Origin: a virus
Length of the DNA stretch: 64,000 nt
IMG/VR virus record: IMGVR_UViG_3300050821_003659
Span: 1 to 64,000 of that record
Strand: one strand, 5' to 3'
Shown in pieces: positions 1 through 64,000 of the stretch. The notes under the pieces are model-generated. The model saw nothing but the letters and a program-made list of their open reading frames with translations, had not been told where the DNA came from and ran no database searches. The position numbers and the translations under genes were made by a program. Within the stretch, counting starts at the first letter, position 1. The number at the start of each line of letters is the position of its first letter.

Positions 1-719
1 AGAGGTGCCCACGTCTGGTTCACGCTTGTGACAAGGGGGGCAGTCAACTGCACGTGCAACGAGACAGGATACTTCTTGTCCGGTGCGGAGGCGAGTCGGA
101 ACGTCATGTTGCCCGCTGTGTCTTGAACGTGCGGCCCGATAAAGTTCGGACGATTCGCACTCGTCTCAAGAGCGAGGTTGTTCTTCACATCAAGTTCCCA
201 CCACTTCACAGGTGCTCCGGTGGAGTCAATATCCATCACAGAGGCGTGCTCGATGTGGGAGAAGTTCGGTACTGCGACCGTGTAGTCTTGGGTCGTCAGG
301 CATGTGAAGGTGCCGACTGTGTCGCTGCCGTTTGCCAGCCCCGGTACTGCTGCGGTGAACTGTGTTGCGGACGATGTGAGGACGATCAGAAGCAGACCGT
401 TCAGCTTCGTCAATGTCGCCAGCCCGGAACCAACAACAGGAGAGCCGACTGAGAAGTCGTTCGGAACCGTGACGGTAACGACGCCGCTCGTGATGCTCAC
501 GACGGTCGATGCCGCAGATGTCGGAGTCGGATTGCAGGTGAACCCAATCTCCAAATTATTCCACCACCAGTCGAACGGTGGTGCGAGAATCGTTTGGAGA
601 ACCATGTTGGCACTGGTCAACGCAGGTTCGAGAGAGTTCCCGATGACGGGGTTACGCTCGAACGAGAACCGCTTCGACCAGTTGATCGTGTCTTGAATTG
701 TTTTCGTTGTCAGTGCCAT
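1..719 (-). CDS. head-tail adaptor / tail tubular-like virion protein (partial, runs off window start)
   Basis: ATG at 719, MALTTKTIQDTINWSKRF...PPFDWWWN; N-terminus resembles the 1217-2290 protein; lies in the structural operon. Confidence 0.55.
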   Translation of the reverse strand, partial: MALTTKTIQDTINWSKRFSFERNPVIGNSLEPALTSANMVLQTILAPPFDWWWNNLEIGFTCNPTPTSAASTVVSITSGVVTVTVPNDFSVGSPVVGSGLATLTKLNGLLLIVLTSSATQFTAAVPGLANGSDTVGTFTCLTTQDYTVAVPNFSHIEHASVMDIDSTGAPVKWWELDVKNNLALETSANRPNFIGPHVQDTAGNMTFRLASAPDKKYPVSLHVQLTAPLVTSVNQTWAP

Positions 720-725
720 ATAGTC

Positions 726-1115
726 CTATCTTTTCTCGTCTTCCTTCTTGCGGAGAGCGGCGTAGAGTGCCAACCCCCAGACGTACGGAATGAACTCCCC
801 AAGGTCTTGACTCGCGAAGATGAACACATCCCCGACACTGTACTTCACGCTACCGAAGTCGATGACATCGCACAGAACGTAGAAGCGTGAATCCGGCGTC
901 AAAACGCTGTGCGTGGAGTCGGTCAAAATCTCGCCCTGAGATTCCTTGGGATATCCTTCTTTGATAAAATCCTTGACATTGCCCGCGTTGTACAGCACAG
1001 GCATCGAATCGTGGTTGGCGTTGATGGCGATCTGGTTTAGTCCAGCACCCAGAGTCCAGAGGAGGAGGGGTAGTGCAAAAACATACAGCTTGGTCTTGCG
1101 TAAAAACTTCAGCAT
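726..1115 (-). CDS. DUF5317-like membrane protein
   Basis: Two hydrophobic segments with GLNQIAINANHDSMPV ... LCDVI ... SVGDVFI pattern. Confidence 0.65.
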   Translation of the reverse strand: MLKFLRKTKLYVFALPLLLWTLGAGLNQIAINANHDSMPVLYNAGNVKDFIKEGYPKESQGEILTDSTHSVLTPDSRFYVLCDVIDFGSVKYSVGDVFIFASQDLGEFIPYVWGLALYAALRKKEDEKR

Positions 1116-1216
1116 CGGTAGTGACCAACAGAGCATCCGATTTTCGTCGCCTGTACGCAAAATGAGTACGAATGTACGCAAATTGAGTACAGCCCTCTGC
1201 TCGACGCTCAACAAGT

Positions 1217-2290
1217 CTAGCCAGCCCACGGGCCATAAGGCATCGCAGGATTGACGGGGTTGAAGGCCCATCCTGTGTCCATCACGTTCGAACTCGGCAC
1301 GAAGCCGAAGTCGTCTTGCTCTCGGCTTCCCTGTCGCACTGCTGCGTCAAGAGATGCCATCCAAATTTTGTACTCGTCGTTGAACTTCAGTCGCACCTTT
1401 GGATCAGGCGACCGACGATAGCACTGAGCAAAAAACCCGTTCTGAATGTACGTGAAGTAGTCATCAGGAATCGGTTCGAGAAACTGGCTCAGCTTCGAGA
1501 ACTTGAGCGGCTTCATCTGTCCGATGGGAGCGATCTGCCACACGGGGCCAGTCTGGGTTGGCATCGGGTTGATGCGGAAACCCTGACCTTGTGGGTTGAT
1601 GGCTGTCCATACGACGCTGCCGTCAGTGACCGTCTGAGCCGTCTGCGTTGGCTTCGAGACTGTCGGGTAAAGATTGTTGGGGTTCTGATTCGTTGTGAAC
1701 GGGTTGGTGTTACCGCACGTTCCATACGTTGTGAGCACCCAGAGATTGCCGAAGCTGTCACGCACCTGCGTGATCGGATTCGCGGGCATCGAGATCGCAC
1801 CTGTCGGATCGGTGTACACGACGCCGGGGCCGGGGTTCACAAGACCCGTCAGACTCAGTTGAGTCGATTGTCCCCACGTGCCATAGGTGAGCGTCTCGTT
1901 CGAAAGTGTCTCGATCTTGGCGAGGTTGCCCGTTTGAGCGTTCGTGAGCAGCACGTCTCGTTTCACTTCAACGACACGGAAGGGCTTCGGACTCTGCGAA
2001 GACGAGGTGTTGTACGCCCCGCAACTCTCAAGCCAGCCAAGCGTGAGATAGTTCGCAGCGTAATCCTGCTGCCATGAGTTGATGAAAAACGGTGTGATGT
2101 TGATGCGGTTGAACTTCCAGTTGAACGGAGAACCGTGGGAACTGCCCGCCAGCATCGCTGTCATCGCGTCGTTGATCGCTGAGGTAGCAACGATCTCATA
2201 CGATCCACCTGTCGGCAGAGTCGGGGCGAGATCGCCCAGCCCGCGTGCGATGTCAACGAGGTTTTGTAGAGTGTAGCTTGAGTTACCCAT
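1217..2290 (-). CDS. head-tail adaptor / tail tubular A-like virion protein
   Basis: 357 aa, TLQNLVD...AINDA...PFNWKFNR N-terminus, downstream of capsid genes. Confidence 0.55.
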   Translation of the reverse strand: MGNSSYTLQNLVDIARGLGDLAPTLPTGGSYEIVATSAINDAMTAMLAGSSHGSPFNWKFNRINITPFFINSWQQDYAANYLTLGWLESCGAYNTSSSQSPKPFRVVEVKRDVLLTNAQTGNLAKIETLSNETLTYGTWGQSTQLSLTGLVNPGPGVVYTDPTGAISMPANPITQVRDSFGNLWVLTTYGTCGNTNPFTTNQNPNNLYPTVSKPTQTAQTVTDGSVVWTAINPQGQGFRINPMPTQTGPVWQIAPIGQMKPLKFSKLSQFLEPIPDDYFTYIQNGFFAQCYRRSPDPKVRLKFNDEYKIWMASLDAAVRQGSREQDDFGFVPSSNVMDTGWAFNPVNPAMPYGPWAG

Positions 2291-2348
2291 TATGTCTCCC
2301 TATGCAAAAAGAGTGGGCGGATCAGCATTGAACTGTCCGCCCATTTTG

Positions 2349-3035
2349 TTACCGCAAAGTTGTTGAGGCAAGCCCTTCCCGGTACTTGTCTGCTGCATCG
2401 ACCATCTTGCCAGATTCCACGTCGAACGTGGAGAATCGGCACTGCACGGAACCCGACATCGAGTTGTTGGTTTCGAACATCGTCGCACGAAGATACTGAT
2501 CGCGTGCTTGTTCGAACTTCGCTCGGTCGAAAGTACCGTCCTGCGGGGCTACGCGTTTGCCCGCCTTGTCGAAGAAGAAGTTGATCTCGACCGGAGGTGC
2601 CCACGTGTTGCCGCAGCGGAGGCAGCGAACCCAGATGTCGCCGTTAATCATCTGATGTTTCATGACGGCGTACTGGATGTTGTTACCGCCAGTGGTCAGC
2701 ACTCGCATGTCACGAGGAGTGACGATTCCGCCCTTTTTGTGAGTGCAGATGCGATACCGATACGCGTCCGTCGCGTCTTGCTGTGCGAAGGTGCGGCCTT
2801 GCTGTGCACGGTCTTCCTGAATCTGCTTCTCTTGGATGTCGCGATCAGCGAGACGTGCCTTCAGGTCTTTAATGTGATATTCGCGTTCCTGCTTTTCGAG
2901 CAGCTTCGCTTCGAGTTCGGCTTTCTTCAATTCGAGGGCGAGGACTCGCTCCTGCAACTCGATTGCTTTGATTTGTTCATCCACGCTCGGGGCGGGGATC
3001 ACTGGGACTGTGGCGTTCGTATTTCCTGTGGTCAT
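2349..3035 (-). CDS. hypothetical protein, coiled coil plus Cys/His cluster
   Basis: 228 aa, AGGAG RBS; CTH...H...CLRC. Confidence 0.7.
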   Translation of the reverse strand: MTTGNTNATVPVIPAPSVDEQIKAIELQERVLALELKKAELEAKLLEKQEREYHIKDLKARLADRDIQEKQIQEDRAQQGRTFAQQDATDAYRYRICTHKKGGIVTPRDMRVLTTGGNNIQYAVMKHQMINGDIWVRCLRCGNTWAPPVEINFFFDKAGKRVAPQDGTFDRAKFEQARDQYLRATMFETNNSMSGSVQCRFSTFDVESGKMVDAADKYREGLASTTLR

Positions 3036-3043
3036 GACTCCTC

Positions 3044-3748
3044 CTAATCATCTAATCTTCCGCCTTGGTTGCGAAAGGTCTGCAACGTGGCGTTGTATCT
3101 GTGGAATGCCTCTGTCGTGGCGGGCTTTCCGAAAATCTCATCAGCTTTCTTCTCATCGATGACACTCTTGAGAATCAACTGAAGTAGGCACGTCCGCCAG
3201 CCGCGATACTTCTCGGTGGTGGGCACGCCGTGTTCATCAAATCGCATGACGGTCAGTTCTGGCATGAAGCCAATCTGAACCCAGCATCCGACTTCAGCGG
3301 GCAGATCGCCACGCTGTACAACGAGAGTGACCTTCCCCGGCTGAGGGTGTGTGCGATACCAGCACTTCACTCCTGCTCGTTGAAGATATGTGATGAACGT
3401 TGAACTGTGCATCACCCGTCCGATGCGTGCTCCCGCGTCGGCGTACTCATCTGGTGTTACGAACTGATACTCTTGAGCGGTCTTGTCGTTGAACTCTTTG
3501 CGTTCTGCCAGAGCGTCCAACGCCTCGCTAGACGGCTTCGCGTCACTCACCCGCCCCGCGTACTCTGCGATGGCTTCGAGCAGGGCAGGGTCGTCCTGTC
3601 CTAAGTCTTCCGCGTAAGTCTCCCAAGGTGCGGCGTTGTTCAGCCGCGTACCCTGATGCTTCTTAATTTCTTCTTCGGTCAGCGTGTTAGCGACTGGCGT
3701 TGGTGCCGCCGCTTCCCAACGATCAAAATATTCTTGGTTGGTGGTCAA
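3044..3748 (-). CDS. hypothetical protein
   Basis: 234 aa, TTG start with AGGAGGAG RBS. Confidence 0.7.
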   Translation of the reverse strand: MTTNQEYFDRWEAAAPTPVANTLTEEEIKKHQGTRLNNAAPWETYAEDLGQDDPALLEAIAEYAGRVSDAKPSSEALDALAERKEFNDKTAQEYQFVTPDEYADAGARIGRVMHSSTFITYLQRAGVKCWYRTHPQPGKVTLVVQRGDLPAEVGCWVQIGFMPELTVMRFDEHGVPTTEKYRGWRTCLLQLILKSVIDEKKADEIFGKPATTEAFHRYNATLQTFRNQGGRLDD

Positions 3749-3863
3749 GGCTCCTCCTAATTGTAGGCTTCATCTACTAAGAGAAGCCTCTGCACCTTCA
3801 GTGCGTGGTAATCAGAACTTGCTGCGAGGATCAGTCACAGTAGACTCTGACGCATAGCAACCG

Positions 3864-4163
3864 CTAGCTAGACGATTGATCCGCCTGTGCTCCCGCCTCG
3901 GGTAATCCACCTTCCGCGTTCGCCTCTTCGACCACTGCATCAAACTGACCGGGGGCGTCAAATTGCCCCGAACAAAACTGCTTGAACAGATCGTCGTTGG
4001 TCTTTGCCAACTCAACCTGACGTTGTAAGCTACTGTTCGACTGGCGAATGGCTCTGTTCACATTCCGCAACAGCCGATTGCTGTCTCGAAGCCGCGTCAA
4101 CTCATCTTGCAGGATGTTGTTGGCCTCAAGCAAACTTTCGATGGTAAATGTCTCCTCCGACAT
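3864..4163 (-). CDS. hypothetical coiled-coil protein
   Basis: 99 aa, AGGAGGAG RBS. Confidence 0.65.
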   Translation of the reverse strand: MSEETFTIESLLEANNILQDELTRLRDSNRLLRNVNRAIRQSNSSLQRQVELAKTNDDLFKQFCSGQFDAPGQFDAVVEEANAEGGLPEAGAQADQSSS

Positions 4164-4233
4164 TGCTCCTCCTAGATTATGTGGAGCGTGCCGCCACTTT
4201 TCTAAGGCAGCGGCACATTCTCCAGAACTTCAG

Positions 4234-4719
4234 TTACGGGATGACCGTAACGTCCAGACAAGCGTAGATACGCTCAGCGGGACTTGCCTCGGTGTTGTCG
4301 AACGTCGGGAAAGCAACGTTCAGTCGGGCGTGACCAACTGCCAGAGCAGTCAGGACGAAACTTCCGCCTGTTGCGGACGGTGTCACTGCACCGTTCGAAG
4401 CAACGCTCGGATCGTATCCGGCGAAGTTGCTCGGCTTATACCACGCGGGCGACCCTGCTGCGGGGTCGTTATAGTTGTTCACTAGAACGGCTCCCTGCAC
4501 GTCGTAAATCCCGCCATTAACGTCCACGACGGCTGCTGTGATCGTGACAGCCGAGTTCCAACCGGACACTGCACTCTTCGAGAGAGTGATCGCGTACTCA
4601 CGTCCTGCGACAACGGTGCTGATGGCTGACCCACCCTGACCGTCAGATGTCAAATTGATCTTCGCTGCTACGCCCAGACCATCGGTCGGGTTGTGCTGCG
4701 GTACTGGATTTCCACTCAT
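4234..4719 (-). CDS. putative capsid decoration / Ig-like virion protein
   Basis: Beta-rich, small-residue-rich protein directly after the major capsid gene. Confidence 0.45.
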   Translation of the reverse strand: MSGNPVPQHNPTDGLGVAAKINLTSDGQGGSAISTVVAGREYAITLSKSAVSGWNSAVTITAAVVDVNGGIYDVQGAVLVNNYNDPAAGSPAWYKPSNFAGYDPSVASNGAVTPSATGGSFVLTALAVGHARLNVAFPTFDNTEASPAERIYACLDVTVIP

Positions 4720-4850
4720 GATGTTCTTCCTATCTAACACGCAGCACTTACCTGCGTGCAGTGGCTAAAAAATTAAGGGGTACTAATCCCGGTGTTTGTA
4801 TCATCGCTTACGCGAGTACCAACTTGCTCCGAGATGTTCCCCCTGAATGT

Positions 4851-5882
4851 TTAGCTGATCGCGGATGCGGCGTCGATCTGACGCATACGGATCGTGGTAT
4901 CCGGGCCGAGCGACGTGGTGAAGTGCACACGGTAGCTCGTCCATCCGGGGATCAACCCTTCAGGATCGGCAACAGTCGGCTCTGCGTTCTGCACGATGTT
5001 GCACTTGATGTTACGCCAGTCGCCATCACCGTAGGTGGTGTCGTTCTGTGCACCGAGATTGATAGCGAAGATACCGTCGCGACCAAAGATGTAGGTGCGG
5101 AGTGCCGACAGACCAGTCACGCCCTTGTAGTTCGAGGTTTTCGTGACGAGGTTCGTCTGGAAGAAGTGAACGCCCGTGGAAGGCAGTTCGATCACTTCAG
5201 TCAAGTCCACGCTGACCAGTTCGTCCATCCGAGCCTGACCCACAGGGGTGTGCTTCAAGATGTCGATGGGGCTGTCGTTGCTGTTGTCAGCCAGCACGTC
5301 GCCAAGGGCGAACGGATGGATGACGCCAACGAATGCCTTGCTTGCTTCGTCAAACGGACGCACTGCACGACCCGCCAGCGACTGAACGCTGTTACGAATC
5401 TGAGACAGAGACAGAGCCGTGAAAGACGAGGTGCTGGTCGCAGCAAGCTGCGTCAACACGCTGGAGTCGATGCTGTTCGCACCGTCCGCAGTTGCACGGA
5501 CGAGGGCAGACAGAGACTCGCCAAGACGATACGACATTTCCTTCGCAACGTTCTCGACGGTGCTGTCGATGGCGGTTGCCAGAGACAGAGACGAGAAGTT
5601 CGCGTAGTCGGCGTACTCACCGATTGTGGCGGTGGTTGTCAGAACGCTCACAGACAAGCTGGAACCAACGGTTCCTTCGGTTGTCTGGTTGGTGTTCGCA
5701 GCCAGTGGAACGTACATGAACATCTCGTACTGGTTTCCACTCTTCATGGGCAGGTCAAGACGCTCTGCACATGCGACGAACGGGGTCTGTGCCTTCAGGT
5801 TCTCACGGAACCGTTTATCGTAGTACTTCACCGTGGACTGGGGCAGGTTTGAAAGCTGGTTGCCGCTAGGAGAAAAACTCAT
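4851..5882 (-). CDS. major capsid protein (N4-gp56-like, HK97 fold)
   Basis: 343 aa after scaffold; YYDKRF, LPMKSG, TEG, EYADY, ADP..GW motifs typical of N4-gp56-family capsids. Confidence 0.85.
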   Translation of the reverse strand: MSFSPSGNQLSNLPQSTVKYYDKRFRENLKAQTPFVACAERLDLPMKSGNQYEMFMYVPLAANTNQTTEGTVGSSLSVSVLTTTATIGEYADYANFSSLSLATAIDSTVENVAKEMSYRLGESLSALVRATADGANSIDSSVLTQLAATSTSSFTALSLSQIRNSVQSLAGRAVRPFDEASKAFVGVIHPFALGDVLADNSNDSPIDILKHTPVGQARMDELVSVDLTEVIELPSTGVHFFQTNLVTKTSNYKGVTGLSALRTYIFGRDGIFAINLGAQNDTTYGDGDWRNIKCNIVQNAEPTVADPEGLIPGWTSYRVHFTTSLGPDTTIRMRQIDAASAIS

Positions 5883-5898
5883 TTGCTTTTACCTTATT

Positions 5899-7149
5899 TT
5901 AGACTTGACCAGCACGCTGCCGACGTTTGGCAATCGCTTCGTTTTCGAGGCGGTTGACCAGTTCCTTGAAGGCGGGATTCTTTGCCGCTTTCTTGTACTC
6001 GTCCGCAGACATCTTGTCAATGTCAGCAAGAGTCACAGAATTGGCCGTCACGGGGGATACCCCGCTGGCTGAAGACACTCGGTCGTTCAAGCCTGACGGT
6101 ACTGGACTATGTCGCTTTGGTTGCACTGGTTCGGCGGGAGCAATCCGGCTCTCGGGCACCACAGGCTCCTGCGTTTTGGGAGCCACTGATTCCACGGGCA
6201 CTACAGCTTGGGGCTGCGGCACGGGCACCTGTTGCACAACAGGTGCTTCACTCAGCAATCCGGCTGAGCGAAGGTGCGAACATGCTAATTCGTAATTATC
6301 GACGGTTGGTGCTAGCTTGTTCTTGAACATCCAATCCGTCAGAGTCTGTGTGTTCTCGGTGTCTGTTGCCAGATCACCTGTAGCAAACTCATGCTGCTGT
6401 GTGAAGGTGATGAAATTTTCCTTCGCACGAAGTTGCAGAATGGTCATCTGCTGGTCGTTCAATCGATCCCGCAACACAGCGGGCGATACGCCGACAGCCG
6501 ACTCAAGCAGACGATCACGGGCAGAAGCGAACTTCTCCGGGTCGTTCAAGTCTTGCGTCAACTGAAACCGCTCATCAGCGGTCAACGGCTTCTCTTTGTA
6601 CTCGACCACGTCTTCGAAGCGTGCTGCTTCGCTCGGGATATTTTCCTTGGAGGTTCCAAGGCGATTCTCCCGAGTGACCTGTCGAAGTTTCCGAACGAGC
6701 AACACGTTCTGCTCGGTCAGCTTCTTCGCCAACTCATCCGGCGTGCGGTACTTGATAACTTGCTTGCCGCCGAGGGGACGGTTGTGTTCGTCCATCGGCT
6801 GGTATTCGTACACCAACTCCGGGGCTTCCGCAACTGGTGCGGGGGCAACCGGGGCGGGTGCGACGGGTGCGACAGGGGCAGGTGCCACGGGAGCGGGTGC
6901 TCCTGCGGGACGCTCTGCTCGGTCGCGAACCGACGTGCTCTGCGGAAGACCGTTGGTGGTCTTGCGGTCGGGCATCGACGGATCGATCTCTTCACCCTGC
7001 GGTGCTGCTCCGGGTGCGGCGACTGTCGCCGGGGCACTCGGCCCTTTGAAAAGCTGTTCAACTTCCGCGATGAACGCGGGGTCATTCTGCAACCGTTGCT
7101 TGTACTCCGCAGACGGCATGTTGTCGATATCTGCTAATGTCAGTGCCAT
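5899..7149 (-). CDS. capsid scaffolding protein
   Basis: Between portal and capsid genes; Pro/Ala linkers, helical core, C-terminal IDKMSADEY motif. Confidence 0.7.
   Translation of the reverse strand: MALTLADIDNMPSAEYKQRLQNDPAFIAEVEQLFKGPSAPATVAAPGAAPQGEEIDPSMPDRKTTNGLPQSTSVRDRAERPAGAPAPVAPAPVAPVAPAPVAPAPVAEAPELVYEYQPMDEHNRPLGGKQVIKYRTPDELAKKLTEQNVLLVRKLRQVTRENRLGTSKENIPSEAARFEDVVEYKEKPLTADERFQLTQDLNDPEKFASARDRLLESAVGVSPAVLRDRLNDQQMTILQLRAKENFITFTQQHEFATGDLATDTENTQTLTDWMFKNKLAPTVDNYELACSHLRSAGLLSEAPVVQQVPVPQPQAVVPVESVAPKTQEPVVPESRIAPAEPVQPKRHSPVPSGLNDRVSSASGVSPVTANSVTLADIDKMSADEYKKAAKNPAFKELVNRLENEAIAKRRQRAGQV
6830..6906 (-). repeat. APV/APAPV coding tandem repeat in scaffold
   Basis: Translates to GAPAPVAPAPVAPVAPAPVAPAPVAE. 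Confidence 0.8.
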
Positions 7150-7159
7150 AATCTTCCTC

Positions 7160-7510
7160 CTAGATTTGTGGTGCGTCGAACTCGTTCGGGTACAGCGGGA
7201 CTTCAGGGTTCTCAGGGGTTCCGACTCCTGAGTTGTTGTAGGCTTCGATAGCCGTCAGTTCCGCGATGCGTTGCATCACGCCCGAGTAAAACATCGAAGC
7301 ATACTTCACCATGCGGTGTGCTTCGAGTACGGTCTTCTCGTCGTCCGAGTTGACCAGCTTGACGTTCATCAAGCGAATCTCTTCCTCCATCAACTTCTGA
7401 AGGATGTCAAACCATTCCTGCTTGACCGCCGCCATCATGATTCCAAGAGAGCGGTCGTCCAGCGTGAAGGTCGGTTTGAAAACATTGGTTCCGTCAGTGG
7501 GCTTAATCAT
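7160..7510 (-). CDS. small helical protein between portal and scaffold
   Basis: 116 aa, GGAGGAG RBS; position is conserved in many podovirus-like phages. Confidence 0.7.
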   Translation of the reverse strand: MIKPTDGTNVFKPTFTLDDRSLGIMMAAVKQEWFDILQKLMEEEIRLMNVKLVNSDDEKTVLEAHRMVKYASMFYSGVMQRIAELTAIEAYNNSGVGTPENPEVPLYPNEFDAPQI

Positions 7511-7577
7511 TTTCTCCTCCGAAAATGGTGGAGCGATGACCAGTGAAAATCATCGCCCCGTTTCACTGTTACGCAGC

Positions 7578-9707
7578 TTATACGACGGTCGGAAGCGTGC
7601 CCTGTAGACCGCCAGTACTCGGAACGCCTTCAACGGCTTCACTCAGTCCGCTGGCTTTCGCCGCCTCGCGAGTGATGTCGCGTTTGATCCGGTTGTCGCT
7701 GGCTTGATCTTCCAGTTGCTGCTTCTGTGCGAACTTCTGCTGCTCACCTTGCTGCTTGGCGGCGATCTGCTGTTGCATCATCGCGGCCTTAGAGTTCGCA
7801 TCGCGTTTCTGTTTCATGGCATCAGTCATTGGCTTGATGATGTCGTTCTTGTTCTTCCACTCCGAGGCTTCGAGCCACATGCCGATGATCGGCTTGAAGT
7901 CGATGTACTCCTCGTTGATGTCAGCCAGTGACTGCTGAATCTGTGGATTGTCGAGAATCTGGGTCAGCATGACCATCGACTGGGCCATCGTTCGCTTTGC
8001 AGCGAGAGACGATCCAGCGAGAACCTCATACTCGATCTGAGCGTTGTGGAACTCGTCCAGTTTGAAGTCCTGAAGGAAGTCGTCACCCTGCTCTTTGCCG
8101 AGGATGTGGTAGATCGCGGCGTCTGACATGATATTGAACACCATCATGTCGATGACACCGAGGAACGGTTTGAAGACCTGCTCGATGAAGTTGTCCAGAG
8201 GGCCATCGAGACGAGTTGCACTTGCACCCGCGAGGATGTTCGCACCACCAGCCGTGCGACCCATTGAGGATCGCGGCCCAGCAGACGAGCCTTGCACCAA
8301 CATCTGATCTGCACCAGACGAGGACTCGGTCGCTTGCTCAGACTCTTTCAGAGCCGCCCAAATGTCGGCGGGCATCTTCGGAGTTTCCAGCAACTTGTAA
8401 GACTTCTCGACATCCGTCACCGACATGATCTTGCCAAGTCCGGTGCGGATCGTCTGCGTAGGAGCGTTGTCGTCTCGGTTACGCAGGTAAATCGGGTTGA
8501 CGCCGTAAGACAAAATCTTCAGGATGGCGTTGATGGTTCCCTGATCGACGCGTTGGTTCTGACCAACGATGAGTCCAAGACCCATGCCGTAGAACGCACG
8601 CGGACGGTTCCACCAGTTTGCCGAGAGGAACGGGATTCGTTTGAACTCGTTCTTGCCCGAGTAGATAACCTTGTCTTGGTTAAGAACCATGATCTTCTGG
8701 CCCTTGTCCCAATACTCAAGAACTTCCAGCTTCGTCCGTAGAGGATCGGGGCTGGACTTCACGTTATTCTTCTCGGCGTGATGAACACCACCGTCGATGT
8801 AAGTGGCTTGCTCTGTCTCCAGAGTTTGTGCCTTCGGCGGATTGTCCCACACGGATTTGAGTGCGGACGCTGCGGGGATTTTCCATCCCTTCAGGGCCTC
8901 ACTTGAATCTCCGTCTGCTCGTGCCTGTTCGATTGCTTTTCGCAGGTCTTCGAGTTGATACCAGTCCATGTATCGGACATCGACCACCCAACCTGCCTGT
9001 CGAATGTCGCTCACCGCGAGTTGCGGATCGACCAGCACCTTGTCCAGCGGACGCCACTCGAAGAACGGAATCGGCAGAGTCTTGCTTGTCTCTGTGATGT
9101 CCGGTGGTGCGTCTGTCGGAAGGAAGGTCGTATCTGCTACCGTGGCGGGATCGCCGTTTGCGATCTTCGCGACTGTCGCCTTACGTTTGCGGGTCGTGAT
9201 CTCTTGCCAATCATAACCCCACTTGAAAATGCTTGTGCCCAGATGTGCCATCTGCTCAAGGCCCCACTTAGTCTGGGTTTTGAACTGGCATTGATCTAGG
9301 ATGAAAGAGAAGATCGCGGTCTTCGCGTCTACCACTTTCTGGCTCGTGCCGGGGCGGGGCCGCATCAACATCGGAGGATCGTCGTAAAACAATCCCTTGT
9401 AGAGTTGCGGTACGACCGCGTTGCAGACCTTGGCGACAGTGAAACGCTGCACGTTCGGTTCAAGAACGTACGTGTTCTCGTACACTGTCATTGGGCGAGG
9501 CGATTGGTACAGAAGGTCTGCGTCTCGCCACAGTAATGTCCACTGGCGGTTGGCAATGAATGCCTTCGCCATCGCTGCTGACTGCACCACGAGGGCAAGT
9601 TCCTTATCGACAGGAAGTTCGCCTTGAAGGTTGAAGTCAGATGCTTGCAACGTTGCGTTCGGGTTCCCATCAGGAACGATACCAACACTGTCTACGATTT
9701 CTGCCAT
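7578..9707 (-). CDS. portal protein (P22-like, long)
   Basis: 709 aa after terminase; VLEYW, FYGMG motifs, Gln-rich C-terminal coiled coil. Confidence 0.85.
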   Translation of the reverse strand: MAEIVDSVGIVPDGNPNATLQASDFNLQGELPVDKELALVVQSAAMAKAFIANRQWTLLWRDADLLYQSPRPMTVYENTYVLEPNVQRFTVAKVCNAVVPQLYKGLFYDDPPMLMRPRPGTSQKVVDAKTAIFSFILDQCQFKTQTKWGLEQMAHLGTSIFKWGYDWQEITTRKRKATVAKIANGDPATVADTTFLPTDAPPDITETSKTLPIPFFEWRPLDKVLVDPQLAVSDIRQAGWVVDVRYMDWYQLEDLRKAIEQARADGDSSEALKGWKIPAASALKSVWDNPPKAQTLETEQATYIDGGVHHAEKNNVKSSPDPLRTKLEVLEYWDKGQKIMVLNQDKVIYSGKNEFKRIPFLSANWWNRPRAFYGMGLGLIVGQNQRVDQGTINAILKILSYGVNPIYLRNRDDNAPTQTIRTGLGKIMSVTDVEKSYKLLETPKMPADIWAALKESEQATESSSGADQMLVQGSSAGPRSSMGRTAGGANILAGASATRLDGPLDNFIEQVFKPFLGVIDMMVFNIMSDAAIYHILGKEQGDDFLQDFKLDEFHNAQIEYEVLAGSSLAAKRTMAQSMVMLTQILDNPQIQQSLADINEEYIDFKPIIGMWLEASEWKNKNDIIKPMTDAMKQKRDANSKAAMMQQQIAAKQQGEQQKFAQKQQLEDQASDNRIKRDITREAAKASGLSEAVEGVPSTGGLQGTLPTVV

Positions 9708-9718
9708 ATCGTCCCTTT

Positions 9719-11722
9719 CTAGGAGAATAGATCACCGAGGGGGTCGTGTGCCGCCTCGTATGCGTCCATCGCAGCTTGCTGAGCTAGCTGGCTGGGTGCC
9801 ATGTCAGGAAATTCTAGGGCCGCGTTGCTGATGTTGTGCTTCGAGTACTTCCCGTCGCAGTGCATCAGGTCGTGAAAGTTTTTCATCTTCACGTCGGCAA
9901 CGAACTCCGAACTCGACTCCGTCGTCTTCCCTTCGATGTCAGCGTATGACCCGAACTGGTTGATGAGGATTGCCAGCGAGTCCACGATGTCATCGTGAAC
10001 GCCCGCTGCGGTGCCGAACTTCGATAGCTCGTCGTACAGGTCTTCCAGACTCGGACAGGTGTTGACGAATCGCAACCTGTCGTCTCCGAGGAATCGGAGT
10101 ACTGGCCCTGCCTTAGTTTTCTTAGAGGAGGCTTTGCTGCCCTGTCCAAGCGGAACCATCTGGATCGGCACGCGAATCTTCAGCTTGTCCATCTCTCGAT
10201 AAACTTCACGCTGGACATATTTCTCTGCTTTGCCAGTGTCCTCGATGCAGATTCGTTTCGGTCGCCATTGCAACGCCGTCGCTGCGATCATCGCGGGCAG
10301 TTCGTACTCATTGAACTTCCCACGTTTCATGTCGATGATGTAAAACCGTCCGCCGTAAATCAGGGCGGTGATGATGACCGTGTAGTCCGCCCAACTCTTC
10401 GTAGAGTAAGCGGTGTCGATGCAGGTGACGATCATTCCGGTTCCCGGCAGTTCTGCCGCGTTCACGGTGCGACGGATCAGCAGTTCCCGAGGGAACTTGA
10501 TGACGTGCATCTGTGTCGGATCATTCAAATACTTGATCGCGAACCACGGATCGGTCTTGCGGAGGTAGCGGAGTTTTTCGTACGTCAGTGAGTGCGGATT
10601 CCCCGGTTCGTTGAACCAGAGATCGTAATCACCTTCCGTCATCTCCTCTTCGATCTTGCCCGCCTTGCGTGCGGCTTCATTAGCCCACCACGCTGCACGG
10701 ATGTAAACCTCCATCGGGAACTCTTCGCCTTCAGTGGCGTACTTGTCCCGGTTCTTAATGTCCTGCCCGTACGTGTCTTCCGAGTCGTACCACGTTCCAA
10801 TCTTGTCGTAAAATCCGAACGGGTGCAAGATGGCCTTATCGATGCTGACCTTCTTGTTGACATTTCTCATCCGGTCTACGGTCTGAGAGTTTTCTTCGGT
10901 GACCACGTCATCGAGTTTCAGAATGCAGACGTGCCATCCAGCAAGGTTCTGCTCGATAGATGCTGCGAACACCGTAGTCTCTTTTTCAACCTGACTTACT
11001 GCGGGGGTTTGATACTCCGCGTTCTGTCCGGTTGCCACGGGAATGCAGTGCTCAGGAAACAACACCTGAAATAAACTGGGTGTGCCGTCGTTCATCCGGC
11101 GAGGGCGTAACGCCTTCTTGCCGAACAAGTCCACTGTGCCACCCTCTTCGAGCGTGAAGTGTCCCTTGATCTCGCCAACGAAGTCATTCGCCAACGAGAG
11201 AACGCCCGTGAGCACGAGGATCGTGATCTCGGGGAAGCAGATGATCCACTGAACGCAGTCTGCCATGTCGATTGACGACTTGAAGCCGCCACGAGGCACG
11301 AGCAGAAGGCGTTCCTTCTTGCCCAACTTGTCAACCTCGTACTTCGCAGCGAATGCTTTGAAGTTCGGCTGTGTCGGGTCTTTGCGGACGAAAAACTTAT
11401 TGCAGATTTCCTCGTGAGTGTTGTGAGCCTGTCCGTCCGTCCAGATGTACTCGTGGTCGGTCGTGTCCTTGTACTTCTCCAGCAGTTTGCAGAGGAAGTA
11501 CAGGTTGGTCTGTGCCATGAAGCGATAGCGGGCGACTTTGTCCGCGTCGAGCAGGTCGTACAGCTTGCAGACCTTAGCGAGTTTTTCCTGTTGCTCGGGA
11601 ATCAAGCGGCTGACGCTCTGATTCGCTAGTTTCTGAAAATCCTCGGCTGGCATGTCCCGATACTGGTAGTTCTTGTCCTGCTTGTGCTTGTTGAACAACT
11701 CTTCCAAGTATTCGGGCTTCAC
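9719..11722 (-). CDS. terL: terminase large subunit
   Basis: Walker A PRGGFKSS, Walker B LKLDD, IGT motif III, nuclease CIDTA/ADYT and HDDIVDS. Confidence 0.9.
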   Translation of the reverse strand: MKPEYLEELFNKHKQDKNYQYRDMPAEDFQKLANQSVSRLIPEQQEKLAKVCKLYDLLDADKVARYRFMAQTNLYFLCKLLEKYKDTTDHEYIWTDGQAHNTHEEICNKFFVRKDPTQPNFKAFAAKYEVDKLGKKERLLLVPRGGFKSSIDMADCVQWIICFPEITILVLTGVLSLANDFVGEIKGHFTLEEGGTVDLFGKKALRPRRMNDGTPSLFQVLFPEHCIPVATGQNAEYQTPAVSQVEKETTVFAASIEQNLAGWHVCILKLDDVVTEENSQTVDRMRNVNKKVSIDKAILHPFGFYDKIGTWYDSEDTYGQDIKNRDKYATEGEEFPMEVYIRAAWWANEAARKAGKIEEEMTEGDYDLWFNEPGNPHSLTYEKLRYLRKTDPWFAIKYLNDPTQMHVIKFPRELLIRRTVNAAELPGTGMIVTCIDTAYSTKSWADYTVIITALIYGGRFYIIDMKRGKFNEYELPAMIAATALQWRPKRICIEDTGKAEKYVQREVYREMDKLKIRVPIQMVPLGQGSKASSKKTKAGPVLRFLGDDRLRFVNTCPSLEDLYDELSKFGTAAGVHDDIVDSLAILINQFGSYADIEGKTTESSSEFVADVKMKNFHDLMHCDGKYSKHNISNAALEFPDMAPSQLAQQAAMDAYEAAHDPLGDLFS

Positions 11723-11742
11723 AACTCCTCCGGTCTATTGAA

Positions 11743-12486
11743 TTACATTGCGGGAGCGGCGGCAGCAGCGGGTGCTCCAGCAGCAGGTGCTGCTTCGGGC
11801 ATTTCCTGCTCGGGCTGCGGTGGGTTCTGCTCCATGTGGTTCGCGGCATCGGAAAACTTCTCGAACATGTGCTGTTCGTCTTTGTGGCTCGGATCGTGAT
11901 GCTTGTGCGTCACAACGTGTTTGCCGTTGTGCGTCCGGTGGTACTCGTGCTTCTGAATCGTCTTGGGGGCCTTCTTCGGGGCCGAAACCATGTCGTACGG
12001 TGTGGCTGTCACTTTGCCGCCTTTGTCGTAAATCTTCGCTTCCATCGCGTCCTCCGCAGGGTTCTCTTTATCGAACGCCTCGCTCTTTTCATACTTCTTG
12101 TTCTGCTTCTCGGTCAGAACGCGTTCGCCTTCCTTCAGGATAGCGACGTGATGTTTTCCATCACCGACATTGACCTTGCTCTTTTTGACCTTGCCGCCTT
12201 TGTCGAAGACGGGCAGGGATTGGCCGAGAGGCTTCACCATCTCGCGAGTGTCGATCCGCTTCTCGCCGGGACGGTCGCCATACTTACGACCAGAGTTCAG
12301 CCTGTCACCTGCGACAGCAGCCTCGGCGGGCTTGTCTGGAGTTTCCGCGTTGCCGAGAGCGTTGCGGGTCATCTTCGCCCGCTCTGCTAATTCGTTGCCC
12401 AGACTGTCAGTCTGTTTGTTGCCTTCGCTGATGGCCTTTGCTCGGCTCTTTACTTCACCGACCAGCTTGTCGAAAATTCCCGGCAT
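11743..12486 (-). CDS. hypothetical protein (His-rich segment, Ala/Pro tail)
   Basis: ATG at 12486 with AGGAG RBS; two DKGGKV motifs, ILKEGERVL. Confidence 0.7.
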   Translation of the reverse strand: MPGIFDKLVGEVKSRAKAISEGNKQTDSLGNELAERAKMTRNALGNAETPDKPAEAAVAGDRLNSGRKYGDRPGEKRIDTREMVKPLGQSLPVFDKGGKVKKSKVNVGDGKHHVAILKEGERVLTEKQNKKYEKSEAFDKENPAEDAMEAKIYDKGGKVTATPYDMVSAPKKAPKTIQKHEYHRTHNGKHVVTHKHHDPSHKDEQHMFEKFSDAANHMEQNPPQPEQEMPEAAPAAGAPAAAAAPAM

Positions 12487-12494
12487 GATAGCTC

Positions 12495-13010
12495 CTATTT
12501 CTTGAAGAACGTCGGAAGAGTCTTCCAACGCTCACGGGCCTTAGCCCGCATCCCTGTACCGGGATCGTAATCTGGGTAGAGTGAGCGAAACTTCCGCTCG
12601 GCTCCCAGCAGACTGTCGCCCATCTCTCCGATAGCTCGGAGAAACATCAGCATCAGTGTGGTGCTGCGTGAGTGACCTGCGATGCAGTGCACAAGAACCT
12701 TGTCACCTGCGTCGTATCTTTCCTTGATGAACTTCAACCCCGCGTCGATCACCTCGTCGGGGATCATGTCAACGTCGTCGGCGTCAATTAGGTTCAACGC
12801 CATGTGCTTCTCATCCACGCGGTAGAAGTAATAATTTTTGTCCTGCGGTGCACCGAGCGTTGTGTACCCGAGGACTGCCCTGTGGCAATCGTCGGAGCCA
12901 TCTTTGCACGCGGCGAGAATCGAGTACCCGCGTTTCTCTGCGATTGGCAGAGCCTCTTTGTCACCCACGTAAAGCCGTGGGATGATCTCTTCGAGAATGG
13001 CCTTGTACAT
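12495..13010 (-). CDS. dual-specificity protein phosphatase
   Basis: IIPRLYVG N-terminus and VLVHCIAGHSRS (CX5R) active site. Confidence 0.9.
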   Translation of the reverse strand: MYKAILEEIIPRLYVGDKEALPIAEKRGYSILAACKDGSDDCHRAVLGYTTLGAPQDKNYYFYRVDEKHMALNLIDADDVDMIPDEVIDAGLKFIKERYDAGDKVLVHCIAGHSRSTTLMLMFLRAIGEMGDSLLGAERKFRSLYPDYDPGTGMRAKARERWKTLPTFFKK

Positions 13011-13020
13011 CGCTCCTCCG

Positions 13021-13323
13021 TTAATCGGTCAAGATGATGCTCGACTTCGGTGCGGGCGAGGGAACCACCTTGGTTGCTACGGCGTCAGTCGGGGTAACAG
13101 TTTCTCCCGCACCCTCAGCCTTCTTCTGTGCTGCGATCTTCGCTTCCGCGACCTTCTTCACCTGTGCCGCCATGTCAGCGACGAAAGACTTGAGAACGAT
13201 GTTCGCGTAATCTGTTGCGAACTGGCATGTCGTGCTATCGAGGATGACCTTGATACCGTTCAAGTCCCATGCCTGTGCGAAGGCTTTGGTCTGCTCCAAC
13301 GTGATGCTAGGAATTAGTGGCAT
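13021..13323 (-). CDS. hypothetical protein
   Basis: 100 aa, GGAGG RBS. Confidence 0.65.
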   Translation of the reverse strand: MPLIPSITLEQTKAFAQAWDLNGIKVILDSTTCQFATDYANIVLKSFVADMAAQVKKVAEAKIAAQKKAEGAGETVTPTDAVATKVVPSPAPKSSIILTD

Positions 13324-13591
13324 CTGACCCTCCCTTCCATCGCGACAGAAAGTCGCTCACATCCATCTTGTCTTCCTTCGGCTCCTCTGGGGGCTGAGGC
13401 TCAGCCGCCGCTGCGGACTGCTCTTTGTATCGAGCGACTCCGGGGGGCGGCATCGTGATCGGGATCATCTTGGTGACGACCGCGAGTGCGTATGTACAAT
13501 ATATACGGATCGACCACGGGCAATCTTTGTCCCTTGCGAACTGCTTCCAAAACGCAAGGATAGTTTCTTCGTCTCGACGCTTTCGCGGCAT
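13307..13591 (-). CDS. hypothetical protein, possible terminase small subunit
   Basis: Basic N-terminus MPRKRR, upstream of terL; GGAGGAG RBS; function is inference only. Confidence 0.35.
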   Translation of the reverse strand: MPRKRRDEETILAFWKQFARDKDCPWSIRIYCTYALAVVTKMIPITMPPPGVARYKEQSAAAAEPQPPEEPKEDKMDVSDFLSRWKGGSDATNS

Positions 13592-13609
13592 CTCTCCTCC
13601 AAAATGTTT

Positions 13610-13975
13610 TTAGAACAGGGTGATGTTCGAAAGCAACGCACCCTTCTTGAATAGACCCCGCTCGGTCAGTTTCTTGTGCCAGTCGTCAAATGCCTCACCA
13701 TGCTCGTCTTTGTAGTTCGTCGCGATGTGAACCATCTCGTGTGCCAGCGACGATAGCTTGATCGACGCGGTCGGGTTCTTCGCTTTGTTGAGCAGGATTA
13801 AATACTTGTGCTTGTTGTCGGGGTTGTCGATAGGAGAGCAGGAGGCGACATCTGATTCCTCGCCCGCTCGTGCCCAGCGTACGATAACATTGTCAGGCAG
13901 TTCGTTGTTGAAGAACCGCTTGTTGATGTTCCGATACCACTTCTTGAGGCTAGCATCCGAGTGCTGGTCAGCCAT
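13610..13975 (-). CDS. SprT-like zinc metalloprotease
   Basis: INKRFFNNELP, HEMVH and HGEAF motifs. Confidence 0.85.
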   Translation of the reverse strand: MADQHSDASLKKWYRNINKRFFNNELPDNVIVRWARAGEESDVASCSPIDNPDNKHKYLILLNKAKNPTASIKLSSLAHEMVHIATNYKDEHGEAFDDWHKKLTERGLFKKGALLSNITLF

Positions 13976-14052
13976 ACTGTCTCCAAGAAACACGCGGGGG
14001 AGTGGAGAACTTATCGTCACACTCCCCACAAAGCAGGGCGTCCCCTGCGATG

Positions 14053-14343
14053 TTACTCGGTTTGAGGTGCCAGCGACAGACCGTTCGACTCGATCTGAGC
14101 GGAGTTGACTGTCGGATCGACGCCGACGCCAGAAGTGCATGCCAGCCAGTTTGCGACACCTGCGGTGCCGTCTGTGGTCAGGTCAGTCGCGTTCTGAACA
14201 GTGCCATCGATCAGCTTGATCCCGGCCTTGCCCGGAGGCACGGTGCCGAGAATGTTTCCAGAGTCGTACGGCTTGACGTTTGCAGAGTCGATGCCGTATT
14301 GGGCGACCTTCCCTGCGGTGCGTGCTGCTAAAGTTGTTGCCAT
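14053..14343 (-). CDS. hypothetical protein
   Basis: ATG at 14343 with AGGAG RBS. Confidence 0.65.
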   Translation of the reverse strand: MATTLAARTAGKVAQYGIDSANVKPYDSGNILGTVPPGKAGIKLIDGTVQNATDLTTDGTAGVANWLACTSGVGVDPTVNSAQIESNGLSLAPQTE

Positions 14344-14351
14344 GATATCTC

Positions 14352-15263
14352 CTAGCCCCACCAATCAATCGTCAGCCCATCGGCTGCGTAATTGATCCCC
14401 GGCTTTCTCTTCGGCGTCAGTCCAACACGGTACACGTCGCCCACAGGATATTTCCAATCCCGGTTGCGATCATATTGATGGACGATGCAGAACGGCGTGT
14501 CGCTGCCCTGCGGATAGAGGATGCCGTTTCTCAAATCTGGTTTGGGGTCAAGCCAGAAATGGTTCGGGAGGTTCCCGAAGCAATATCCGACAACTGCGAA
14601 GCCTTCGCTCAGTCGGGGTACGACGGTGATGCCTTTGAAATCGTCTTCACGTGCGATGACGTTCAACGCCGCTTGCTCAACGATTTGGTGGGTGTCCCAC
14701 TTGCAAATCTCGATGGTGCGGCGGAATATTTCTGCCATCTCTGCGGGCGTTCCTGCGAACGTGCCGCCGTTCAGGGCTTCCTCTTCGCGGATGCGTGCGT
14801 ACGTCTCGGGAGTGAAAATGTTCTTCACCCAGTTGTCGTTGCACTGCTCGTTCTTGATGAGGTAGCTCTCTGTGGCGATGACGATCTTCTTGTCACCAAC
14901 CAGATTCTTCTCCAACCAGATCGACGGGTCGGTCTGGAAGATGAGATCGCGGATGTCCATCCACATGATGTAGCGGAACTCGTGCCCTCGTTCTTTGATG
15001 AACTGATACGCGAGGGTGTCGCGATACTCGTAAAAGTTTTTGTGCATCTCGTGCCACGAACCTGTCGGCGCCTTCTGCTCCACGTCGATTAACTCGAACC
15101 CGTACTCGATCAACTGCTGTCGCACGTTCTGTGCAAGGCTCCAAACTAACAGAATCTTGCGTCCGCGAAAGCCGCTGCGTTTGATGCTCACCATGTAGGC
15201 TTCTATCCAACTGAAGTCCACGTTGGCGAATACACCGAGTAATAGGTCGTTAGTCGCGTCCAT
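14352..15263 (-). CDS. nucleotide-diphospho-sugar transferase (GT-A fold)
   Basis: MDIRDLIFQTDP, LNGGTFAG, EQAALN, IVHQYDR motifs. Confidence 0.75.
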   Translation of the reverse strand: MDATNDLLLGVFANVDFSWIEAYMVSIKRSGFRGRKILLVWSLAQNVRQQLIEYGFELIDVEQKAPTGSWHEMHKNFYEYRDTLAYQFIKERGHEFRYIMWMDIRDLIFQTDPSIWLEKNLVGDKKIVIATESYLIKNEQCNDNWVKNIFTPETYARIREEEALNGGTFAGTPAEMAEIFRRTIEICKWDTHQIVEQAALNVIAREDDFKGITVVPRLSEGFAVVGYCFGNLPNHFWLDPKPDLRNGILYPQGSDTPFCIVHQYDRNRDWKYPVGDVYRVGLTPKRKPGINYAADGLTIDWWG

Positions 15264-16110
15264 CTCTCCCCCGAAATTCCTTGGCGTAAACCGCGAGTGC
15301 CTCTTTCCAATGCCGAGGCGTGAAGCCCTCGATCCGGCTGTTCAGAAGAACTTCGCTCTTAGGTCGTGGGGCGTGATACTCTCGCTCGAAGAACGAGGAG
15401 TTCACTCTTTGAACCGCTACCGACACTCCCAAGAGGCGAACAAACTCTTGTGCGATCTCGAATCGGCTGGCTGAGCCATTGCAGCAGACGTGAAAGATTC
15501 CACGTCGTCCCGATGAGAGGATGCAATCGAGTGCGACCGCGAGATCGGGGAGATACGACAGAGAACCGAACTTGTCCTCGACTGCGGAGATGATTTTGTG
15601 ACCAGCGGCGATTTGCCTGTAAATCTTTCCGATGAACTTCGTGTCGTCCACAGGCCCGCCGCCGAAGCACCACTCGGTGCGGAGGACGATGTGATCCCGA
15701 AGTGAGCGGGCGATGTTTTCACCCATCAGCTTCGTTTTACCGTACGTTGAAATCGGGCGGGGCAGTGAAACCGCGTCGTACGCAGGGTCTTGTCCGTCGA
15801 ACACGCACGCGGAACTGAGATAGACGTACGTCGCACCTGCATGCTCAGCACAGAGGGCCGCGTTTGCGGAGCCGAGTGCGTGAAGCTGTAGGGCGACTGC
15901 GGGGAACGTCTCGCACTTCTCCATATCGCAGAGAGCCACGAGATTGATTACCGCGTCGGGTTTGAATTGTGTGATGGATTCGTTCAGGGCGTGAAAATCT
16001 TGAATGTTCACCGCACGGTGCGTCGGGGCGAGGACGGTGTGTTCGATGCTGAAGTGCTTGATGAGGGCGGAACCAATCATGCCTGATCCGCCAAGAATGT
16101 AAATCCTCAT
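15250..16110 (-). CDS. rmlD: dTDP-4-dehydrorhamnose reductase-like SDR
   Basis: GGSGMIG Rossmann motif, YLSSACVFDG, YGKTK catalytic motif, APRP. Confidence 0.85.
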   Translation of the reverse strand: MRIYILGGSGMIGSALIKHFSIEHTVLAPTHRAVNIQDFHALNESITQFKPDAVINLVALCDMEKCETFPAVALQLHALGSANAALCAEHAGATYVYLSSACVFDGQDPAYDAVSLPRPISTYGKTKLMGENIARSLRDHIVLRTEWCFGGGPVDDTKFIGKIYRQIAAGHKIISAVEDKFGSLSYLPDLAVALDCILSSGRRGIFHVCCNGSASRFEIAQEFVRLLGVSVAVQRVNSSFFEREYHAPRPKSEVLLNSRIEGFTPRHWKEALAVYAKEFRGRDGRD

Positions 16111-17096
16111 TAGCATCCCCCTTCTCGCATGCCCCCTTTCGGGTCGGTGTGAGCCTGAATCAAAACTTCGCCTAGCTGGATGATGTTCTCACGAGTCCAG
16201 CCTTTCGCTTTGATGATGCCGCGATAGTAAATCTGGTCATGCACCATCGAACCCGGAACCCATGTCGGAGTCGCGTCTTCTGCTCGAAGCCACGCCTCTT
16301 GGGTGTCATAACTGAAATCGCAGATCGTGCTGTCCAATCGCATCCCGCAGTGAACTACTCTCACCTTCGGGTCTGCAAACGGTGCGGCCATCTTCGAGAG
16401 ATAACCGGGGAGCATGTCGTTGTCGTCATCGAAGCAGCAGACGAGATCGCCTGTCACATACGGATAACCACAATTCTTCGCGTAGCAAGGATTCGCTACG
16501 TCGCTGTGCTCGAACACTCTGATACGCGGATCATCGGGTAGGCTTACAACCCCATCCTTCTCGTTGTTGACAACGATCAGTTCCCAGTTTTTATGATCCT
16601 GCTCTAACAGAGTTTTCACAGTCCGCCCGATGATGTGCTGGCGGCGAAACGTTCCCATAATGATACTGACCTTCGGCTGGTAATTCGGATCAACGACATA
16701 TTGACTGTCGTCGATCAACATGAGCCAGCGGTATCGGCAGTAAGGAAAAAGTTGTGGCGGGGTCAGGTCTTCCTCAAATTCGAGGAACTCCATCGGATGC
16801 CCCTTGACCAGTCGGGTCAACTCCGCTTTGATCGCGGAGACGCGTTCACGATTCGTGACGTTGAGGAAGCAGTAGGAGACGCCGTTCGTGCCGTCGATAT
16901 TGGCTGTCCACCACTCGGGAAGAGGGTAGGGCCACTTGTGCTCCTCAGGTTTGACTGGCTGTTGAGCGAACCAATCGAGCGTGAGTCCGTCCGCTGCGTA
17001 GCGACAACCGGGGGCACGATAAGGTCGGACAACAAGCGGGGGACGCTTCTGTCCCTGCGGGCCGAACGATGTGAGATTAGGCTTGACTTGCGACAT
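16110..17096 (-). CDS. glycosyltransferase family 2 with N-terminal extension
   Basis: PKVSIIMGTF, WELIVV, AKN.G, FDDDND (DxD). Confidence 0.85.
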   Translation of the reverse strand: MSQVKPNLTSFGPQGQKRPPLVVRPYRAPGCRYAADGLTLDWFAQQPVKPEEHKWPYPLPEWWTANIDGTNGVSYCFLNVTNRERVSAIKAELTRLVKGHPMEFLEFEEDLTPPQLFPYCRYRWLMLIDDSQYVVDPNYQPKVSIIMGTFRRQHIIGRTVKTLLEQDHKNWELIVVNNEKDGVVSLPDDPRIRVFEHSDVANPCYAKNCGYPYVTGDLVCCFDDDNDMLPGYLSKMAAPFADPKVRVVHCGMRLDSTICDFSYDTQEAWLRAEDATPTWVPGSMVHDQIYYRGIIKAKGWTRENIIQLGEVLIQAHTDPKGGMREGGC

Positions 17097-17787
17097 GAAG
17101 CCTCCGCATTACATCAGGAGTGCAAGAATGGAACGACGAGATTCCTGTCGGGTCGATGTCAATCGGCACCTTGTACCCAGTGCCCCATTGGTTCCGCATC
17201 GAAGGGATGTGGTGCATCACGACTCGATTGTCGCGTGCGACCTTCCCTATCCAAACGTCATCTGCGTACGTCGTCACGCTCGATGAGATAACCAAGTCCA
17301 TCATGCGGCGTGAAAGGAACATGCAGCCGCCCGGATGAAAATCATTCGTGGCACATGCACCTGAATAGTCGAAGTCGGCCCAATCAGTGGCGAGAAGCCT
17401 GTCGAGATAGACGAACGTGTCGTCATCGCAACGCAGGATGTGAGTGTAGCCGTGTTCAATCGCCCAGCGACAGATCGCCTTCATCTTCGCGGGGTTCTCC
17501 GTGTACTGATCGCCGCAGTCGAGGAACACCTCGTCGGCCAGCGGTTCGCGGAGCAGAGTCTTGTCGGGCACGCGTTGGTTGCGTTTCGCGTCACGCAGTT
17601 TTGTGCCGTAGAAAAATTTGTAGTCAACACCTTCGGGAAGTTTTGTGAGCCACGTCGCACGGATCGTGTTGACGCGTGCTTGCTGATCGGTGCATCGCAG
17701 GTTCTGCTGAGTGCACCAGTCCACAGTGAGATCATCGATGTAGTAATCGAGACGATGACACGTCATGATGGCGATGAGTAGCTTCAT
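17077..17787 (-). CDS. galactosyltransferase/Fringe-like glycosyltransferase (GT31-like)
   Basis: LLIAIMT, IRATW, ILRCDDDTFV, GGCMFLS, DDVWIG. Confidence 0.8.
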   Translation of the reverse strand: MKLLIAIMTCHRLDYYIDDLTVDWCTQQNLRCTDQQARVNTIRATWLTKLPEGVDYKFFYGTKLRDAKRNQRVPDKTLLREPLADEVFLDCGDQYTENPAKMKAICRWAIEHGYTHILRCDDDTFVYLDRLLATDWADFDYSGACATNDFHPGGCMFLSRRMMDLVISSSVTTYADDVWIGKVARDNRVVMHHIPSMRNQWGTGYKVPIDIDPTGISSFHSCTPDVMRRLHVASQA

Positions 17788-17798
17788 TTTCCCCTCCA

Positions 17799-17843
17799 GA
17801 AAAAAGTAAAGCCCACTCAACGCTTGGCAGCGGAGCGGGCTTT
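17799..17843 (-). terminator. intrinsic terminator/attenuator in the late-operon leader
   Basis: Minus strand AAAGCCCGCTC...GAGTGGGCTTT followed by ACTTTTTT, just upstream of the GT31 RBS. Confidence 0.6.
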
Positions 17844-18069
17844 GATCTCGGTGGTGTCGCCGCGTTGAACGCGACGAGGAGGAGGGTCACCACCGTCTCT
17901 CGTGGATGTTTGGCGGTTTTACTTAGTTGAGCGTCCGATTAGGTAAGGATTCATCTCATTCGAGGGCACCGTCGAGCCAAAAGGTCTTCATTCTCCCTTA
18001 CTATATGCACCGCTTTTCCCTTTTTCGGGAGAAGATTGTCCGTAAGTGCATGAAAAGAAAGCAAATATA

Positions 18070-18291
18070 TTAGTTCGTTATCTCCCCGTTCTCGTCCCCT
18101 TTCTTATAACTGATGTCGAGATCGCCCCCTTTTGGGCGAGTTCCCATTGCCTGTGCCCCGTGTAGAGCGTCGAGGATCGCGGTGCCGCCGACGTACGAAA
18201 CGCGTTTAGATCGCCCACGTTCCATCGACAGCCCTTCCTTGCGAAGACGCTTTTCCCAGTACTCGGGTGAGTCTTTCTGCTTATGGGCCAA
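18070..18291 (-). CDS. hypothetical protein
   Basis: Probable TTG start overlapping the upstream ORF; YWEKRL. Confidence 0.5.
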   Translation of the reverse strand: MAHKQKDSPEYWEKRLRKEGLSMERGRSKRVSYVGGTAILDALHGAQAMGTRPKGGDLDISYKKGDENGEITN

Positions 18292-18481
18292 CGGACAACT
18301 CCCCGAACGGGCGTTGCCAACCGTACTTGTCGTCCAGCACGAGTTGAGATTTCTCTTTCTGATCTTGGGTGAGGAACACGGTGTTGTCAACCATCTTCTG
18401 ATAGTTGGGGTCGCTGCTGTACTGCTCAGCGTTCTTGATGATGAAGTTCGCACGACGTTCTCGTTCGATCTCAGGTGTCAT
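18281..18481 (-). CDS. hypothetical protein
   Basis: ATG with AAGGGG RBS, coupled to neighbours. Confidence 0.5.
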   Translation of the reverse strand: MTPEIERERRANFIIKNAEQYSSDPNYQKMVDNTVFLTQDQKEKSQLVLDDKYGWQRPFGELSVGP

Positions 18482-18669
18482 TGAGTCCCCTTTCGTTTCA
18501 TCTCTTGACAGGCCGCACACTTCGGGTCAAACTTCCCCTCGTGGCATGCGAACTGATGATTCTGCGTGGGGCTAGTGCCCAAGAAGCGATGACGATCTCC
18601 TGTATCAACGCGACCGTACGGCTTCGTTGGGTATGTCGGCCCGACGCGGTTGTATTGCAGAAGTTTCAT
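18478..18669 (-). CDS. small Cys/His protein
   Basis: 63 aa, AGGGGG RBS; CHE...CAAC. Confidence 0.5.
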   Translation of the reverse strand: MKLLQYNRVGPTYPTKPYGRVDTGDRHRFLGTSPTQNHQFACHEGKFDPKCAACQEMKRKGTQ

Positions 18670-18750
18670 CTCTTCCCCCTAAGTTCATCATCGCTTTTTT
18701 GCGGGAAGATTGCAACAGAAATCTTTCAAAAAGTTTTTGTGAAATAAAAC

Positions 18751-18779
18751 TTGACATCGTCGCCGCGATGCGTCACTAT
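18751..18779 (+). promoter_or_regulatory. sigma70-like promoter of the replication operon
   Basis: TTGACA-17 nt-CACTAT with AT-rich upstream element. Confidence 0.7.
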
Positions 18780-18852
18780 GTACTTAGGGAGAAGAACGAC
18801 TGCTCCCGTCTGTAGTACCCAACGCCCAATTGAGGCAGAAAAGAGATGACCT

Positions 18853-19257
18853 ATGAGTCTGATTGTAAAAGATCGTGTGTTCGAGCAGATGACCGAAGGG
18901 CTTCACAACGTGGCAATCACGCGTGTTGAAGACCTTGGGTTGCAGGACACAATGTACGGCAGCAAAGATCAAGCCCGGATTTTCTTCACCGCTCAGGATC
19001 AGAAGGATGTCGAAGGCAAGGCAGTCGATTGCCCGATGACGGTGACCACCACCTCGCTGCATCCCAAGAGCAAGCTGGCGAAGCTGCTCAACTCTCTCGG
19101 CATCACCGCCGACGACACGTTTGACCTGAACTCCCTTGTGGGGATCAAGTGCCAAGTCGTGATCGAGCAGAACACGAACAAAGAGACTGGCAAGCCGTAC
19201 GCCAAGATCGTCTCTGTGCTCAAGAATCGCAAGGCGTCCGCACCTACCGAGGTGTAG
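18853..19257 (+). CDS. ssDNA-binding-like replication protein (OB fold)
   Basis: EG.H...I..VEDLG, SLHPKSKL, FDLNSLVG.KC.V, YAKI pattern; first gene of the replication operon. Confidence 0.6.
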   Translation: MSLIVKDRVFEQMTEGLHNVAITRVEDLGLQDTMYGSKDQARIFFTAQDQKDVEGKAVDCPMTVTTTSLHPKSKLAKLLNSLGITADDTFDLNSLVGIKCQVVIEQNTNKETGKPYAKIVSVLKNRKASAPTEV

Positions 19258-19272
19258 TCGTCTACAAAGTAC

Positions 19273-19302
19273 ACGGGGTCAGCAATGGCCCCGTTCTTTT
19301 TT
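19273..19302 (+). terminator. intrinsic terminator
   Basis: ACGGGGTCA-GCAA-TGGCCCCGT followed by TCTTTTTT. Confidence 0.75.
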
Positions 19303-19317
19303 GTCCGAGGAGTTTTG

Positions 19318-21435
19318 ATGGCTGACCCCAAGATTGTCGCAGAGCTAAAAGCAGCCGCTGAAGACGCCCTGTCCCGTGGATTCGCGATTCTCACGTGCGA
19401 ACCTCATGACAAGGCACCGTACGCCAAGTACAGTCCCCATGCGGTCAATTCATCAACCCGAAAACCAGAAGTCGCACTCGCCGCGTGGGTCGCGGGCGAG
19501 GAGGCCAACTATGGCGTTGGCTGTGGCCCCAGTAACATCACCGTGGTTGACGTGGATCACGGGATCAATAATCTCGAAGAGTTCGAAGCGTGGCGAACCA
19601 AGCACGGTCTGCCTGAGACGTTCACTGTCATCTCAGGACGTGACGGCTTTGGTGCCCACATGTACTATTCAGGCAGTGTGCCGACCTGTGGATTCAACAT
19701 TGGTGAAGTCACCGGAGAACTGAAGGGTATCGGAGGATACGTCGTCGGCCCCGGCTCGATTCACCCGAGCGGCAAGAAGTATGCGTTGCTGAAAGACGTG
19801 GCTGTAGCTCCGCTTCCAGACGGACTCGTCGCGATGGCGAAGTCTAAGACGAAAGAGAAGCTGGAGTACAAGCCGAAGGCCCAAGGTGGCGGACTGATCG
19901 CGGCGGGCAACCGCTGGATTCACCTGCAATCAAAGGCGGGCACGTTCCGCAATGCAGGGCTGGATGAGGAAGGCATTTACCTCGCTCTGAAAAACTTCGC
20001 AGAGAACAACTGCGAGGATGGAGCGAATTATCCAGACGACAAGATTCGATCTCTCGCGAAGGCTGCGGTCGGCGTGTTCGATGCGACCGAGTCCGCACCT
20101 GTCATCTTTTTCAGCGACAACAACACGAAGCTGAAGGTCGGCATCGAAGAGTTGCCAAACGACGCCGCAGAGGGCGACTGGCTTGGTGAGATGGCTCATC
20201 ACGTCTCGGACGGGACTTTTATTCCGCTATCATTTGCACGCACACAGATCAAGACGATCCTTGCCTCATCGATCAACGGACTTGTCGGCTTCCCGAGCCA
20301 GCCTGATATTCACATGAAGCAGTGGTCGGTTCTCGTCTCGTCCCAGCCCGAGTCTGGTAAGGGCGAGTCGTGGAAACGCACGGCAGAAGCGGCTCTCGCG
20401 AACTACATCAAGAAGTCGAGCGTCGGACTCCCGAAGGCAGGATACTTCTCTTCGGGTGAGCACATGGTCAAGTACCTTGCTGATCCTGAAAACGGATTTC
20501 CCGACAACGGACTCGGCGGACGAAACGTCCTCGTGTACTTTGACGAGTTGAAGTCTCTGTTCGAGAAGGGAGCGTCTGTCGGATCGACGTTGTTCTCGAA
20601 GATGATCGAACTCTACGAACGCGACGACTCCAGTGCGGGATCACTCTCGCACGAGGGCGGCGAGTTCAAGAACATCGCACTCTCGTTCACCGGAGGTTTC
20701 ACTGGATCGTCGTTCGATGCGGCGGTTGCTGGCAAAGGTGCGGGCGGCGACGGATTTCTGTCGCGTTGCGTCCTCGCGTACACTGGCGACGTGAAGCACT
20801 GCGGCGACTGGGCGGATCAGGACACTGCGGCGATCAATGCTCTCTCGCAGAAGATGCTCAAGAAGTACAGCGAGTTGTTGCAATCGTTTCTCGATAAGAA
20901 GAACGCTGATTCCGGTAAAGAGGAGTTCGATCCTCTAAAGTGGCGATACGTGCCTGTAGAAACATCCGAAGCGAAGCAACTCCGCATGGACTTTCAGAAG
21001 TGGCTCTTTGAAAAACGCAAAGAGCACAACGAACGTCATCCGGGGTTGGGATACATGTCGCGTATCGAGGCTCACTTCAAACGCGATCTGCTGATGCGGA
21101 CAGTGTTCTCTGATGACACGACGATCACTGCTGACAAGACGCAGAGGGCCATCGACTGGGCGAAGCATGAGTTGTATCTGCGTGAGGAACTCTGGCCTGT
21201 TGATCGAGGCTCTGTGGTCACTCGCATGGAGGCAACGATCATCCGGGCGTTGGAGAAGCACGAGCACCTCACGAAGATGGAACTGCAACGCTTCTGCAAC
21301 GTCAAGCGATCCGAATCAGGCGGCGTCGGAACGTTCAATATGGCGTGGAAGAACATGATGCAGGGCGGCTGCGTCGAGGTGGTTGGCAAGACGCACAAGG
21401 GCACGGAGAAGTTCGGATTGGTCGAAGGCTTCTAA
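19318..21435 (+). CDS. bifunctional DNA primase-polymerase with PriCT and DUF3987-type helicase domain
   Basis: ANYGV, VVDVD, GAHMYY, GGYVVGPGSIHPSG; P-loop PESGKGES; YFDE; DGFLSR. Confidence 0.85.
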   Translation: MADPKIVAELKAAAEDALSRGFAILTCEPHDKAPYAKYSPHAVNSSTRKPEVALAAWVAGEEANYGVGCGPSNITVVDVDHGINNLEEFEAWRTKHGLPETFTVISGRDGFGAHMYYSGSVPTCGFNIGEVTGELKGIGGYVVGPGSIHPSGKKYALLKDVAVAPLPDGLVAMAKSKTKEKLEYKPKAQGGGLIAAGNRWIHLQSKAGTFRNAGLDEEGIYLALKNFAENNCEDGANYPDDKIRSLAKAAVGVFDATESAPVIFFSDNNTKLKVGIEELPNDAAEGDWLGEMAHHVSDGTFIPLSFARTQIKTILASSINGLVGFPSQPDIHMKQWSVLVSSQPESGKGESWKRTAEAALANYIKKSSVGLPKAGYFSSGEHMVKYLADPENGFPDNGLGGRNVLVYFDELKSLFEKGASVGSTLFSKMIELYERDDSSAGSLSHEGGEFKNIALSFTGGFTGSSFDAAVAGKGAGGDGFLSRCVLAYTGDVKHCGDWADQDTAAINALSQKMLKKYSELLQSFLDKKNADSGKEEFDPLKWRYVPVETSEAKQLRMDFQKWLFEKRKEHNERHPGLGYMSRIEAHFKRDLLMRTVFSDDTTITADKTQRAIDWAKHELYLREELWPVDRGSVVTRMEATIIRALEKHEHLTKMELQRFCNVKRSESGGVGTFNMAWKNMMQGGCVEVVGKTHKGTEKFGLVEGF

Positions 21436-21603
21436 TCGGAGTCAGAGGCTCCTGACAGACCCCCCTAAGCTCGTACGCACAAATATTCTTTTGTTTCATA
21501 TATTTACAGACATACAGGGGGGTGTCACGGGAACTCTTCGTGACTACGATTCCCAAAACAGCCCCTAAACCTTTGAAACTAAAGAAAGAGCGGAGAAAAC
21601 AAC

Positions 21604-21915
21604 TTGACTACGATTCAGACTACGATTCGCGGCAAAGAGCCAAAAGTCGTCTATCTCGATGGAAACATTGAGCTTGGATGGTTTCGGATGGGCCGGGGCG
21701 TTCCTGACGGCGTGTCTGTGGCTCCTGTAGGAGGGACAATCCACCTCCAGACCTTCCGCATCGCGGAGTGTGCGAGGTTGAAGGATGCCCGCCTCTTTCG
21801 CGATCTGTTTCACAAACGGTTCCGGCACTGCTGGGCACGCGGCGACTGGTTTAAGAACCTCGACATCGTGGACGCGATCAAAGCATTCGACGTGTTGATG
21901 AGGAGTGAACAGTGA
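21604..21915 (+). CDS. hypothetical protein
   Basis: TTG start with GGAG RBS, coupled to the polymerase gene. Confidence 0.6.
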   Translation: MTTIQTTIRGKEPKVVYLDGNIELGWFRMGRGVPDGVSVAPVGGTIHLQTFRIAECARLKDARLFRDLFHKRFRHCWARGDWFKNLDIVDAIKAFDVLMRSEQ

Positions 21916-23999
21916 GACGACTCTGGCTGGACTTCGAAACTCGTTCGATGCTGAACATCAAAAAGGTCGGTCTTGACCGCTACGGCAAGGACAAGACGAC
22001 TCAGGTGCTCATGCTGGCGTGGGCTTTTGATTACGACAAACCCCGTCTGTGGCTCCCCTGTCTCGGGGAACCGATGCCCCCGGAACTCTACGCCGGATTG
22101 ACAGACCCGACAGTTCTGAAGTGTGCGTGGAACTTTAACTTCGAAAAAGACATCCTGCACTTTCAACTCGGGATCGCGATTCCGCTGGTTGAGTGGTACG
22201 ACCCCGCAACGCTTTGTGCTTACATGTCGCTGCCTATCGGCTTGCACCGAGCCAGCCAAGCACTCGACATCGACACGAAGAAAGTTCACATCACGGGCGA
22301 CGAGCGTCCTGTGAAGATGTTCTCGAATCCGTCGAAGCAGTTGAAACGCGTGCTGAAGAAAAATCCTGACGCACCTGCGTTTTACTTCAAGGATTGGAAC
22401 TCGCATCCTGAGGACTGGGCGATCTTCTGCTCGTACTGTATTCAGGACGTGGAGGCGGAACGCGGCGTGTGGGAGGCTGCGGTCGCATTCAACTCCCCGA
22501 TGACGCACGGCGAGAAAGAGGCGTGGCTCCTCGACCAGAGGATGAACGACAACGGTGTCTGGATCGACATGCAGTACGTCCTGAACGCGATGAAGGTCGC
22601 ACAGGGCGAGGCCGACCAGATCATCGCAGAGATGAAACTGGAAACGGGTCTGGAGAATCCGAACAGCCGCGACCAGATTCTCGAATGGTTGCAAGCACGC
22701 AATTATCCGTTCGAGAGCGTGGACGTTGAGCACATCGAGGAGGCACTGAAAGAACAGAAGCGTTACAAGATGCCGCCACTCGCGATCAAGATTCTGCTGC
22801 TGAAGCAGAAGCTGGGCGGCTCCGCGTACAAGAAGCTGCAAAGCATTCTCGACCGCGTCGGCCCTGATGGTCGCTTGCGAGATCAGTTCACTTATCACGG
22901 AGCACACACGGGTCGGTGGTCTGGACGCGGCGTGCAGTTGCAAAATCTGTACAAGCCTGACCGTGAAGTCTCTCGTGCGTTGGAGCAGCTAGTCACCGCA
23001 CTGCGAGACGGTACGCTCGACATTCCGAATGTCATCACCACGTTTGACGCGGAGATTGACACATGGAACTCCGCAAATCCTGCGGAGAAACCAAAGAAGC
23101 ACCTTGACCCGAAGCCCTTCACACCGATGGAGGTGGTCGCGTCAACGATCCGGGCCGCGTTCGCTGCGGCACCGGGGAACAAACTGGTTGTCGGTGACCT
23201 TGCACAGATCGAGTCACGCGTGCTGGCTGCAATCGCACAGTGTCCGACGATGCTCTCCGCGTACGCAGAGGGCCGCGATCTTTACAAGGAAGTGATGGCG
23301 GCACAACTCGGCATTCCGCTGAGCGAAGTCACCAAGGCACACCGCGACCGAGGCAAGGTCATCATCCTCGGCTGCGGATACGGGATGGGCTGGGAAAAGT
23401 TCATCGACTACGCCCTCACGTACGGCATCGTGCTCACCGAGAAGGAAGCGAAGGATGCAGTCTGGGGATTCCGCGAGACGTACAGCGAGATCGTGGACTT
23501 CTGGGCAGAGATCAATCAGGCAGTCATCACGGCGTTCAAGGCGGGCATCTGCGTGTACGTACGCGGGCTGGTCGTAGATGGGCGAGATGAGAAGTGCCTG
23601 AAGATCAAGCTGCCGAGCGGACGGTACATTCACTACCACAAGCCGACACTGCTGTTCGAGCCTCCACCGTGGGGCGGGCCACCTAAAGAGTCGATCAGCT
23701 TCATCATGTACGGCTCGAAGGGTGCGGAGAGCAAGCGGCTTTACGGCGGGCTGCTCACTGAGAACATCGTTCAAGCGGTCGCACGCGATCTGTTGTTGAA
23801 CGGCATGCTTGAGGCCGAGAAGATGGGCTTCAAGATCATTATGACGATTCACGACGAGATAGCTGGTGAGGTGCCAATAGATTCTCCGCTGGGAGAGAAG
23901 GAACTTCTGGCGGCGATGTGCATCGTCCCCGAGTGGGGCGAGGGCATGGGGTTCGTACTCAAGGCAGAAGGGTACGAGAATCCGTACTACAAGAAATAG
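21912..23999 (+). CDS. polA: DNA polymerase family A with 3'-5' exonuclease
   Basis: ExoI LDFET, ExoIII YCIQDV, HTGRWSG, motif A DLAQIESR, motif B RGK...GYG, motif C IHDE. Confidence 0.95.
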   Translation: MRRLWLDFETRSMLNIKKVGLDRYGKDKTTQVLMLAWAFDYDKPRLWLPCLGEPMPPELYAGLTDPTVLKCAWNFNFEKDILHFQLGIAIPLVEWYDPATLCAYMSLPIGLHRASQALDIDTKKVHITGDERPVKMFSNPSKQLKRVLKKNPDAPAFYFKDWNSHPEDWAIFCSYCIQDVEAERGVWEAAVAFNSPMTHGEKEAWLLDQRMNDNGVWIDMQYVLNAMKVAQGEADQIIAEMKLETGLENPNSRDQILEWLQARNYPFESVDVEHIEEALKEQKRYKMPPLAIKILLLKQKLGGSAYKKLQSILDRVGPDGRLRDQFTYHGAHTGRWSGRGVQLQNLYKPDREVSRALEQLVTALRDGTLDIPNVITTFDAEIDTWNSANPAEKPKKHLDPKPFTPMEVVASTIRAAFAAAPGNKLVVGDLAQIESRVLAAIAQCPTMLSAYAEGRDLYKEVMAAQLGIPLSEVTKAHRDRGKVIILGCGYGMGWEKFIDYALTYGIVLTEKEAKDAVWGFRETYSEIVDFWAEINQAVITAFKAGICVYVRGLVVDGRDEKCLKIKLPSGRYIHYHKPTLLFEPPPWGGPPKESISFIMYGSKGAESKRLYGGLLTENIVQAVARDLLLNGMLEAEKMGFKIIMTIHDEIAGEVPIDSPLGEKELLAAMCIVPEWGEGMGFVLKAEGYENPYYKK

Positions 24000-24000
24000 C

Positions 24001-24029
24001 TTGACACGGGGCGTGGCGGCTGCTACGCT
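24001..24029 (+). promoter_or_regulatory. sigma70-like promoter
   Basis: TTGACA-17 nt-TACGCT with TG extension. Confidence 0.6.
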
Positions 24030-24035
24030 CCTGTC

Positions 24036-24197
24036 ATGACGAAACTGAAGTGCGGATGCAAACCGACAGATGCCTGTCCACACGCTCTGGCTCACGTCTT
24101 CTTCATCACGAAGACTGTGTCGAAGCCAAAGACACACGAGTGTGTTGTGTGCCACGGGCCTTACCCAAACTGCCGATGTTTCGAGGAGGAAAAATGA
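24036..24197 (+). CDS. small Cys-rich protein (possibly leaderless)
   Basis: MTKLKCGCKPTDACPH...CVVCHGPYPNCRC; ATG lies about 7 nt after the -10 box. Confidence 0.45.
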   Translation: MTKLKCGCKPTDACPHALAHVFFITKTVSKPKTHECVVCHGPYPNCRCFEEEK

Positions 24198-24394
24198 AAA
24201 TCGAAGTGACGCCCATTCAGGGCACAGCAAATCAGTTCACCGTCACGCTGGCGGGAAATTACCGTCTGGCGTTTGCGGGCACGCAGGACAACGCAGTTCA
24301 AGTCGCGGCTGACCTTCGCAAGTCGATCAACCGCAGCGGTCGCAAGACTTCAAAAAAGGTCTTGACAGCGACCCCCATCCTTGCTACTGTGTAA
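24194..24394 (+). CDS. hypothetical protein
   Basis: GAGGAGG RBS, ATG 24194. Confidence 0.65.
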   Translation: MKIEVTPIQGTANQFTVTLAGNYRLAFAGTQDNAVQVAADLRKSINRSGRKTSKKVLTATPILATV

Positions 24395-24461
24395 GTAGAG
24401 GGGAGTGAGGTAAAGCGGCTCCCTACCAGCCCTTGACAGAACACCGCATCTGGGCGATCAT
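24362..24461 (+). promoter_or_regulatory. tandem sigma70-like promoters upstream of the ncRNA block
   Basis: TTGACA-17-TACTGT (24362) and TTGACA-17-GATCAT (24433). Confidence 0.6.
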
Positions 24462-24496
24462 GCCGCTTGGGTCACTCCCAAATTTTAGGAGGAACG

Positions 24497-24739
24497 ATGA
24501 CAGTTTTCGGAGCGATTGTAGCAGCAGTTTTGCGGAAGGCCGAGGCGTTCCTCGCGGAATGCAAGGCCCTCGTCGTGAAGGCCAAGGCGATTGAGAAGAA
24601 TCTCGTCGCGACGGCTGAGCACGATGTGCACGAAGTGATCTTGAAGGCGAAGGAAGACGTGATCGACATCGAGACGAAGGTCGAGAACGAAGTCAAGACT
24701 CTGAAGAACGAGTTGGTTGACAAAATCTCGAAGCTGTAA
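24497..24739 (+). CDS. small amphipathic helical protein
   Basis: AGGAGG RBS, 80 aa. Confidence 0.7.
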   Translation: MTVFGAIVAAVLRKAEAFLAECKALVVKAKAIEKNLVATAEHDVHEVILKAKEDVIDIETKVENEVKTLKNELVDKISKL

Positions 24740-24744
24740 GTTAC

Positions 24745-24893
24745 GGGCACACGCGGTTACGGAACTGGGTGTTCAATCACTCAGATCGCAACCAACGGAG
24801 ACTTTGTCAGAAAAGAACGCACGTGAAACGTCGCGACGAGTAGCGTGCAAGTAATCCGTTGGGAATGGTGGTTCGAGTCCACAGGTGCCCACC
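24745..24893 (+). ncRNA. tRNA-like structured RNA with enlarged internal arms
   Basis: GGGCAC/GTGCCC acceptor-like stem plus ACC, T-arm GTGG-TTCGAGT-CCAC, internal stems CTGGGTG/CACTCAG and CCAACGGA/TCCGTTGG. Confidence 0.55.
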
Positions 24894-25116
24894 GACATTG
24901 AGGTTGCTGATGTGAGAAGGCTAAACTCTGACGTGTAAAATGCGACCGAGCCTTGGAAGTAGGTCGTGTTTCCAAAAAGTTTGACCCCCAATTGATAGGC
25001 AGATACTGTCAGCACGTGAAGTCGTGCGTCGAGCCGCCACGTAAGGGGCGGGGAGATATAGTCATAATGCTGCTGGGTCATTTTGGGCGAGGGGCTTCAC
25101 TCGCCCACCGAATTAC

Positions 25117-25457
25117 GCAAGTATGAAGGCGTTGTTTCCGTTTTCGGACGCGGGTTCGATTCCCGCCGCCTCCACCAAAGATGCTGAATCAGCGACACAG
25201 TGTGCACACGTCGTGTGATTGAGGTTCGTTTAACTCCTCACGATAGAACACGCTTGAGAGGTTCAGCACTTTTGATGGGGGCGTCAAGGCTTCGACGGAG
25301 GCGATGAGATGGCGTTGGACTTGCCGAGGTTGTATGGCTCCTCGTTAAACAGACATGCAAAAACCAAACGCAGAGACTAAACCCCTCGCGATGGCTGCTG
25401 CCGCTGGTCGGTAGAAGTCAGGAGGCTTTGCTCCCACCTTCTCAAATAACGGGAGCA
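25117..25457 (+). ncRNA. ssrA: circularly permuted (two-piece) tmRNA
   Basis: Acceptor piece ends GCGGGTTCGATTCCCGC-CGCCTCC-A-CCA (25177); coding piece starts GGGGGCG (25277); G3-U70 pair; P2 pairings; pk1 CGAGG/CCTCG; tag frame 25370-25414 AETKPLAMAAAAGR*. Confidence 0.9.
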
Positions 25458-25459
25458 CT

Positions 25460-25596
25460 TTCATAGTCGCTCGTGATAGCATGAGGGCGACTGTTCAACC
25501 AGTTCGAACAAACGCACGGCACCTTGAGTACCCGTGCGACCCGTTGTCCCCATCGGATTGTGGCGGGACGTGAATCGTTGAACGAGCGACTATGAA
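25460..25596 (+). ncRNA. unidentified structured RNA closed by a 15-bp perfect stem
   Basis: TTCATAGTCGCTCGT / ACGAGCGACTATGAA plus internal hairpins. Confidence 0.5.
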
Positions 25597-25599
25597 CTT

Positions 25600-25752
25600 A
25601 TGAACACACTGAAACTAGCACACGCGGTCATCGTAGCAATGTCAGTCGAGAGCCTCGTGGCATCGGCTGCATTCGCGTACGAACACAACTGGAAACTCGC
25701 ACTGTACTGGTTTCTCGTCTCTGCGATCAATGCGGTCGCATCGACGTTTTGA
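25600..25752 (+). CDS. small two-TM membrane protein
   Basis: MNTLKLAHAVIVAMSVESLVASAAFAYEHNWKLALYWFLVSAINAVASTF. Confidence 0.5.
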   Translation: MNTLKLAHAVIVAMSVESLVASAAFAYEHNWKLALYWFLVSAINAVASTF

Positions 25753-25868
25753 CATCCGCACCCACCTACACCCATGCACCGCGTTCATGACGGTGGTGTA
25801 AGCATGGTGATATGGATCGAGCCGTGGTGGGCGGGGGAGCTAGTCTCCCCCCGACATTAGGAGGAGCA

Positions 25869-26249
25869 ATGGCTGTGAAGAAAAAGCCGAGCAAACGCGT
25901 CACGATGAGAAAACCGAGACAAAATAAGCTGGCACAGGTCGCCGCCGAACTCGCACGCACGAAGATCGAGATCGCGAAGAAGTCAGTTGCGGGGACTGCT
26001 TGGAAGGCACCCGCGATCAACGTCCGTCCTATCGCGGAGCCTCAGGCATTCTGGGTTCGGGCACGCATGATCGAGACGCCGGAAATTGGCTACGGGCCGA
26101 AGACGTTCCTCGCCCGCATACCAGTTACACTCACGACGATCCCTGAACTGCCCGAGGTGGTTCGGATCGCGAATCAGTTTTTTGTGTTGACGACCACGCT
26201 GCCTGTCACGTACAGTCAGAAGCAGTACGCAGAGGCCACAAGACTATGA
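25869..26249 (+). CDS. hypothetical protein
   Basis: AGGAGGAG RBS, basic N-terminus. Confidence 0.7.
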   Translation: MAVKKKPSKRVTMRKPRQNKLAQVAAELARTKIEIAKKSVAGTAWKAPAINVRPIAEPQAFWVRARMIETPEIGYGPKTFLARIPVTLTTIPELPEVVRIANQFFVLTTTLPVTYSQKQYAEATRL

Positions 26250-27172
26250 GCGAAATCTTCATCACTTCCGACGAGCACTATGGGCACGCGAACATCATCC
26301 AGTTCTGCGACCGTCCCTTCGTCTCGACGGAGCAGATGCAGGAGACGATCATCGAGCGGCACAACAAGAAAGTTCCGAACAACAAGCACCACCTCACTAT
26401 CCACGCAGGTGACATGTTCTGGCAGACGATGACTGAGGGAGAAGCCCTCGCCATCCTCACGCGGCTGAACGGTCGGCACGCGTTTCTCTACGGTAATCAC
26501 GACGAGTTGATGGAGCGGTCGCGGCTGCTGCCTGATGCGTTCGAGTGGGTTCGCGGTCGCAACAAAGAGAACACGAGCCACAGCGTTCAGTTCAACAAGC
26601 ATCGCATCGTCATCAGTCACTTCGCTCAGCGAGTCTGGCAGAACAGTCACAAAGGTTCGTGGCACGTGTACGGGCACTCGCACGGTGAGATCGCTGAGTT
26701 GGGCAAGTCGTTCGACATCGGCGTTGACTGTCACAACTTCGAACCGTGGTCGCTTGAAGAGATCGAAGCGAAGATGAGCAAGCTGTCCTCGCATCACGTG
26801 ATCCCTGCGGCGAAGCGGTGGCACCCTTGCAATCCGGCAGAGTCGCAATACTGCGGCGTCTGTCCTGACTGCCTTGCTCACCTCCGCGAGACGGGCACCT
26901 CCCTGATGCCTCGACGCGGCGACGGTGATCCCCTCCCCCTCGGCTCTTTGTACGAGAAGCCGATCATGGGGCACGACGGAAAGACCGCGATAGGCACCAT
27001 CGTCGCGTACGATCCGAGCATCAAGAACGCCAGTGTAGCTCAGACGGTAGAGCAGGGCACCTGTAATGCCAAGGTCGGGGGTTCAAATCCCTCCGCTGGC
27101 TCCACTGTTCACTTCCATCCCGTGGGCGAGACTTGCGGGTTCTGTGCAATGCAGGGAAGGATGGATATATGA
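26246..27172 (+). CDS. calcineurin-like metallophosphoesterase with C-terminal extension
   Basis: SDEHYGH, AGD, YGNHD, SHF, YGHSH, DIGVD motifs. Confidence 0.9.
   Translation: MSEIFITSDEHYGHANIIQFCDRPFVSTEQMQETIIERHNKKVPNNKHHLTIHAGDMFWQTMTEGEALAILTRLNGRHAFLYGNHDELMERSRLLPDAFEWVRGRNKENTSHSVQFNKHRIVISHFAQRVWQNSHKGSWHVYGHSHGEIAELGKSFDIGVDCHNFEPWSLEEIEAKMSKLSSHHVIPAAKRWHPCNPAESQYCGVCPDCLAHLRETGTSLMPRRGDGDPLPLGSLYEKPIMGHDGKTAIGTIVAYDPSIKNASVAQTVEQGTCNAKVGGSNPSAGSTVHFHPVGETCGFCAMQGRMDI
27029..27104 (+). tRNA. tRNA-Thr(TGT), atypical C33, inside a CDS
   Basis: GCCAGTG/CGCTGGC acceptor, GCTC/GAGC D arm, loop CCTGTAA, T loop TTCAAAT, encoded CCA. Confidence 0.8.
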
Positions 27173-27354
27173 ACAAAGACAAGCGGGACTGGCTTTTCAT
27201 GGCAGGAGTCGCGGCTGTGATCTGGCTCTGGGCGAGTGCGTTCTGTCTTACGATGGCAGTGCTCGGTCAGTGTCTTCCGAAAGACTTGTTCTGGTACGGA
27301 CTCAGCACACTTGCAAGCGGGGTGACTTTCAAAACAATCTTTGACCAATTCTAG
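27169..27354 (+). CDS. small two-TM membrane protein (holin-like size)
   Basis: MNKDKRDWLFMAGVAAVIWLWASAFCLTMAVL; ATGA overlap. Confidence 0.55.
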   Translation: MNKDKRDWLFMAGVAAVIWLWASAFCLTMAVLGQCLPKDLFWYGLSTLASGVTFKTIFDQF

Positions 27355-27362
27355 GAGACAGC

Positions 27363-28028
27363 ATGGCGATGACAGGCGACATCAAATCGTACATGCAGCA
27401 GTGGCTCCAAACGGCAACGAAGGGCGATGTCGTCGTAGACTACGCGTGGTTTCAAGACCGCATGGAGTTGCGGTGCAAGAAGTGCCACGCGGTGTTCCGC
27501 TGCACGCTGCCTGAGAGTCCGACTGAGATTGACTGGTCAATCCAGAAGTGGGTAAAGCAGCACGCACCCGGAGGAGAGCACGACACAAAAGAGTTGCACT
27601 GTCCTGTCGATCCGATTCCGCTCACTGCGGACTTTCACAAGCTGCCGAGTTTCAATCCGATTCCGTTACAGACGGGCGGGCAAACAGGGATCATCGACGC
27701 CAGCGAAGCGAAGGCCGCGATCCTGAAAGCCCAGATGGAGACGTACAAAGCTGAGCAGGAAAAGAAAGACATCGACGGCAAGGTTGAGTGGTTGAAGAAG
27801 ACGGCGGCACAGAAGGCTGAGGTTGCTGCGGCACAGACTGAGAAGGCGAAGGAACAAGCTCTTGCGAATCTGCTTCTGATGATGACACAGATGACGCAGA
27901 ACCCCCAGATCGTCAAGGCGATGAAGCCGCCAGAGGCCGTCCTTCCGAAAGAATGGGAGACAACAGTCACGCCGCAACCGAGAATACCGAAGGCCGCGAA
28001 GATCGTCACAGGACGGAGGTTCCGATGA
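27363..28028 (+). CDS. hypothetical Zn-finger/coiled-coil protein with C-terminal GRRFR
   Basis: CKKC...H; ends KIVTGRRFR. Confidence 0.75.
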   Translation: MAMTGDIKSYMQQWLQTATKGDVVVDYAWFQDRMELRCKKCHAVFRCTLPESPTEIDWSIQKWVKQHAPGGEHDTKELHCPVDPIPLTADFHKLPSFNPIPLQTGGQTGIIDASEAKAAILKAQMETYKAEQEKKDIDGKVEWLKKTAAQKAEVAAAQTEKAKEQALANLLLMMTQMTQNPQIVKAMKPPEAVLPKEWETTVTPQPRIPKAAKIVTGRRFR

Positions 28029-28453
28029 GACTGACCGCACGTGAAAAAGATTCTGACATGTTCGAGCGGCTGCTGAGAATCAACGACGAGAGTTTCAATC
28101 TTGATGAGCGGGCGTCCCGCGAGAAGTTCAAGGCCCTGTTCGATGCGAACGCGGTGTACGTTGACAGTGCACTGACACCAGCCGCCTTCGCGATAGTCAC
28201 TGATCGCGGCGGGCCTTATGTCATCGTGATCGCGGTGACGAGCAGTCTGCGGGGTCAGGGCGTCGGCTCTGCTCTCCTGCGGGAGATCGCAGAGTACAGC
28301 CGAGCATGTGGTGAGTACGGCGTGGCTCTGATGTGCAAGATTGACAACTGGCAAGCCCAGAGACTATACTTGAAAAATGAGTACCGAGTGGTTCGCGTCG
28401 TGCCGGGATATTACGGAGCGACAGACGGGCTTCTCATGAGGAGAAAAATATGA
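28025..28453 (+). CDS. GNAT acetyltransferase (RimI-like)
   Basis: IAV....RGQGVGSALL, DNWQAQRLY, GYY..TDGLLM. Confidence 0.85.
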   Translation: MRLTAREKDSDMFERLLRINDESFNLDERASREKFKALFDANAVYVDSALTPAAFAIVTDRGGPYVIVIAVTSSLRGQGVGSALLREIAEYSRACGEYGVALMCKIDNWQAQRLYLKNEYRVVRVVPGYYGATDGLLMRRKI

Positions 28454-29286
28454 CCAACATCGAATGCACCAAGTGCGGAGACGTAGTCGAAGTCACGGCG
28501 GACACCGTCGTGCTGCCTTTCGTTTGCATGTCCTGCGAAGACGCCATCGCGAAGTTCACGCAGGAGTTCGTTCCGCCCGCCCCCGTCACCGACGAACAGG
28601 CCGAGGTTGCCGCGTTCTACGAGAAGATGGCTCCCGAGTCTGAGACGACCGAGCCTGAGGAAGAGTTCGCGACCGTCGAGAACACGACGCTTCTCATCGC
28701 TGACCTTGAGGAGCAGTTGCGTCAGGAGAGAATCCTGTCAGACTCGCTGAAACTCCGCATCGAAAACGGAGAGGAAAAGAACACTCAACTGCTGATCGAG
28801 AAGAATCGTCAGGCTGACACGATCCGTACGCGTGGAGTACAGATCGAGAATCAGGCGAAGACCATCGCGTCGTATGAGAACGACATCGACGGGCTGCTCG
28901 ATAAGCAGGTACGCTCGAACGTCGCCCTCCAGTTCCTGAAGGCCGTTATCTACCAACTCGGCAAGGCCGGGATGGAACTTCGCAAGGAAGTTGATACGCT
29001 GAAGACCAAGGTCGTGAGTGAGCAGCGACGTACGGAGATCGAGAAGATGATCTCGCAGATGAATGCGTCCTCCGCAAATGGATACGCTTCTCAGGCTGCT
29101 GACCTGCGATACGAGATCGACCAGTTGAACGCCGAGATCGATACTCTGAAGCTGAACCTGAAGTGCACGAAAGAAGAACTAGCGACCGAACGTCGTAAGT
29201 CTCTTTGGACGCGGTTCGTAGAGCAGTGGCGTGCAGAGGCGAAGCGTGCTGCTGAAGAGAACAAGGACTACTACGGCGAGATATAA
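28450..29286 (+). CDS. Zn-ribbon plus long coiled-coil protein
   Basis: CTKC/CMSC followed by heptad repeats. Confidence 0.7.
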   Translation: MTNIECTKCGDVVEVTADTVVLPFVCMSCEDAIAKFTQEFVPPAPVTDEQAEVAAFYEKMAPESETTEPEEEFATVENTTLLIADLEEQLRQERILSDSLKLRIENGEEKNTQLLIEKNRQADTIRTRGVQIENQAKTIASYENDIDGLLDKQVRSNVALQFLKAVIYQLGKAGMELRKEVDTLKTKVVSEQRRTEIEKMISQMNASSANGYASQAADLRYEIDQLNAEIDTLKLNLKCTKEELATERRKSLWTRFVEQWRAEAKRAAEENKDYYGEI

Positions 29287-29517
29287 ATGACCGACCCCTT
29301 CAAGTTTCAACGTGCGTTGTTTCCCGAGATGGAGCCTCGCACGATTGTTGTCTCGAAGGGCGGCACGCCGCACAGGTGTTACGTCGTCTGGTGCGACAAG
29401 ATCACAGACGAGATCAGAAAGAGGGTTCGGGGCAAGAACAGTAAGCTGTTCGTCTCGATGCACACAAGTCATAGTGAACCAAACGACGAGGAGGTAGCAT
29501 GGGAATTAAAAATCTAA
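29287..29517 (+). CDS. hypothetical protein
   Basis: Abuts neighbouring ORFs. Confidence 0.55.
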   Translation: MTDPFKFQRALFPEMEPRTIVVSKGGTPHRCYVVWCDKITDEIRKRVRGKNSKLFVSMHTSHSEPNDEEVAWELKI

Positions 29518-30185
29518 TGCTCGTTCTTCTCCTCGTCGCCTCCTCTTTCGCACGCACCAAAATGTTTCCTGCAACACATGACTCTGTCCCTGCTGAGAAC
29601 AGGAGAGCCGAGATGCTGGGTCTGAAGAGGTACGAGACATTGGAGCAAGTCCAACAGGACGTAGCTTCTCTCAAACTCGTACCTCTCACAGTTCCGACAT
29701 CGAACAAGTTGCCGTTGAACCGGAGATACGCTCTGCCAGAGACGGTTGCCTTCGTGGAGAAGTTGGATCATGACTTCTATGAGATGACTGAGCATCGTCT
29801 GGTGGTTGACTCCGCAGTTCGTCCGCGTGACGTGCAGAAACGTCTGACACGCCGCAACCGGAACGCCGCCCCAGCGGATGGGGCAAGAGCATCAAGTCAT
29901 GAACGTGGCACGACAGTTGATCTCGCCCGCCCCCGTAAAAAGGGCGACCTGCGATGGCTTCTGCTGCGGCTGGCCTATTACAAGGCACGCGGCGATATTC
30001 TGGTCATCGAGGAGCGGGCCTGTATCCACGTCTTTGTCGGAGGGTCGCATGAGTTGCGTCTACAAGATTCGCAGGAAGTCGGATGGTCTGTACTCGAAGG
30101 GCAAGACCAGCCCCAGTTTCAACAAGGTGGGCAAGACGTGGAGTTCGTGGAGGAATCTCGTCCTGCACCTCTCCCTTGTCCGTGA
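29499..30185 (+). CDS. secreted M15/DUF5715-like peptidase (candidate endolysin)
   Basis: Signal peptide; SAVR, QKRL..RN.NAA, SSHERGTTVDL, E..CIHV. Confidence 0.7.
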   Translation: MGIKNLMLVLLLVASSFARTKMFPATHDSVPAENRRAEMLGLKRYETLEQVQQDVASLKLVPLTVPTSNKLPLNRRYALPETVAFVEKLDHDFYEMTEHRLVVDSAVRPRDVQKRLTRRNRNAAPADGARASSHERGTTVDLARPRKKGDLRWLLLRLAYYKARGDILVIEERACIHVFVGGSHELRLQDSQEVGWSVLEGQDQPQFQQGGQDVEFVEESRPAPLPCP

Positions 30186-30336
30186 CGGTCTGACTCACGT
30201 GAAGCCACAGGACAGGCTCCGTGAGGTGTACAACGGCTGCGAGATCGTGGAGTTCAAGGAAACGAGCAGCGTGCGGATCGACAGCTTCTTCGCAACATTT
30301 TTTGAAGAGAAGAAATCTCGCTTCGAGGGGGACTGA
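30049..30336 (+). CDS. phage hypothetical protein
   Basis: GGAGG RBS; YKIR..DGLYS.G...F.K.GKTW pattern. Confidence 0.65.
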   Translation: MSCVYKIRRKSDGLYSKGKTSPSFNKVGKTWSSWRNLVLHLSLVRDGLTHVKPQDRLREVYNGCEIVEFKETSSVRIDSFFATFFEEKKSRFEGD

Positions 30337-30563
30337 TGAGCTATCTCACATTCACGGAGTATCCAGCAAAGGGAGTGACGAAACGCTGGACGGTCGCATC
30401 GAAGACGGGCGTTGTTCTCGGAGAGGTGAAGTGGTACTCCGCGTGGCGTCGGTACATCTTCTTTCCGAACGCACTCACGTGTTACGACGCCGACTGTCTG
30501 CTCGACATCGTGACGTTTCTCAATTCGCAGATGCAGTGCTATCGCGATCAGAGAACCGTATGA
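30336..30563 (+). CDS. hypothetical protein
   Basis: LGEVKWYSAWRRYIF pattern; TGATG coupling. Confidence 0.65.
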   Translation: MSYLTFTEYPAKGVTKRWTVASKTGVVLGEVKWYSAWRRYIFFPNALTCYDADCLLDIVTFLNSQMQCYRDQRTV

Positions 30564-30647
30564 ACCACTGGGAGACACCCGAGGAGTTCCGAAGCTGGTG
30601 CCTGAGGATGGCGGCACTGCTCGACAAGAATCTGGAGGAGGCGAAAC

Positions 30648-30881
30648 GTGGAAAGCCAAGTGACGATCAACGCGGAGCAGTTGTCGAAGACCGCACAGCA
30701 TCTGCGGACGACACTGTTCGAGATGAGCAAGACAGTCGAGCGGTTCGATAACACGTCCGCCGCACTGATGCAGTACAGCGAAGGCTTCCTCGAACGTCTG
30801 GAAGCGATCATGAAACGAATGGAGAAGATCAATGAGCCAACCATCCACCCCGACGCCGTTCGCCCCGCTACTTTCCTGTGA
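30648..30881 (+). CDS. hypothetical helical protein
   Basis: GGAGGAGG RBS, GTG start. Confidence 0.6.
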   Translation: MESQVTINAEQLSKTAQHLRTTLFEMSKTVERFDNTSAALMQYSEGFLERLEAIMKRMEKINEPTIHPDAVRPATFL

Positions 30882-31209
30882 GATCACGACTGAGACGGTC
30901 GTCGCGACTGACGGGCACGAGGAGCATCCCGAGTCGATGCGTCCCCGAGTGTTCCTCACTGTCGTACAGAACGACAGCCGAGGGGACATCTTTTACGCGA
31001 GACATTACGAAGTTCTCGCCACAGGGTATGTGATCCCGTGGCAGACGCTGCCTGAGGGCAAGTTCGACTATCTGCACTTCTCGGTGCCCACGCTGAAAGC
31101 CTTCCGGCTGGCACACGCCAGCAATCCGAGTACGGCATTCTGGAACGGCACGCTGCGTCGGGTGTACGAATCTGTCGGCCCGAGCATTCCGACACTGGAG
31201 ATGAAATGA
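30832..31209 (+). CDS. hypothetical protein
   Basis: GGAG RBS. Confidence 0.55.
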   Translation: MSQPSTPTPFAPLLSCEITTETVVATDGHEEHPESMRPRVFLTVVQNDSRGDIFYARHYEVLATGYVIPWQTLPEGKFDYLHFSVPTLKAFRLAHASNPSTAFWNGTLRRVYESVGPSIPTLEMK

Positions 31210-31888
31210 TCCGACATCTGCACATGACGCCGGGGCCGAGCATCGCTGACCCCTGCAACACCGCCGTCTTTTACGAGGCACGGTACGCCGACCCGAAGCT
31301 GGGTCAGGAGCATAAAATCTGGGGCGGCTGGCGATGCCGTCTGATCCGCTGGCTCGTTCAGCGGTGGATGCCGACGCCGACCGTCTGGTGGGCTGATCTG
31401 AGGAAACGTGAGACTACCGTCACCACCGATCCCCGCTGAAGTGTGGGAGTTCCTGAGGATCGCAGAGGAGCAAAATGACCGAATCACAGGCGTACAGGAT
31501 GCTGGGCTGGCCCGCAGGGGGCGGGGAGCCACACAGCGAGAACAGGTTCGTCCTGCCACTGAGCGGGAGTGAGTCCGAGGACTGGTTCGTCACCCGATGT
31601 TACGACTGTCGATGGAGCGGCGTCTCGCTGGGACATATTCTTCCAGAGGGATGTCCGTCGTGCGGAAAGGCGTGGAGCCATGTCATCGGATAACCGTGTA
31701 CCAGATAAACCCGAGAACGATCCTCTCGTGATAATGGAGGAGTACGTCGCCGGGGAGTGGATCAGGGTGCCGCAGTACCCCCGGCTCCTGCACCCCGTGC
31801 ACGGGGCCTCCTGCCTGTCGGCTCTCAAGCGGGTGCACAAGTCGAGGAAGTTTCGACTCACACCTGTCCCAGAAGAGGACATACCGTT

Positions 31889-32299
31889 TTGAGCATCGAC
31901 AGCGTAGTCGCCAATCTCGCGGCCCAACTGTCGCACAGAGCCGCCGTGTCGATGAACGCCATCCTCGCTGGCATGGCTCCGAGCCAGAAGGAACTTTTCA
32001 CCCTCCCGGCTCCGGGCATCTGGGTTTACAAAGTAGAGTACCGAGTCTGGCTCCGATACGCGGACGGGCGAGAGTGCTGGTCGCCAGACTGGTACCACGC
32101 TGTGAACGGCAGAACCTGCCTCGCGTGGTACAAGCGACGGGCCGACGCGGAGAAGGCTCTCGTGCGTCACAGGGCACGGCATTCGTGCTGGGGAGTCAAA
32201 GAGTACCGCGTGCGTGCTGAGACGCACCCCGAGTATCCCTACCGCCGCGATCTCGATCCCCGAGCCAAGAACATCAACAGACTACGATCTATAAAGTAA
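31889..32299 (+). CDS. hypothetical protein, last gene of the operon
   Basis: Coupled ORF ending just before a terminator. Confidence 0.5.
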   Translation: MSIDSVVANLAAQLSHRAAVSMNAILAGMAPSQKELFTLPAPGIWVYKVEYRVWLRYADGRECWSPDWYHAVNGRTCLAWYKRRADAEKALVRHRARHSCWGVKEYRVRAETHPEYPYRRDLDPRAKNINRLRSIK

Positions 32300-32302
32300 A
32301 CT

Positions 32303-32337
32303 CGCCACGTACCCGTGATTCGGGGCGTGGCGTTTTT
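32303..32337 (+). terminator. intrinsic terminator
   Basis: CGCCACG...CGTGGCG followed by TTTTT. Confidence 0.75.
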
Positions 32338-32859
32338 GCGTTTCCCTTCCTGCCCCGGTGCCGCCCCGATCCCTCCCGCTGAGCACGGCGTTCCAGATTC
32401 GCGAATACGGAATGCAGCTTAGCCAGAGGGGGGTCGCAGGGGAGGTAACCTCCTATGAAAAACCATATATGCAGGGGGACTCAGTCAGGGAGTCCCTTAG
32501 GGGAGGTATGAAAAATAATATCCCCCCATGCGTCGAGTAGAGGGTCAGGAGTCCCTTGGCTAAGCCAAGCTCCGCTGGCCCGCGAGGGGTGCCGGGACTC
32601 CCCCGCCGCCGCCCTCGGCCCTAAGTACTGACCCCCTGTCAACGCTCTGATTCCAAAGAGTTTAGTACCCCTGACCCTGTACCCCTTTCGCTCTGTGTTC
32701 TCCCCGAGCTAACTCGTTTACAATGTGCAGTTACAGCGGTGGGACGCCACGCGAGTGCAGAATGTAGCGTAAGGCGTGTAGAATCACAGCGTTACAGCGT
32801 CCTGCACCAATATAGTGTTTTGGTGCACGGCATTTCAGCGTCCCGCGTCCCACTTCAGA

Positions 32860-33530
32860 GGGGCGAAGGGATTGCGTAGCCAAACCGACCAGTTGGTTGT
32901 GACGCTGGGACACAGCGAAGGGAAAGCGATGATATGGTTTATCATAGATCGCTACTGTTTCTCATAGGCGAATGGAATGCGTAAGGCTGTGTACTGTGTA
33001 AACGGTACAGCGAATGAACAGCGAATGCTGTAACCCTGCGTGTGGTGTATTGTGTACAGTGGCTGCGTGCTGTGCTCTGCGTGTGGCGTGCAGTGCTTCG
33101 CCTTTGGTTCTCCCTTGAGTGTATTCCTATCAGAGTCCTTAGCGTCTGCCCGATTTGCCCGAGTTCGCCGTGCGTTCGCCCTGCGTTGGTTTGTATCAGG
33201 TATTGGCCCGCCCAGTGACTATATACGATACAGATCGATCAGGCGAAGAGAATGCGAAGGTCTGCATGAAACGTTCCTGACGCTGGGGCGAACATAGAGC
33301 GAATGTGACGTATACATCACATTTGACTGATGAGTACACAGTTGCAATTCTGTTATCTAATCAGTAACGCATGCGTGTGTCATATCGTGCACACGCGGTG
33401 CCGTGCGTGGGTGAGCTATGACGCGTTACGCTTCGCCCTGCGTTCGCCCTGCACTGTCGTGCCTTGACAGTCTCTGGTCTGTCTGCCTGTCGGTGCAATC
33501 GATTGGCCCGATTCGTTCAATTTTCGCCTC
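32860..33530. repeat. dispersed GCGAA/TTCGC repeats in a non-coding region
   Basis: About 15 copies in both orientations; TTCGCCCTGCGTT at ~33175 and ~33432. Confidence 0.6.
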
Positions 33531-33622
33531 TGTTCACGGTGCGTGAACGTCACCAAATGTTGAACAGTTGGTGACAGTCAATAGCACGAAAGTGTGTACA
33601 TGGTACATGCACCTTCGTGCCA

Positions 33623-33650
33623 TTGCACGCAATACAAGGAAGAGTAGAAT
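33623..33650 (+). promoter_or_regulatory. early sigma70-like promoter
   Basis: TTGCAC-16 nt-TAGAAT before the AAGGGAGG RBS. Confidence 0.6.
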
Positions 33651-33673
33651 AGTCACAGTAAAGGGAGGCTGTG

Positions 33674-34258
33674 ATGAACGAATGCACATGCAAGGCAGTA
33701 GCGATTGACGGGCAGGTCTGGCATTCGATGTCGTGCCCAGCGAACGTCAAGGTGCGTGAGCATGCCAAGCTATCGCGTGCAGGTCTGAAGGCTGTGCGGA
33801 TGGGCGTGCGTGACGCGGGTTTCGAAGCCGAGGACAATGACTGTTTCGTCAAGGCAGTTCAGGCCATCACTGGCGTGCCCTATCGCGATGCACACGCGTT
33901 CGTGGCGAAGCGTTTCAACCGCAAGGTAGGCCGAGGCACCTTCGATGTCGTCACAATCACAATGGCGATAGAAACAGGCAAGGAACTGATCTACGGCTTC
34001 CGCCTGTTCATCAAGCCCGCTGCGATAGGCACAGGCATACGCCGCAGCCGTTTCGGGTATCGTCAGGTCACACGCTATCGCACACTCGAACAGTTCGCAC
34101 GCACGCATCGCACGGGACGCTGGTTGCTCTGGTCGAATGACCACGCGTTTGCAATGGTCGATGGCGTCGTGTACGATAGCGGTGCCGCTGGTGCACGCAC
34201 GCAGGTCACTGGCGTTTGCGAGTTCATCGAGTCCAGCAAGGTCGAAGGGGGCAACTAA
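33674..34258 (+). CDS. papain/transglutaminase-like Cys-His-Asp protein
   Basis: DNDCFVKA...NDHAFAMVDGVVYD. Confidence 0.55.
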   Translation: MNECTCKAVAIDGQVWHSMSCPANVKVREHAKLSRAGLKAVRMGVRDAGFEAEDNDCFVKAVQAITGVPYRDAHAFVAKRFNRKVGRGTFDVVTITMAIETGKELIYGFRLFIKPAAIGTGIRRSRFGYRQVTRYRTLEQFARTHRTGRWLLWSNDHAFAMVDGVVYDSGAAGARTQVTGVCEFIESSKVEGGN

Positions 34259-34434
34259 TGAAACGCATGTGGATCAATCAGCCGTCAACTCTTCAGCCGC
34301 ATCACAGCATGCACGGCGTGAACGTGCTAGCGTGCGAGGAACGTCCGGGCACAATGCGTGTTTACTTTCTGTCTGGCAACGTGGTCAGTCAGGAAATGTT
34401 TTCTAACTGTCTCTCACTTGGATGGAGGAGCTAA
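34258..34434 (+). CDS. hypothetical early protein
   Basis: TAATG coupling. Confidence 0.6.
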   Translation: MKRMWINQPSTLQPHHSMHGVNVLACEERPGTMRVYFLSGNVVSQEMFSNCLSLGWRS

Positions 34435-34769
34435 TGACAGGTATAACGCAGGGTCGCAGGTTTCGCTCAACGTCGCCGTTCACGTTCAAGCCGCAGGTCA
34501 CGCGTCAACGCACGCCAGCACAGCAACTGCAAGCCGACACGCGTCGTGTGAACCGTGCACTGCACGCGTTTGGCAACTATCACGACTTCATCCCGCTCGA
34601 TGCCGTCAACATCGAGTTGGCGGATGCTGGCTTTGATGAGTTGCCAGACATGCTGCTGTGCGGTGCACAAGGATCGATCAATGAGTCTGTCGGTCGCAAC
34701 CGCTGGCTCTCGCTCACGTGGTACAAAATGGAATCCGGTCGCTATGAGGTGGTGGCTTATGTCTCCTAA
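34434..34769 (+). CDS. hypothetical early protein with N-terminal ITQGRRFR
   Basis: GGAGGAG RBS; ends WYKMESGRYEVVAYVS. Confidence 0.7.
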   Translation: MTGITQGRRFRSTSPFTFKPQVTRQRTPAQQLQADTRRVNRALHAFGNYHDFIPLDAVNIELADAGFDELPDMLLCGAQGSINESVGRNRWLSLTWYKMESGRYEVVAYVS

Positions 34770-35388
34770 CATCGAAGTGCACGTCACGCTGTTCGACACT
34801 CAGGTCGCTATGCTGCATGCACTGCATCGCAGCGATCCGTTTCAGAACACCAACTCACAGGGCGTCGTATACGCTGAGACGCCCTGCTGGTCGCTGCTGG
34901 CAATGCCTGTGCCTGAACTGCACAGTGCAGAGACGCAGGAACGTCGCAGACTTCAACGCATCACATGGAGGGCACGATGAGAGGCGGACTGGTCTGGCAG
35001 TATCTCGAACGTAAACTGGAATGGGCCGCGAGTGTGCAGACTGTCGCGAAGCTGGCACGCGTGCAGTCGTATCTCGCAAACCGTCCCATGCTCGACTACA
35101 CGCAGCCGTGCAACATCGAATCACACTGGGATGCGATATACCTGATCGATGCTGTGCGTCGTGCGTGCAAGTACAATCACGGCGTCTGCTACTCTGGTCA
35201 ACTCGCGAAGTACAGGAGGGCACGATGAAAGCTGACTCAACACTCATCTCAATAGCCGCAGACCTCGATACGTTCGCACGGTTCTATGCGGACGAAGTCA
35301 AACAGGAGTATGCGTTCGCACTGCAATATGGCAGCGAGGAAGATGCCGCCGAAGTCGCCGCTGATCTAATGAAGCTGAGGTGTGACGC

Positions 35389-35793
35389 GTGACACGCGAC
35401 CGCATCATCCAACGCATACAGGATGCACTCTCGCCTGATCTAATCGACAAGCACTGGCAGGAGCAAGCGAAGGAACGTCCCCTGCATAACTACTGCTATG
35501 TCGCAAGCGAGGCACTGTATCACGCGTGGGGGCGTGCGTTTGGTTTCAAGCCCGCTCACATCAAAGTGCACATCGGACACGGCACACGCTGTAATCACTG
35601 GCTGCTGCGTCGTGGCGATGAGGTGCTCGACATCACAGCGTCACAGTTTGGTCGCGTGCGTATCCCATACCGTAAGGCGATCAACTGCGGTTTTCTCACT
35701 GGTGAGCGACCGTCGAATGCGTGCAAGGAAATTCTTCGACGCATCAGAATCGAACCTGAGTATCTGGCAAACTATCGCGACGAGGTGAAGTGA
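35389..35793 (+). CDS. papain/transglutaminase-like Cys-His-Asp protein
   Basis: NYCYVASEALY...NHWLL...VLDITASQF. Confidence 0.6.
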   Translation: MTRDRIIQRIQDALSPDLIDKHWQEQAKERPLHNYCYVASEALYHAWGRAFGFKPAHIKVHIGHGTRCNHWLLRRGDEVLDITASQFGRVRIPYRKAINCGFLTGERPSNACKEILRRIRIEPEYLANYRDEVK

Positions 35794-36134
35794 TGATCTG
35801 CCCATACTGCGGTGAGCACATGCACAGGACTGGCGAGGTGCCGAAGCGACCGAAGGGAATGCCGCGTCCGCAGTGGCGTGCGATGCACAAGAGACGCATA
35901 GCAACGCGGGATCACATCCTGCCACGCTCACGTGGTGGTGCTGGTCAACGCACGGTGCGTGTCTGTCACCAGTGCAACATGGAGAAGGGTGCACTCACGC
36001 TGAGCGAATATCGTGCAGTGTTGACGCGGTCGAAACGCATGCCGCACCTGTTTCACTTCGAGCGACAGATACCACGACTGCTGGTGACAGTTCTGTGTGC
36101 ACGCATGTGGTGGATCGTCCGACTCGCCTTCTAA
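35793..36134 (+). CDS. HNH endonuclease
   Basis: CPYC, TRDHILPRSRGG, CHQCNMEK. Confidence 0.85.
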   Translation: MICPYCGEHMHRTGEVPKRPKGMPRPQWRAMHKRRIATRDHILPRSRGGAGQRTVRVCHQCNMEKGALTLSEYRAVLTRSKRMPHLFHFERQIPRLLVTVLCARMWWIVRLAF

Positions 36135-36172
36135 CTTGTTGAAAACAAGCCAAATATAGTTGTATTTTTTCC

Positions 36173-36228
36173 TTGCAATAGTGTGGGCGTATGCTATGAT
36201 TGTTTCAGTTCAGTTGATTCTTTGACAA
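36173..36228 (+). promoter_or_regulatory. sigma70-like promoter followed by a boxA-like element
   Basis: TTGCAA-16-TATGAT with TG extension, AT-rich upstream; GATTCTTTGACAA about 15 nt downstream. Confidence 0.7.
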
Positions 36229-36788
36229 CCTAGAGCACAGGCCCACAGGGGAGATTCAAAGCTAAAGCCTCTGAGACTAGCCGGGACGAGCCGAATAAAG
36301 TCGATACAGTCGCCTTCGCCGGGACTGTGCCAGCGTAAAGCACTAATCTAGGCTCTGCTGAGATGCCGCACCAATGCCTCAGCAACGTAGTACAGCAGCC
36401 GCACATGAGGATGCTAACCGCGAGAAACGCCACAAGCGTACGGCACGGTAAGAGCGGAGGGCACGAGACGCAAGAGCAACTGTCGCTCTAATCGCAAGGT
36501 TGAACCCGATACCTAAAATCGGCGGTTTACCGAATCGAAAACGTGTTCAGCACACGAACCCAGAAAGCAGATTGCCTTCGATGGCACACGGCACGTGCAG
36601 ACGACCGTATCTGACGACAACGAGAAGCGTATGCTGAGCGAGTGAGTCGATTCTATGAAACAAGAATACGAAAGTCGCATGGACGCGGCACTGTTAGTTA
36701 TCCGCATGTGGAACGCGTCACACCTTCCTGAACAGAAACGCGTAGCAGAACACATCTACAACTTCGCAGAACAACTGAGGAGATTATC

Positions 36789-37259
36789 ATGTCAGCAGGA
36801 CTGAGCCGTAAGCAGATCACATCCCGCATCTACACCCGCTTGCAGTCGATCAAGTACGACCTTTCGAAAGCTGGCGTGTCCACCATATACAAGCGTGGCG
36901 GCACGCTGGTGTTCAACGAAGGCGACTCGCACATCGATGGCGGCTTCAACGTCACCTATGGCGTCTCGACCGCGTCGAATGGTGAGACGTTTGGCTTCGC
37001 TCATCTCTACGTTGTCTTCGAAGGCGTGACCACGCAGTACGGTCGCTACGACGGTGAGACGTTCGAGAAGGGCATCGAGTTCATCAAGACGCACTTCGCA
37101 CCGAAGCCCGCTGTTGAAGATGACACGCTCGACTGCTCTGGCGTGTGCAAGGACTGCGGCAACGGCACGATGAACAACAAGCTGCACGAAGCCTTCGACT
37201 TCAACGGCAACGGAGTGTACTGCCTCAACTGTGGCAGCACACACCTCGACCTTCTGTAG
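36789..37259 (+). CDS. hypothetical protein with C-terminal Zn ribbon
   Basis: GAGGAG RBS; CKDC, CLNC. Confidence 0.7.
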   Translation: MSAGLSRKQITSRIYTRLQSIKYDLSKAGVSTIYKRGGTLVFNEGDSHIDGGFNVTYGVSTASNGETFGFAHLYVVFEGVTTQYGRYDGETFEKGIEFIKTHFAPKPAVEDDTLDCSGVCKDCGNGTMNNKLHEAFDFNGNGVYCLNCGSTHLDLL

Positions 37260-37267
37260 ATACAAGG

Positions 37268-37385
37268 CACGCTGATGTCGTGCCTCATGCTAACACCTTA
37301 GGCCGGATCGTAGGGGACTGGCAGCACACTCGAAGCACCCTGTGGGCGTGTGCGATGGATGCAGGTTCGAATCCTGCTAGCGTGA
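37268..37385 (+). ncRNA. tRNA-like structured RNA
   Basis: CACGCTG/TAGCGTG acceptor-like stem adjoining a perfect T-arm GCAGG-TTCGAAT-CCTGC; no canonical D or anticodon arm. Confidence 0.5.
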
Positions 37386-37412
37386 GAGACGACATCAACG
37401 TCTGGAGGCAAT

Positions 37413-37631
37413 ATGATTATCACAGAGACGGTGCACGACAGCGGTCGCTCGTTTCGCACATCACGTGAGCGGTTCATCAGCATGGAGCAAGCACTCAACA
37501 TCCACGACCCTTTCATCATGTCCGGTTACAAGGGACTGGCGAACGGGCCAAACTGGGAGAAGGGCGAAGCGTATGGCCCTGAGTGGCGTGAGTACTTCTA
37601 TCCCCCACAACGCAACGGAATGGGGCAGTAA
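37413..37631 (+). CDS. hypothetical protein
   Basis: GGAGG RBS. Confidence 0.6.
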   Translation: MIITETVHDSGRSFRTSRERFISMEQALNIHDPFIMSGYKGLANGPNWEKGEAYGPEWREYFYPPQRNGMGQ

Positions 37632-37729
37632 CGAGGCTAGTAGCCTCGCACAGCATCACGACGAACGCTGGCCTTGCCTGAGCAATCACCTTGGCCTATA
37701 TCGTGGTGCTGTGTGAGTCTTCTGACTCT
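37632..37729 (+). ncRNA. intergenic three-stem RNA motif, copy 1
   Basis: CGAGGCTAGTAGCCTCG hairpin, CACAGCATCACGA/TCGTGGTGCTGTG stem, GAGTC/GACTC hairpin. Confidence 0.6.
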
Positions 37730-37739
37730 GGAGATTACA

Positions 37740-38129
37740 GTGCTGAGCAAACATCGCAGACAGATGTCACCCGCTGAGATACGATTCGCGGAGACTACGG
37801 TTCACGCAGTGGACACGTGGTGCTTCGACAACGATCACCTGCTACAACGCATGCAGCAGAAGCAGATCAGCAAGAAGGACGCGGTACTCGCTGCGAAGTA
37901 CGGCGAAGTCATCCGCGTTCAAGACGACGGTCGCGTGGTAATGCGGCTGATGCGACCAACGCAGCCGTTCGCGACTGACAAGGTCGGCACCGTCGTTTGC
38001 GTCTCGCTGCTCGACAAGACAATCGTCACCGCATGGCACAATGACCCGAAAGACAATCACATGTCTGCGGGCTTGGATGCGTACACTTGGCAGGTCAACG
38101 TCATCGAATATCTGAGGAGCATACAATGA
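37740..38129 (+). CDS. hypothetical protein (possible RelE/DUF4258-like RNase fold)
   Basis: HLLQRMQQKQI...IVTAW pattern; GGAG RBS. Confidence 0.45.
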   Translation: MLSKHRRQMSPAEIRFAETTVHAVDTWCFDNDHLLQRMQQKQISKKDAVLAAKYGEVIRVQDDGRVVMRLMRPTQPFATDKVGTVVCVSLLDKTIVTAWHNDPKDNHMSAGLDAYTWQVNVIEYLRSIQ

Positions 38130-39679
38130 AAACTTTCATCGAGTTGTTCACCGACGCCCGTGCGGTATCGACGCCGTCAGTCGCTATCAAGACCTTCGAC
38201 GCAACGTCTAGCATCCTCGCTGTGCAGAACAGCATGTCCCCTGAGGAAGCTGAGTTGACGCCGTTCATCACGTGGGACGCGATACACGGTCTGCGTGGTC
38301 TGACTGACGCGGGCACCGAAGCACTCGCTACGATGTGCAACGATGCCAGCGTGCCTGAGGTTGGTATCTCATGCGATCTGCCCACCGCACTCGGCATCCT
38401 CGAACGTGCGAAGCAGGATGTCATCGCCTTCATCCACAATCCACAGTTGGTGTGGAACGAAGCGAAGTCGGTCGTGCAAGGGTACGCGAACCTTCGCAAC
38501 GACTACAAGGCACGCGGCAACATGGTCGTCACACTCTTCGGAGTTGGCGACACGATGCCCATCGAACTCCAGCAAGACACGCTGGTGCTCGAACACCCAC
38601 TGCCCACGCGTGACGAACTCGCGAAGATCGTGCGAGAGACGTACGCGTACGCATACAACAGCGACCCCAAGAAGTACAAGGCGTGCAAGACAGTCGATGA
38701 GACGGTCGTTGCACTCGCGGTCGATGCACTGATCGGTCTGCCAGCGTTCCCTGCTGAGCAGAGCACAGCGATGTGCCTGAACAAAGAGTCTGGCGTGCTC
38801 GACATCGTCACACTCTGGGATCGCAAGAAGACAATCGTCGGACAACGCAAGGGCTTGACCTACCGCACAGGCGGGCTGAAGCTGCACGACCTGTACGGCG
38901 TCGAATCGTTCAAGACCTACGGCAAGCGGCTGATGTCTGGCAGCAAGCCTCCGACAGTCATCCTGAGAATGGACGAGATACAACGTCAACTCTCAGGCAA
39001 CGATACAGACTCAAGCGGCGTCAAGGGTGACCTGCTTGGTGAGTGGCTGACGTGGATCAACGACCACGACATCTACTGCACTCTGCTCCTCGGCGTTCCG
39101 GGCAGCAGCAAGTCACACAGCATCGACTGCATCGCTGGTGAGTACGGCAAGCCTGTGATCGACTACTCGATCTCACGCATGCAAGACTCGCTGGTCGGCA
39201 ACAGCAACAAGAACATGACGGTCGCCAACAGCACCGTGGACTCGATCAGCGACAAGAACGTATGGCTTGTAGCTACGGCGAACAAGCTGGACGGTCTGCC
39301 GCCTGAGTTGCTCTCTCGCTTCGCGGACATCTTCTTCTTCGATGCACCGGACGCGGATGAGTTGGCTGGCATCATGAACCTGAAGCTGGAGGCATACAAA
39401 CTCGACACGACTCAGCCGCATCCTGACATGACGGGCTGGACTGGTCGTGACGTGAAGAACTGTGCTGTGAAAGCACAGCGTATGAACTCCACCGTTGTCG
39501 AGTGCGGCGAGTACATCATCCCACTGATGACATCGCAGAAGGAAGCGATGGACAAGTTGAGGCACGATGCTGCTGACCGCTTCCTCAGTGCTTCGAAGCC
39601 CGGAGTATACAAGTACACCGAGCCGACAGTGAAGCACACCGCGACCGTGAAGATCACGGAAGGTCGCAAGATGCGGTAG
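38126..39679 (+). CDS. Ycf46-like AAA+ ATPase with rearranged Walker motifs
   Basis: TWD..GL N-domain, MDEI, GVPGSSKS, VATAN, LPPELLSRF, WTGRDV; ends KITEGRKMR. Confidence 0.85.
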   Translation: MKTFIELFTDARAVSTPSVAIKTFDATSSILAVQNSMSPEEAELTPFITWDAIHGLRGLTDAGTEALATMCNDASVPEVGISCDLPTALGILERAKQDVIAFIHNPQLVWNEAKSVVQGYANLRNDYKARGNMVVTLFGVGDTMPIELQQDTLVLEHPLPTRDELAKIVRETYAYAYNSDPKKYKACKTVDETVVALAVDALIGLPAFPAEQSTAMCLNKESGVLDIVTLWDRKKTIVGQRKGLTYRTGGLKLHDLYGVESFKTYGKRLMSGSKPPTVILRMDEIQRQLSGNDTDSSGVKGDLLGEWLTWINDHDIYCTLLLGVPGSSKSHSIDCIAGEYGKPVIDYSISRMQDSLVGNSNKNMTVANSTVDSISDKNVWLVATANKLDGLPPELLSRFADIFFFDAPDADELAGIMNLKLEAYKLDTTQPHPDMTGWTGRDVKNCAVKAQRMNSTVVECGEYIIPLMTSQKEAMDKLRHDAADRFLSASKPGVYKYTEPTVKHTATVKITEGRKMR

Positions 39680-39820
39680 TCCAACCGTCTATACGCTCAC
39701 TCATGACGTTAAACTGTGTGAACTGAAGTCGCATCAAGTGCGGCGACTCAGGCTGACCGAGGCACGACGTAGTCACAAAATAAATCGTGCCACACATTCT
39801 GCTCCACTGGAGAAAACATC

Positions 39821-40750
39821 ATGGCGTCACCAGCACCTGCTCTCTCAACTCTGACCACCGACGTAGCGAAACTCGACCTGAGCAAGACTGAGGACTGCGT
39901 CTTCATCACGACCCACTTCACGATGGGCATCGGTCGCATGAAGCAGATCACCAACCTGAACGTCATCACCGACGCAGACCAGAGCCAGTTGCGTCACCAG
40001 AAGAAACTGATCGACTCTCCTGAACTCGAAGAGATCAGAAGCCAAGACGGTTTCCTCAAGCGTTACCTCGACAGCAAGATGTGCCGCTACTCTGAGTCCA
40101 CTGGGTTTCTGCCACACGTGTTCCTGAAAGAAGTTGACCGTGCGATCATCGCGTACCAGACCATCCGGCGTCCGAAGCTGGTGCAGAAGTTCATGGAGAA
40201 GTACCGAGCACTCGAAGCGATGGACTTCGCACCGCTGAAGGCTGCACTCGGTTCGCACTTCAACCGCAGCGACTATCCATCGAGCGAGATCGTAGAGCGT
40301 GGCTTCGACTTCACGTTCTACTACCGTCCGGTTGGCAAGGTAAACCTCGAAGGCATCAGCGATGTCATCATCGCACGCGAAGCCGAAAAGGAACAGGCCA
40401 TCCGCCTCGCAGCCGTCACAGAGTGGCGTGACGCACTGCGGTTGGCTGGTGCAGAGATGGTCGATGCACTCTTCGACATGCTCAAACCTGAGGCTGGCAA
40501 GACGAAGAAGCTGTACGGTTGCCACGTCGAAAAGTTGCAAGAGTTCCTCGCGACGTTGCCTGACCGTGACCTAGCGAACGACACAGACTTCACCAAGAAC
40601 ATGAACGTGGTGAAGGCTGCACTCGAAGGCGTCACCATCGACAGACTGCGAGAGAGCAAGAGCCTCCAGCAGTACGTTGCTGACAAGGTCGCCACGGTTC
40701 GCGAGGACATCAAGAACCTGACAATCGTCTCCGGTCGTCGCTTCCGGTAG
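39821..40750 (+). CDS. DUF3150-like helical protein with C-terminal GRRFR
   Basis: KKLID..EL..I, LG..FN..DYPS pattern next to the AAA+ gene; ends TIVSGRRFR. Confidence 0.6.
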   Translation: MASPAPALSTLTTDVAKLDLSKTEDCVFITTHFTMGIGRMKQITNLNVITDADQSQLRHQKKLIDSPELEEIRSQDGFLKRYLDSKMCRYSESTGFLPHVFLKEVDRAIIAYQTIRRPKLVQKFMEKYRALEAMDFAPLKAALGSHFNRSDYPSSEIVERGFDFTFYYRPVGKVNLEGISDVIIAREAEKEQAIRLAAVTEWRDALRLAGAEMVDALFDMLKPEAGKTKKLYGCHVEKLQEFLATLPDRDLANDTDFTKNMNVVKAALEGVTIDRLRESKSLQQYVADKVATVREDIKNLTIVSGRRFR

Positions 40751-40758
40751 ACACAGAC

Positions 40759-40796
40759 AGGGGCGGGTTGACAACAGCCCGCCCTTTGATTATCAT
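40759..40796 (+). promoter_or_regulatory. terminator hairpin overlapping a sigma70-like promoter
   Basis: GGGCGGG/CCCGCCC-TTT hairpin with TTGACA in the loop, 17 nt from TATCAT. Confidence 0.6.
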
Positions 40797-40805
40797 GAGG
40801 GCCAC

Positions 40806-41222
40806 ATGGACAAACCATTCGCACCAACGCCGCAGAAGATCGTGACCATCACCATCGACGAGAACGGCGACCAAGTCTTTCTGAAGACCGACTCCGCTGA
40901 TGTGTTTCTCGAACAGGGCGAAGTCATCACACGTCGTGCATCGCACGTTGAACCCGCCGACTTCTGGCGGCGTCTGGCGTTCAGTGTACTTCGTAAACTC
41001 ACACCCGACACGAGCCGCATCGCAGCGTGGACACGCACATGGAACTGCCTCTGGCGTGTGAACACGAAGCCTGTCGGTGGCCCGATACTCACGCACTTCC
41101 ATGTGAAGCCCGAGACGCAGTCGCTGATGTGGGACGCCATCGCGTGGTTCCCCAACAGGCAGGATGCAATCGATGCTGAGGTTCAGTTTCTGAATCGCTG
41201 GTTCGCTGAGAGGACAATCTAA
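40806..41222 (+). CDS. RRASHVEP-family protein of AAA/DUF1257 clusters
   Basis: RRASHVEP, PVGGP.L, F..R..A..AE..L motifs. Confidence 0.65.
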   Translation: MDKPFAPTPQKIVTITIDENGDQVFLKTDSADVFLEQGEVITRRASHVEPADFWRRLAFSVLRKLTPDTSRIAAWTRTWNCLWRVNTKPVGGPILTHFHVKPETQSLMWDAIAWFPNRQDAIDAEVQFLNRWFAERTI

Positions 41223-41629
41223 TGAGTGCATACCACACGCAGAAGACGCAGTACAAAGATCGCGACTGTCTAGTGAAGGCCCTGAACGATCAAGGCTACA
41301 CGACAGTCGAAGTGCATGAAGTCGCGACGAACCTGTACGGTTATCACGGTGACATGCGTTCGCAGAAGGCCAACGTCATCGTCCGCCGTCAGTACGTTGG
41401 ATGTGCAGCGAACGACCTTGGCTTCGTGAAGGCTGAAGACGGCACGTACAGTGCAATCGTCTCTCAGTTCGACAGCGGCAAGCATGACGCGGGCTGGTTC
41501 AAGGGGCTGAAGAAGTCCTACACCGAAGCACGCGACATGAAGACCGCAGCGGCACAGGGTTTCAAGTTCCTCGGCAAGAAGATCGTCGGGGGCAAAGTTC
41601 AACTCCAGTTCGCAGACACGAGGAGCTAA
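41222..41629 (+). CDS. DUF1257 (Ycf35-like) protein
   Basis: MS.Y....T...D...LV.AL...GY, NDLGF....DGTY. Confidence 0.75.
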   Translation: MSAYHTQKTQYKDRDCLVKALNDQGYTTVEVHEVATNLYGYHGDMRSQKANVIVRRQYVGCAANDLGFVKAEDGTYSAIVSQFDSGKHDAGWFKGLKKSYTEARDMKTAAAQGFKFLGKKIVGGKVQLQFADTRS

Positions 41630-41630
41630 C

Positions 41631-41822
41631 ATGGCACTCAAGATAATCACCATCACCATCGATGAAGAGGGCGACCAGACGGTCGATCTCACTGGCTACC
41701 ACGGCAAAGGCTGCGACGCCGTCGCTGATGTCTTCGGTCGAGCACTCGGAGAGACGACCAAGGTCACTCACAAGCCTGAGTTTAACAAGCCAGCGATCAA
41801 CAAGAACCTGCTAAGACACTAG
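41631..41822 (+). CDS. DUF2997-like small protein
   Basis: ITITID..G...V...G..GK.C...LG......KPEF. Confidence 0.75.
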   Translation: MALKIITITIDEEGDQTVDLTGYHGKGCDAVADVFGRALGETTKVTHKPEFNKPAINKNLLRH

Positions 41823-41867
41823 CAGAACGGGGGCAGCGATGCCCCCAGATTGCCTTGGAGGGCAAAC

Positions 41868-42002
41868 ATGAGCAGATACTCTCGCGACTCTGACTACTCG
41901 TTTCTGATCTTCTTCGTGTGGCTGGCTGGCGTCGTAGGCACCGTGGCGTTCTGGGGCACAGTGTTCTATGTCGCGTGGCACTTCCTGAGCAAGTACTGGT
42001 AA
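41868..42002 (+). CDS. small membrane protein
   Basis: GGAGG RBS; FLIFFVWLAGVVGTVAFWGTVFYVAWHFLSKYW. Confidence 0.6.
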   Translation: MSRYSRDSDYSFLIFFVWLAGVVGTVAFWGTVFYVAWHFLSKYW

Positions 42003-42307
42003 CCGCTCACGGCGTCGATGGAGGGCAGCAGCATGAGGGCTGCAATGCAGAGGGTGCGGCCACACCCCGAGCAAGCGAGTACCGCAAACACTCGCAGCAC
42101 TCCACCGACGCCGCGATTATGGCAAACACACGGATCGTAATCTCAATGCCTGTGGACGCGATGAAACGTCTGCAAGAGAAACTGGCAACGATGACACCCG
42201 AGCAGATCAATGCCGAGTTCGGCGTTCCGGTTTTGAGCATCACCTACCCTTCGACAATCGAGTTGGAAGTTGAAGACGAAGTGAACCACGAAACACGAGC
42301 AGGTAAG

Positions 42308-42436
42308 CGAGGCTAGTTGCCTCGCACAACACTCGGTGAGCAATGCACTGGTGAGGGAACGCCGCCAGCAACACGCTGGTTTGCCCCCATATATTCCAAG
42401 TGCTAGGCCGAGTGTTGTGTGAGTCAACCCGACTCT
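42308..42436 (+). ncRNA. intergenic three-stem RNA motif, copy 2
   Basis: CGAGGCTAGTTGCCTCG hairpin, CACAACACTCGG/CCGAGTGTTGTG stem, GAGTC/GACTC hairpin. Confidence 0.6.
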
Positions 42437-42450
42437 AAAAGGGAGAACAC

Positions 42451-43008
42451 ATGATAAACAAACTCGCAGTAGAGTTTCTGAACGACGCCATCAAGCATCT
42501 GCAATCGCAGTCGTACTCTGACTCCGGTCGCGGTCTGTCCTTCCAGCAGTGGTTCAAGACGCTGGAGAACTCCATCGAAAAACTTCGCGAGGCCAAGAGC
42601 CGCGTGCCTCACGTGAAGACGCCCATCGAGAAGGCGACCACGGTGTTCGATGTCGTGGACGCGACGAACGATGTCGCGGAGTCTGTCGGCACGCTGGTCG
42701 TGATCGACATGCAGCGTCTCGAACGCGAGGTGCTGATCGGCAGCATCGCAGATGCGGACGTGCAGAAACTTCTGCCCTTCGCCAACGTGATCGGTGACGG
42801 CGAGAACTTCCGCCACATCATAAACAAGTCCGCGTACGTGGTCGAAACTAACAGCCACGTGATCGCAGAGAACGAAACACTCTGCAAGCGTGCGGGCAAG
42901 ACGTGGGAGACGTACTACGGCAGCGATGCCGTCAGTGTCGCGACCTGCCCCGGTTGCCTTGCGAAAGGCAAAGCGGTCATCGTCAACCATCTACTCAAGA
43001 CACTCTGA
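42451..43008 (+). CDS. hypothetical protein with H..C..CPGC motif
   Basis: GGGAG RBS, 185 aa. Confidence 0.7.
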   Translation: MINKLAVEFLNDAIKHLQSQSYSDSGRGLSFQQWFKTLENSIEKLREAKSRVPHVKTPIEKATTVFDVVDATNDVAESVGTLVVIDMQRLEREVLIGSIADADVQKLLPFANVIGDGENFRHIINKSAYVVETNSHVIAENETLCKRAGKTWETYYGSDAVSVATCPGCLAKGKAVIVNHLLKTL

Positions 43009-43183
43009 GGAGGTGATCCTATCTCGGCACAGTGCTGCTGTGCCGTCTGCTCTACTCTGTTCACGCTGACAGCATCGGGCTACCCAACGGGGGCCGACAG
43101 TGTGAGCATGGGGCTACTAAACCGCTATCGCAGGACGCTGCGGTGGAGTAGAGCAGACGAGACAGCAGCAACGTCAAAAGTTC

Positions 43184-43273
43184 GGAAGGTTGGGTGAGTG
43201 GATGAAACCATCGCTCTGCTAAGGCGACGTACCCGCAAGGGTGCCGTAGGTTCGAATCCTACACCTTCCGCCA
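43184..43273 (+). tRNA. tRNA-Ser(GCT)
   Basis: GGAAGGT/ACCTTCC acceptor, CTGCTAA loop, long variable arm, TTCGAAT loop, G73, CCA. Confidence 0.92.
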
Positions 43274-43840
43274 AGCGTGTCGGACTATCCGTTGGGACGT
43301 TTCTAGAGCCACCCCCAACGGTGGAGAGCCGATATCCAGCAGTCTGCACTGGGGAGTATAAGAGCGGCGTCATGAACCGTTCGCCCTATCACTGAGACTT
43401 CTGGAGTATCTGCTGGTTCCACGGAGGACACATGGAAACAACTTTATTGTTGCTGGCAATCGCGTTACTTCTAGCGTTCAGGGGGGCATAATGGCAACCG
43501 AAGAGAGCAGGGCAATACTTCCGCCAACAATCGCTGGGCTTGACCTTGCCATCACGGTCACTCTCGGTCTGCGACGGTGCGGTCACAAGACGCGGCTGGT
43601 CGAGCGTGCCATCTGTGGCTTCCCTGTCATCGAAGTTCTGGCAACTCCACCGCCGCGACCGACGCGTGCGGAACGGGGGTGCAACCTTGGACTGTGACAC
43701 GATCCCCGAGTACGTGCTGAGGCTGTGGAAGCTGATGGAACCCCCACGCAGCCTCAGCTTGAACGCGGCGAAGGCGGTTGTCAACGCCGCGATGTACGGT
43801 GTAGGATGTATCGAAGGCAAAGTGAGAGAGGAGCAACAAC

Positions 43841-44077
43841 GTGTCGAAGAAAACGCTCGACGTGATCTTCGTTGAATATCTGAAAGAGCAGGTTGAGGAT
43901 GCGAAGGCTGAGTACGTGGGCATCCAAGAGTGCGAGGGTGTTGGATACGATCTCGTCCTCTTCAACTCCCCCAAGACGGGCAGCACGCTAGCCGTCAAAT
44001 CAAATGTCGATGACGTGCGTGACGCAGTCGCCAAGCGTCTCGCCGCTCACGACAGGGACTGGAAGAAACATGGATAA
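43841..44077 (+). CDS. hypothetical protein
   Basis: GAGGAG RBS, GTG start. Confidence 0.6.
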   Translation: MSKKTLDVIFVEYLKEQVEDAKAEYVGIQECEGVGYDLVLFNSPKTGSTLAVKSNVDDVRDAVAKRLAAHDRDWKKHG

Positions 44078-44385
44078 CCAGTGGGGAGTGGGCGTGCCTG
44101 ACTCAGCGATCATCATGCTTGCCAGACTGATGCTCACACGCATCAAGCTGAAGGGCATGAAGGTCACGACGAGACAGGACGCCATCGCGATCATCAAGGG
44201 GCTACGACCCGCAGTGAGCAAGGACACTCCGCTCAGTGCCGTCGTGAAGCCTGTGACTGACAAGCCTGTCGTGGAAGGCAGGTGCTCGTCCTGCGGCAAG
44301 CCGTTGCTGAGGGGTTCCCTCTGTCGTACGGTCTGGACGATGCACGACGGGGAGCACATCAGATGTCCGGGCGGGAAAATATAAC

Positions 44386-44414
44386 TTGTCAATATAGTTC
44401 CGTTATGGCACTAT
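44386..44414 (+). promoter_or_regulatory. sigma70-like promoter
   Basis: TTGTCA-17-CACTAT; same -10 hexamer as the 18751 and 54335 promoters. Confidence 0.6.
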
Positions 44415-44437
44415 GTTGGCATCTCACGGAGGTGAGC

Positions 44438-44701
44438 ATGCAAGCAGGAAAGACAAAGGCAGAGCGTAAGGCGTCCCGAGCAGGACGTGTCGCAGATCGT
44501 CCGACGAAACGCGGCGAACGTCGTGCAGCGAACACGCTGCGGCGTGTCGAGCAGAAGACCACGGCAACACTGAAGGAAGATCGCAAGCGTTCGTACCTCG
44601 CGACCTACACCGAGGGCGTGCGTGCGGCAAGGGAACTGAAGAAAACGTTGCGGGCTAACGCAACCACACCTGCTGAGGCAGCGACCAACGAGACGCGGTA
44701 A
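44438..44701 (+). CDS. small highly basic protein
   Basis: GGAGGTG RBS; Arg/Lys-rich. Confidence 0.65.
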   Translation: MQAGKTKAERKASRAGRVADRPTKRGERRAANTLRRVEQKTTATLKEDRKRSYLATYTEGVRAARELKKTLRANATTPAEAATNETR

Positions 44702-44800
44702 GCCGTCTCAACAACGGTGGACGGGGGAGAGGCTGGTGACTCGATGATCCCGTCCGCTGATTAAGAAAAACTATACCACTTTTTCTCAACGGAGGATGCG

Positions 44801-45265
44801 ATGGACGGGCAACTCGACAGTGCAGAGCAGCAACTGAAACTGATGCAGGTGATCGAGAAGTTCGCGGAGACGCGGACGACCGAGAAGTCGGGCCGCATGC
44901 ACGGACTTGAGACTGTCGAGGGTGCGTACTGCATGTGCGACTCCACGAGCGATGCGTTCATCCGCTTCGCACACGCTGCGGGCGTCACGCTCGAACTCTC
45001 CCGCTATGACTTCGATCTCGACACGACAATATGTTTGCCTGAGGGCGGCATCCAGTCTCAGCCGTCACCACGCAACCCCGACCCGACACTTTACCAGCGT
45101 GGGAAACATCCGACCGCAGAGTTCCACCGTGCGGGCTGGCACGCAATCGTAGAGACGCCCGAGTTTTTTCTTGACTTCACGGCACGCCAGTATCATCATG
45201 AGGCTTGCTATCCGCACATCATCAGCAAGAAACTAGCAGCGGCAGCAGCCGCAGGAGGCGACTGA
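44801..45265 (+). CDS. papain/transglutaminase-like Cys-His-Asp protein
   Basis: GAYCMCDS...WHAIV...FLDFTARQY; ends KKLAAAAAGGD. Confidence 0.6.
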   Translation: MDGQLDSAEQQLKLMQVIEKFAETRTTEKSGRMHGLETVEGAYCMCDSTSDAFIRFAHAAGVTLELSRYDFDLDTTICLPEGGIQSQPSPRNPDPTLYQRGKHPTAEFHRAGWHAIVETPEFFLDFTARQYHHEACYPHIISKKLAAAAAAGGD

Positions 45266-45677
45266 TGTGTGACGAGACACCGTCTCTGTTCGACATCCTG
45301 ACTCGATATGAGAACGCGATGGTGCAGGTGCACTACGAGCAGGATGACAGCGAAGCAGCACAGACAGAACTGAGCGAGGCTCGACAGGCTCTGCTCACAA
45401 TCTTACGAGAAGCACTAGGGAGGAACTGACATGTCGTTCGGAGCAAAAGAAGCACGCGAGACACGCATCAAGGCAGACCGCAAGCCGCGAGTCAATCTCT
45501 GCGGCGACTGCGGCGACGAGATCAGCGAGACAGAACTGCTCTGCGAATCGTGCAGACGAACGGGCGAGAATCGGTGGGAGCCAATCCATGATCTGTCCTC
45601 GCTGCAAACTCGCTAGGCCCCAGCGTTACGGCGTCATGCTTCGCTGTGGCTGCTGTGGGCGTGTATACGGTACACAA

Positions 45678-45753
45678 CTCCTGAGTCCCGAAGCCGACGA
45701 GGGGCGTGGCTGCAACCCACGTGAAACTGGTGCGAGTCCAGTTCAGGAGTCCA
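45678..45753 (+). tRNA. tRNA-Cys(GCA), atypical T loop
   Basis: CTCCTGA/TCAGGAG acceptor, CGTGG-CTGCAAC-CCACG anticodon arm, T loop TGCGAGT, U73, CCA. Confidence 0.8.
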
Positions 45754-45984
45754 ACATCTGGCTGGTAGGCACGTTCTTAGGGTCACAATAACGATATTCT
45801 AACCCCGCCCTGATGGGTTTAGATCGTGGGTGACCATCGACAAGGGGGTTGCTGTGTAACGGCACAGGAACCCCCGGAACAGGGAGATCAGCATGAGGGC
45901 GTACGCGGTCGAAAGTCTGGTCGTCGTGATCCTGATGGAAGTCATCTGGATCGTGGCGAAACTCGAAGCACTGGCGAGGTGAGT

Positions 45985-46623
45985 GTGGGATATAAGCTGA
46001 CGAACAAAAATCTGGCGGTCACGCGGCTGATGCCTCGCGGCCCAAAGGCAGACAAGCGGCTGAAGTACATGCACGTCTCGCCGCAGGGCACCGTGTGTCT
46101 GACGCCGTCGTATCTCGTGCGAGTGTCGCTGCCGAATGTACCGCAGCCACGTCTGCCTGTCCTGCACATGCAGAAGCAGATCGATGACGGCGGCTGGATC
46201 AATCACGGCACCCAACACGGAGAACCGTTTGACATGGGAGAAGGTCGGCCCGCGACGAACGGCCCCGAGCACATCGTTCCTCGAATCGATGACGCGATCC
46301 CCGTGCCCGAAGATCAGACGGCGACGTTTACCTGCAACGCAGAGACGCTGCTGAAGATGCTGAAGATCGTGAACGAGGTGAGCGAAGACAGCGAGAAGCC
46401 GATACGTCTGCGGCTGTACGGCGGCGAGAACGCGACCGAGCTACGCATCGACTCATACCGTCAACCGGGAAAGCAGGAGTTCCTCGGCGTGCTCAAGTGC
46501 ATGGAGTACTACGGGAGCCTGATCCCCGGCGACAAGCCGAGCGACATGCCCGTGAAAGAAGAACCACCGAAGCAGATGGTCGAGACGCTGAAGGTGAGCA
46601 CAGGTCGGAGGTTCAGATCGTGA
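45985..46623 (+). CDS. possible sliding-clamp-like fold protein with C-terminal GRRFRS
   Basis: FTCNAETLLKML...IRLRLY...LRID...FLGVL resembles a clamp domain; ends KVSTGRRFRS. Confidence 0.45.
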   Translation: MGYKLTNKNLAVTRLMPRGPKADKRLKYMHVSPQGTVCLTPSYLVRVSLPNVPQPRLPVLHMQKQIDDGGWINHGTQHGEPFDMGEGRPATNGPEHIVPRIDDAIPVPEDQTATFTCNAETLLKMLKIVNEVSEDSEKPIRLRLYGGENATELRIDSYRQPGKQEFLGVLKCMEYYGSLIPGDKPSDMPVKEEPPKQMVETLKVSTGRRFRS

Positions 46624-47678
46624 AGGGTGAAGAGGACGCGACACTGATCTCGAAACCGACAGGGAATCTACTGGGCTACTACCACCGCCTGACAGGATTC
46701 GCGAAGAAGGGCGAGTCCTGTCTGGATAGCGGCAAGTACATGTGGTCGTACACGAAGTGGTCGCAGCCTGTGAACATCGCGAACGTGATCGACAACATCG
46801 AGAAGTGGCACACGAACGTTCAGGAGTACGCGGTCGTGCGGTGCGTGAACTGCGGAGACTATCACGGACAGAGTGACTGGTCTGGCGTGCGGTGCCCGAA
46901 GTGTGAGAAGCTGACGTTGAAGGCATCGCTGAAAGACGCGGGCGGATGGCCCCTGCCTGTCTGTGTGTTGGCGGGCAATCGAGTTCAGTTCACGCAGTAC
47001 TGCAAAGATAAGGGTGAGAACCCGTACACGACAGACGCGTTCATCGACGGTTCGCAGGGCATGATCCACGGGCACCACTTCAGCGGCATCGTGATCGTCG
47101 GAACGTTTGAAGAAAAAGTTGACGCCAATGAAATTCTGATGTACGCTAAGGCGAACCTCGAACCCGGAGGGCAGATCACCGGAGGAAACGTCGTGAAGCC
47201 GAAGCCGCTGCTGGTGGTGAAACCCGTGAACATCTGGAAAGGTGCAGACGGCGTGCCGACAGCGTCGAAGCCGTTTCTGTTGCCGAAAAAAGAAGAACCG
47301 AAGATGAAGAACGGCGAGGTGCGAAAACTTCCCAAGGCGAATAGCCCGATGTGGGTGACGCAGTGGGCGGCACAGGGCACAGCGAAGACGCCGTACATCG
47401 TGAGCAAGAAAGATACGCCGAGTGGAGCAACGACAAGCGAGGGCTGGGCGTGCTCTTGTCCTAGCTTCACACAAAACTCTCCCCGAGCGGACTGCAAGCA
47501 CATCTGCTGGGTGAGGAAGTTCGAGAACATCCCGATGAGTGCTGCACCTGTCGCGATGTTGCCAAAGGAACAGCAGGAGGCGTTCAAGAAGTTTTTGCTG
47601 GAGCAAGCGAAGGCGGGCAATCCCGCGATCAAGGTCGAGAAGAAACCGTTCATCACGCAGGGCAGGAGGTTCCGATGA
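46620..47678 (+). CDS. SWIM zinc-finger protein with C-terminal GRRFR
   Basis: CVNC/CPKC ribbon; WACSCP...DCKHI; ends FITQGRRFR. Confidence 0.75.
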   Translation: MKGEEDATLISKPTGNLLGYYHRLTGFAKKGESCLDSGKYMWSYTKWSQPVNIANVIDNIEKWHTNVQEYAVVRCVNCGDYHGQSDWSGVRCPKCEKLTLKASLKDAGGWPLPVCVLAGNRVQFTQYCKDKGENPYTTDAFIDGSQGMIHGHHFSGIVIVGTFEEKVDANEILMYAKANLEPGGQITGGNVVKPKPLLVVKPVNIWKGADGVPTASKPFLLPKKEEPKMKNGEVRKLPKANSPMWVTQWAAQGTAKTPYIVSKKDTPSGATTSEGWACSCPSFTQNSPRADCKHICWVRKFENIPMSAAPVAMLPKEQQEAFKKFLLEQAKAGNPAIKVEKKPFITQGRRFR

Positions 47679-48169
47679 TATCACAGCACAGGACAGACCG
47701 AGCGACCGCGTACAACCACATGCCACCACACGAGCGTGCGGCGTCGTTCATCAAATCGAGCATCTACTTCTGTGAGCAGAATATCGGCGGTCTGCAATCG
47801 GAAATAAAAATGTGGGGCGAACCGGAGATCGTCGCACTCCTCGGTGACGAGACGTGCTACATGAAACGTTGTCAGGCCGAGTCTGCTCTCAAAGAGCACG
47901 AAGCAGAGAAGCAGAGTTGGGAACATCTCTACGACAAACTCGGAGCGTGCCAGACGTGCAACGGGCAAGGATGGCTCTGGCAGTGCGTCTCACAAGACGA
48001 ATCGATCAAGGTGAAGTGCGACTCGTGCGGAGGGTTAGGCAAGACGTTGGCCGCGACTGCGGCGGTCAAGACTGTGGAAGCACAGAAGGCAGTTGCCGCA
48101 GCCGAAGCCGCGAAGAAGCCGACTCTGCTGGACAACATGAAGACGGCGTTGGGAAGGAAGTTCCGATGA
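47675..48169 (+). CDS. DnaJ-type CxxCxGxG zinc-finger protein with C-terminal GRKFR
   Basis: CQTCNGQG, CDSCGGLG; ends TALGRKFR. Confidence 0.7.
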   Translation: MISQHRTDRATAYNHMPPHERAASFIKSSIYFCEQNIGGLQSEIKMWGEPEIVALLGDETCYMKRCQAESALKEHEAEKQSWEHLYDKLGACQTCNGQGWLWQCVSQDESIKVKCDSCGGLGKTLAATAAVKTVEAQKAVAAAEAAKKPTLLDNMKTALGRKFR

Positions 48170-48423
48170 CACTGGCGTATGTCCTCTTCAGCGTCATGTT
48201 CACGGTGCTGCTGATCGGCACCATACTCGAAGACAGGAGATCAACTCAGATGGAGCAAACGATCAAGGCAATTCTGGCACGGTGTCACGGCAACGTGGGC
48301 GAGGCTGTGAACTACTGCGTGTCGATCATCACCACGACGAGCAACCCGCATCTGAAGCAGGAGTATCAGACGCTGCTCGACGCGATCCGACAGAACAAAG
48401 CGGAGGGTGCCCATGCTTCATAA
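48166..48423 (+). CDS. hypothetical protein with N-terminal TM segment
   Basis: ATGA coupling. Confidence 0.55.
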   Translation: MTLAYVLFSVMFTVLLIGTILEDRRSTQMEQTIKAILARCHGNVGEAVNYCVSIITTTSNPHLKQEYQTLLDAIRQNKAEGAHAS

Positions 48424-49143
48424 CGGCTACCTCGTGCATCCCGACATCTGGATGCTGTGGTTCTCGTTCGTCGTCTCGGCGTTTGTCTTCTCCTGTTACG
48501 TCATCAGGGTCGCACTCGCGACGTACGATCTAATCAAATCGCTCTGGAGGAAATAATGGCAAAGCAAGTTCAGGTGCACATCACGACGCCAACAACGAAC
48601 GGCGAGATCAACCGAGTGGACTGGGTTGACGAATCGCTGAAACCGAAACCGGGAATGGTTCTCCCCATGAAGGGCGACTCACGTGTGTGGACAGTGAAGT
48701 ACGCGTACACCAACACCGTACAGGACTTGAAGTGAGTTGCGGGGTCACGACTAACGGCGGGCATCAGGTCGAAGGTGCCCCACTGCACTGCGGGACGCGT
48801 CTGTACTGGAAGACGAATCCCGCACGACCACAGGACAGGGAACTCGAAGTCGTCCTGTGTGGCGAATGTAAGGCGAAGGGGGAACATGAGCAATCCACGG
48901 TTACAACGTAAAGCTGAGTGGGATGGAACCTTCAGCCTGTTGCTTGACGGCGAGGTGATCCGCGAACGGCGACCGCTGGCAGAGATCGAAGAGGCCGAAA
49001 CGTACGTCGGTGCACTGGTGTCGCTGCCACGGGGGAAGTCGGTGCCCACGACACTTCCACGCTTCGAATGCCAGTGTGAGGACTGCATGGAGCCGACGCT
49101 GCGGGACACGGGCGAGATCGACCCGCCGTCTCTCAGATAGTGC

Positions 49144-49172
49144 TTGACTCGGTCACCTCGCTTGTGTATCCT
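49144..49172 (+). promoter_or_regulatory. sigma70-like promoter
   Basis: TTGACT-17-TATCCT with TG extension. Confidence 0.6.
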
Positions 49173-49191
49173 GTAAATAGAGGGGTGTACC

Positions 49192-49674
49192 ATGAAAAGC
49201 CTTTCCAAAGACGAGTTGAAGTCGCTGCTCGAAGTCGCTGGCCCGGACAGACTTCTGTTCACGGTGATGTTCAATCACGGGCTGCGGGTGTCTGAGGCTA
49301 TCGCCCTGAACGACACGAACGTCGTAGACGGACACCTTGTGGTGCAGCGTCTGAAGGGTTCGGAGAAGACCACCCAGCGTATCCTCGCGGACGAGGCACA
49401 ACTGCTCACGATGAAGGGCCGCTTCTTCCCGATGTCTCGCTGGACTGTGAACCGCCGTCTGCAAGAGGCGGGCGTGAAGGCGGGAATCCCCGAGCACAAG
49501 CTGCACGCTCACGTGTTGAAGCACACGACGGGGCGACTGGCGTATAAGGGCGGCTGCGGAGTGGCTGAGATACAGTCGATCCTCGGTCACAAGTGTGGCG
49601 GCAACTCGATGATCTACATGCAAGCTGATGAGTCCGAAGCGTACGCGGCGTTTGCTGCGGCGGTAGGCAAATAG
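49192..49674 (+). CDS. minimal tyrosine recombinase (catalytic domain only)
   Basis: HGLRVSE, RLKGS, HAHVLKH, LGH, final Y in SMIY. Confidence 0.85.
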   Translation: MKSLSKDELKSLLEVAGPDRLLFTVMFNHGLRVSEAIALNDTNVVDGHLVVQRLKGSEKTTQRILADEAQLLTMKGRFFPMSRWTVNRRLQEAGVKAGIPEHKLHAHVLKHTTGRLAYKGGCGVAEIQSILGHKCGGNSMIYMQADESEAYAAFAAAVGK

Positions 49675-49682
49675 GAGGAAAC

Positions 49683-50048
49683 ATGGGATACAATCTGGAG
49701 CAGTGCACGGACGAGGGAGACACGATCTCACACGCGTTGGCACGCACGGCGACGGGCACGGCTTTACTGCTCTCGCCTGAGATGCAGGAGATCGAACGAG
49801 AGATCGAGTACATGGAGCAGCGTGCGGAGAACCGCAACCCCGGAGAGAACAAACTTCTAGGCATGCTGGCTCTGGGCAACGCGTTTCGCTTTGTCGAGAA
49901 TCTGTTTCGCACCGAGCAGATCGACTGGCTCACATACGCACGTGCGGGGCGAATCCTCTGCGACAGATACGAGGCTCTGCGGAAAGATGCGTACATCATC
50001 GACTTCAGCAAGACGATGAACTCTGCCTTCGGAAAGGAAACCCTGTGA
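49683..50048 (+). CDS. hypothetical protein
   Basis: AGGAGG RBS. Confidence 0.65.
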   Translation: MGYNLEQCTDEGDTISHALARTATGTALLLSPEMQEIEREIEYMEQRAENRNPGENKLLGMLALGNAFRFVENLFRTEQIDWLTYARAGRILCDRYEALRKDAYIIDFSKTMNSAFGKETL

Positions 50049-50566
50049 AACGACTGCTCATGCTGAAGTTGGTTGCTCTGCTGCTGGTTGGCACCGCACA
50101 CGCTCAGATGGACAAGGTCGCCAAGTTCGCCACAGCAATCGCCCGCACCGAAGGTTTTTTCGTGAAGGGCACGATACCCAACCGCTATCACAACCCCGGC
50201 GACATCCGGGCCGAGAAGCTGCACGTCTACCCCGGACAGGTCGGACTCTCGAAGCGAGGATACGTGATCTTCAAAAATGACGCGTGGGGCTGGGCTGCAC
50301 TCGAACGTCAAATCCAGAAGGTGATCGACGGCACGTCTACAAAGTACACGCAGGACATGACGATGCTCCAGATCGCGAAAGTTTACGCGGCGAGTCCGCA
50401 GTGGCCCAAGACGCTCTGCAAAATCCTGCGGATCAGTCCTCGGCTCACGTTCCAAGAGTACTTCGATCTTGCACCACGAGTGAACGTCACGGAGTTGCGT
50501 TATGATATCTTGCGGACACTTGCCGGAACATCTCTGCCCGAGATGCCAACGTTGCAGGGCATGTAG
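50045..50566 (+). CDS. secreted lysozyme-like protein
   Basis: Signal peptide; AIARTEGF, NRYHNPGDI, YVIF...GWAAL pattern. Confidence 0.55.
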   Translation: MKRLLMLKLVALLLVGTAHAQMDKVAKFATAIARTEGFFVKGTIPNRYHNPGDIRAEKLHVYPGQVGLSKRGYVIFKNDAWGWAALERQIQKVIDGTSTKYTQDMTMLQIAKVYAASPQWPKTLCKILRISPRLTFQEYFDLAPRVNVTELRYDILRTLAGTSLPEMPTLQGM

Positions 50567-50646
50567 TCACACGTACGTCGAACGGGCTGATGGCTGGTGG
50601 ATCAAGTGCCCGACAGGACGCTGGCACAAACCAACGTGGAGGGAAG

Positions 50647-51450
50647 ATGGCTACAACACGCGAGTTAATCCAGTCGGTAGCGAAGTCGCCGCTGATGCAA
50701 AAGATGAACACGGATCACCTCATCCATCTTTTTGAGGGCGGGTCTGCACTGCACGGTGCACGGCTGGCTACGAAGTCAGACCTTGACATCTGCGGCGTGT
50801 TCATCGAGCCGAAGGCGAACGTCTTCGGACTCACGCCTTTCGAGCACATGGTGACGAGCACGAGCGATCAGACCGAGCGGAACACGAGCGATGACACAGA
50901 CATCTGCCTCTACGGTCTGAAACGCTGGGCCGAGCTAGCCTGTAAGGGCAACCCGACAGCGATCAGCTACCTGTTCGCAGAGAACTGTGCACCGACGAAC
51001 TGGCTCTGGGGCTACGCCGTCCTCGGTCGCATGAAGGAAGCGATCATCAGCAAGAAGGCCGCGTTGCACTTCCTCGGCTTTGTCGATGGACAGATGAAAC
51101 GGCTGCTGGGCCAGAAGGGTCAGGGCAAGCACGGGCAGCGTCCCGAGCTAATCGAGAACTTCGGATACGACACGAAGGCCGCGATGCACGCGATGCGGCT
51201 GTGTGGCGAAGGTCTGGAGTTGATGCGTGAGGGTTTCATCCGATATCCACGCCCCAATGCGAAAGACTTAATCCGAATCCGCGAGGGAGGATGGTCGCTT
51301 GACATTGTGAATCGCGAGGTGTCACGCGGGCTGTACGAACTCGAAGATGCGATGGAAAAATCTTCCTTGCGTTCGAAGCCCGACTACGATATCGTGAACG
51401 AGGAGTTGGTGAATGCCTACGAAGAGTTTTACTACCACCGAGAAAACTGA
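50647..51450 (+). CDS. Pol-beta superfamily nucleotidyltransferase (YcgL/RlaP-like)
   Basis: GGSALHG...SDLDICGVF, KGNP, YDTKAAMHAMRL. Confidence 0.85.
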   Translation: MATTRELIQSVAKSPLMQKMNTDHLIHLFEGGSALHGARLATKSDLDICGVFIEPKANVFGLTPFEHMVTSTSDQTERNTSDDTDICLYGLKRWAELACKGNPTAISYLFAENCAPTNWLWGYAVLGRMKEAIISKKAALHFLGFVDGQMKRLLGQKGQGKHGQRPELIENFGYDTKAAMHAMRLCGEGLELMREGFIRYPRPNAKDLIRIREGGWSLDIVNREVSRGLYELEDAMEKSSLRSKPDYDIVNEELVNAYEEFYYHREN

Positions 51451-51594
51451 GTTGCCGAAGGGCTTCACCTGTGAGTGTGGGACGTTCAACCGCTTTCCCC
51501 CTTACGTATATGCCCACTGGGACATCATTCTGGTGTTCACGTGCGAGTGCAAACGCAAATATATCATCAGGCGAGGAATCGCTTTGGAGGACAA

Positions 51595-51822
51595 ATGAAA
51601 AACGTAATCAGTCTCATGCAGTTGAAGGCCAATCTTCAGAGCGAAGAAGACAAGCGTCAGGCTCTGATCGACCAAGGACGCCGAGCGTATAAACTCGGCA
51701 TCGAAGAAGTGAACTGTCCGCTCAAGGAACTGAGCGAACGCAAACTGTGGAGCCTCGGCTGGACAAAAGCCCGGAACGAGTTCCTCGAACTCTTGCGGCG
51801 GAACGGAGGCAACATGAGATAA
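51595..51822 (+). CDS. small protein with an RMF-like GRRAY..G...CP...W..GW pattern
   Basis: GGAGG RBS; motif resemblance only. Confidence 0.45.
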   Translation: MKNVISLMQLKANLQSEEDKRQALIDQGRRAYKLGIEEVNCPLKELSERKLWSLGWTKARNEFLELLRRNGGNMR

Positions 51823-51859
51823 CAACCAAATCAACACCTAAGACTGATAATAAGCACCA

Positions 51860-52240
51860 CCTATAGAACTTACAGAGGCAAGGCCCACCGACTGTGCGTG
51901 GGTGTTCTGAGGCACGAACGAGTAGCACCGTCTAGTCCACGCGTGCGATGCGGTCGTGATAGGAGCGAACAGCACAGAGGGTCAAAGCCGCCGAGACAGT
52001 AGCGAAGGGCTGGCTGTAGGGTGCCGCACGGGGAGGAATCCCATCCGAAAGGTAAACGTGAGACATCGTCTGACACCGAGGAGTGCGGATCGGGGAGCAA
52101 ACGCCCGTGCCGTAAAAGAGAGAACCGAGTATACAGCACGGTGGGGATCGACTCCCGCTGCGTGCGACAGCCTCTCATCACTTCGTTGACGATGCCAAAT
52201 GCTGATGCGTCCTACCCTACCGGAACAAAAACAAAGTGGG
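51860..52240 (+). ncRNA. candidate large structured ncRNA
   Basis: About 400 nt without a credible ORF; AGAGGC/GCCTCT and GTAGGG/CCCTAC long-range stems, GNRA-type loops, T-arm-like hairpin. Confidence 0.45.
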
Positions 52241-52263
52241 GAGAAAAACATGGAGAGAATATC

Positions 52264-52656
52264 ATGACTACCAAAAGTTCACGACGCAACATCGTTCGCG
52301 ATGTCGATGGCGACCGCTATCTGCTCACCTCACGTCGCATCGTCCAGATGGACAGTGCGGACGCGAAGGAAGGCACACCGTGGTACGCGTACAATGCCGA
52401 GATCAAACGCGTCACGGCTGACGGCATCGAAGGCTTCAACCTCATCAACGTCTCGTCTCGTGTGAGCACTGACAGCAATGCGACCATACGTGTGCAGGTT
52501 CGTTTCGGCAAGACATCCGACGAAGCGAAGGGCCTTCATATCGGGACGTATCAGATCGGCTGCGGTCACTTCACCCGCAAGACGTTTCTGCGTATCCTCA
52601 AGAACGCTGGTGTGCAGACCACCAAGAAAGCGTTCGCAGCAGTGGCGGGCTTATGA
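52264..52656 (+). CDS. hypothetical protein
   Basis: GGAG RBS; IGCGHF; ends KKAFAAVAGL. Confidence 0.65.
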   Translation: MTTKSSRRNIVRDVDGDRYLLTSRRIVQMDSADAKEGTPWYAYNAEIKRVTADGIEGFNLINVSSRVSTDSNATIRVQVRFGKTSDEAKGLHIGTYQIGCGHFTRKTFLRILKNAGVQTTKKAFAAVAGL

Positions 52657-52950
52657 AGACCCTAGCCCAAGAGTACGCCGAGTACTCGCGGCAGCAAGCA
52701 GGTGACGGTTCTGTGAGTCCGACAGTCGATACTGGTTTTCGAATGCCGCCCACTGAACCCTTCACCTACACGCCGCGACCGAATCCCCCGACCAAGGAAC
52801 TCTGGGACATCGACACCGTCCACGAGGACGACATCACCTCGAAAGAGTCCACCGGAATCCGGGGTATCAACTTCATCACCATCGACGTTGCGAAGGCACG
52901 AGCACGAAAGAACCAGTTGACACCTGTGCTACAATAGTTCAGGAGGAAAC

Positions 52951-53265
52951 ATGGCTCGTTTATCGAAGCGTACGAAACCTGAACCCGTCCCCCAGACTGA
53001 TGCGGTCGTCGGTCGCGATCTGATCGAACACTACCGCAAGCAGAGCGAAGAACAGGCGGACAAGCTGACCGAGGGTGAAGCCTGCCAGTACTGGGATGAC
53101 GGCTGGCGTTACGGGCACATCGAGAAGTTGCCCGATGCAGATGAACCGAAGTACGGACAGGTGAGGATCGTGCATCAGGTCACAGGCCGCGTCTGGGTTC
53201 CAGCACGTGATGTGAAGCCGATGAACCAAGAGTGGGAGCAGTACTTTGCGTGGAGGCGGGAATGA
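52951..53265 (+). CDS. hypothetical SH3-like protein
   Basis: AGGAGG RBS; extended -10 TGCTACAAT upstream. Confidence 0.6.
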   Translation: MARLSKRTKPEPVPQTDAVVGRDLIEHYRKQSEEQADKLTEGEACQYWDDGWRYGHIEKLPDADEPKYGQVRIVHQVTGRVWVPARDVKPMNQEWEQYFAWRRE

Positions 53266-54338
53266 GTCTGGTCATAAAGCGTTACCCTGATCTTTCGCCG
53301 CCCGTGCTCTTTTATTCTGGCACGGAATCGTTGCGGTTCAGTGAGGCTCACTGGCTCTGGCTCCGCGAGACGACGACAGGTCTGGTGCCGTTGGACGGTG
53401 TCACGACCGTTTTGAAAGCAACACACAACGCAGCCGAGCCGCTCATCAACTGGGCACTGCGTCAGGGCTTCGACAAGTTCAAGGCGATGTTGTCGAAACA
53501 CATGGGGCCGAATCATGCGTACGAACTCTGGGAAACGGAACTCGACAGTCTCATCGTTGAGGCAAAGAAAGCTGCAAAGGAAAAACTCAATGACGCTGGT
53601 GATGTTGGAACGCAAGCCCACCGCCACCTTGAAAAAGTTGCCAAGGCGACTCTTGGCTCTGATACACGAAGACTTGCTGAGCTAATCGCCCTGATGCCGG
53701 AAGACCCGCGTGCCGAGTCCTGCGTCATCGCGGCGATCCTCTGGTGCGTCGAGCACGACATCGAGTGGATATACTCAGAACGGCCCGTGTACCATATAGA
53801 CCACGGGTACTGCGGCACGCTGGATAACGTCGCGTGGGCGTCAAGCTGCAAGAACCCGCTCTGTTGCCCCACACCGTTCACACGGCGTCGGGTGCAGGTC
53901 GATTACAAGAGTTCGAATGCCCTGAGGGTAGAATATTGCCTTCAAACAGCGGCGTACACCGCTGCTCTCGAACGCGAGAAACCGGACGAGGTGATCGATG
54001 ACAGGTTCATCCTCCGACTCGATAAAGAGACGGCGGCGTTCGAACCGTGGCACCTTGAGGGCCGAGATTTGCAGAAGCAAGACTTCGCGGCCTACCTCGA
54101 TGCCCTAGCCTGTTTTCGGTCTGGGCGTGCGGTCGAGGCCCGGATGAACACTATCCGCGAGGTTCGGCGGGCGGCTGAGAGGGAGATCAAGAAGGCGGCG
54201 AAGGAAGCTGCCCACCGCAAGGAATGCCCGAAGGCGGCTGACTACAAGGGTTCCCGGCTCACGAAGTGCTTCGAGGACGGGACGCAGTGCGAGGCGTGCC
54301 GTGCAAAATATATTGCGAATCACCCAGAAAACAGTTGA
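53262..54338 (+). CDS. PD-(D/E)xK exonuclease (RecB/Cas4-like)
   Basis: VTTVL, GTQAH, SERPVY, GTLD, DYKSS, QTAAY. Confidence 0.85.
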   Translation: MSLVIKRYPDLSPPVLFYSGTESLRFSEAHWLWLRETTTGLVPLDGVTTVLKATHNAAEPLINWALRQGFDKFKAMLSKHMGPNHAYELWETELDSLIVEAKKAAKEKLNDAGDVGTQAHRHLEKVAKATLGSDTRRLAELIALMPEDPRAESCVIAAILWCVEHDIEWIYSERPVYHIDHGYCGTLDNVAWASSCKNPLCCPTPFTRRRVQVDYKSSNALRVEYCLQTAAYTAALEREKPDEVIDDRFILRLDKETAAFEPWHLEGRDLQKQDFAAYLDALACFRSGRAVEARMNTIREVRRAAEREIKKAAKEAAHRKECPKAADYKGSRLTKCFEDGTQCEACRAKYIANHPENS

Positions 54339-54363
54339 CACGGTACACCAGTTCTGTCACTAT
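54335..54363 (+). promoter_or_regulatory. sigma70-like promoter
   Basis: TTGACA-17-CACTAT. Confidence 0.7.
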
Positions 54364-54379
54364 GAATGTAGGGGGGAAC

Positions 54380-55003
54380 ATGCAAAAATTATATCGCGGT
54401 GAACTGGTCGAGGTGATCGAGGAGAGTGGTTCCCTCGTTCGAGTGCGGTACGCCAATGGCGACGAAAGCAACTGGTTCCCGGCTACCCTGCTGAAAGAAC
54501 CGAAGCCTGTGAAGCTGCGAATCTCCCGAGACGCCGACTACGAAGCCGCCGTCACCGAAGGTCTGACGCACTTCTACACCGTTGACACGTTCGACCGAGA
54601 CGAACCGAAGCTGAACATCCCCGAGTACAACTGGCTGAAGGTTGAACTTCAGTCTCGCGGATACGTCATCACCGTTTACTCCGCAACGAAAGACGCACAG
54701 AAGACGGCTGAGACGCTGGCGACTCTGGCGGGTGTCACTGCGGAGCAAGCGTTGCCGTTTATCACCGTGCGAGATCGCAAGGGTGGGCCGAAGTGGAACG
54801 TTGACTTCGCAAACTTTCCAGCGTTGAACACCTCCGTGCGTGACCTGCTCGAAGTGAACTTCGGGCACATGCGTGCGAAGGGACGCAAACCGAACATCCG
54901 TAAAATCCGCATCGGCTCAACGAAGCTGGTGCAAAAACTTATCAGCGAGGGCTTCACCGTCACGAAGCGGTCGGAAGAGACTTCGCAACTGGAGGGGAAA
55001 TGA
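54380..55003 (+). CDS. hypothetical protein
   Basis: ATG after GGGGGG RBS. Confidence 0.65.
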   Translation: MQKLYRGELVEVIEESGSLVRVRYANGDESNWFPATLLKEPKPVKLRISRDADYEAAVTEGLTHFYTVDTFDRDEPKLNIPEYNWLKVELQSRGYVITVYSATKDAQKTAETLATLAGVTAEQALPFITVRDRKGGPKWNVDFANFPALNTSVRDLLEVNFGHMRAKGRKPNIRKIRIGSTKLVQKLISEGFTVTKRSEETSQLEGK

Positions 55004-55755
55004 CTTTCACCAAAGGACAGATCGTGTATCACCCCACGCTGGGTAAAGGCGTCGTCGGTTTAGTGGATGAGAAGGTTCGCGTCAAGTGGGCGGGGCAGAA
55101 GTTCGAGAACTGCTATCTTCCCTCAGCGAACGTTCTGTCTGAGTTGATCGACAAACCTGTCAAGGCTGGCAAGCCCCCTGTGCTTCCGCCTGATCTAACA
55201 CAGATCAAAATCGCGGGCGACGACTCTGGGTTTCAGTTTCCTGACGAGCAGAAACTTCTGGCACTCATCGAAACGAAGCGGGTGCCACGCACCACAGCGT
55301 ATGAAGAGACGAGCCGTCTCGCGTATCTACTGCGACCGGACTCTCTCAAACTCGCAGACTCTGCTAAGGCTGCGGAGGAAGACGCACACACAGTTGTGTT
55401 CGAAGCGATACAGCAGGTCGGCGGTGTCTTCACGACGGTGCCCGCACAGACTGCGGTCGCCGCTGACGGACAGAAGACTGAAGTCGGTGAACTGTACCTG
55501 AACGTCTTCGCTGAGAAGAAGATCGTGGTCTGGCTGCGTACGTCGCAACCGAACGCGTCTCAGTCCAAGTTTTATACGTTCGTCCGTGATGAGGTGCTGC
55601 CTGTGCAGTTTCCGGGCTACACCGTGTACGTCACGACTCACGGGGATGTGCCGTCAAAGAATCCCTCTGTCAACGTCCGAGCACGCGACATGTGGACGGC
55701 AGTCACGGGGCATGTCGGAGCGTATGCTCGACTCGAATCTCTGTTCACTTACTAG
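55000..55755 (+). CDS. hypothetical protein with CarD/DUF3553-like N-terminal barrel
   Basis: FTKGQIVYHPTLGKGVV. Confidence 0.55.
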   Translation: MTFTKGQIVYHPTLGKGVVGLVDEKVRVKWAGQKFENCYLPSANVLSELIDKPVKAGKPPVLPPDLTQIKIAGDDSGFQFPDEQKLLALIETKRVPRTTAYEETSRLAYLLRPDSLKLADSAKAAEEDAHTVVFEAIQQVGGVFTTVPAQTAVAADGQKTEVGELYLNVFAEKKIVVWLRTSQPNASQSKFYTFVRDEVLPVQFPGYTVYVTTHGDVPSKNPSVNVRARDMWTAVTGHVGAYARLESLFTY

Positions 55756-55945
55756 GAGGCATCATGCTGAATCGTTTCTACTGGATCGGACTCAAGTCGC
55801 AGCCGTCGAGTTTTTCCTCTCGTCGCAACCGCTCTGGTCAACTGACCGAGCACATCGAAGCCATCCGCGAGAATCTTCTGCGTGCCGCTGAGGTACTCGC
55901 CCACATCGGAGAGCAGCCCGCTCAACTGCTGCTCACTGAGGGAAA

Positions 55946-57136
55946 ATGAACTTCTATACCTACATCGGACTGACGCCCACGGAGTTTCAGGAGCAGTACA
56001 TCGATGCAGGGTACGTGTCGATGCAGAAGCATCACGAGTTTCCGCTGGCGATCTTTGCCTACGCACGCGACACCGTGAAAGAGCAGAAGTGGGATCACGT
56101 CACCTCGCGTTGCCGTGGCATCGTCATCAACACAGAGACAGGTGAGATCGTCTCTCGCCCGTTCGAGAAGTTTCACAACTACGGCAGCGAACTCGGCTGC
56201 ATGGACACTCTGGGTGAGATGTTGAACGGTCACGAGCCGACCATCTGGGAAAAGATGGACGGGTTCATGTGTACTCTGTATACGTGGCAAGGCGTTGACT
56301 ACATCGCGTCGAAGGGATCGTTTCACTCGATCCACGCGAAGTGGGCGACCGCGTGGCTACGGAAAAAGTTTAGCACCTCTCTTGGCATCCCTGCGGGCCA
56401 CACCGCTGTGTTCGAAGGGCTGCACCGCGATCTGCGGATCGTCGTTGACTACGGGCTGCGTCAAGAACTTGTTCTTCTCGCGATCATCAACAACGAGACA
56501 GGAGAAGAGTTTTCGCCCGGAGCACTGTTCGCGTTCGCGGACAGCAAGGGCCTGTCAACTCCGAAGCCGTACAACATCGGACTAGACGCCGCCGTTCGAA
56601 TCACAATGGCGACTGGCGTCTTCGAAGACGGAGGAGACGAGGGCTTTGTGCTCACGTGGTATCAGAAGGGCCAACCGCCCTTCCGCTTGAAGTTGAAGTA
56701 CATCGAGTACCTGCGACTGCACCGGATGGTCACGGGCGTGTCTCCCAAACGCATCTGGGAAGTTTTGGCGAACAACCAATCGTCAGAGTTGGACGAATAC
56801 CTCAAGCAATCGACTCCGTGGTTCAGTGCCTTCGTCAACAAATGGCTGAAGGCCCTGACACTGGAGTTCAAACGAATCGAGAAGGAAGTGGAGACACGCT
56901 ACGCGTTCTCAGGCGTGAACCCGAATGACTTCCTGCAACCAAACAACACCGTCCCTGTGGACTTCGCTGGGCTGCGGAAAGCCTATGCCCTGAAGTTCAC
57001 GACCGAAGAGAACAAGCCGTACTCGGCGGGGCTGTTCGCACTGCTGGATGGCAAGGACATCAAGCCTGTCATCTGGAAGATGGTCAAGCACATGACTGCC
57101 GGGGCGAACCCGATGGTCGATGCACACAACACATAG
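55946..57136 (+). CDS. T4 Rnl1-like RNA ligase
   Basis: CRGIV, RPFEKFHN, motif I EKMDG, FE, motif IV EGFV, motif V KLK..EY. Confidence 0.9.
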   Translation: MNFYTYIGLTPTEFQEQYIDAGYVSMQKHHEFPLAIFAYARDTVKEQKWDHVTSRCRGIVINTETGEIVSRPFEKFHNYGSELGCMDTLGEMLNGHEPTIWEKMDGFMCTLYTWQGVDYIASKGSFHSIHAKWATAWLRKKFSTSLGIPAGHTAVFEGLHRDLRIVVDYGLRQELVLLAIINNETGEEFSPGALFAFADSKGLSTPKPYNIGLDAAVRITMATGVFEDGGDEGFVLTWYQKGQPPFRLKLKYIEYLRLHRMVTGVSPKRIWEVLANNQSSELDEYLKQSTPWFSAFVNKWLKALTLEFKRIEKEVETRYAFSGVNPNDFLQPNNTVPVDFAGLRKAYALKFTTEENKPYSAGLFALLDGKDIKPVIWKMVKHMTAGANPMVDAHNT

Positions 57137-57144
57137 GAGGAAAC

Positions 57145-57486
57145 ATGGCAACAAAAATCCGTAAGTTCAAGGTCGTGAAGCCGACCCTCAAGGCTGTACA
57201 GGCACAGTTTGCCGCGTACAAGGTGAACGCTCTGGCTCTCATCAACAAGTTCCGCTATGCCGGGGCTGAGACGTTCTTCTCGGTGAAGGGATACGAGAAG
57301 GTCGAAGGCAAGCTGAAGCCGAACGTCATCAACGTGCCCGAGCTACTCGCCATCGTTGGCACAGCGAAGCGTCTGGGCAAGCTGGTTGTCCTCACGACTT
57401 CCGGCGTGGAAGACGGTGGACAGGTGAACGTCCTGCTGCAAGACGATCCGTCTCGCGTCGTGATCCCATCTGAACTGACGTACTAG
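57145..57486 (+). CDS. hypothetical protein
   Basis: AGGAGG RBS. Confidence 0.7.
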   Translation: MATKIRKFKVVKPTLKAVQAQFAAYKVNALALINKFRYAGAETFFSVKGYEKVEGKLKPNVINVPELLAIVGTAKRLGKLVVLTTSGVEDGGQVNVLLQDDPSRVVIPSELTY

Positions 57487-57494
57487 GAGGAAGC

Positions 57495-57986
57495 ATGCGT
57501 AAGGACACACTCGCTGCGGGGGCACGCTCCGCAAAGTTTGCTGGCGGCGTCGGAGAGAACGACATCGACCGGAACATCATGAGCGACGAGGATCGTGCGG
57601 CACTCGAAGCTGAGACGGCTGCGGTCGTCGTAGAGAAGACGGCGGCACCGAAGAAAGTGTTCCGTCCTCTCGGCACGACTCTGCTCATTCGCCGCATCTC
57701 TGAGGAAGAGTTGTCGAGCGTCCTCATCACCGAGACTATCGAGAAAGAGAAGCCCGCAGAGGGCACCGTTCTCGCAGTCGGCAAGAAAGTTGTTGACACG
57801 GTCGTCGGTGATCGCGTAGTGTTTGGCAAGTACAGCGGCACCGAGTTCAAGCTGAACGGCGAAACGCTGCTCATCATGGACGAGGCAGATATCAAGGGCT
57901 TCATCGAAGACGAGAACCTTCCGGCGTCGAGCGTAAACTTTTCAAGCACGTACGAAGTCGGCGGCTGCATCGTCGCCCGAGCGTAA
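57495..57986 (+). CDS. groES: GroES co-chaperonin with N- and C-terminal extensions
   Basis: FRPLG, EKEKP.EG.VLAVG, VGDRVVFGKYSGTE, LLIM.E.DI. Confidence 0.92.
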   Translation: MRKDTLAAGARSAKFAGGVGENDIDRNIMSDEDRAALEAETAAVVVEKTAAPKKVFRPLGTTLLIRRISEEELSSVLITETIEKEKPAEGTVLAVGKKVVDTVVGDRVVFGKYSGTEFKLNGETLLIMDEADIKGFIEDENLPASSVNFSSTYEVGGCIVARA

Positions 57987-57992
57987 CCCGGA

Positions 57993-58071
57993 GGGCACGT
58001 AGGGGAGTCTGGTCGTCCCTGCCACCTTGTCACGGTGGAGATCATGGGTTCGAATCCCATCGTGCCCGCCA
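57993..58071 (+). tRNA. tRNA-Asp(GTC)
   Basis: GGGCACG/CGTGCCC acceptor, CCACC-TTGTCAC-GGTGG anticodon arm, TTCGAAT loop, G73, CCA. Confidence 0.92.
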
Positions 58072-58082
58072 TAGGAGAAAAC

Positions 58083-58799
58083 ATGGAACCGAATATCCCA
58101 GCGGTCGTCGGAGAAGTCGAAGCTGGGCGTGCCGCGAAGGTACGCCGCGAGATCAACAAACTCATCAAGGGTGTGAACACCAGCAACTTCGATCTGATGG
58201 ACTTGCTGTTCGAGGCGAAGACCAATCACTACTACTCGCCTGAGTACGAATCTTTCAGCAAGTACGCGAAGTCTCTTGACATCAAGTACACCAAGAGCTA
58301 CTATCTCGTGAAGATCAGGGCACTGATGCAGGGTGTCGGTCTTGAGCGGGCAGCGTACGAGCCTGTCGGAATGGGCAAGCTGCGTGTCATCTCGAAGCTG
58401 AACCTCGAAGGCGAGTTCAAGGGTGTTCCGATGCCCCTCGTCATCAAGGAACTGACCGAGAAGGCACTGCACATGTCTCTCGAAGATGTCACGTTCGAAG
58501 TCGATACGATCCTCGGACTCACAGAAGACGAGTCGATGGTCTGGCTGAACGTGCACCTGAAAAAGCTGGCCCGCGACAACGCGGTGAAGCCCGCTCTGGC
58601 TCTGGCGAAGAAGCACATGCCCGAATCACAGACAAAGGACGACGATGGAAACTTTGTCGATCCCGGCGACGGTGCCGCACTCGAAATGATCTGTGCGAAC
58701 TTCCTCGCTGATCCAAACTACAACCCGACCGACGAACAGGTCGCCAACGAACAGCCCGCTGAACTTGAACCCGAAGACGAACAAATCCAAGACGCATAG
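58083..58799 (+). CDS. hypothetical protein (possible DNA-binding)
   Basis: AGGAG RBS; YESFSKY, ALEMICANFL. Confidence 0.7.
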   Translation: MEPNIPAVVGEVEAGRAAKVRREINKLIKGVNTSNFDLMDLLFEAKTNHYYSPEYESFSKYAKSLDIKYTKSYYLVKIRALMQGVGLERAAYEPVGMGKLRVISKLNLEGEFKGVPMPLVIKELTEKALHMSLEDVTFEVDTILGLTEDESMVWLNVHLKKLARDNAVKPALALAKKHMPESQTKDDDGNFVDPGDGAALEMICANFLADPNYNPTDEQVANEQPAELEPEDEQIQDA

Positions 58800-58808
58800 A
58801 GGTGACGC

Positions 58809-59843
58809 ATGGCAGTTCGCACACTCGATCCGAAGCGACAGAGTTACAAAGCTGAGGCACTCGCGTCACGCCTCTCCCTCCGCATCGTCGGACAGACGGG
58901 GCCGACACAGGCCCTCCTCTCCGCAATCGCAAAGTATCAGAGCGGCTTCTACGACAAGACGAAGCCTATCTTCAGCATGCTTGGACTGGGGCCTACGGGC
59001 GTCGGCAAGACTGGCGTGTTTGAAGCCTTCGCGGAGGGCCTGTTCGGTTCTCCGAAGCACATGCTGAAGGTTGACTGTGCGGAGTTTCAGCACAGCCACG
59101 AGATCGCAAAGTTGGTCGGCTCTCCTCCCGGATATCTCGGACACCGTGAGACGCACCCGTTCTTTACGAACGCGTCTCTCGCGGCTCTGCGGACTCCTGA
59201 GCTAGACTTCACCATCGTTCTCTGGGACGAGATCGAGAAGGCAAGCGACTCTCTCTGGAATCTCCTACTCGGCATCCTCGACAAAGGGACGCTAACCACG
59301 GGGACGAACGAGAAGGTTGACATGACGAAGACGGTTCACCTCATGACCAGCAACGTCGGCTCTGCGGACATCAGCGACGAGGCATCTATCGGCTTCGACG
59401 CTGGACAGAAGCAGATGACCGACCAGCAGGTGAGCGACACCGTGATGGCTGCGGCACGCCGCAAGTTCATGCCCGAGTTCCTCGGTCGTCTGGACGAGAT
59501 CGCGGTGTTCAAGACTCTGACCGAGTCTGAGATCGCAGAGGTGCTGGGGCTGCAACTGAACGACCTGAGCGACCGCATCATGCTCAGTGCACCTGTACCT
59601 TTCGAGTTCAACGTGTCGCCCGCTGCTATCCGGCAACTGCTGAAGGAAGGATACGACAGGCGATACAACGCACGCGGTTTGAAGCACGTGATCGAGAAGC
59701 ACATCGCCCTCCCCCTTGGACGGCTGATGTCAACCGGACAGGTGATGCCAAATGACATCATCATCGTGGACTTCGACCAGAACTGGAAATACTATGCCCA
59801 AATCCCCCTTGCCCGAGCCGCTGCGGAAGGCGATATACTTTAG
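58809..59843 (+). CDS. stand-alone ClpA/B/C D2-type AAA+ ATPase with IGF loop
   Basis: GPTGVGKT, GSPPGYLG, WDEIEKA, MTSNVG, SIGF, PEFLGRLD, ARGL. Confidence 0.9.
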   Translation: MAVRTLDPKRQSYKAEALASRLSLRIVGQTGPTQALLSAIAKYQSGFYDKTKPIFSMLGLGPTGVGKTGVFEAFAEGLFGSPKHMLKVDCAEFQHSHEIAKLVGSPPGYLGHRETHPFFTNASLAALRTPELDFTIVLWDEIEKASDSLWNLLLGILDKGTLTTGTNEKVDMTKTVHLMTSNVGSADISDEASIGFDAGQKQMTDQQVSDTVMAAARRKFMPEFLGRLDEIAVFKTLTESEIAEVLGLQLNDLSDRIMLSAPVPFEFNVSPAAIRQLLKEGYDRRYNARGLKHVIEKHIALPLGRLMSTGQVMPNDIIIVDFDQNWKYYAQIPLARAAAEGDIL

Positions 59844-60066
59844 GGATGAGTGGAAGTGCCGTCACTGCGGCAACCGTCAAACGCTAGACCCCCATCACGT
59901 CGAGTATCGAAGTGCTGGGGGCGAACATTCAATGACCAACCTGCTCACGCTATGTCGTAAGTGTCACGACGATGAGCACGCGGGACGACTCCGAATCGAA
60001 GTTCTGGACGTGCTGACCAACGATCTCCGCGTGAGATTCTGGCGGCTGAAAGGATGGAAACCATGA
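59794..60066 (+). CDS. HNH endonuclease
   Basis: RDEWKCRHC, HHVEYRSAGG, NLLTLCRKCH. Confidence 0.85.
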   Translation: MPKSPLPEPLRKAIYFRDEWKCRHCGNRQTLDPHHVEYRSAGGEHSMTNLLTLCRKCHDDEHAGRLRIEVLDVLTNDLRVRFWRLKGWKP

Positions 60067-60644
60067 GCGGACTACCGAGCAGTTCTCTGGGAGAGGTACT
60101 CTTCGGCGGCGACGTGCTACCGGATGGACAGACCGTCGTGAACGCGTTGGCAAAAAAGAAACTGAATGATCCCCTCAATGATGAAGTCGCGGCGATCACT
60201 CGCAGTGTGCAACACGACTATGATCTCGATGAGCCGAACTCTGACCGAGCGATCAAAGAGGCCGAAGACAACAACCTCGAAGTGATCTTCCCGGCTGAGA
60301 ATCAGTTGCTAATCGACATCGACAGCGACCGAGCCTTCGACGTGTACATCGCGATGAAGCCTCTGCTGGAGAAGTACTACGGCATCCGCGAAGAGAAGGT
60401 CGCGTACAGCCGAAGCGGTACACCAAAGCGGCACATCACCGTCGATCTGTTCAGGACGATCACCAACGAAGAACGCATCACACTGCAAGTGATGATGGGT
60501 TCCGACCGCGTGCGGGAGTTCCTTGGACTCATCCAGTTGGGCAACGGTGATCCGCACCCCGTGTTGTTTTTAGAAAAGAAGCCTGAGGTGACCAATGCAG
60601 GATCGACCGTATCAGATGGAAGCGGAGCAAGCGACCCTCAGTGA
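60063..60644 (+). CDS. hypothetical protein with primase-like DID / SRSG / H motifs
   Basis: LLIDID, SRSG...HITV, GSD. Confidence 0.5.
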   Translation: MSGLPSSSLGEVLFGGDVLPDGQTVVNALAKKKLNDPLNDEVAAITRSVQHDYDLDEPNSDRAIKEAEDNNLEVIFPAENQLLIDIDSDRAFDVYIAMKPLLEKYYGIREEKVAYSRSGTPKRHITVDLFRTITNEERITLQVMMGSDRVREFLGLIQLGNGDPHPVLFLEKKPEVTNAGSTVSDGSGASDPQ

Positions 60645-62259
60645 ATACGACAAGGGCGTGCGTCGGATGATGCACGTGATGGCGACCGGGACTGGCAAGA
60701 CAGTCGTGTTCTCCAAGCTGTACGAGGCGATGAAAAGTCGATTGCCCGGACAGATGTTAGTCGTGGCACACACCGAGGAGTTGGTGAAGCAGAACGCCGA
60801 CGCGATGCTGGAGTGGAATCCGGGCATCAAGGTCGGCATCGAGATGTCAGGATCGTACGCCGATGAAACGGGCGACGATGTCATCAGCACCTGCGTTGGA
60901 ACGCTAGGTCGAAAGGATACCAAACGTGTCAGTCGATTTAATTGGGACAACGTGGACAAAGTCGTCATCGATGAGGCTCATCATGGGGTCACGGATGGAT
61001 ATCGCCGCATCCTTGACGCGGCAGGAAGCCTTCACGCTGATACTCATAAGCTGTTGCTGGGCGTTACTGCGACTCCGAACCGTCCTGACGGCGAACCCCT
61101 TTCGGACTTATTCGAGAAAGTCGCTTACGTCTATTCAATCAGACAGGCGATCAAAGACAAGTGGCTCGTCCCGATTCGAGGATATCGAACCGTAACAGAC
61201 ACGAGTCTGGCTGATGTGTCGAGCAATGACGGCGACTTCGTCAAAAGTGAACTGTCCGCTGCGGTGAACAACCACAAGCGGAACAATCAGATCGTGGACG
61301 TGTGGATGGCGAAGGCCGAGGGCCGACGCACGCTGTGCTTCACCGTTGACATCGAGCACGCCAAGGCACAGGCTCTGGCGTTCAACATCCGGGGCGTCGA
61401 AGCCGCCGCAGTCTGGGGCGACGATCCGATGCGGGCTGAGAAACTGGAGGCGTTCCGTGAAGGAAAAATTCGTGTACTTTGTAACTGCAATCTGCTCATT
61501 GAGGGTTTCAACGATCCGGGCATTGCGTGCGTACTACTTGCTCGTCCTACCCAAAGTGGCATCCTATTTACCCAGATGGTAGGTCGCGGCACCCGACTGT
61601 ATCCGGGCAAGCTGGATTTGATCGTGATCGACGTTGTGGACGGCACCACGAAGCACACACTGCTCACGCTGCCGACACTGATGGGCATGCAAGCCTATCT
61701 CGATCTGAAGGGCCGCTCGTTGCTTGAGGTGGTCGAGGAGTTGGAGGCACTGAAGGAAGAACATCCGGGCGTGAACTTCGACAGTCTGGAGTCGATGGAG
61801 AAGGCGGCTTGGCTCATCGAGCAGGTCGATCTCTTCCAGATTCGATTCCCCAAGGAAGTCGAAGAGAACAGCGAACTGATGTGGTTCAAGGCGGTTGACG
61901 GCGGATACAAGATGCTCGTCCCCAAGGAAGGCGACACGCGGGCGGGCTTCCTGAAAGTTTACGAGAACGCCATTGGTCGCTGGGAACTGGTAGGCCGGAT
62001 CAACGACGTTGAATTGCACGGCACGCGTCCGACGATGGAAGAGATATTCAAGGTGAGCGACGAACAGGTTCGCAAGCGTGTGAACAAGATGACGCTCACC
62101 AAGGTTCTGCGTGAGGCAACGTGGCACGGCAAGCCTGTCACGAAGGGCCAGCGGAAGATGCTGGAGCAGTTGTTCCCTCACAAGCAGTTCCTGTACGACC
62201 AGATGAACTCGGGGCAAGCCTCGAAACTCATCAGCGAAAGATTAGCGAGGAAGAAATGA
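60595..62259 (+). CDS. SF2 DEAH-box helicase
   Basis: RPYQ, ATGTGKT, DEAHH, TATP, EGFN, QMVGRG. Confidence 0.92.
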   Translation: MQDRPYQMEAEQATLSEYDKGVRRMMHVMATGTGKTVVFSKLYEAMKSRLPGQMLVVAHTEELVKQNADAMLEWNPGIKVGIEMSGSYADETGDDVISTCVGTLGRKDTKRVSRFNWDNVDKVVIDEAHHGVTDGYRRILDAAGSLHADTHKLLLGVTATPNRPDGEPLSDLFEKVAYVYSIRQAIKDKWLVPIRGYRTVTDTSLADVSSNDGDFVKSELSAAVNNHKRNNQIVDVWMAKAEGRRTLCFTVDIEHAKAQALAFNIRGVEAAAVWGDDPMRAEKLEAFREGKIRVLCNCNLLIEGFNDPGIACVLLARPTQSGILFTQMVGRGTRLYPGKLDLIVIDVVDGTTKHTLLTLPTLMGMQAYLDLKGRSLLEVVEELEALKEEHPGVNFDSLESMEKAAWLIEQVDLFQIRFPKEVEENSELMWFKAVDGGYKMLVPKEGDTRAGFLKVYENAIGRWELVGRINDVELHGTRPTMEEIFKVSDEQVRKRVNKMTLTKVLREATWHGKPVTKGQRKMLEQLFPHKQFLYDQMNSGQASKLISERLARKK

Positions 62260-62606
62260 GACTAGACACACTGCATCTGTCAACAGGTGAGAAGGTCGCA
62301 CGTTTCTGGCGTGAGCACGCGGCGTGGTCACAGGAGACGTTCGGCACCGACCAAGAGCGAGGGCCTATCGGGGCACTCAAGCATCTGGCAAAGGAAGCTG
62401 TAGAAGCACAGGCCGACATCAGCGACCGTTCAGAATTTGCGGACTGTCTCTTCCTCACCTTCGACGCGGCACGTCGTGCGGGTATGACGCTCGATGACCT
62501 GATAGACGAGGCGTTTGCGAAGCTGGAGAAGAATCGGAAACGCGTTTGGGCTAAGCCCACCAACTCGGATGAGCCGATTGAGCACGTCCGAGGCATCCAT
62601 GACTAG
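62256..62606 (+). CDS. dATP/dGTP pyrophosphohydrolase (DUF550, MazG-like)
   Basis: WSQETFG, GALKHLAKE, EFADC, KLEKN..R.W, PIEHVR. Confidence 0.85.
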   Translation: MRLDTLHLSTGEKVARFWREHAAWSQETFGTDQERGPIGALKHLAKEAVEAQADISDRSEFADCLFLTFDAARRAGMTLDDLIDEAFAKLEKNRKRVWAKPTNSDEPIEHVRGIHD

Positions 62607-63024
62607 CAGTGAGAAGGCGAAGGACAAACGCCTTCGCGAGATTTATAATCAGACACTGGAGGAGCACAATGCAAAACGCCAAGAACAACTCAACGCCTGT
62701 GCCATCTGTCGTCGTTCCTTCACCCAGTTCCAACCCTACCAAGACCACGATCACGCGTGCTGTCCCCGGCGACAGAAACGTTACTGTGGCAAGTGCAACC
62801 GGGGTCTGCTTTGTTTCCTGTGTAACAAAAAAGTCGTAGCGTGGATCGAGTACGCTCGAAAGGTTGGCATCGACCCTCACGTCGCCATCAAGTACATTGA
62901 CGACTGGACGGTGAAGATTCGTGCGAAGGGCGGCTATGAACAAAAAGAAGAAAGTCCCAAACTTCGGAAAGCAAAAAAGAGCGTTCGATCAAGTGCTCGA
63001 AGCCTATCGAAAAACAAGGGCTAA
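62599..63024 (+). CDS. endonuclease VII-like Holliday junction resolvase
   Basis: CAIC, DHDH, RGLLCFLCN. Confidence 0.85.
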   Translation: MTSSEKAKDKRLREIYNQTLEEHNAKRQEQLNACAICRRSFTQFQPYQDHDHACCPRRQKRYCGKCNRGLLCFLCNKKVVAWIEYARKVGIDPHVAIKYIDDWTVKIRAKGGYEQKEESPKLRKAKKSVRSSARSLSKNKG

Positions 63025-63340
63025 CGTCACTCTCATTGGATGCGTGAACATCAACCCCAGCGGAGGTGGTGGAGGATCGGTGGACAAGGCAAAGCCGCTG
63101 CCTTCAGAGTTCCGCTGCGATGTCGAGCGAGTGGTCGAGGCTCTGGTCGCGACCAAGTATCATCTGCACTTCTGGGCGGCGTACACGTGGTACGACAGCG
63201 ACGACGCTCTCGACCGCGAGATGTTCGCACAGAAGATGCTAGGCGACAGGCGGCATTCGTGGGAGCAGCGATTAGGTGCCAAGTTCATCGAGATCGGGCT
63301 TCACCCGCCGACTCTTTATTTCCGTCACAAGAGGGTCTGA
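62936..63340 (+). CDS. hypothetical protein
   Basis: ORF coupled to the downstream gene by TGATG. Confidence 0.6.
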   Translation: MNKKKKVPNFGKQKRAFDQVLEAYRKTRANVTLIGCVNINPSGGGGGSVDKAKPLPSEFRCDVERVVEALVATKYHLHFWAAYTWYDSDDALDREMFAQKMLGDRRHSWEQRLGAKFIEIGLHPPTLYFRHKRV

Positions 63341-63936
63341 TGAAATATCCTCGTCGCAAGGTCAAACGCACGAAACACGGCGACTATGAACGGGTTGTCA
63401 AGTTTCCCGTCTGGTCTGGTTATCAGGTTCACGTCATTTTCACGAACGACATCGCGGCGTCTCGCAAGGCCCGCTACGGATCGGCTGGAGCGTCTGAGGG
63501 TGCCCGAGCACTGCATTCGAGTGCAGAGGGTGGACACAGTCATCTGTTCTTCAGGATCGGCAACTCTCCTGCGGGTGTGATCTCGCACGAGTCTTGGCAC
63601 GCGATTCGTTGCATGATGGTGGACTTCGGTGGAGTCACAATCATGGAGAACGAGGTGACCGCGTATCACCTCGGCTACCTCACGCAAGAAGTCGTCAGCT
63701 TTCAGATCGATCTGATGGACGCAAAGATTGGAGTTAAATCTAGCAGTAGAAAGAAGGCAACACATGGCAACAAAGATTCACAAAGGTCTGTGGCTGGAAT
63801 GCAAGGTGTGCCCACACACTCCCGAGGAGTTGGAACTGAAAAAGCGGGAGAAGCGGGAACGCCTGAACCTTCGTCGCAAGCGGATGGACACGGGGGCGAC
63901 CTTGGATACCGTCGTGAGACGACAGGTGGCCTATGA
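63340..63936 (+). CDS. HExxH zinc metallopeptidase-like protein
   Basis: ISHESWHAI...NEVTAY. Confidence 0.6.
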   Translation: MKYPRRKVKRTKHGDYERVVKFPVWSGYQVHVIFTNDIAASRKARYGSAGASEGARALHSSAEGGHSHLFFRIGNSPAGVISHESWHAIRCMMVDFGGVTIMENEVTAYHLGYLTQEVVSFQIDLMDAKIGVKSSSRKKATHGNKDSQRSVAGMQGVPTHSRGVGTEKAGEAGTPEPSSQADGHGGDLGYRRETTGGL

Positions 63937-64000
63937 GCTAGGCGGGCCTGACGCCGAACCAACGAAGGATGAGAAGTTTCAAATCCTTCAGAAGTACGGC

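Follow-up and report, generated by a model that had tools for sequence, protein, structure and literature searches.

A circularly permuted tmRNA gene with a conserved Gly-Arg tag end in a clade of soil phages probably infecting Acidobacteriota

In the usual view of tmRNA, the rescue of stalled ribosomes and the destruction of the tagged proteins are coupled. Tags whose C-terminus is not Ala-Ala, such as ssrA-DD, His-tagged ssrA and the Lon-directed tag of Mycoplasma, escape ClpXP, and rescue is retained. These tags are laboratory constructs or chromosomal, whereas the one described below is natural, phage-borne and long kept. ClpX reads the terminal Ala-Ala of the ssrA tag together with its free carboxylate, and altering either raises KM strongly (PMC7652416). 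Permuted tmRNA genes have been reported from phages: a survey of 18,146 phage genomes by Buchholz et al. (2022, PMC9004378) found 53 such structures, and the tmRNA database holds 79 phage entries. For example, the OM43 phage Melnitz, the pelagimyophages and the Caulobacter phiCbK-like phages resemble the phage studied here in being of virulent type and in having a permuted ssrA without smpB (PMC9004378). Phages with permuted tmRNAs often infect hosts that have a one-piece tmRNA, as do those of Stenotrophomonas, Citrobacter and Pseudomonas (PMC9004378, Table S1), but this set is mostly aquatic and Table S1 gives no tag sequences. The novelty implied by the first-pass annotation of our locus was therefore too high, since permuted tmRNAs of phages were already published; what is new is a conserved and probably ancestral Gly-Arg end in a defined phage clade, for which no counterpart was found in the literature searched, and the link of permuted tmRNAs to Acidobacteriota phages.

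The stretch of DNA analysed (the window) comprises the first 64 kb of an IMG/VR record of 75,961 bp, whose completeness is estimated at 80%. It carries genes for a large terminase, a portal-like protein, a primase-helicase, a family A DNA polymerase, a phosphoesterase and a helicase, together with seven tRNAs. At the DNA level, searches for near-identical and distant relatives of the tmRNA region and the 20 kb around it returned only short T-arm matches among 50,697 phage records. Among proteins, the terminase has its one notable match in that of the Tunturiibacter phage Tunturi_3, with 47% identity across 94% of its length. A tblastn search with all ORFs showed that about 30 genes are shared with this phage in a largely collinear arrangement, including the major head protein (83% identity), the portal (61%), a UvsX-like recombinase (54%), an RNA ligase (45%) and a helicase (43%). 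The order polymerase, tmRNA, phosphoesterase is also common to the two. This kinship, along with the terminase, portal, capsid and polymerase genes, bears out the first-pass claim that the tmRNA is encoded by a phage. The phosphoesterase ORF (26246-27172) runs through a tRNA-Thr gene (27029-27104), and of its 308 residues only 1-183 are covered by Pfam and PHROG matches; the last third of this ORF, on the 3' side, may therefore be non-coding.

Tunturi_3 is a podovirus isolated on a tundra-soil acidobacterium (PMC11924767), and the kinship with it suggests that the host of the window phage is probably a member of the Acidobacteriota. The only sequencing run found to contain the stretch, and a possible source of it, is labelled as a soil metagenome (DNA), with no RNA run among those listed for it, and the relatives likewise come from soil-type metagenome contigs. 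When genome contigs were searched with the PolA alignment, an irrelevant Roseburia MAG was all that came back. Among 2144 genomes of Acidobacteriota, 1589 standard tmRNA genes have been counted, along with 0 alpha-type and 5 beta-type permuted ones (PMC11915505, Supplementary Table 2); if the host assignment holds, the form of the phage tmRNA differs from that of its host. No paper on the tmRNA tags of Acidobacteria was found in the literature.

A single permuted tmRNA was called by ARAGORN in the 64-kb window, at 25085-25505 (+), with the tag AETKPLAMAAAAGR followed by a stop. Rfam also calls a permuted tmRNA, and the tag given by ARAGORN in permuted mode is the same as that read in the first pass. 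RF04321 (tmRNA_permuted, gathering score 47 bits) matches 25117-25402 with 73.7 bits and an E value of 2.9e-12, and its full model (1-213) is covered. When thresholds are relaxed, the standard model RF00023 hits each half on its own and in swapped order, with a 3' half that ends at 25177 and a 5' half that begins at 25277. For RF01849 (alpha_tmRNA) the window lies below the gathering threshold (50 bits), whereas the relative L006 lies above it (72.8 bits). No match to the glutamine riboswitch was found by Rfam in the window. The gene shares with the two-piece ssrA of Caulobacter, and with the models RF01849 and RF04321, the order acceptor piece, spacer, coding piece, and it has in common with alphaproteobacterial tmRNA the G3.U70 pair, the T arm, P2, PK1 and a GCN resume codon. 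It differs in its tag, which exceeds the model consensus by three codons and has GR instead of AA at its end, and in that the gene is phage-borne, not chromosomal. Its parts are as follows.

25085-25116 (+): 5' leader of the ARAGORN call, with the hairpin GGGCGAG...CTCGCCC; limits from ARAGORN, poorly alignable among relatives.
25117-25177 (+): acceptor piece, delimited by the RF04321 alignment and by covariation of the acceptor stem, T stem and P2 in 20 genes.
25117-25122 and 25130-25142 (+): 3' strands of P2, GCAAGT and CGTTGTTTCCGTT respectively, read from the sequence.
25150-25166 (+): T arm, with the stem GCGGG (25150-25154) pairing with CCCGC (25162-25166) and the loop TTCGATT, read from the sequence.
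25167-25177 (+): acceptor 3' strand CGCCTCC (25167-25173), discriminator A (25174) and CCA (25175-25177), read from the sequence.
25178-25276 (+): intervening sequence of 99 nt, in which TGCTGAA (25183-25189) can pair with TTCAGCA (25262-25268), read from the sequence.
25277-25369 (+): 5' part of the coding piece, with the acceptor 5' strand, a GG..TTCGAC element, the 5' strands of P2, PK1 and an A-rich stretch ahead of the resume codon, supported by Rfam and by covariation of P2 and PK1.
25277-25283 (+): acceptor 5' strand GGGGGCG, forming the G3.U70 pair with the CGCCTCC strand.
25294-25306 and 25319-25324 (+): P2 pairings, GACGGAGGCGATG (25294-25306) with CGTTGTTTCCGTT (25130-25142) and ACTTGC (25319-25324) with GCAAGT (25117-25122), read from the sequence.
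25325-25359 (+): PK1, with CGAGG (25325-25329) pairing with CCTCG (25340-25344) and TGTATG (25331-25336) with CATGCA (25354-25359), read from the sequence.
25370-25414 (+): tag frame, with a GCA resume codon, the peptide AETKPLAMAAAAGR and a TAG stop (25412-25414), from ARAGORN and codon-position entropy.
25406-25408 and 25409-25411 (+): codons of the tag cap, GGT for Gly and CGG for Arg.
25413-25456 (+): 3' structured region, a covarying hairpin in which (T)GCTCCC (25430-25435) pairs with GGGAGC(A) (25451-25456) around the loop ACCTTCTCAAATAAC.
25467-25505 (+): terminal hairpin GTCGCTC...GAGGGCGAC, at the end of the ARAGORN call, read from the sequence.

All the sequence elements listed in the first pass were found again, either exactly or within 1-2 bases. 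The tRNA-like domain is complete, with an acceptor stem of 7 bp, the G3.U70 pair, discriminator A, CCA and a T loop of the form TTCGAnT. It is not certain that the leader at 25085-25116 belongs to the mature acceptor piece. The intervening sequence at 25178-25276 is presumed to be removed in maturation. In the relatives this spacer varies from 21 to 137 nt and lacks sequence conservation; in the window the closing helix is present but is statistically not notable, as the spacer folds no better than shuffled sequence (z = -0.96). Downstream of the stop codon, a pseudoknot would be possible between CTTCT of the loop (25438-25442) and AGAAG (25413-25417), noted on visual inspection for the window and L003 only. 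A scan of the locus for promoters and terminators gave nothing decisive, and no terminator-like site was found by it at the terminal hairpin (25467-25505). The approximately 700 nt located 5' of the tmRNA (24395-25084) hold no convincing ORF, and promoter-like sites lie at 24433-24461 and 24912-24941.

The structure was assessed on an alignment of 20 genes, in which the 5' part of the coding piece was joined to the acceptor piece. In all 20 the seven pairs of the acceptor stem are kept. The pairs G1-C, G2-C and G3.U are invariant, and compensatory changes occur at pair 4 (GC, CG, AU), pair 5 (GC, AU, UA) and pair 6 (CG, UA). The five pairs of the T stem are likewise present in every gene, with compensatory changes. 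RNAalifold predicts about 20 pairs in P2, most of them kept in 17-20 of the 20 genes, and compensatory pair types are numerous. Stem 2 of PK1 is 95.4% paired, with two pairs changed on both sides, and its covariation score of 0.404 compares with 0.146 in shuffles (0 of 500 as high) and with at most 0.13 when the partners are slid; the lower score of stem 1 is due to four alignment rows that are one column off register. A pseudoknot finder applied to one sequence at a time could not tell real sequences from shuffled ones, and the alignment-based count was used instead. Finally, at least 16 of the 20 relatives have a hairpin with a stem of 6-8 bp at the same 3' site, with at least 12 different stem sequences around the conserved loop aCCUUGGAACAGAAc. 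The identification as a circularly permuted, two-piece tmRNA made in the first pass thus stands, on the strength of ARAGORN, RF04321 and the covariation of P2 and PK1.

Relatives were collected through the polymerase. Searches with the single sequence and with an alignment gave 14 viral loci on 10 viral contigs and 79 metagenome loci. ARAGORN called permuted tmRNAs directly 3' of the polymerase gene in these relatives, which makes 21 distinct genes with that of the window, two of them nearly identical. The 20 distinct related tmRNA genes that were compared all follow the DNA polymerase gene at a matching position and come from viral and metagenome contigs of soil and peat. The tag of the window is AETKPLAMAAAAGR, and those of the relatives, one per distinct peptide, are listed below.

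AKTNTLAMGAAAGR, AKTNTLAMAAAAGR, ATPKRAFAAAAGR, AETEKPRAFAAAAGR, ATTKPRAMAAAAGR, ATTEKPKAFAAAAGR
ATTEKPLSFSAAAGR, AETEKPKAIAAAAGR, ATTEKPKAFSAAAGR, AEPKPLAMSAAAGR, ATTPVKAMSAAAGR, ATTEKPKAFAAAA
AEKPRAFAAAA, AKTNVKAFAAHA, ATTEKPKAFAAHA, ATKPLTMAAAAGC, ATTEKPKAFAATAGA

One divergent member, at about 8385-8620 of L004, was missed by ARAGORN and scores 49.2 bits with Rfam, barely over the threshold. Its T loop is shortened, CCA is not encoded, the spacer is of about 25 nt, and the tag, read by hand, ends in ...SATAGM; this tmRNA may be decaying. In two other relatives the match to PolA is longer than the 2.1 kb seen in the rest, with about 3.1 kb in L068 (138-3229) and about 2.9 kb in L043 (3283-6150), and the straight translation of L068 contains 16 stops, which suggests that the polymerase gene may hold an intron or an insertion of homing-endonuclease or intein type.

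The tag ends in AAGR in 14 of the 20 distinct tags, that of the window included, so that the Ala-Ala type of end, which is typical of the family and not strictly defining, is absent from the window and from 13 other distinct genes. The part kept as a peptide throughout is the block A(M/F)AAAAGR and not GR alone. Over the last eight sense codons of the 14 GR genes, the summed entropy is 3.33 at the first codon position, 0.59 at the second and 10.29 at the third; Gly is encoded by GGT, GGA or GGG and Arg by CGG, CGC, CGA, CGT or AGG. As variation is concentrated at third codon positions, the tag frame and its Gly-Arg end must have been selected as a peptide, and this comparison shows peptide-level selection of the Gly-Arg end across the clade. 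The non-canonical tag AETKPLAMAAAAGR reported in the first pass is thereby confirmed in both its frame and its Gly-Arg end by conservation in 14 distinct genes. This distribution of variation fits a translated frame kept by purifying selection, and the three-base periodicity rules out an explanation by RNA structure alone, as well as an alternative resume codon that would give a tag ending in AA. The resume codon is GCA, GCT or GCC in all 20 genes. An upstream frame, GCA AAA ACC AAA CGC AGA GAC TAA (AKTKRRD*), was considered and rejected, being unconserved in the relatives, with a periodicity that favours the frame of ARAGORN. Ten of the 14 GR tags stop at TAG, versus TAA in five of the six other tags of the clade. 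Read-through or recoding of TAG was also rejected, given the tandem TAGTAG in two genes and the lack of a suppressor tRNA among the seven tRNAs of the phage.

A maximum likelihood tree of 18 polymerases, rooted at the midpoint, places AAGR in both of its halves, and each deviant tip (AAAA twice, AAHA twice, AAGC and TAGM) has an AAGR sister or close neighbour. With a midpoint root, and with tmRNA genes that could have moved between phages, the simplest reading is that AAGR would be ancestral and was followed by at least five departures at the tips. GR is not essential, since several lineages dropped it. As a control, the first 80 IMG/VR loci listed with the same tRNA-like 3' end yielded 35 tmRNAs with ARAGORN, 16 of them permuted; all 35 tags end in Ala and 29 in Ala-Ala.

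Permuted tmRNAs were also identified in the two cultured Acidobacteriota phages Tunturi_3 (PP885686) and Tunturi_4 (PP885687), which score 63.3 and 79.2 bits with RF04321. The Tunturi_3 gene matches beta_tmRNA best, with 45.6 bits, below the threshold of 84.

L099 about 1387-1756, equal to PP885686.1 88172-88396 (-): tmRNA of Tunturi_3, tag ending in ...MLAA, read by hand.
L098 1410-1944, equal to PP885687.1 43532-43941 (-): tmRNA of Tunturi_4, tag ending in ...AVAA.

Both tags end canonically in AA, in contrast to the GR of the window. The Tunturi paper makes no mention of tmRNA and lists 'unknown' tRNAs (PMC11924767), which may be the tRNA-like domains of the permuted tmRNAs; the presence of these unannotated genes in the two cultured phages is new. 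A small protein with an RF-1 domain (ArfB-like) is encoded in both phages, as gp53 of Tunturi_4 (L096 2619-2966) and gp125 of Tunturi_3 (L102 32469-32807). In Tunturi_4 the gene directly adjoins the tmRNA, whereas the clade of the window has no RF-1-domain gene. Two further unannotated permuted tmRNAs with canonical tags were seen in the Xanthomonas phage Rb1 (L221 743-1171), with ANDDNFRPALRLAA ending in ...RLAA, and in the Stenotrophomonas phage DLP_6 (L222 743-1086), with ANDDSFAPMAIAA ending in ...AIAA. The hosts of these two phages are expected to have a one-piece tmRNA.

A search for SmpB (PF01668) gave no match across the 76-kb record (80% complete) or in five relatives, of which three are 100% complete; the absence of smpB noted in the first pass for the window therefore extends to the record and to three complete relatives, and the phage would have to use the SmpB of its host. 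RF-1/ArfB domains are lacking from the record and from five relatives (three rated 100% complete), ClpP is lacking from the record, and a Pfam search of ten neighbouring ORFs revealed no protease, adaptor or translation factor. The phage does encode an AAA ATPase (38087-39679), which is common to the window and Tunturi_3.

In the mechanism that we propose, a single transcript would be cut by tRNA-processing enzymes of the host into an acceptor piece (about 25117-25177, bearing the CCA end) and a coding piece starting at the G at 25277, the two being held together by the acceptor stem and the P2 helices. The alanyl-tRNA synthetase (AlaRS) of the host would charge the RNA with alanine through the G3.U70 pair, and host SmpB and EF-Tu would carry it into ribosomes stalled on stop-less mRNAs. 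Translation would resume at GCA 25370 and end at TAG 25412, adding a canonical-looking ...A(M/F)AAAA capped by two residues, Gly-Arg. Because readers of the ClpX type need a free Ala-Ala carboxy terminus, the cap should uncouple rescue from degradation of the ClpXP type, and the phage would profit from recycled ribosomes during infection while keeping the tagged proteins from a protease of that type. It is plausible that the Gly-Arg cap blocks recognition by ClpXP; the first-pass proposal, that the GR extension would hide the degron from ClpXP or redirect the tagged proteins, agrees with the described behaviour of ClpX (PMC7652416). From the sequence comparisons, we lean, with some reserve, towards the window gene, in a soil podophage of lytic type, encoding a functional tmRNA that is circularly permuted and in two pieces, with a tag cap that probably uncouples rescue from ClpXP-type degradation. 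More tentatively, and at somewhat less than an even chance, a clade of probable Acidobacteriota phages may have kept an ancestral Gly-Arg cap as an adaptation that uncouples rescue from Ala-Ala-dependent (ClpXP-type) proteolysis, or hands the proteins to another reader. The strict retention of ...AAAA before GR and the repeated returns to AAAA or AAHA are equally compatible with a cap that could matter little.

These same two features would also be expected if AAAAGR itself were a degron or address label, by which another protease or adaptor of the host (Lon, FtsH, ClpAP or one not yet described) or a phage protein would destroy or route the tagged proteins. This reading, which we regard as rather unlikely, is favoured by the conservation of the whole A(M/F)AAAAGR block as a peptide and by the AAA ATPase encoded by the phage, and it would have a precedent in Mycoplasma, whose tags reportedly switched from ClpXP to Lon in the account of Gur and Sauer from 2008. 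However, ClpP was not found in the record, and the ATPase does not track the cap, as it is shared with Tunturi_3, the tag of which ends in LAA. Moreover, we know of no bacterial reader that prefers a C-terminal Arg.

The bias in stop codons bears on a further reading, in which the Gly-Arg codons would serve termination or release on the tmRNA, through the last residues or the P-site tRNA acting on RF1 at UAG, and the fate of the protein would be unaffected or unimportant. The prevalence of TAG after GR, as opposed to TAA in the other tags of the clade, is in its favour, as is the effect that the last two residues have on termination in E. coli. It is nevertheless improbable: Arg is specified by five codons that are read by different tRNAs, so the residue and not the codon or the tRNA is selected, and canonical tags ending in AA-TAA work in the sister phages.

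If the main role of the RNA were that of a decoy, titrating host SmpB or inhibiting trans-translation of the host, like the form of the phage DS6A that consists of the tRNA-like domain only, its tag would be irrelevant. Such tRNA-like-domain-only forms do exist in phages (PMC4131195), and one adjoins the PolA gene in L007, a distant relative (29% PolA identity). This 'mini tmRNA' (L007 5917-5998) is an 82-nt one-piece RNA with no tag frame that abuts the start of the PolA gene and recalls the form of mycobacteriophage DS6A. The decoy role is very improbable for the genes studied here, in 20 of which selection, on the peptide as well as on the structure, preserves the tag frame, PK1 and the resume context. 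Finally, one might suspect a false call by the software, a pseudogene or a piece of host ssrA taken up at a prophage attachment site, as ssrA is often an integration site and tmRNAs are overcalled by ARAGORN (PMC4131195), but this is already contradicted by the completeness of the gene, by its constant place after the polymerase gene in phages with PolA 55-78% identical, by the covariation seen in every helix and by the standard, not permuted, form of tmRNA in Acidobacteriota chromosomes.

The uncoupling of rescue from ClpXP-type degradation thus remains our preferred reading of the cap. A natural Gly-Arg tag that has been conserved for long offers a ready means of testing whether, of the two halves of trans-translation, phages seek just the recycling of ribosomes. 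Two of the clade's tags, ATTEKPKAFAAAA and ATTEKPKAFAAAAGR, differ by the cap alone and would provide natural matched tags for degradation assays, and the recognition of these genes would improve the annotation of soil viromes. As Tunturi_3 is a cultured relative, a tractable experimental system exists. For the Acidobacteriota, a dominant and little-studied soil phylum whose chromosomes have a one-piece tmRNA, the finding means that their phages carry two-piece tmRNAs.

Follow-up and report, generated by a model that had tools for sequence, protein, structure and literature searches.

A GR[RK][FM]R tail common to a p97-like AAA+ ATPase and unrelated proteins of an uncultured soil phage: a candidate docking tag

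Different proteins are brought to one AAA+ machine by a single short terminal motif in several systems. The MIM tails of ESCRT-III are read by the MIT domain of Vps4, p97 cofactors carry the Arg-rich VBM and VIM motifs, and the XB tail of SspB is read by the ClpX N-domain; in these systems, the ATPase itself lacks the motif. Terminal peptides common to unrelated proteins also mark one pathway with one reading domain in the case of the EEVD tails of Hsp70 and Hsp90, which are read by TPR co-chaperones, the acidic tails of T7 gp2.5 and gp4, which are read by T7 polymerase, and the T4 gp45-binding tails. GQYL/HbYX tails are found on mycobacterial Mpa and Bpa/PafE, archaeal PAN and Cdc48, the Rpt subunits and Blm10 (PMC4254994, PMC8142254). 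Here, a short flexible C-terminal peptide is common to AAA+ ring ATPases and unrelated non-ATPase proteins, and every tail fits the same type of pocket on a shared partner.

Another relevant assemblage is the Ycf46 (AAA+)/Ycf35 (DUF1257)/DUF2997 gene set, which occurs in cyanobacteria, plastids and mobile elements; an example from Synechocystis is slr0374, flanked by slr0373 and slr0376. In the searchable papers, this set is covered by transcript studies only, and we found no function, complex or tail motif described for it.

We report here the analysis of a peptide, G-R-[RK]-[FM]-R, that ends six unrelated proteins of an uncultured soil phage. As with GQYL/HbYX, the carriers include an AAA+ ring ATPase, which is of the Cdc48/p97 type, and a Cdc48 is among the GQYL/HbYX proteins as well. 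The VBM and XB peptides are likewise Arg-rich with a hydrophobic residue, but the phage ATPase carries the tail itself. The tail is basic with one hydrophobic residue, whereas the EEVD, T7 and T4 tails are acidic or hydrophobic. Counterparts of the three families of the Ycf46 gene set, the third being a DUF2997-like candidate, are adjacent in the phage too, which adds to them a DUF3150-like partner, the product of gene 40806 and four further tail-bearing proteins. The sequence-only reading that drew attention to the tail knew of no described system with this motif, and a literature search found no paper describing one.

Occurrence of the tail

A six-frame scan of the 75,961-nt contig found seven copies of G-R-[RK]-[FM]-R, all on the + strand and all in real genes; six of these are C-terminal. 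In the window, that is, the first 64,000 nt of the contig, the tail-bearing genes and the untagged members of the module are:

27363..28028, + strand: carrier 1, protein with a Zn-ribbon, a helical part rich in Lys/Glu/Ala and a Pro/Lys linker; tail GRRFR at 28011-28025 (end KIVTGRRFR), ATGA overlap with the ATG of the following GNAT gene
34434..34769, + strand: gene with the N-terminal ITQGRRFR copy at 34443-34466, residues 5-12 from the start, in a variable N-terminal extension
38126..39679, + strand: carrier 2, tandem (D1-D2) Cdc48/p97-like AAA+ ATPase; tail GRKMR at 39662-39676 (end KITEGRKMR), stop TAG, no overlapping gene
39821..40750, + strand: carrier 3, helical DUF3150-like protein, partner of the ATPase in the operon; tail GRRFR at 40733-40747 (end TIVSGRRFR), stop TAG, no overlap
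40806..41222, + strand: untagged clade-specific module gene; its first 15 residues copy the DUF2997 N-terminal hairpin, invariant RRASHVEP block
41222..41629, + strand: untagged DUF1257 (Ycf35-like) protein, candidate receptor or adaptor; PF06868 match of 36.7 bits (cut-off 22.2)
41631..41822, + strand: untagged DUF2997-like protein of 63 aa, candidate receptor or adaptor; invariant G-x-G-C
45985..46623, + strand: carrier 4, 212 aa, possibly sliding-clamp-like; tail GRRFR+S at 46603-46620 (end KVSTGRRFRS), GTGA stop overlaps the next start
46620..47678, + strand: carrier 5, Zn-ribbon and SWIM-like (CxC-x12-CxH) protein; tail GRRFR at 47661-47675 (end FITQGRRFR), ATGA overlap
47675..48169, + strand: carrier 6, 164 aa, with a hint of a DnaJ-type CxxCxGxG zinc finger; tail GRKFR at 48152-48166 (end TALGRKFR), ATGA overlap

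On re-reading, the six C-terminal strings and the two codon strings originally quoted matched exactly, and the stop contexts bear out that four copies overlap the next start and those at 39679 and 40750 do not. An enrichment over shuffled controls was also found: when the pattern is widened slightly, the tail is present on 6 of the 668 six-frame ORFs that reach 60 aa, whereas 200 residue-shuffled runs averaged 0.14 and never exceeded 2 (Poisson probability of six tailed ORFs about 1e-8). A short hydrophobic stretch, [LV]-x-[IV]-x-x, precedes G-R-[RK]-(F/M/I)-R, and the ends of the two carriers modelled with AF2 are predicted to be disordered (residues 505-517 of the ATPase, pLDDT 87; residues 304-309 of the DUF3150-like protein, pLDDT 78). 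These models support the view that the tail behaves as a short linear motif on a disordered protein end.

The N-terminal copy in 34434-34769 is present as originally noted; its eight residues are those of the SWIM-like protein's tail, with only synonymous differences in the DNA. It is missing from all eight orthologues and is specific to this phage, with an uncertain function. The copies do not resemble a Tat signal (S/T-R-R-x-F-L-K plus h-region), given that six of the seven are C-terminal and the seventh is followed by polar sequence that lacks an h-region.

Conservation of the tail and gene overlap

Across about 60 related loci, the tail is kept by all orthologues of five carrier families. 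The logo of 106 distinct tails consists of G96, R106, K87/R19, F66/I19/M18/V3 and R106, and 25 of the 106 have one to four extra residues after the motif which, together with the N-terminal copy, implies that a free carboxylate is not required, as would be the case for a linear docking motif. With no Tyr in the logo, Arg at the end and a dispensable free C-terminus, the tail lacks the hydrophobic-Tyr-X or G-Q-Y-L ending of the HbYX/GQYL peptides and is unrelated to them in sequence. Nor does the logo match clamp-binding motifs (QL[SD]LF, PIP box, T4 gp45-binding tails), which combine Gln with paired hydrophobic or aromatic residues.

Family by family, BLAST and HMM searches of related loci recovered nine ORFs for carrier 1, with seven distinct tails; GR[RK][FI]R closes every one of them, followed in one case by EAN, and carrier 1 itself matched no Pfam or PHROG family. 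In the close clade, all DUF3150-like orthologues found are tailed. For carrier 4, GR[RK]FR followed by zero to four residues ends 31 of 32 database homologues (41-100% identity), the remaining one having GRRFK. This protein is possibly clamp-like: its structural neighbours in the Atlas are of the DnaN/PCNA type (TM 0.51-0.61, on a weak model with pLDDT 0.55), a profile search of the PDB found no clamp, and PF02768 is touched by one of 24 family members, at E 0.09. Carrier 5 has the tail in 13 of 13 orthologous ORFs, with G at position -4 in nine of 11 distinct tails and T and N in one each. No homologue of carrier 6 was found in related loci, and the slot after the SWIM-like gene in three of these (G003, L035 and L045) is occupied by unrelated small tail-bearing genes. 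Two names given to the carriers in the sequence-only reading are without Pfam support, namely 'SWIM', which refers to a CSC-x12-CKH seen by eye in a translation with no Pfam match at E <= 0.01, and 'DUF3150-like', given that the window protein does not match DUF3150 (PF11348) and only one of 20 relatives does (E 0.0021). The same reading was right that six unrelated proteins share the tail but, rather than a loose collection, the carriers comprise, in the loci compared, a fixed set of five families tied to the ATPase operon plus a variable sixth.

The tail could be a mere by-product of translational coupling, with GGN-AGG-AGG-TTC-CGA-TGA kept because it supplies a Shine-Dalgarno sequence and an overlapping ATG to the next gene. 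Four of the six window copies overlap the next start; across orthologues, stop and start share an RTGA in 11 of 11 tails of the SWIM-like family, five of six in the 27363 family and six of eight in the 45985 family, and all three families have AGGAGG-like strings within the tail codons. However, the stop overlaps a start in none of 33 distinct DUF3150-like tails, all of which keep the peptide, and in eight of 49 distinct ATPase tails, the other 41 retaining the tail without overlap, and this invariant peptide is encoded with freely varying codons, all four Gly and all six Arg codons being used across orthologues. The 45985 family, too, keeps its tail in nearly all homologues despite the varying number of residues that follow it. 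As the cause of the tail, coupling is thus refuted and has a negligible residual probability, although the dual use of the codons holds as a secondary effect. That the tail survives where the downstream overlap is absent supports the original proposal that selection acts on it at the protein level.

The ATPase and its operon

The protein encoded by 38126-39679 matches PF00004, the classic-clade AAA family (32.7 bits, cut-off 21.2), and belongs to the wider Ycf46 family (6652 library matches at E <= 0.001). In Foldseek, the top matches of its model are Cdc48, p97, Rix7, NVL and AFG2 (E about 1e-11 to 1e-12), and the model comprises D1 and D2 only, without an MIT, p97-N or ClpX zinc-finger domain. 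RK-hydrophobic-R plus zero to four residues ends about 115 of 120 database homologues (51-94% identity), and R514, K515 and R517 are invariant across 33 diverse members. Farther afield, R-x-hydrophobic occurs within the last 14 residues of 129 of 147 diverse representatives (mean of 33.5 in internal windows), and [GASP]R[RK]-hydrophobic in 40 of the 147 (0.5 in internal windows). These comparisons indicate that GR[RK](F/M/I)R is this phage lineage's spelling of a conserved C-terminal tail (R-x-hydrophobic...) of the ATPase family. The Ycf46-like AAA+ protein, previously listed as one candidate receptor, is accordingly not merely that, as it owns the tail family-wide.

The ATPase is always accompanied by DUF1257 and DUF2997 and, in all loci examined, also by the DUF3150-like protein. 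The DUF1257 gene is conserved in both the close and the distant clades. The 41631-41822 protein matches PF11211 at E 6e-5 and 23.2 bits, just below the cut-off of 24.1, and an HMM of its relatives located the family next to DUF1257 in 52 sources, some of them from the distant clade. The 40806 protein aligns with DUF2997 over 15 columns (hhalign probability 89%, E 2e-6), and its gene is present in at least 35 related loci. Gene neighbourhoods tie the tail to the AAA+/DUF1257/DUF2997 operon.

Bacterial degrons usually are terminal unstructured peptides, and the tail might mark proteins for unfolding and degradation, for example, timed removal of early proteins, by the p97-like ATPase, the Clp ATPase encoded at 58809-59843 or a host protease. 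The Cdc48/p97-type unfoldase fold of the ATPase is compatible with this possibility, and the phage also encodes a Clp-type ATPase, which is kept in all complete relatives, a GroES-like protein and a tmRNA. Yet, one would hardly expect to find a mark for substrates on the ATPase itself throughout its family, and the group of carriers is stable and conserved, with a permanent operon partner among its members. Moreover, the approximately 45 window proteins scanned with Pfam and PHROGs yielded no peptidase partner and no peptidase family, in particular no 20S, HslV or other peptidase ring of the kind that serves GQYL/HbYX tails. The tail also differs from the ssrA-type (non-polar end LAA with a free alpha-carboxylate) and MuA-type (basic residues, then a terminal hydrophobic one, RRKKAI) ClpX signals in that it ends in Arg, tolerates one to four extra residues and has one copy near an N-terminus. 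Altogether, a degron appears unlikely.

Candidate binding sites and lineage spellings

Being the lineage version of the conserved tail of the p97-like ATPase module, the peptide most likely plugs all carriers into one site, and we propose, with a probability of about 0.62, that the AAA+/DUF1257/DUF2997 module uses it as a docking (address) tag, in an arrangement resembling that of the GQYL/HbYX tails. In this lineage, the same tail is displayed by the ATPase and by a fixed set of other proteins of the early/replication region, and both the ATPase and these clients would insert it into one kind of binding site. The preferred candidate for this site is the untagged DUF1257/DUF2997 core, which could act as a multivalent adaptor, and the second choice is the ATPase ring itself; either arrangement would keep clients on the ATPase, ready to be remodelled or unfolded.

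The way the spelling changes among lineages bears on a single reader, as first suggested. In the related phage G003, position -1 relative to the final Arg is I or V on all six carriers, a place that in the orthologues of other loci is taken by F or, in the ATPase, by M; such concerted re-spelling fits one reader, and the original interpretation is in this respect partly supported. In the distant clade, R-x-I-x-[FL]-[ED][ED] ends both the ATPase and the DUF3150-like protein. Within the close clade, co-variation of spellings amounts to only one to three independent events and is not significant on the tree. The ATPase and its clients may differ within one genome (GRKMR or GRKIR beside GRKFR), so the reader must tolerate change at the hydrophobic position. 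When the ATPase, DUF1257 and DUF2997 were scanned for columns whose charge is swapped from one clade to the other, no clear patch emerged, and a search for fused receptor-client forms found none. All complete relatives retain the Clp ATPase encoded at 58809-59843, so it is a conceivable reader, but nothing was found that ties it to the tail. No TPR protein, the reader of EEVD-type tails, was found, and the candidate clamp carries the tail instead of reading it, unlike T4 gp45.

Phage early proteins often target host hubs, and all carriers could conceivably share a single host protein as docking partner, such as a polymerase, chaperone or membrane site, the more so as no single phage-encoded receptor stood out. 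We consider this quite improbable: the tail characterizes the ATPase family in highly diverse phages and bacteria, its spelling differing from lineage to lineage, and it accompanies the same operon everywhere, which argues for a reader that moves together with this operon.

A bolder version of the docking proposal, which we regard as speculative and rather doubtful, is that the tail acts as an address label for a hitherto undescribed protein-remodelling machine with multiple clients, in which a multivalent DUF1257/DUF2997 adaptor would recognize one and the same peptide on the ATPase and on the clients and so deliver the latter to the unfoldase. If so, the clients in this phage would be the possible sliding clamp, the zinc-finger proteins and the DUF3150-like protein; a new client could be enrolled simply by adding about 10 residues to the end of a protein; and each phage or bacterial lineage would have re-spelled label and socket together.

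Finally, G-R-K-F-R has a net charge of +3, and its carriers, encoded in a replication-type region, include zinc-ribbon, SWIM-like and possibly clamp-like proteins, so that it might merely help DNA-handling proteins to bind DNA, RNA or anionic lipid. This explanation is very unlikely: the constraint on Gly at -4 (96 of 106) and on the hydrophobic residue at -1 goes far beyond the needs of a charge patch, the homologous tail in sister clades has an acidic end (...F-E-D-E), and the tail is also present on a protein-unfolding ATPase. On the zinc-finger and clamp-like proteins, a basic docking tail could contact nucleic acid as well.

A C-terminal peptide shared by six phage proteins

Across all six frames of the 75,961-nt viral contig that contains the window, the peptide G-R-[RK]-[FM]-R occurs seven times, always in a real plus-strand gene. 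Six copies are C-terminal, one of them followed by Ser, and the seventh is located at residues 5-12 from the N-terminus. Every string quoted in the sequence-only reading, which had proposed a common sorting or degradation signal, proved correct when re-read from the sequence.

Tail-bearing genes and their untagged neighbors
27363-28028, plus strand, tail-bearing protein (27363 family)
34434-34769, plus strand, protein with an N-terminal copy, ITQGRRFR
38126-39679, plus strand, tail-bearing ATPase
39821-40750, plus strand, tail-bearing DUF3150-like protein
40806-41222, plus strand, untagged protein (40806 protein)
41222-41629, plus strand, untagged DUF1257 protein
41631-41822, plus strand, untagged DUF2997-like protein
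45985-46623, plus strand, tail-bearing candidate clamp-like protein (45985 family)
46620-47678, plus strand, tail-bearing SWIM-like protein
47675-48169, plus strand, small variable tail-bearing protein

The tail motif is real and strongly non-random. A broader pattern, G[RK][RK][FMILV]R with up to four residues to the end, was found in 6 of 668 six-frame ORFs, compared with a mean of 0.14 and a maximum of 2 in residue shuffles (Poisson probability of about 1e-8); the core pattern anywhere in these ORFs occurred 8 times, 6 of them terminal. Over eight residues, the copy near the N-terminus of 34434-34769 matches the SWIM-like tail exactly, with only synonymous differences between the two DNA copies, and it is missing in all 8 orthologues; we regard it as an addition specific to this lineage and of uncertain standing.

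Conservation and re-spelling of the tail

Relatives were gathered via the ATPase (120 database homologues, 13 viral loci, 80 metagenome loci, and 4 genome-assembly loci), and four related phage genomes were also compared in full. A single-protein scan of viral contigs returned no relative, whereas alignment-based scans did recover relatives; a DNA search of the phage collection gave no match. Down to an identity of 51%, almost every ATPase homologue terminates in (G)RK-hydrophobic-R plus 0-4 extra residues, with R514, K515, and R517 invariant and the linker preceding them freely variable. The tail is retained in all DUF3150-like orthologues of the close clade (that with GRK-type tails), in 9/9 and 13/13 ORFs found for the 27363 and SWIM-like families, respectively, and, in the 45985 family, in 9/9 locus ORFs and 31 of 32 database homologues, the remaining one ending in GRRFK. 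The logo of 106 distinct tails reads G (96), R (106), K (87) or R (19), F (66), I (19), M (18), or V (3), and R (106), with a hydrophobic [LV]-x-[IV]-x-x stretch upstream. Because 25 of these 106 tails continue past the motif by one to four residues (S, G, T, TE, GEGE, VEN), a free carboxylate is not essential. The tails are disordered in the AF2 models of two carriers, the ATPase (pLDDT 87) and the DUF3150-like protein (pLDDT 78).

Alternatively, the peptide could merely have arisen from translational coupling. The stop usually falls within an RTGA start in three families (SWIM-like, 27363, and 45985), where Arg is encoded by AGG-AGG; at 28011-28028, 46603-46623, 47661-47678, and 48152-48169, GGN AGG AGG TTC CGA TGA encodes the tail together with an AGGAGG Shine-Dalgarno sequence and an overlapping ATG/GTG, and this dual coding of tail and ribosome-binding site is conserved in three carrier families. 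This explanation is effectively refuted: a stop overlaps a start in none of 33 distinct DUF3150-like tails and in 8 of 49 distinct ATPase tails, and the peptide is the same regardless, including the 33/33 and 41/49 tails that lack the overlap. Loss of the tail wherever the downstream overlap is absent, which would have spoken against the sequence-only reading, was not seen in the DUF3150-like and ATPase genes. All four Gly and all six Arg codons are in use in the tails. Judged from these codons and overlaps, selection on the tail acts at the protein level rather than via gene overlap, and the ribosome-binding site and start of the next gene are a secondary use of the tail codons, not their cause.

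Searched against 1.84 billion representatives, a profile of the ATPase yielded 6652 matches. Among the best 150 of these, 147 full-length, very diverse proteins were compared with their own internal windows: R-x-hydrophobic was present in the last 14 residues of 129/147, against a mean of 33.5 in the internal windows, and [GASP]R[RK]-hydrophobic in 40/147, against 0.5. By these statistics, the tail is a property of the ATPase family.

In a distant phage clade, with ATPases 31-37% identical to the present one, the GRK-type tail is absent, and the C-termini of ATPase and DUF3150-like protein alike read R-x-I-x-[FL]-[ED][ED] (for example, RTISVED with RCITFDEE and GRSLSLGED with RAITFEDE; SRSIRIED and HRSIRLED are found in separate loci); a small third protein sometimes bears KRKITLKD. 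The clade-specific tails on the ATPase and its partner therefore indicate a peptide whose spelling changes with the lineage and which has been copied to partners in the operon. A generic score for sharing of the ATPase tail was too noisy in the distant loci, except in L086 and L098. That the tail confers plain nucleic-acid or lipid affinity is very unlikely in our estimate, the close-clade tails being basic and the distant ones acidic-ended. A charge-reversal scan between the two clades was roughly symmetric, with 9 D2 columns more acidic and 7 more basic, and no patch could be called.

In the distant-clade loci L006-L010, L086, L097, L098, and L115, the tail that the ATPase has in common with the DUF3150-like protein, and in some cases with a small third protein, is R-x-I-x-[FL/IV]-[ED][ED], as in RSIRLED, KRKITLKD, RAITFEDE, and ARRIVLED. 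The same operon is also present in L114 (PSRA01000093.1) and L115 (CAZMRP010000003.1), contigs binned in a Bacteroidetes and a Myxococcales MAG, respectively, of which L114 says little on the host because its 8-kb contig resembles a phage fragment.

Spelling also changes in concert within genomes. In one related phage, G003, all 6 carriers have I or V at the hydrophobic position (GRKIR in five, GRKVR in one), where the orthologues in sister phages have F (M in the case of the ATPase); the G003 protein is the sole I-type member of each of three families (27363, 45985, and SWIM-like). In a clade with C-terminal extensions, the extra residues are present on the ATPase and on its DUF3150-like partner alike (GRKFRT with GRKFRE; GRKFRTE with GRKFRVEN). 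A formal co-variation test is without power because the tree holds only one to three independent events: phylogenetically controlled pairing of ATPase and DUF3150-like tails left 1-3 independent pairs, with significance out of reach. Mismatches occur as well, with an ATPase ending in GRKIR or GRKMR alongside GRKFR clients; the reader must therefore tolerate F, I, and M. A search of the 40806 protein, DUF1257, DUF2997, and the ATPase for columns tracking the F-to-I switch gave a few candidates, such as Ser at ATPase position 236 in 6/6 I-type operons, which come from no more than about three independent lineages and are therefore not decisive.

Carriers, operon partners, and genomic context

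The survey of carriers leads to five stable families and a changing sixth. The ATPase heads an operon that further comprises the DUF3150-like protein, the 40806 protein, DUF1257, and DUF2997; DUF1257 and DUF2997, and in the close clade the 40806 protein, are untagged yet always present. A second block consists of three consecutive, translationally coupled tail-bearing genes (45985-46623, the SWIM-like gene, and the small variable gene), and its order is kept in G003 and in loci L035, L041, L045, L050, and L062. Fused (Rosetta-stone) forms of DUF1257 were limited to one transposase-containing protein.

The ATPase model adopts a tandem D1-D2 AAA fold, best matching Cdc48, p97, Rix7, NVL, and AFG2. 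PADLOC gave only weak IetA-like AAA matches for the ATPase and none for the other eight proteins. Fold searches with the DUF3150-like model returned generic helical bundles only (Z of 9.3 or lower), and searches of PDB sequences with profiles of the ATPase, DUF1257, DUF2997, and the 45985 family gave nothing meaningful. The 45985-46623 protein (212 aa) may be a sliding clamp: the Atlas structural neighbors of its weak model are DnaN/PCNA-type two-domain clamp-like proteins (TM 0.5-0.6), sequence comparison lends this no support, and no clamp loader was recognized. If this reading is correct, the phage sliding clamp is one tagged client.

In the active AAA domain of the ATPase (residues ~278-330; 38957-39115), Walker B (ILRMDEIQ, with D283 and E284 invariant) precedes Walker A (GVPGSSKS, with G326, K329, and S330 invariant), and no hhhhDE strand was found from Walker A to the sensor-1 strand (VWLVATAN). 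In sequence, this domain looks like a permuted AAA core.

The viral contig is ~80% complete (CheckV estimate). Structural genes occupy the minus strand at both ends, and a long plus-strand block holds early and replication genes: Prim-Pol/DUF3987, a family A DNA polymerase, an SSB-like protein, and an SNF2 helicase; RNA ligase, RlaP, and a PD-(D/E)XK nuclease; a GroES-like protein and a Clp-type ATPase, both kept in 4/4 related genomes; and three tRNAs and one tmRNA.

GroES-like, Clp-type, and tmRNA genes of the plus-strand block
25085-25505, plus strand, permuted (two-piece) tmRNA with tag peptide AETKPLAMAAAAGR (ARAGORN call)
57495-57986, plus strand, GroES-like protein with a 55-residue N-terminal extension
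58809-59843, plus strand, single-ring Clp-type ATPase (AAA_2 and ClpB D2-small, without N-domain)

The tmRNA adjoins three tRNA genes (Thr, Ser, Asp) dispersed over the early region. The tRNA-Thr gene (27029-27104) is overlapped, on the same strand, by the last ~48 codons of the metallophosphatase ORF 26246-27172 (read-through).

A candidate docking tag

The AAA+/DUF1257/DUF2997 gene set, to which the phage operon belongs, is widespread in cyanobacteria and plastids (ycf46/ycf35), many bacteria, and many large phages, and has, to our knowledge, no known function. The literature found on this set, including slr0374, consists of transcript-level studies and describes neither a tail nor a complex; the motif strings appear in no relevant paper.

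Docking tails are known from other ring ATPases: GQYL on mycobacterial Mpa and Bpa, and HbYX on PAN, Cdc48, Rpt subunits, and Blm10 (PMC4254994, PMC8142254). The phage tail lacks the defining features of both but shares their pattern, a single peptide borne by a ring ATPase and by partners unrelated to it, here with flexible ends and concerted re-spelling. By this analogy, the tail is most likely an address tag for one socket, into which the ATPase and client tails would plug. The favored socket would be the untagged DUF1257/DUF2997 pair, a multivalent adaptor on which the tails of the ATPase and its clients would lie next to each other, because the ATPase itself bears the tag, at the D2 end of the double ring; a socket on the ATPase ring would be the next option. 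The idea of a single reader for the motif, put forward in the sequence-only reading, gains support of an indirect kind. Degron function, with the ATPase, the phage Clp ATPase, or a host protease as the reader, is an unlikely alternative: a conserved Clp-type ATPase is encoded by the phage, as this role would require in one of its forms, but the tail is devoid of the defining features of ssrA-type or MuA-type degrons. Less likely again is a host hub as the docking partner. Features defining clamp-binding motifs or Tat signals are also lacking from the tail.

A shared, recognizable tail offers a direct handle on the AAA+/DUF1257/DUF2997 set: it lists the probable clients of the machine in each genome, supplies a ten-residue peptide as bait for the receptor, and predicts swappable, lineage-specific tag/socket pairs. 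For the phage studied here, the list suggests clients associated with replication. New here are the codon and overlap test, the census of carriers over relatives, the family-wide tail statistics, the switch in G003, and the possible clamp client. If the docking model holds, the tail would be a prokaryotic and viral counterpart to the way in which proteasome activators and p97 cofactors dock by their tails, and could double as a portable recruitment tag.

A likeness of the tail to the N-terminal strand of DUF2997 (K-I-I-T-I-T-I-D-E-E) was noticed and discarded as evidence. The 40806 protein and DUF2997 (40806-40880 and 41631-41690) have only their first 15 residues in common, a K-I-[VI]-T-I-T-I-D-E-x-G-D hairpin (hhalign probability 89%) that constitutes a second short common element of the operon, N-terminal and on untagged proteins.

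Follow-up and report, generated by a model that had tools for sequence, protein, structure and literature searches.

Few protein folds have been studied as much as the AAA+ core, and the order of its elements along the chain is generally presented as fixed. A soil phage gene for an AAA-type ATPase, found in a stretch of 64,000 nucleotides from a metagenomic virus record (referred to below as the window), raises the question whether this order can be rewired in nature: a first-pass annotation had placed the Walker B block of the protein ahead of the Walker A block, regarding both as complete and transposed, and had inferred that the three-dimensional active site is preserved. The gene, a 517-aa open reading frame designated P0001 (window positions 38126-39679, plus strand), starts with an ATG at 38126, which overlaps the stop of the upstream reading frame by 4 bases, and its homologues begin at the same MK(S/T)F. 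The features of the gene and of its neighbours are compiled in Table 1.

Table 1. Features of the ATPase gene P0001 and adjacent genes, in window positions
Feature	Position	Strand	Evidence
Permuted AAA ATPase P0001, 517 aa	38126..39679	+	ORF; full-length homologues
Upstream gene, weak DUF4258 match; stop overlaps ATPase start by 4 bases	37674..38129	+	
N-terminal domain, residues 1 to ~235; AAA-like α/β without P-loop, degenerate D1	38126..38830	+	
α0 helix of the putatively active AAA domain, residues 260-270	38903..38935	+	DSSP on AF2 model
Block B, residues 275-315, transposed piece (41 residues)	38948..39070	+	Crossed alignment, i-E 3.1e-11
Walker B VILRMDE, V278-E284	38957..38977	+	
Block A, residues 316-378: β1, P-loop, α1, β2, pore loop 1, α2	39071..39259	+	
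Walker A GVPGSSKS, G323-S330	39092..39115	+	K329 275/276; G326 invariant
Pore loop 1, L356-V357-G358	39191..39199	+	V357 258/276; G358 274/276
β4 ending in sensor 1 N386	39260..39283	+	N386 275/276; E379-385 in model
Arg-finger positions S397 and R398	39314..39319	+	Arg at 397 in 112/276; R398 274/276
Helical lid subdomain, residues 407 to ~490	39344..39595	+	
Lid R441, at sensor 2 position	39446-39448	+	
309-aa partner, DUF3150-like	39821..40750	+	27% identity, E 6e-23, to L004:6173-7108
138-aa partner, unknown family, conserved in related phage loci	40806..41222	+	
DUF1257 (Ycf35-type) partner	41222..41629	+	Pfam E 5e-9, 36.7 bits, above cut-off
DUF2997 partner	41631..41822	+	Pfam E 6e-5, 23.2 bits, just below 24.1-bit cut-off

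Translation of the gene bears out the described order of the two Walker motifs exactly: LHDLYGVESFK (α0) is followed by PTVILRMDEIQRQLSG..DSSGV..EWLTWIND and then by LLLGVPGSSKS, and downstream of the P-loop come ..SLVGNS with pore loop 1, which aligns with the pore-loop region of p97, and VWLVATAN..LPPELLSRF with sensor 1 N386 and R398. The protein passes the test for a Walker B of the hhhhDE type, that for a Walker A (the Gly before Lys being Ser) and that for a sensor 1 Asn with an Arg finger (the first finger position being Ser). It fails the classical chain-order test, β1(WA)-α1-β2-α2-β3(WB)-α3-β4(sensor 1), its own order being β3-α3-β1-α1-β2-α2-β4. The displaced block B comprises β3 with the Walker B residues D283/E284, a short helix, the DSSG loop (pore loop 2 region) and α3.

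The Pfam AAA model (PF00004) passes its threshold on P0001 with 32.7 bits (cut-off 21.2), but its best stretch is confined to residues 320-364 and to profile positions 2-46 of 131; on the normal-order protein P0272 (L005:5788-7206, Desulfobacterales chromosome) the same model covers positions 1-128 of 131 with 87 bits. Msp1 aligns to residues 319-368 of P0001 and then to 375-446, leaving about 47 residues, which hold Walker B, without a counterpart at the normal place. A single-sequence search of solved structures gave weak matches only (Msp1, E 0.23), and therefore a profile was required. The family profile matched D1 and D2 of p97/Cdc48 with E-values reaching 1e-35, in crossed pieces, as the first-pass annotation had expected, and against P0272 it broke into four pieces, one of them in the N-domain: hmm 299-355 aligned to residues 239-295, hmm 261-300, containing Walker B, to residues 300-342 (i-E 3.1e-11), and hmm 360-467 to residues 341-448. 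Block A is supported by the piece 299-355, whose counterpart in normal AAA proteins is their Walker A region, and the α0 helix aligned with the GGL..LK helix of the normal-order relatives (hhalign). When blocks 275-315 and 316-378 were exchanged in silico, the match to P0272 became a single piece, hmm 15-467, scoring 261.5 bits, where without the exchange the best piece had reached 78 bits, and the BLASTP score rose from 72.8 to 107 bits. Full collinearity with a normal AAA domain would have refuted the transposition, but it was not obtained: hhalign between the profile A2 and that of the normal-order sister group, A3 (405 columns, probability 100, E 3e-63), is collinear save for the Walker B blocks of about 40 residues, which remain unmatched at a different place on each side. 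As its separate alignment to P0272 shows, the upstream Walker B block goes well beyond a fortuitous DE pair.

The N-terminal domain has no Walker A motif visible in its sequence, and the model of P0001 (residues 1-486) aligned to D1+D2 of p97 (209-763) with Z 17.6 and rmsd 4.3 over 399 residues; the C-terminal domain gave Z of about 15.8 and rmsd 2.5-2.8 with Vps4, spastin and p97 D2. In the AlphaFold (AF2) model, which has a pLDDT of 96.2, block B shows E278-282 and H299-313, and the elements follow one another as α0, β3, α3, β1, α1, β2, α2, β4, α4, β5; the model of the normal-order control reads α0, β1, α1, β2, α2, β3, α3, β4, α4, β5, i.e., the set is the same and β3-α3 is moved between α0 and β1. 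An aligner bound to chain order placed 30-38 fewer residues of P0001 than of the control on the same chains (204 vs 242 on 3cf0_A, 199 vs 231 on 6g2v and 399 vs 430 on 7lmz_C). Coevolution analysis (Meff 190) revealed couplings 280-381, 285-383, 310-381, 275-342, 275-378 and of 299-306 with 350-365, the couplings of P275 reaching the start of β2 as well as that of β4; the strand pairs β3-β4, β1-β5 and β1-β4 reached z-scores of 3.5, 2.9 and 2.7, respectively, and β3-β2 was weak (z 1.4). The model and the coupling analysis are not fully independent, since coevolution signal of one and the same kind underlies them. The earlier inference of a preserved three-dimensional active site is supported by indirect evidence only (the model, the couplings and the loss of aligned residues), as the lack of coordinates precluded a non-sequential superposition.

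Conservation of the catalytic residues was assessed in 276 sequences: E284 is present in all of them and D283 in 266, and K329, N386 and R398 occur at the frequencies given in Table 1. The reported P-loop wording, GxxGxSKS, holds for P0001, and across the family the position before Lys is occupied by Ser in 131, Gly in 102 and Ala in 35 of the sequences. A given sequence has arginine at the finger position (397) or at the lid position (441) but not in both places; when it is absent at 397, it is always present at 441, and the switch has occurred repeatedly in the family. The lid of P0001 reads WTGRD, including R441, where 102 relatives have Ala, and the protein accordingly fails the classical-clade test for a lid without the sensor-2 Arg (a Gly-Ala-Asp/Glu type motif). 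Given the Ser in place of the P-loop Gly before Lys and of one Arg finger in this subclade, its kinetics may differ from those of a textbook AAA protein. As a separate observation, the coupling of positions 397 and 441 is an indirect hint of ATP hydrolysis and ring assembly and no more, there being no oligomer or hydrolysis data.

An assembly misjoin or a chimera could in principle create such a block order, since the window was taken from a metagenomic virus record and the only near-identical holder of the sequence may be the source sample itself (no RNA datasets are among the listed holders). Homologues with the same order were, however, sought and found in abundance. The search returned 864 clusters (50% identity) at E<1e-30, the best 150 of which are collinear with the query; the permuted order is present in all 270 family proteins checked and in 12 independently fetched loci, and a block census counted 284 sequences of the BA order, from many sources and assemblers, and 126 of the AB order. 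A cultured phage, Tunturiibacter phage Tunturi_3, carries a permuted-order member (gp103), and contigs of other studies with about 91-94% identity cross all three new junctions without joints. With 284 sequences sharing the order and independent contigs traversing the junctions, misassembly is refuted for practical purposes, and the chance that it accounts for the order is negligible.

With the order accepted as real, the moved strand could still sit elsewhere in the sheet, or the DE block could be a remnant of the degenerate first domain, with the ATP site built differently. Such an altered site would agree with the weak β3-β2 coupling and with the unusual active-site residues of the subclade (R281, S328, S397 and R441), and no three-dimensional superposition is at hand to exclude it. 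Nevertheless, block B lies after the α0 of the second domain, and its homologue in the normal relative is the Walker B block of that same domain (i-E 3e-11). The strand with which it couples most strongly is β4, which agrees with the normal fold, P275 links it to the starts of β2 and β4, and the element set predicted with very high confidence equals the normal one; we thus consider a differently built site improbable. Less probable still is a pseudo-ATPase whose catalysis was destroyed by the rewiring and which is kept as a scaffold for partners. The GxxGxSKS P-loop and the Ser at the first finger position of P0001 are compatible with this, but E284, K329, N386 and R398 stay invariant or nearly so down to about 30% identity, and a lost Arg397 is always replaced by Arg441, which is the pattern expected under selection for catalysis.

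We therefore favour, as very probable, the reading of P0001 as a two-tier AAA protein of a tailed phage with a rewired active C-terminal domain in which the β3-α3 unit has moved. The data establish the chain order and its conservation, the homology of the transposed piece and the secondary structure as predicted; the three-dimensional identity, ATPase activity, ring assembly and origin are inferred. On this reading, the N-terminal AAA-like domain would be degenerate and the C-terminal one an active domain of the classical type, its β3-α3 unit, normally situated between α2 and β4, having been inserted between α0 and β1. The change would affect no more than three helix-to-strand loops, all of them on the opposite side of the sheet from the nucleotide, and for this reason the sheet order 5-1-4-3-2 and the ATP site are inferred to be normal. 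The site would be composed of K329/S330 from block A, D283/E284 from block B, N386, and R398 supplied by the neighbouring subunit.

The rewiring was presumably a single, old, family-wide event, derived by parsimony from normal-order relatives that have the same partners. Permuted and normal forms separate cleanly on the tree (support 0.997); since this tree lacks an outgroup, the direction of change is inferred only by parsimony, from the order in all other AAA proteins. The simplest route would be a duplication of [A][B] within the gene, after which the outer copies were lost; none of the duplication intermediates ABA, BAB and ABAB was encountered among 412 sequences, and the route is hence not settled. 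As for function, the protein may work as a ring-shaped ATP-driven remodelling motor together with DUF1257, DUF2997 and DUF3150-like partners. Neighbours of these three kinds accompany both permuted and normal forms and are also found in L005 and L004. The 309-aa protein of the window gave no direct match to Pfam DUF3150, and its link to this family consequently runs via homologues, the protein at L004:6173-7108 matching the Pfam model; the DUF2997 homologues in related loci score 52-57 bits.

The closest known counterparts are the normal-order proteins of the COG0464-type AAA group ('SpoVK/Ycf46/Vps4 family'), to which the homology is full-length, N-domain and C-terminal helices included; the Ycf46 name itself derives only from the first-pass annotation and a generic JGI label. 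This group, represented by P0272, about 7300 relatives and the viral copies L017-L019, has the same degenerate N-domain, α0, AAA motifs, lid and C-terminal helices, the same partner genes (DUF1257, DUF2997, DUF3150) and the same motif wording, DEIEKQFAG...D.SG...LTWMQD. Its motifs run Walker A, pore loop 1, Walker B and sensor 1, whereas in the P0001 family the Walker B block comes first; it also has R-x-G-R fingers and Ala/Ser at the sensor-2 position, in contrast to S397 and R441 of P0001. With p97/Cdc48, AFG2/Drg1, Rix7, Vps4 and spastin, P0001 shares Walker A/B, sensor 1, the Arg finger and the Φ-V-G pore loop, but it differs from the classical AAA clade in the chain order of β3-α3, in a first domain devoid of a P-loop and in Arg at the lid position where that clade has Ala, the sequence identity being only 12-18%. 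A defence function could not be assigned: the matches to the anti-phage ATPase IetA/IteA (NCBIfam IteA, 20.6 bits vs a cut-off of 510; PADLOC IetA, E 4e-4, over part of the protein only) reflect generic AAA likeness and fall far below the cut-offs.

Permuted motif order is not without parallel among P-loop NTPases. In the circularly permuted GTPases YlqF/RbgA, YjeQ/RsgA and YqeH the motifs run G4-G5-G1-G2-G3 and the three-dimensional site is kept. These, however, are whole-domain circular permutations with new termini, whereas in P0001 an internal block changes place, in effect a circular permutation confined to an inner segment, and the ends of the domain stay fixed. Permuted DNA methyltransferases, known in several motif-order classes, are Rossmann-like α/β enzymes with natural variants of motif order, well documented, but belong to a different fold class and chemistry; circularly permuted Dam-type enzymes of phages are mentioned in PMC7824862. 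The literature on permuted AAA+ proteins, Ycf46 and DUF1257/DUF2997 within our reach, most subscription journals being outside the search, contains no description of the present order. We consider it likely, with somewhat less assurance than the reading of the protein itself, that the family represents an undescribed natural non-circular permutation of the AAA core, maintained with a functional ATP site across many hundreds of phage lineages, and that a catalytic Arg has hopped many times between the finger at 397 (in trans) and sensor 2 at 441 (in cis).

The finding exposes a blind spot of annotation: Pfam covers about one third of the domain and PHROGs places the family under unknown function, and permuted proteins are therefore under-called. 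If true, the hopping of Arg recreates inside a single family a distinction that is otherwise drawn between major AAA+ clades, and the 397/441 switch would be a compact system for resolving the separate contributions of the trans finger and the cis sensor 2. The matched normal and permuted sister proteins could be used in experiments on folding, assembly and mechanochemistry. Such a natural rewiring would mean that the AAA fold and its composite ATP site depend on the placement of the elements in three dimensions and not on the connectivity of the chain.

The gene of P0001, the 517-aa AAA ATPase of the window, starts with the ATG at 38126, which shares 4 bases with the stop codon of the gene upstream; the start is supported by the motif MK(S/T)F, which also opens the homologues of P0001. 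In the first-pass annotation a Walker B block had been placed ahead of the Walker A block, within the order helix, Walker B, Walker A, sensor 1 and LPPELLSRF, and translation of the gene reproduced this order. The Pfam AAA profile matched P0001 above its cut-off, yet with its positions 2-46 alone (residues 320-364). The alignment of Msp1 covered residues 319-368 and then 375-446 of P0001, and, as it jumps from 368 to 375, the 47 residues of Msp1 that bear Walker B remain unpartnered at the normal place.

Features of the window, of P0001 and of the normal-order protein P0272, with the matches of the native permuted-family profile (A2) to P0272
Feature	Window position	Strand	P0001 residues or A2 profile (hmm) positions	P0272 residues	Remark
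Head-tail adaptor	7578-9707	-
Large terminase	9719-11722	-
P0001 gene	38126-39679	+			permuted AAA ATPase, 517-aa ORF
Helix preceding Walker B block		+			LHDLYGVESFKTYGKRLM, P0001 translation
Walker B	38957-38977	+	V278-E284		inside PTVILRMDEIQRQLSGNDTDSSGVKGDLLGEWLTWINDHD
R281	38966-38968	+	281		co-varying set
Walker A	39092-39115	+	G323-S330		inside IYCTLLLGVPGSSKS, stretch extends through SLVGNS
S328	39107-39109	+	328		co-varying set; P-loop Ser
Sensor 1		+	N386		within VWLVATAN, after Walker A block; P0001 translation
S397	39314-39316	+	397		first Arg-finger position
R398		+	398		within LPPELLSRF, after sensor 1; P0001 translation
R441	39446-39448	+	441		lid position
α0			260-270	218-232
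β3			278-282	299-304	Walker B
Short helix after β3			285-289	307-310
α3			299-313	324-338
β1			317-323	241-246
α1			329-340	252-263
β2			344-347	267-269
α2			357-375	282-297
β4			379-385	342-349
α4			393-396	357-361
β5			401-405	366-370
A2 match, N-domain			hmm 15-254	11-229
A2 match, Walker A block			hmm 299-355	239-295
A2 match, Walker B block			hmm 261-300	300-342	28.5 bits, i-E 3.1e-11
A2 match, sensor 1 onward			hmm 360-467	341-448

A scan of prokaryote genomes revealed a relative with the normal order, P0272 (472 aa, L005:5788-7206, on a 1.8-Mb Desulfobacterales contig), in which GIPGCGKS, SLVGQSE, VTVFIDEIEKQFAG...TDGGTT...FLTFMQD, IFVVATAN and LPPEMLRAGRFD follow each other, and which matched 1-128 of the 131 positions of Pfam AAA with 87 bits. 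Its relatives number more than 7000, the majority being annotated as 'AAA family ATPase', and the normal order was also found on three viral contigs (L017-L019). The native profile of the permuted family (A2; 150 sequences, 30-77% identity to the query) aligned to P0272 in four separate pieces, those of Walker A and Walker B being crossed. When the alignment columns of residues 275-315 were exchanged with those of 316-378, the profile matched P0272 as a single piece (hmm 15-467, 261.5 bits); with single sequences, the BLASTP score rose from 72.8 bits before the swap to 107 bits after it. The family profile crossed in the same way on the two AAA domains of p97/Cdc48 (PDB), so that the crossed local alignments to AAA expected from the first reading were obtained with P0272 and p97/Cdc48 alike. 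In the profile-profile alignment of A2 with the normal-order alignment A3 (probability 100, E 3e-63, 405 columns), the permuted Walker B block lay opposite the short linker that joins α0 to β1 in the normal proteins, while the normal Walker B block fell into a gap between residues 376 and 377. Had P0001 aligned collinearly with a normal AAA domain, the transposition would have been refuted; with the pieces crossed and the Walker B blocks unmatched, this refutation fails.

An assembly rearrangement was the other possible refutation, and none was seen. Logan contigs from three runs of other studies (~91-94% identity) spanned either the gene or all three new junctions with 0 joints, and the contig of the probable source run was identical to the window. 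Homologues sharing the order proved abundant. A word-indexed search returned 722 relatives from many samples and many assemblers, the best 120 being almost all full length at 51-94% identity; an exhaustive search at E<1e-30 gave 864 clusters (50% identity), and among the 150 matches listed almost every one formed a single stretch collinear with nearly the whole query. DSSG preceded the P-loop in 195 of 195 sequences bearing both simple motifs. When a native-order profile was compared with one swapped in silico, the native one was favoured in all 270 family proteins and likewise in 12 of 12 independently fetched loci, including gp103 of the cultured Tunturiibacter phage Tunturi_3 (35% identity), one Bacteroidetes MAG contig and one Myxococcales MAG contig. 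The block order in P0001 is not an artefact. It could still belong to a pseudo-enzyme, and the near-invariance of the catalytic residues across 276 permuted sequences argues against this: E284 and G326 were present in 276, K329, S/T330 and N386 in 275 each, R398 in 274 and D283 in 266 (the remainder having Glu), and in pore loop 1 V357 was kept in 258 and G358 in 274. Judged from sequence conservation, which argues for a working ATPase, P0001 presumably hydrolyzes ATP.

The AlphaFold2 model of P0001 (built on A2; mean pLDDT 96.2, pTM 0.90) and the control model of P0272 (pLDDT 84.4) are predicted to have identical sets of elements, the sole displacement being that of β3, the short helix behind it and α3. 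The C-domain aligned with Vps4, spastin and p97 D2 (Z 15.6-16.1, rmsd 2.5-3.4, ~200-214 residues). With an order-bound aligner and the same PDB chains, the control and permuted models gave 242 (Z 20.9) and 204 (Z 15.6) aligned residues for 3cf0_A, 231 and 199 for 6g2v, and 430 and 399 for 7lmz_C, the deficit of ~30-38 residues being near the size of the Walker B block. Residues 1-486 of the model aligned with p97 D1+D2 (chain 209-763; Z 17.6, 399 residues, rmsd 4.3), from which the N-terminal 235 residues (38126-38830) are inferred to be an AAA-like α/β domain without a P-loop; P0001 thus appears to have two AAA tiers of which the first is dead, a build common to the normal-order relatives. 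Mean-field coupling analysis (270 distinct permuted sequences, Meff 190, residues 236-500) gave among its top 60 couplings 280-381, 285-383 and 310-381, connecting β3/α3 to β4; 275-342 and 275-378, connecting the start of β3 to those of β2 and β4; 321-405, connecting β1 to β5; and a cluster between 299-306 (region of pore loop 2) and 350-365 (region of pore loop 1). The strand-pair z values were highest for β3-β4 (3.5), β1-β5 (2.9) and β1-β4 (2.7), and weak for β3-β2 (1.4). The couplings fit the sheet order 5-1-4-3-2 with the moved β3 in its usual slot, with the reservations that the sample is small, that AlphaFold2 uses a similar signal and that no non-sequential superposition was made.

The AAA sheet consists of parallel strands only, hence the strand-to-helix loops lie on the nucleotide side and the helix-to-strand loops on the far side. 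Relocation of β3-α3 would alter only three helix-to-strand links, i.e., α0 would lead to β3 instead of β1, α3 to β1 instead of β4, and α2 to β4 instead of β3. As the crossover direction across the sheet is unchanged, no helix changes face, and we infer that such rewiring can be harmless.

The strongest coupling by far was 397-441 (6.39, the next being 3.95). Normal-order relatives read R-x-G-R at the Arg fingers, 397 being the first finger position; 441 is a lid site, occupied by Ala in classical AAA proteins and by the sensor-2 Arg in other AAA+ clades. Among the 276 sequences, 151 had the pair S397/R441 and 102 had R397/A441 (median identity within the latter state 39%); none had Arg at both positions, and one had it at neither. 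Parsimony on the 276-tip tree gave ~25 switches per character and 26 for the pair; by a stricter count there were 6 disjoint cross-state pairs at at least 50% identity and 18 at at least 45%. The unusual P-loop GxxGxSKS of the first-pass annotation was also borne out, its S328 being part of a co-varying set: the commonest state, R281/S328/S397/R441, comprised 122 of the 276 sequences, P0001 included, and the majority of the remaining members combined an aromatic residue 281 with G328 or A328, R397 and A441. R281 was additionally coupled to D313. In ring-forming AAA proteins the finger of a subunit and the lid of its neighbour converge on the same γ-phosphate, so the 397-441 coupling is most simply read, by inference, as a single guanidinium that either of the two subunits can contribute at their interface. 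If true, this would indirectly support ring assembly.

The source IMG/VR record (75,961 bases, ~80% complete) and the window represent a tailed-phage genome, in which the ATPase gene lies within a plus-strand block running from ~19 kb and encoding primase, DNA polymerase, exonuclease, RNA ligase, ATP-dependent protease and helicase. The ATPase forms a module with DUF1257, DUF2997, a 138-aa protein and a DUF3150-like protein of 309 aa; phage loci whose ATPase is as little as 31% identical still have this module, with its genes reordered, and genes for DUF1257, DUF2997, DUF3150 and SSB also lie downstream of P0272. Basic C-terminal tails end both the ATPase (EGRKMR, 39662-39676; R514, K515 and R517 invariant in close relatives) and the next gene product (SGRRFR, 40733-40747). 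Our best guess, with function and ring inferred from family membership, is an ATP-driven ring which, together with its partners, acts on a protein or nucleoprotein by remodelling or unfolding it. The DUF3150-like protein was matched by Tunturi_3 gp96 (L001:11690-12649; 28% identity, E 6e-18), whose deposited name 'HNH endonuclease' may be wrong. At L005:3902-9246 the normal-order module is flanked by the SSB gene (Pfam SSB, E 7e-26) and a long opposite-strand ORF resembling, by eye only, a DNA methyltransferase, a setting suggestive of a mobile element or the remnant of a prophage.

In a tree from the de-permuted alignment, built without an outgroup, permuted and normal proteins were cleanly apart (59 and 35 tips, support 0.997), which fits a single permutation event. 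To our knowledge, every other AAA protein has the normal order, and by parsimony the permuted one is therefore derived. Most simply, the inner segment [A][B] would have been duplicated in tandem to [A][B][A][B], after which the leading A and the trailing B would have been lost. When the two blocks were located with a profile each, Walker B came first in 284 sequences and Walker A in 126; no other arrangement was seen, and no duplication intermediate was found. In our literature search no paper described an AAA domain in which Walker B precedes Walker A, NCBIfam gave no family match, and the best PHROGs family carried no function, so a curated model for the permuted family is absent. The nearest analogues known to us are the permuted DNA methyltransferases and the circularly permuted GTPases (YlqF, YjeQ). 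The Walker B-first AAA variant is real and widespread, and the family is likely to be of interest to the fields of AAA+ mechanism and protein-fold evolution.
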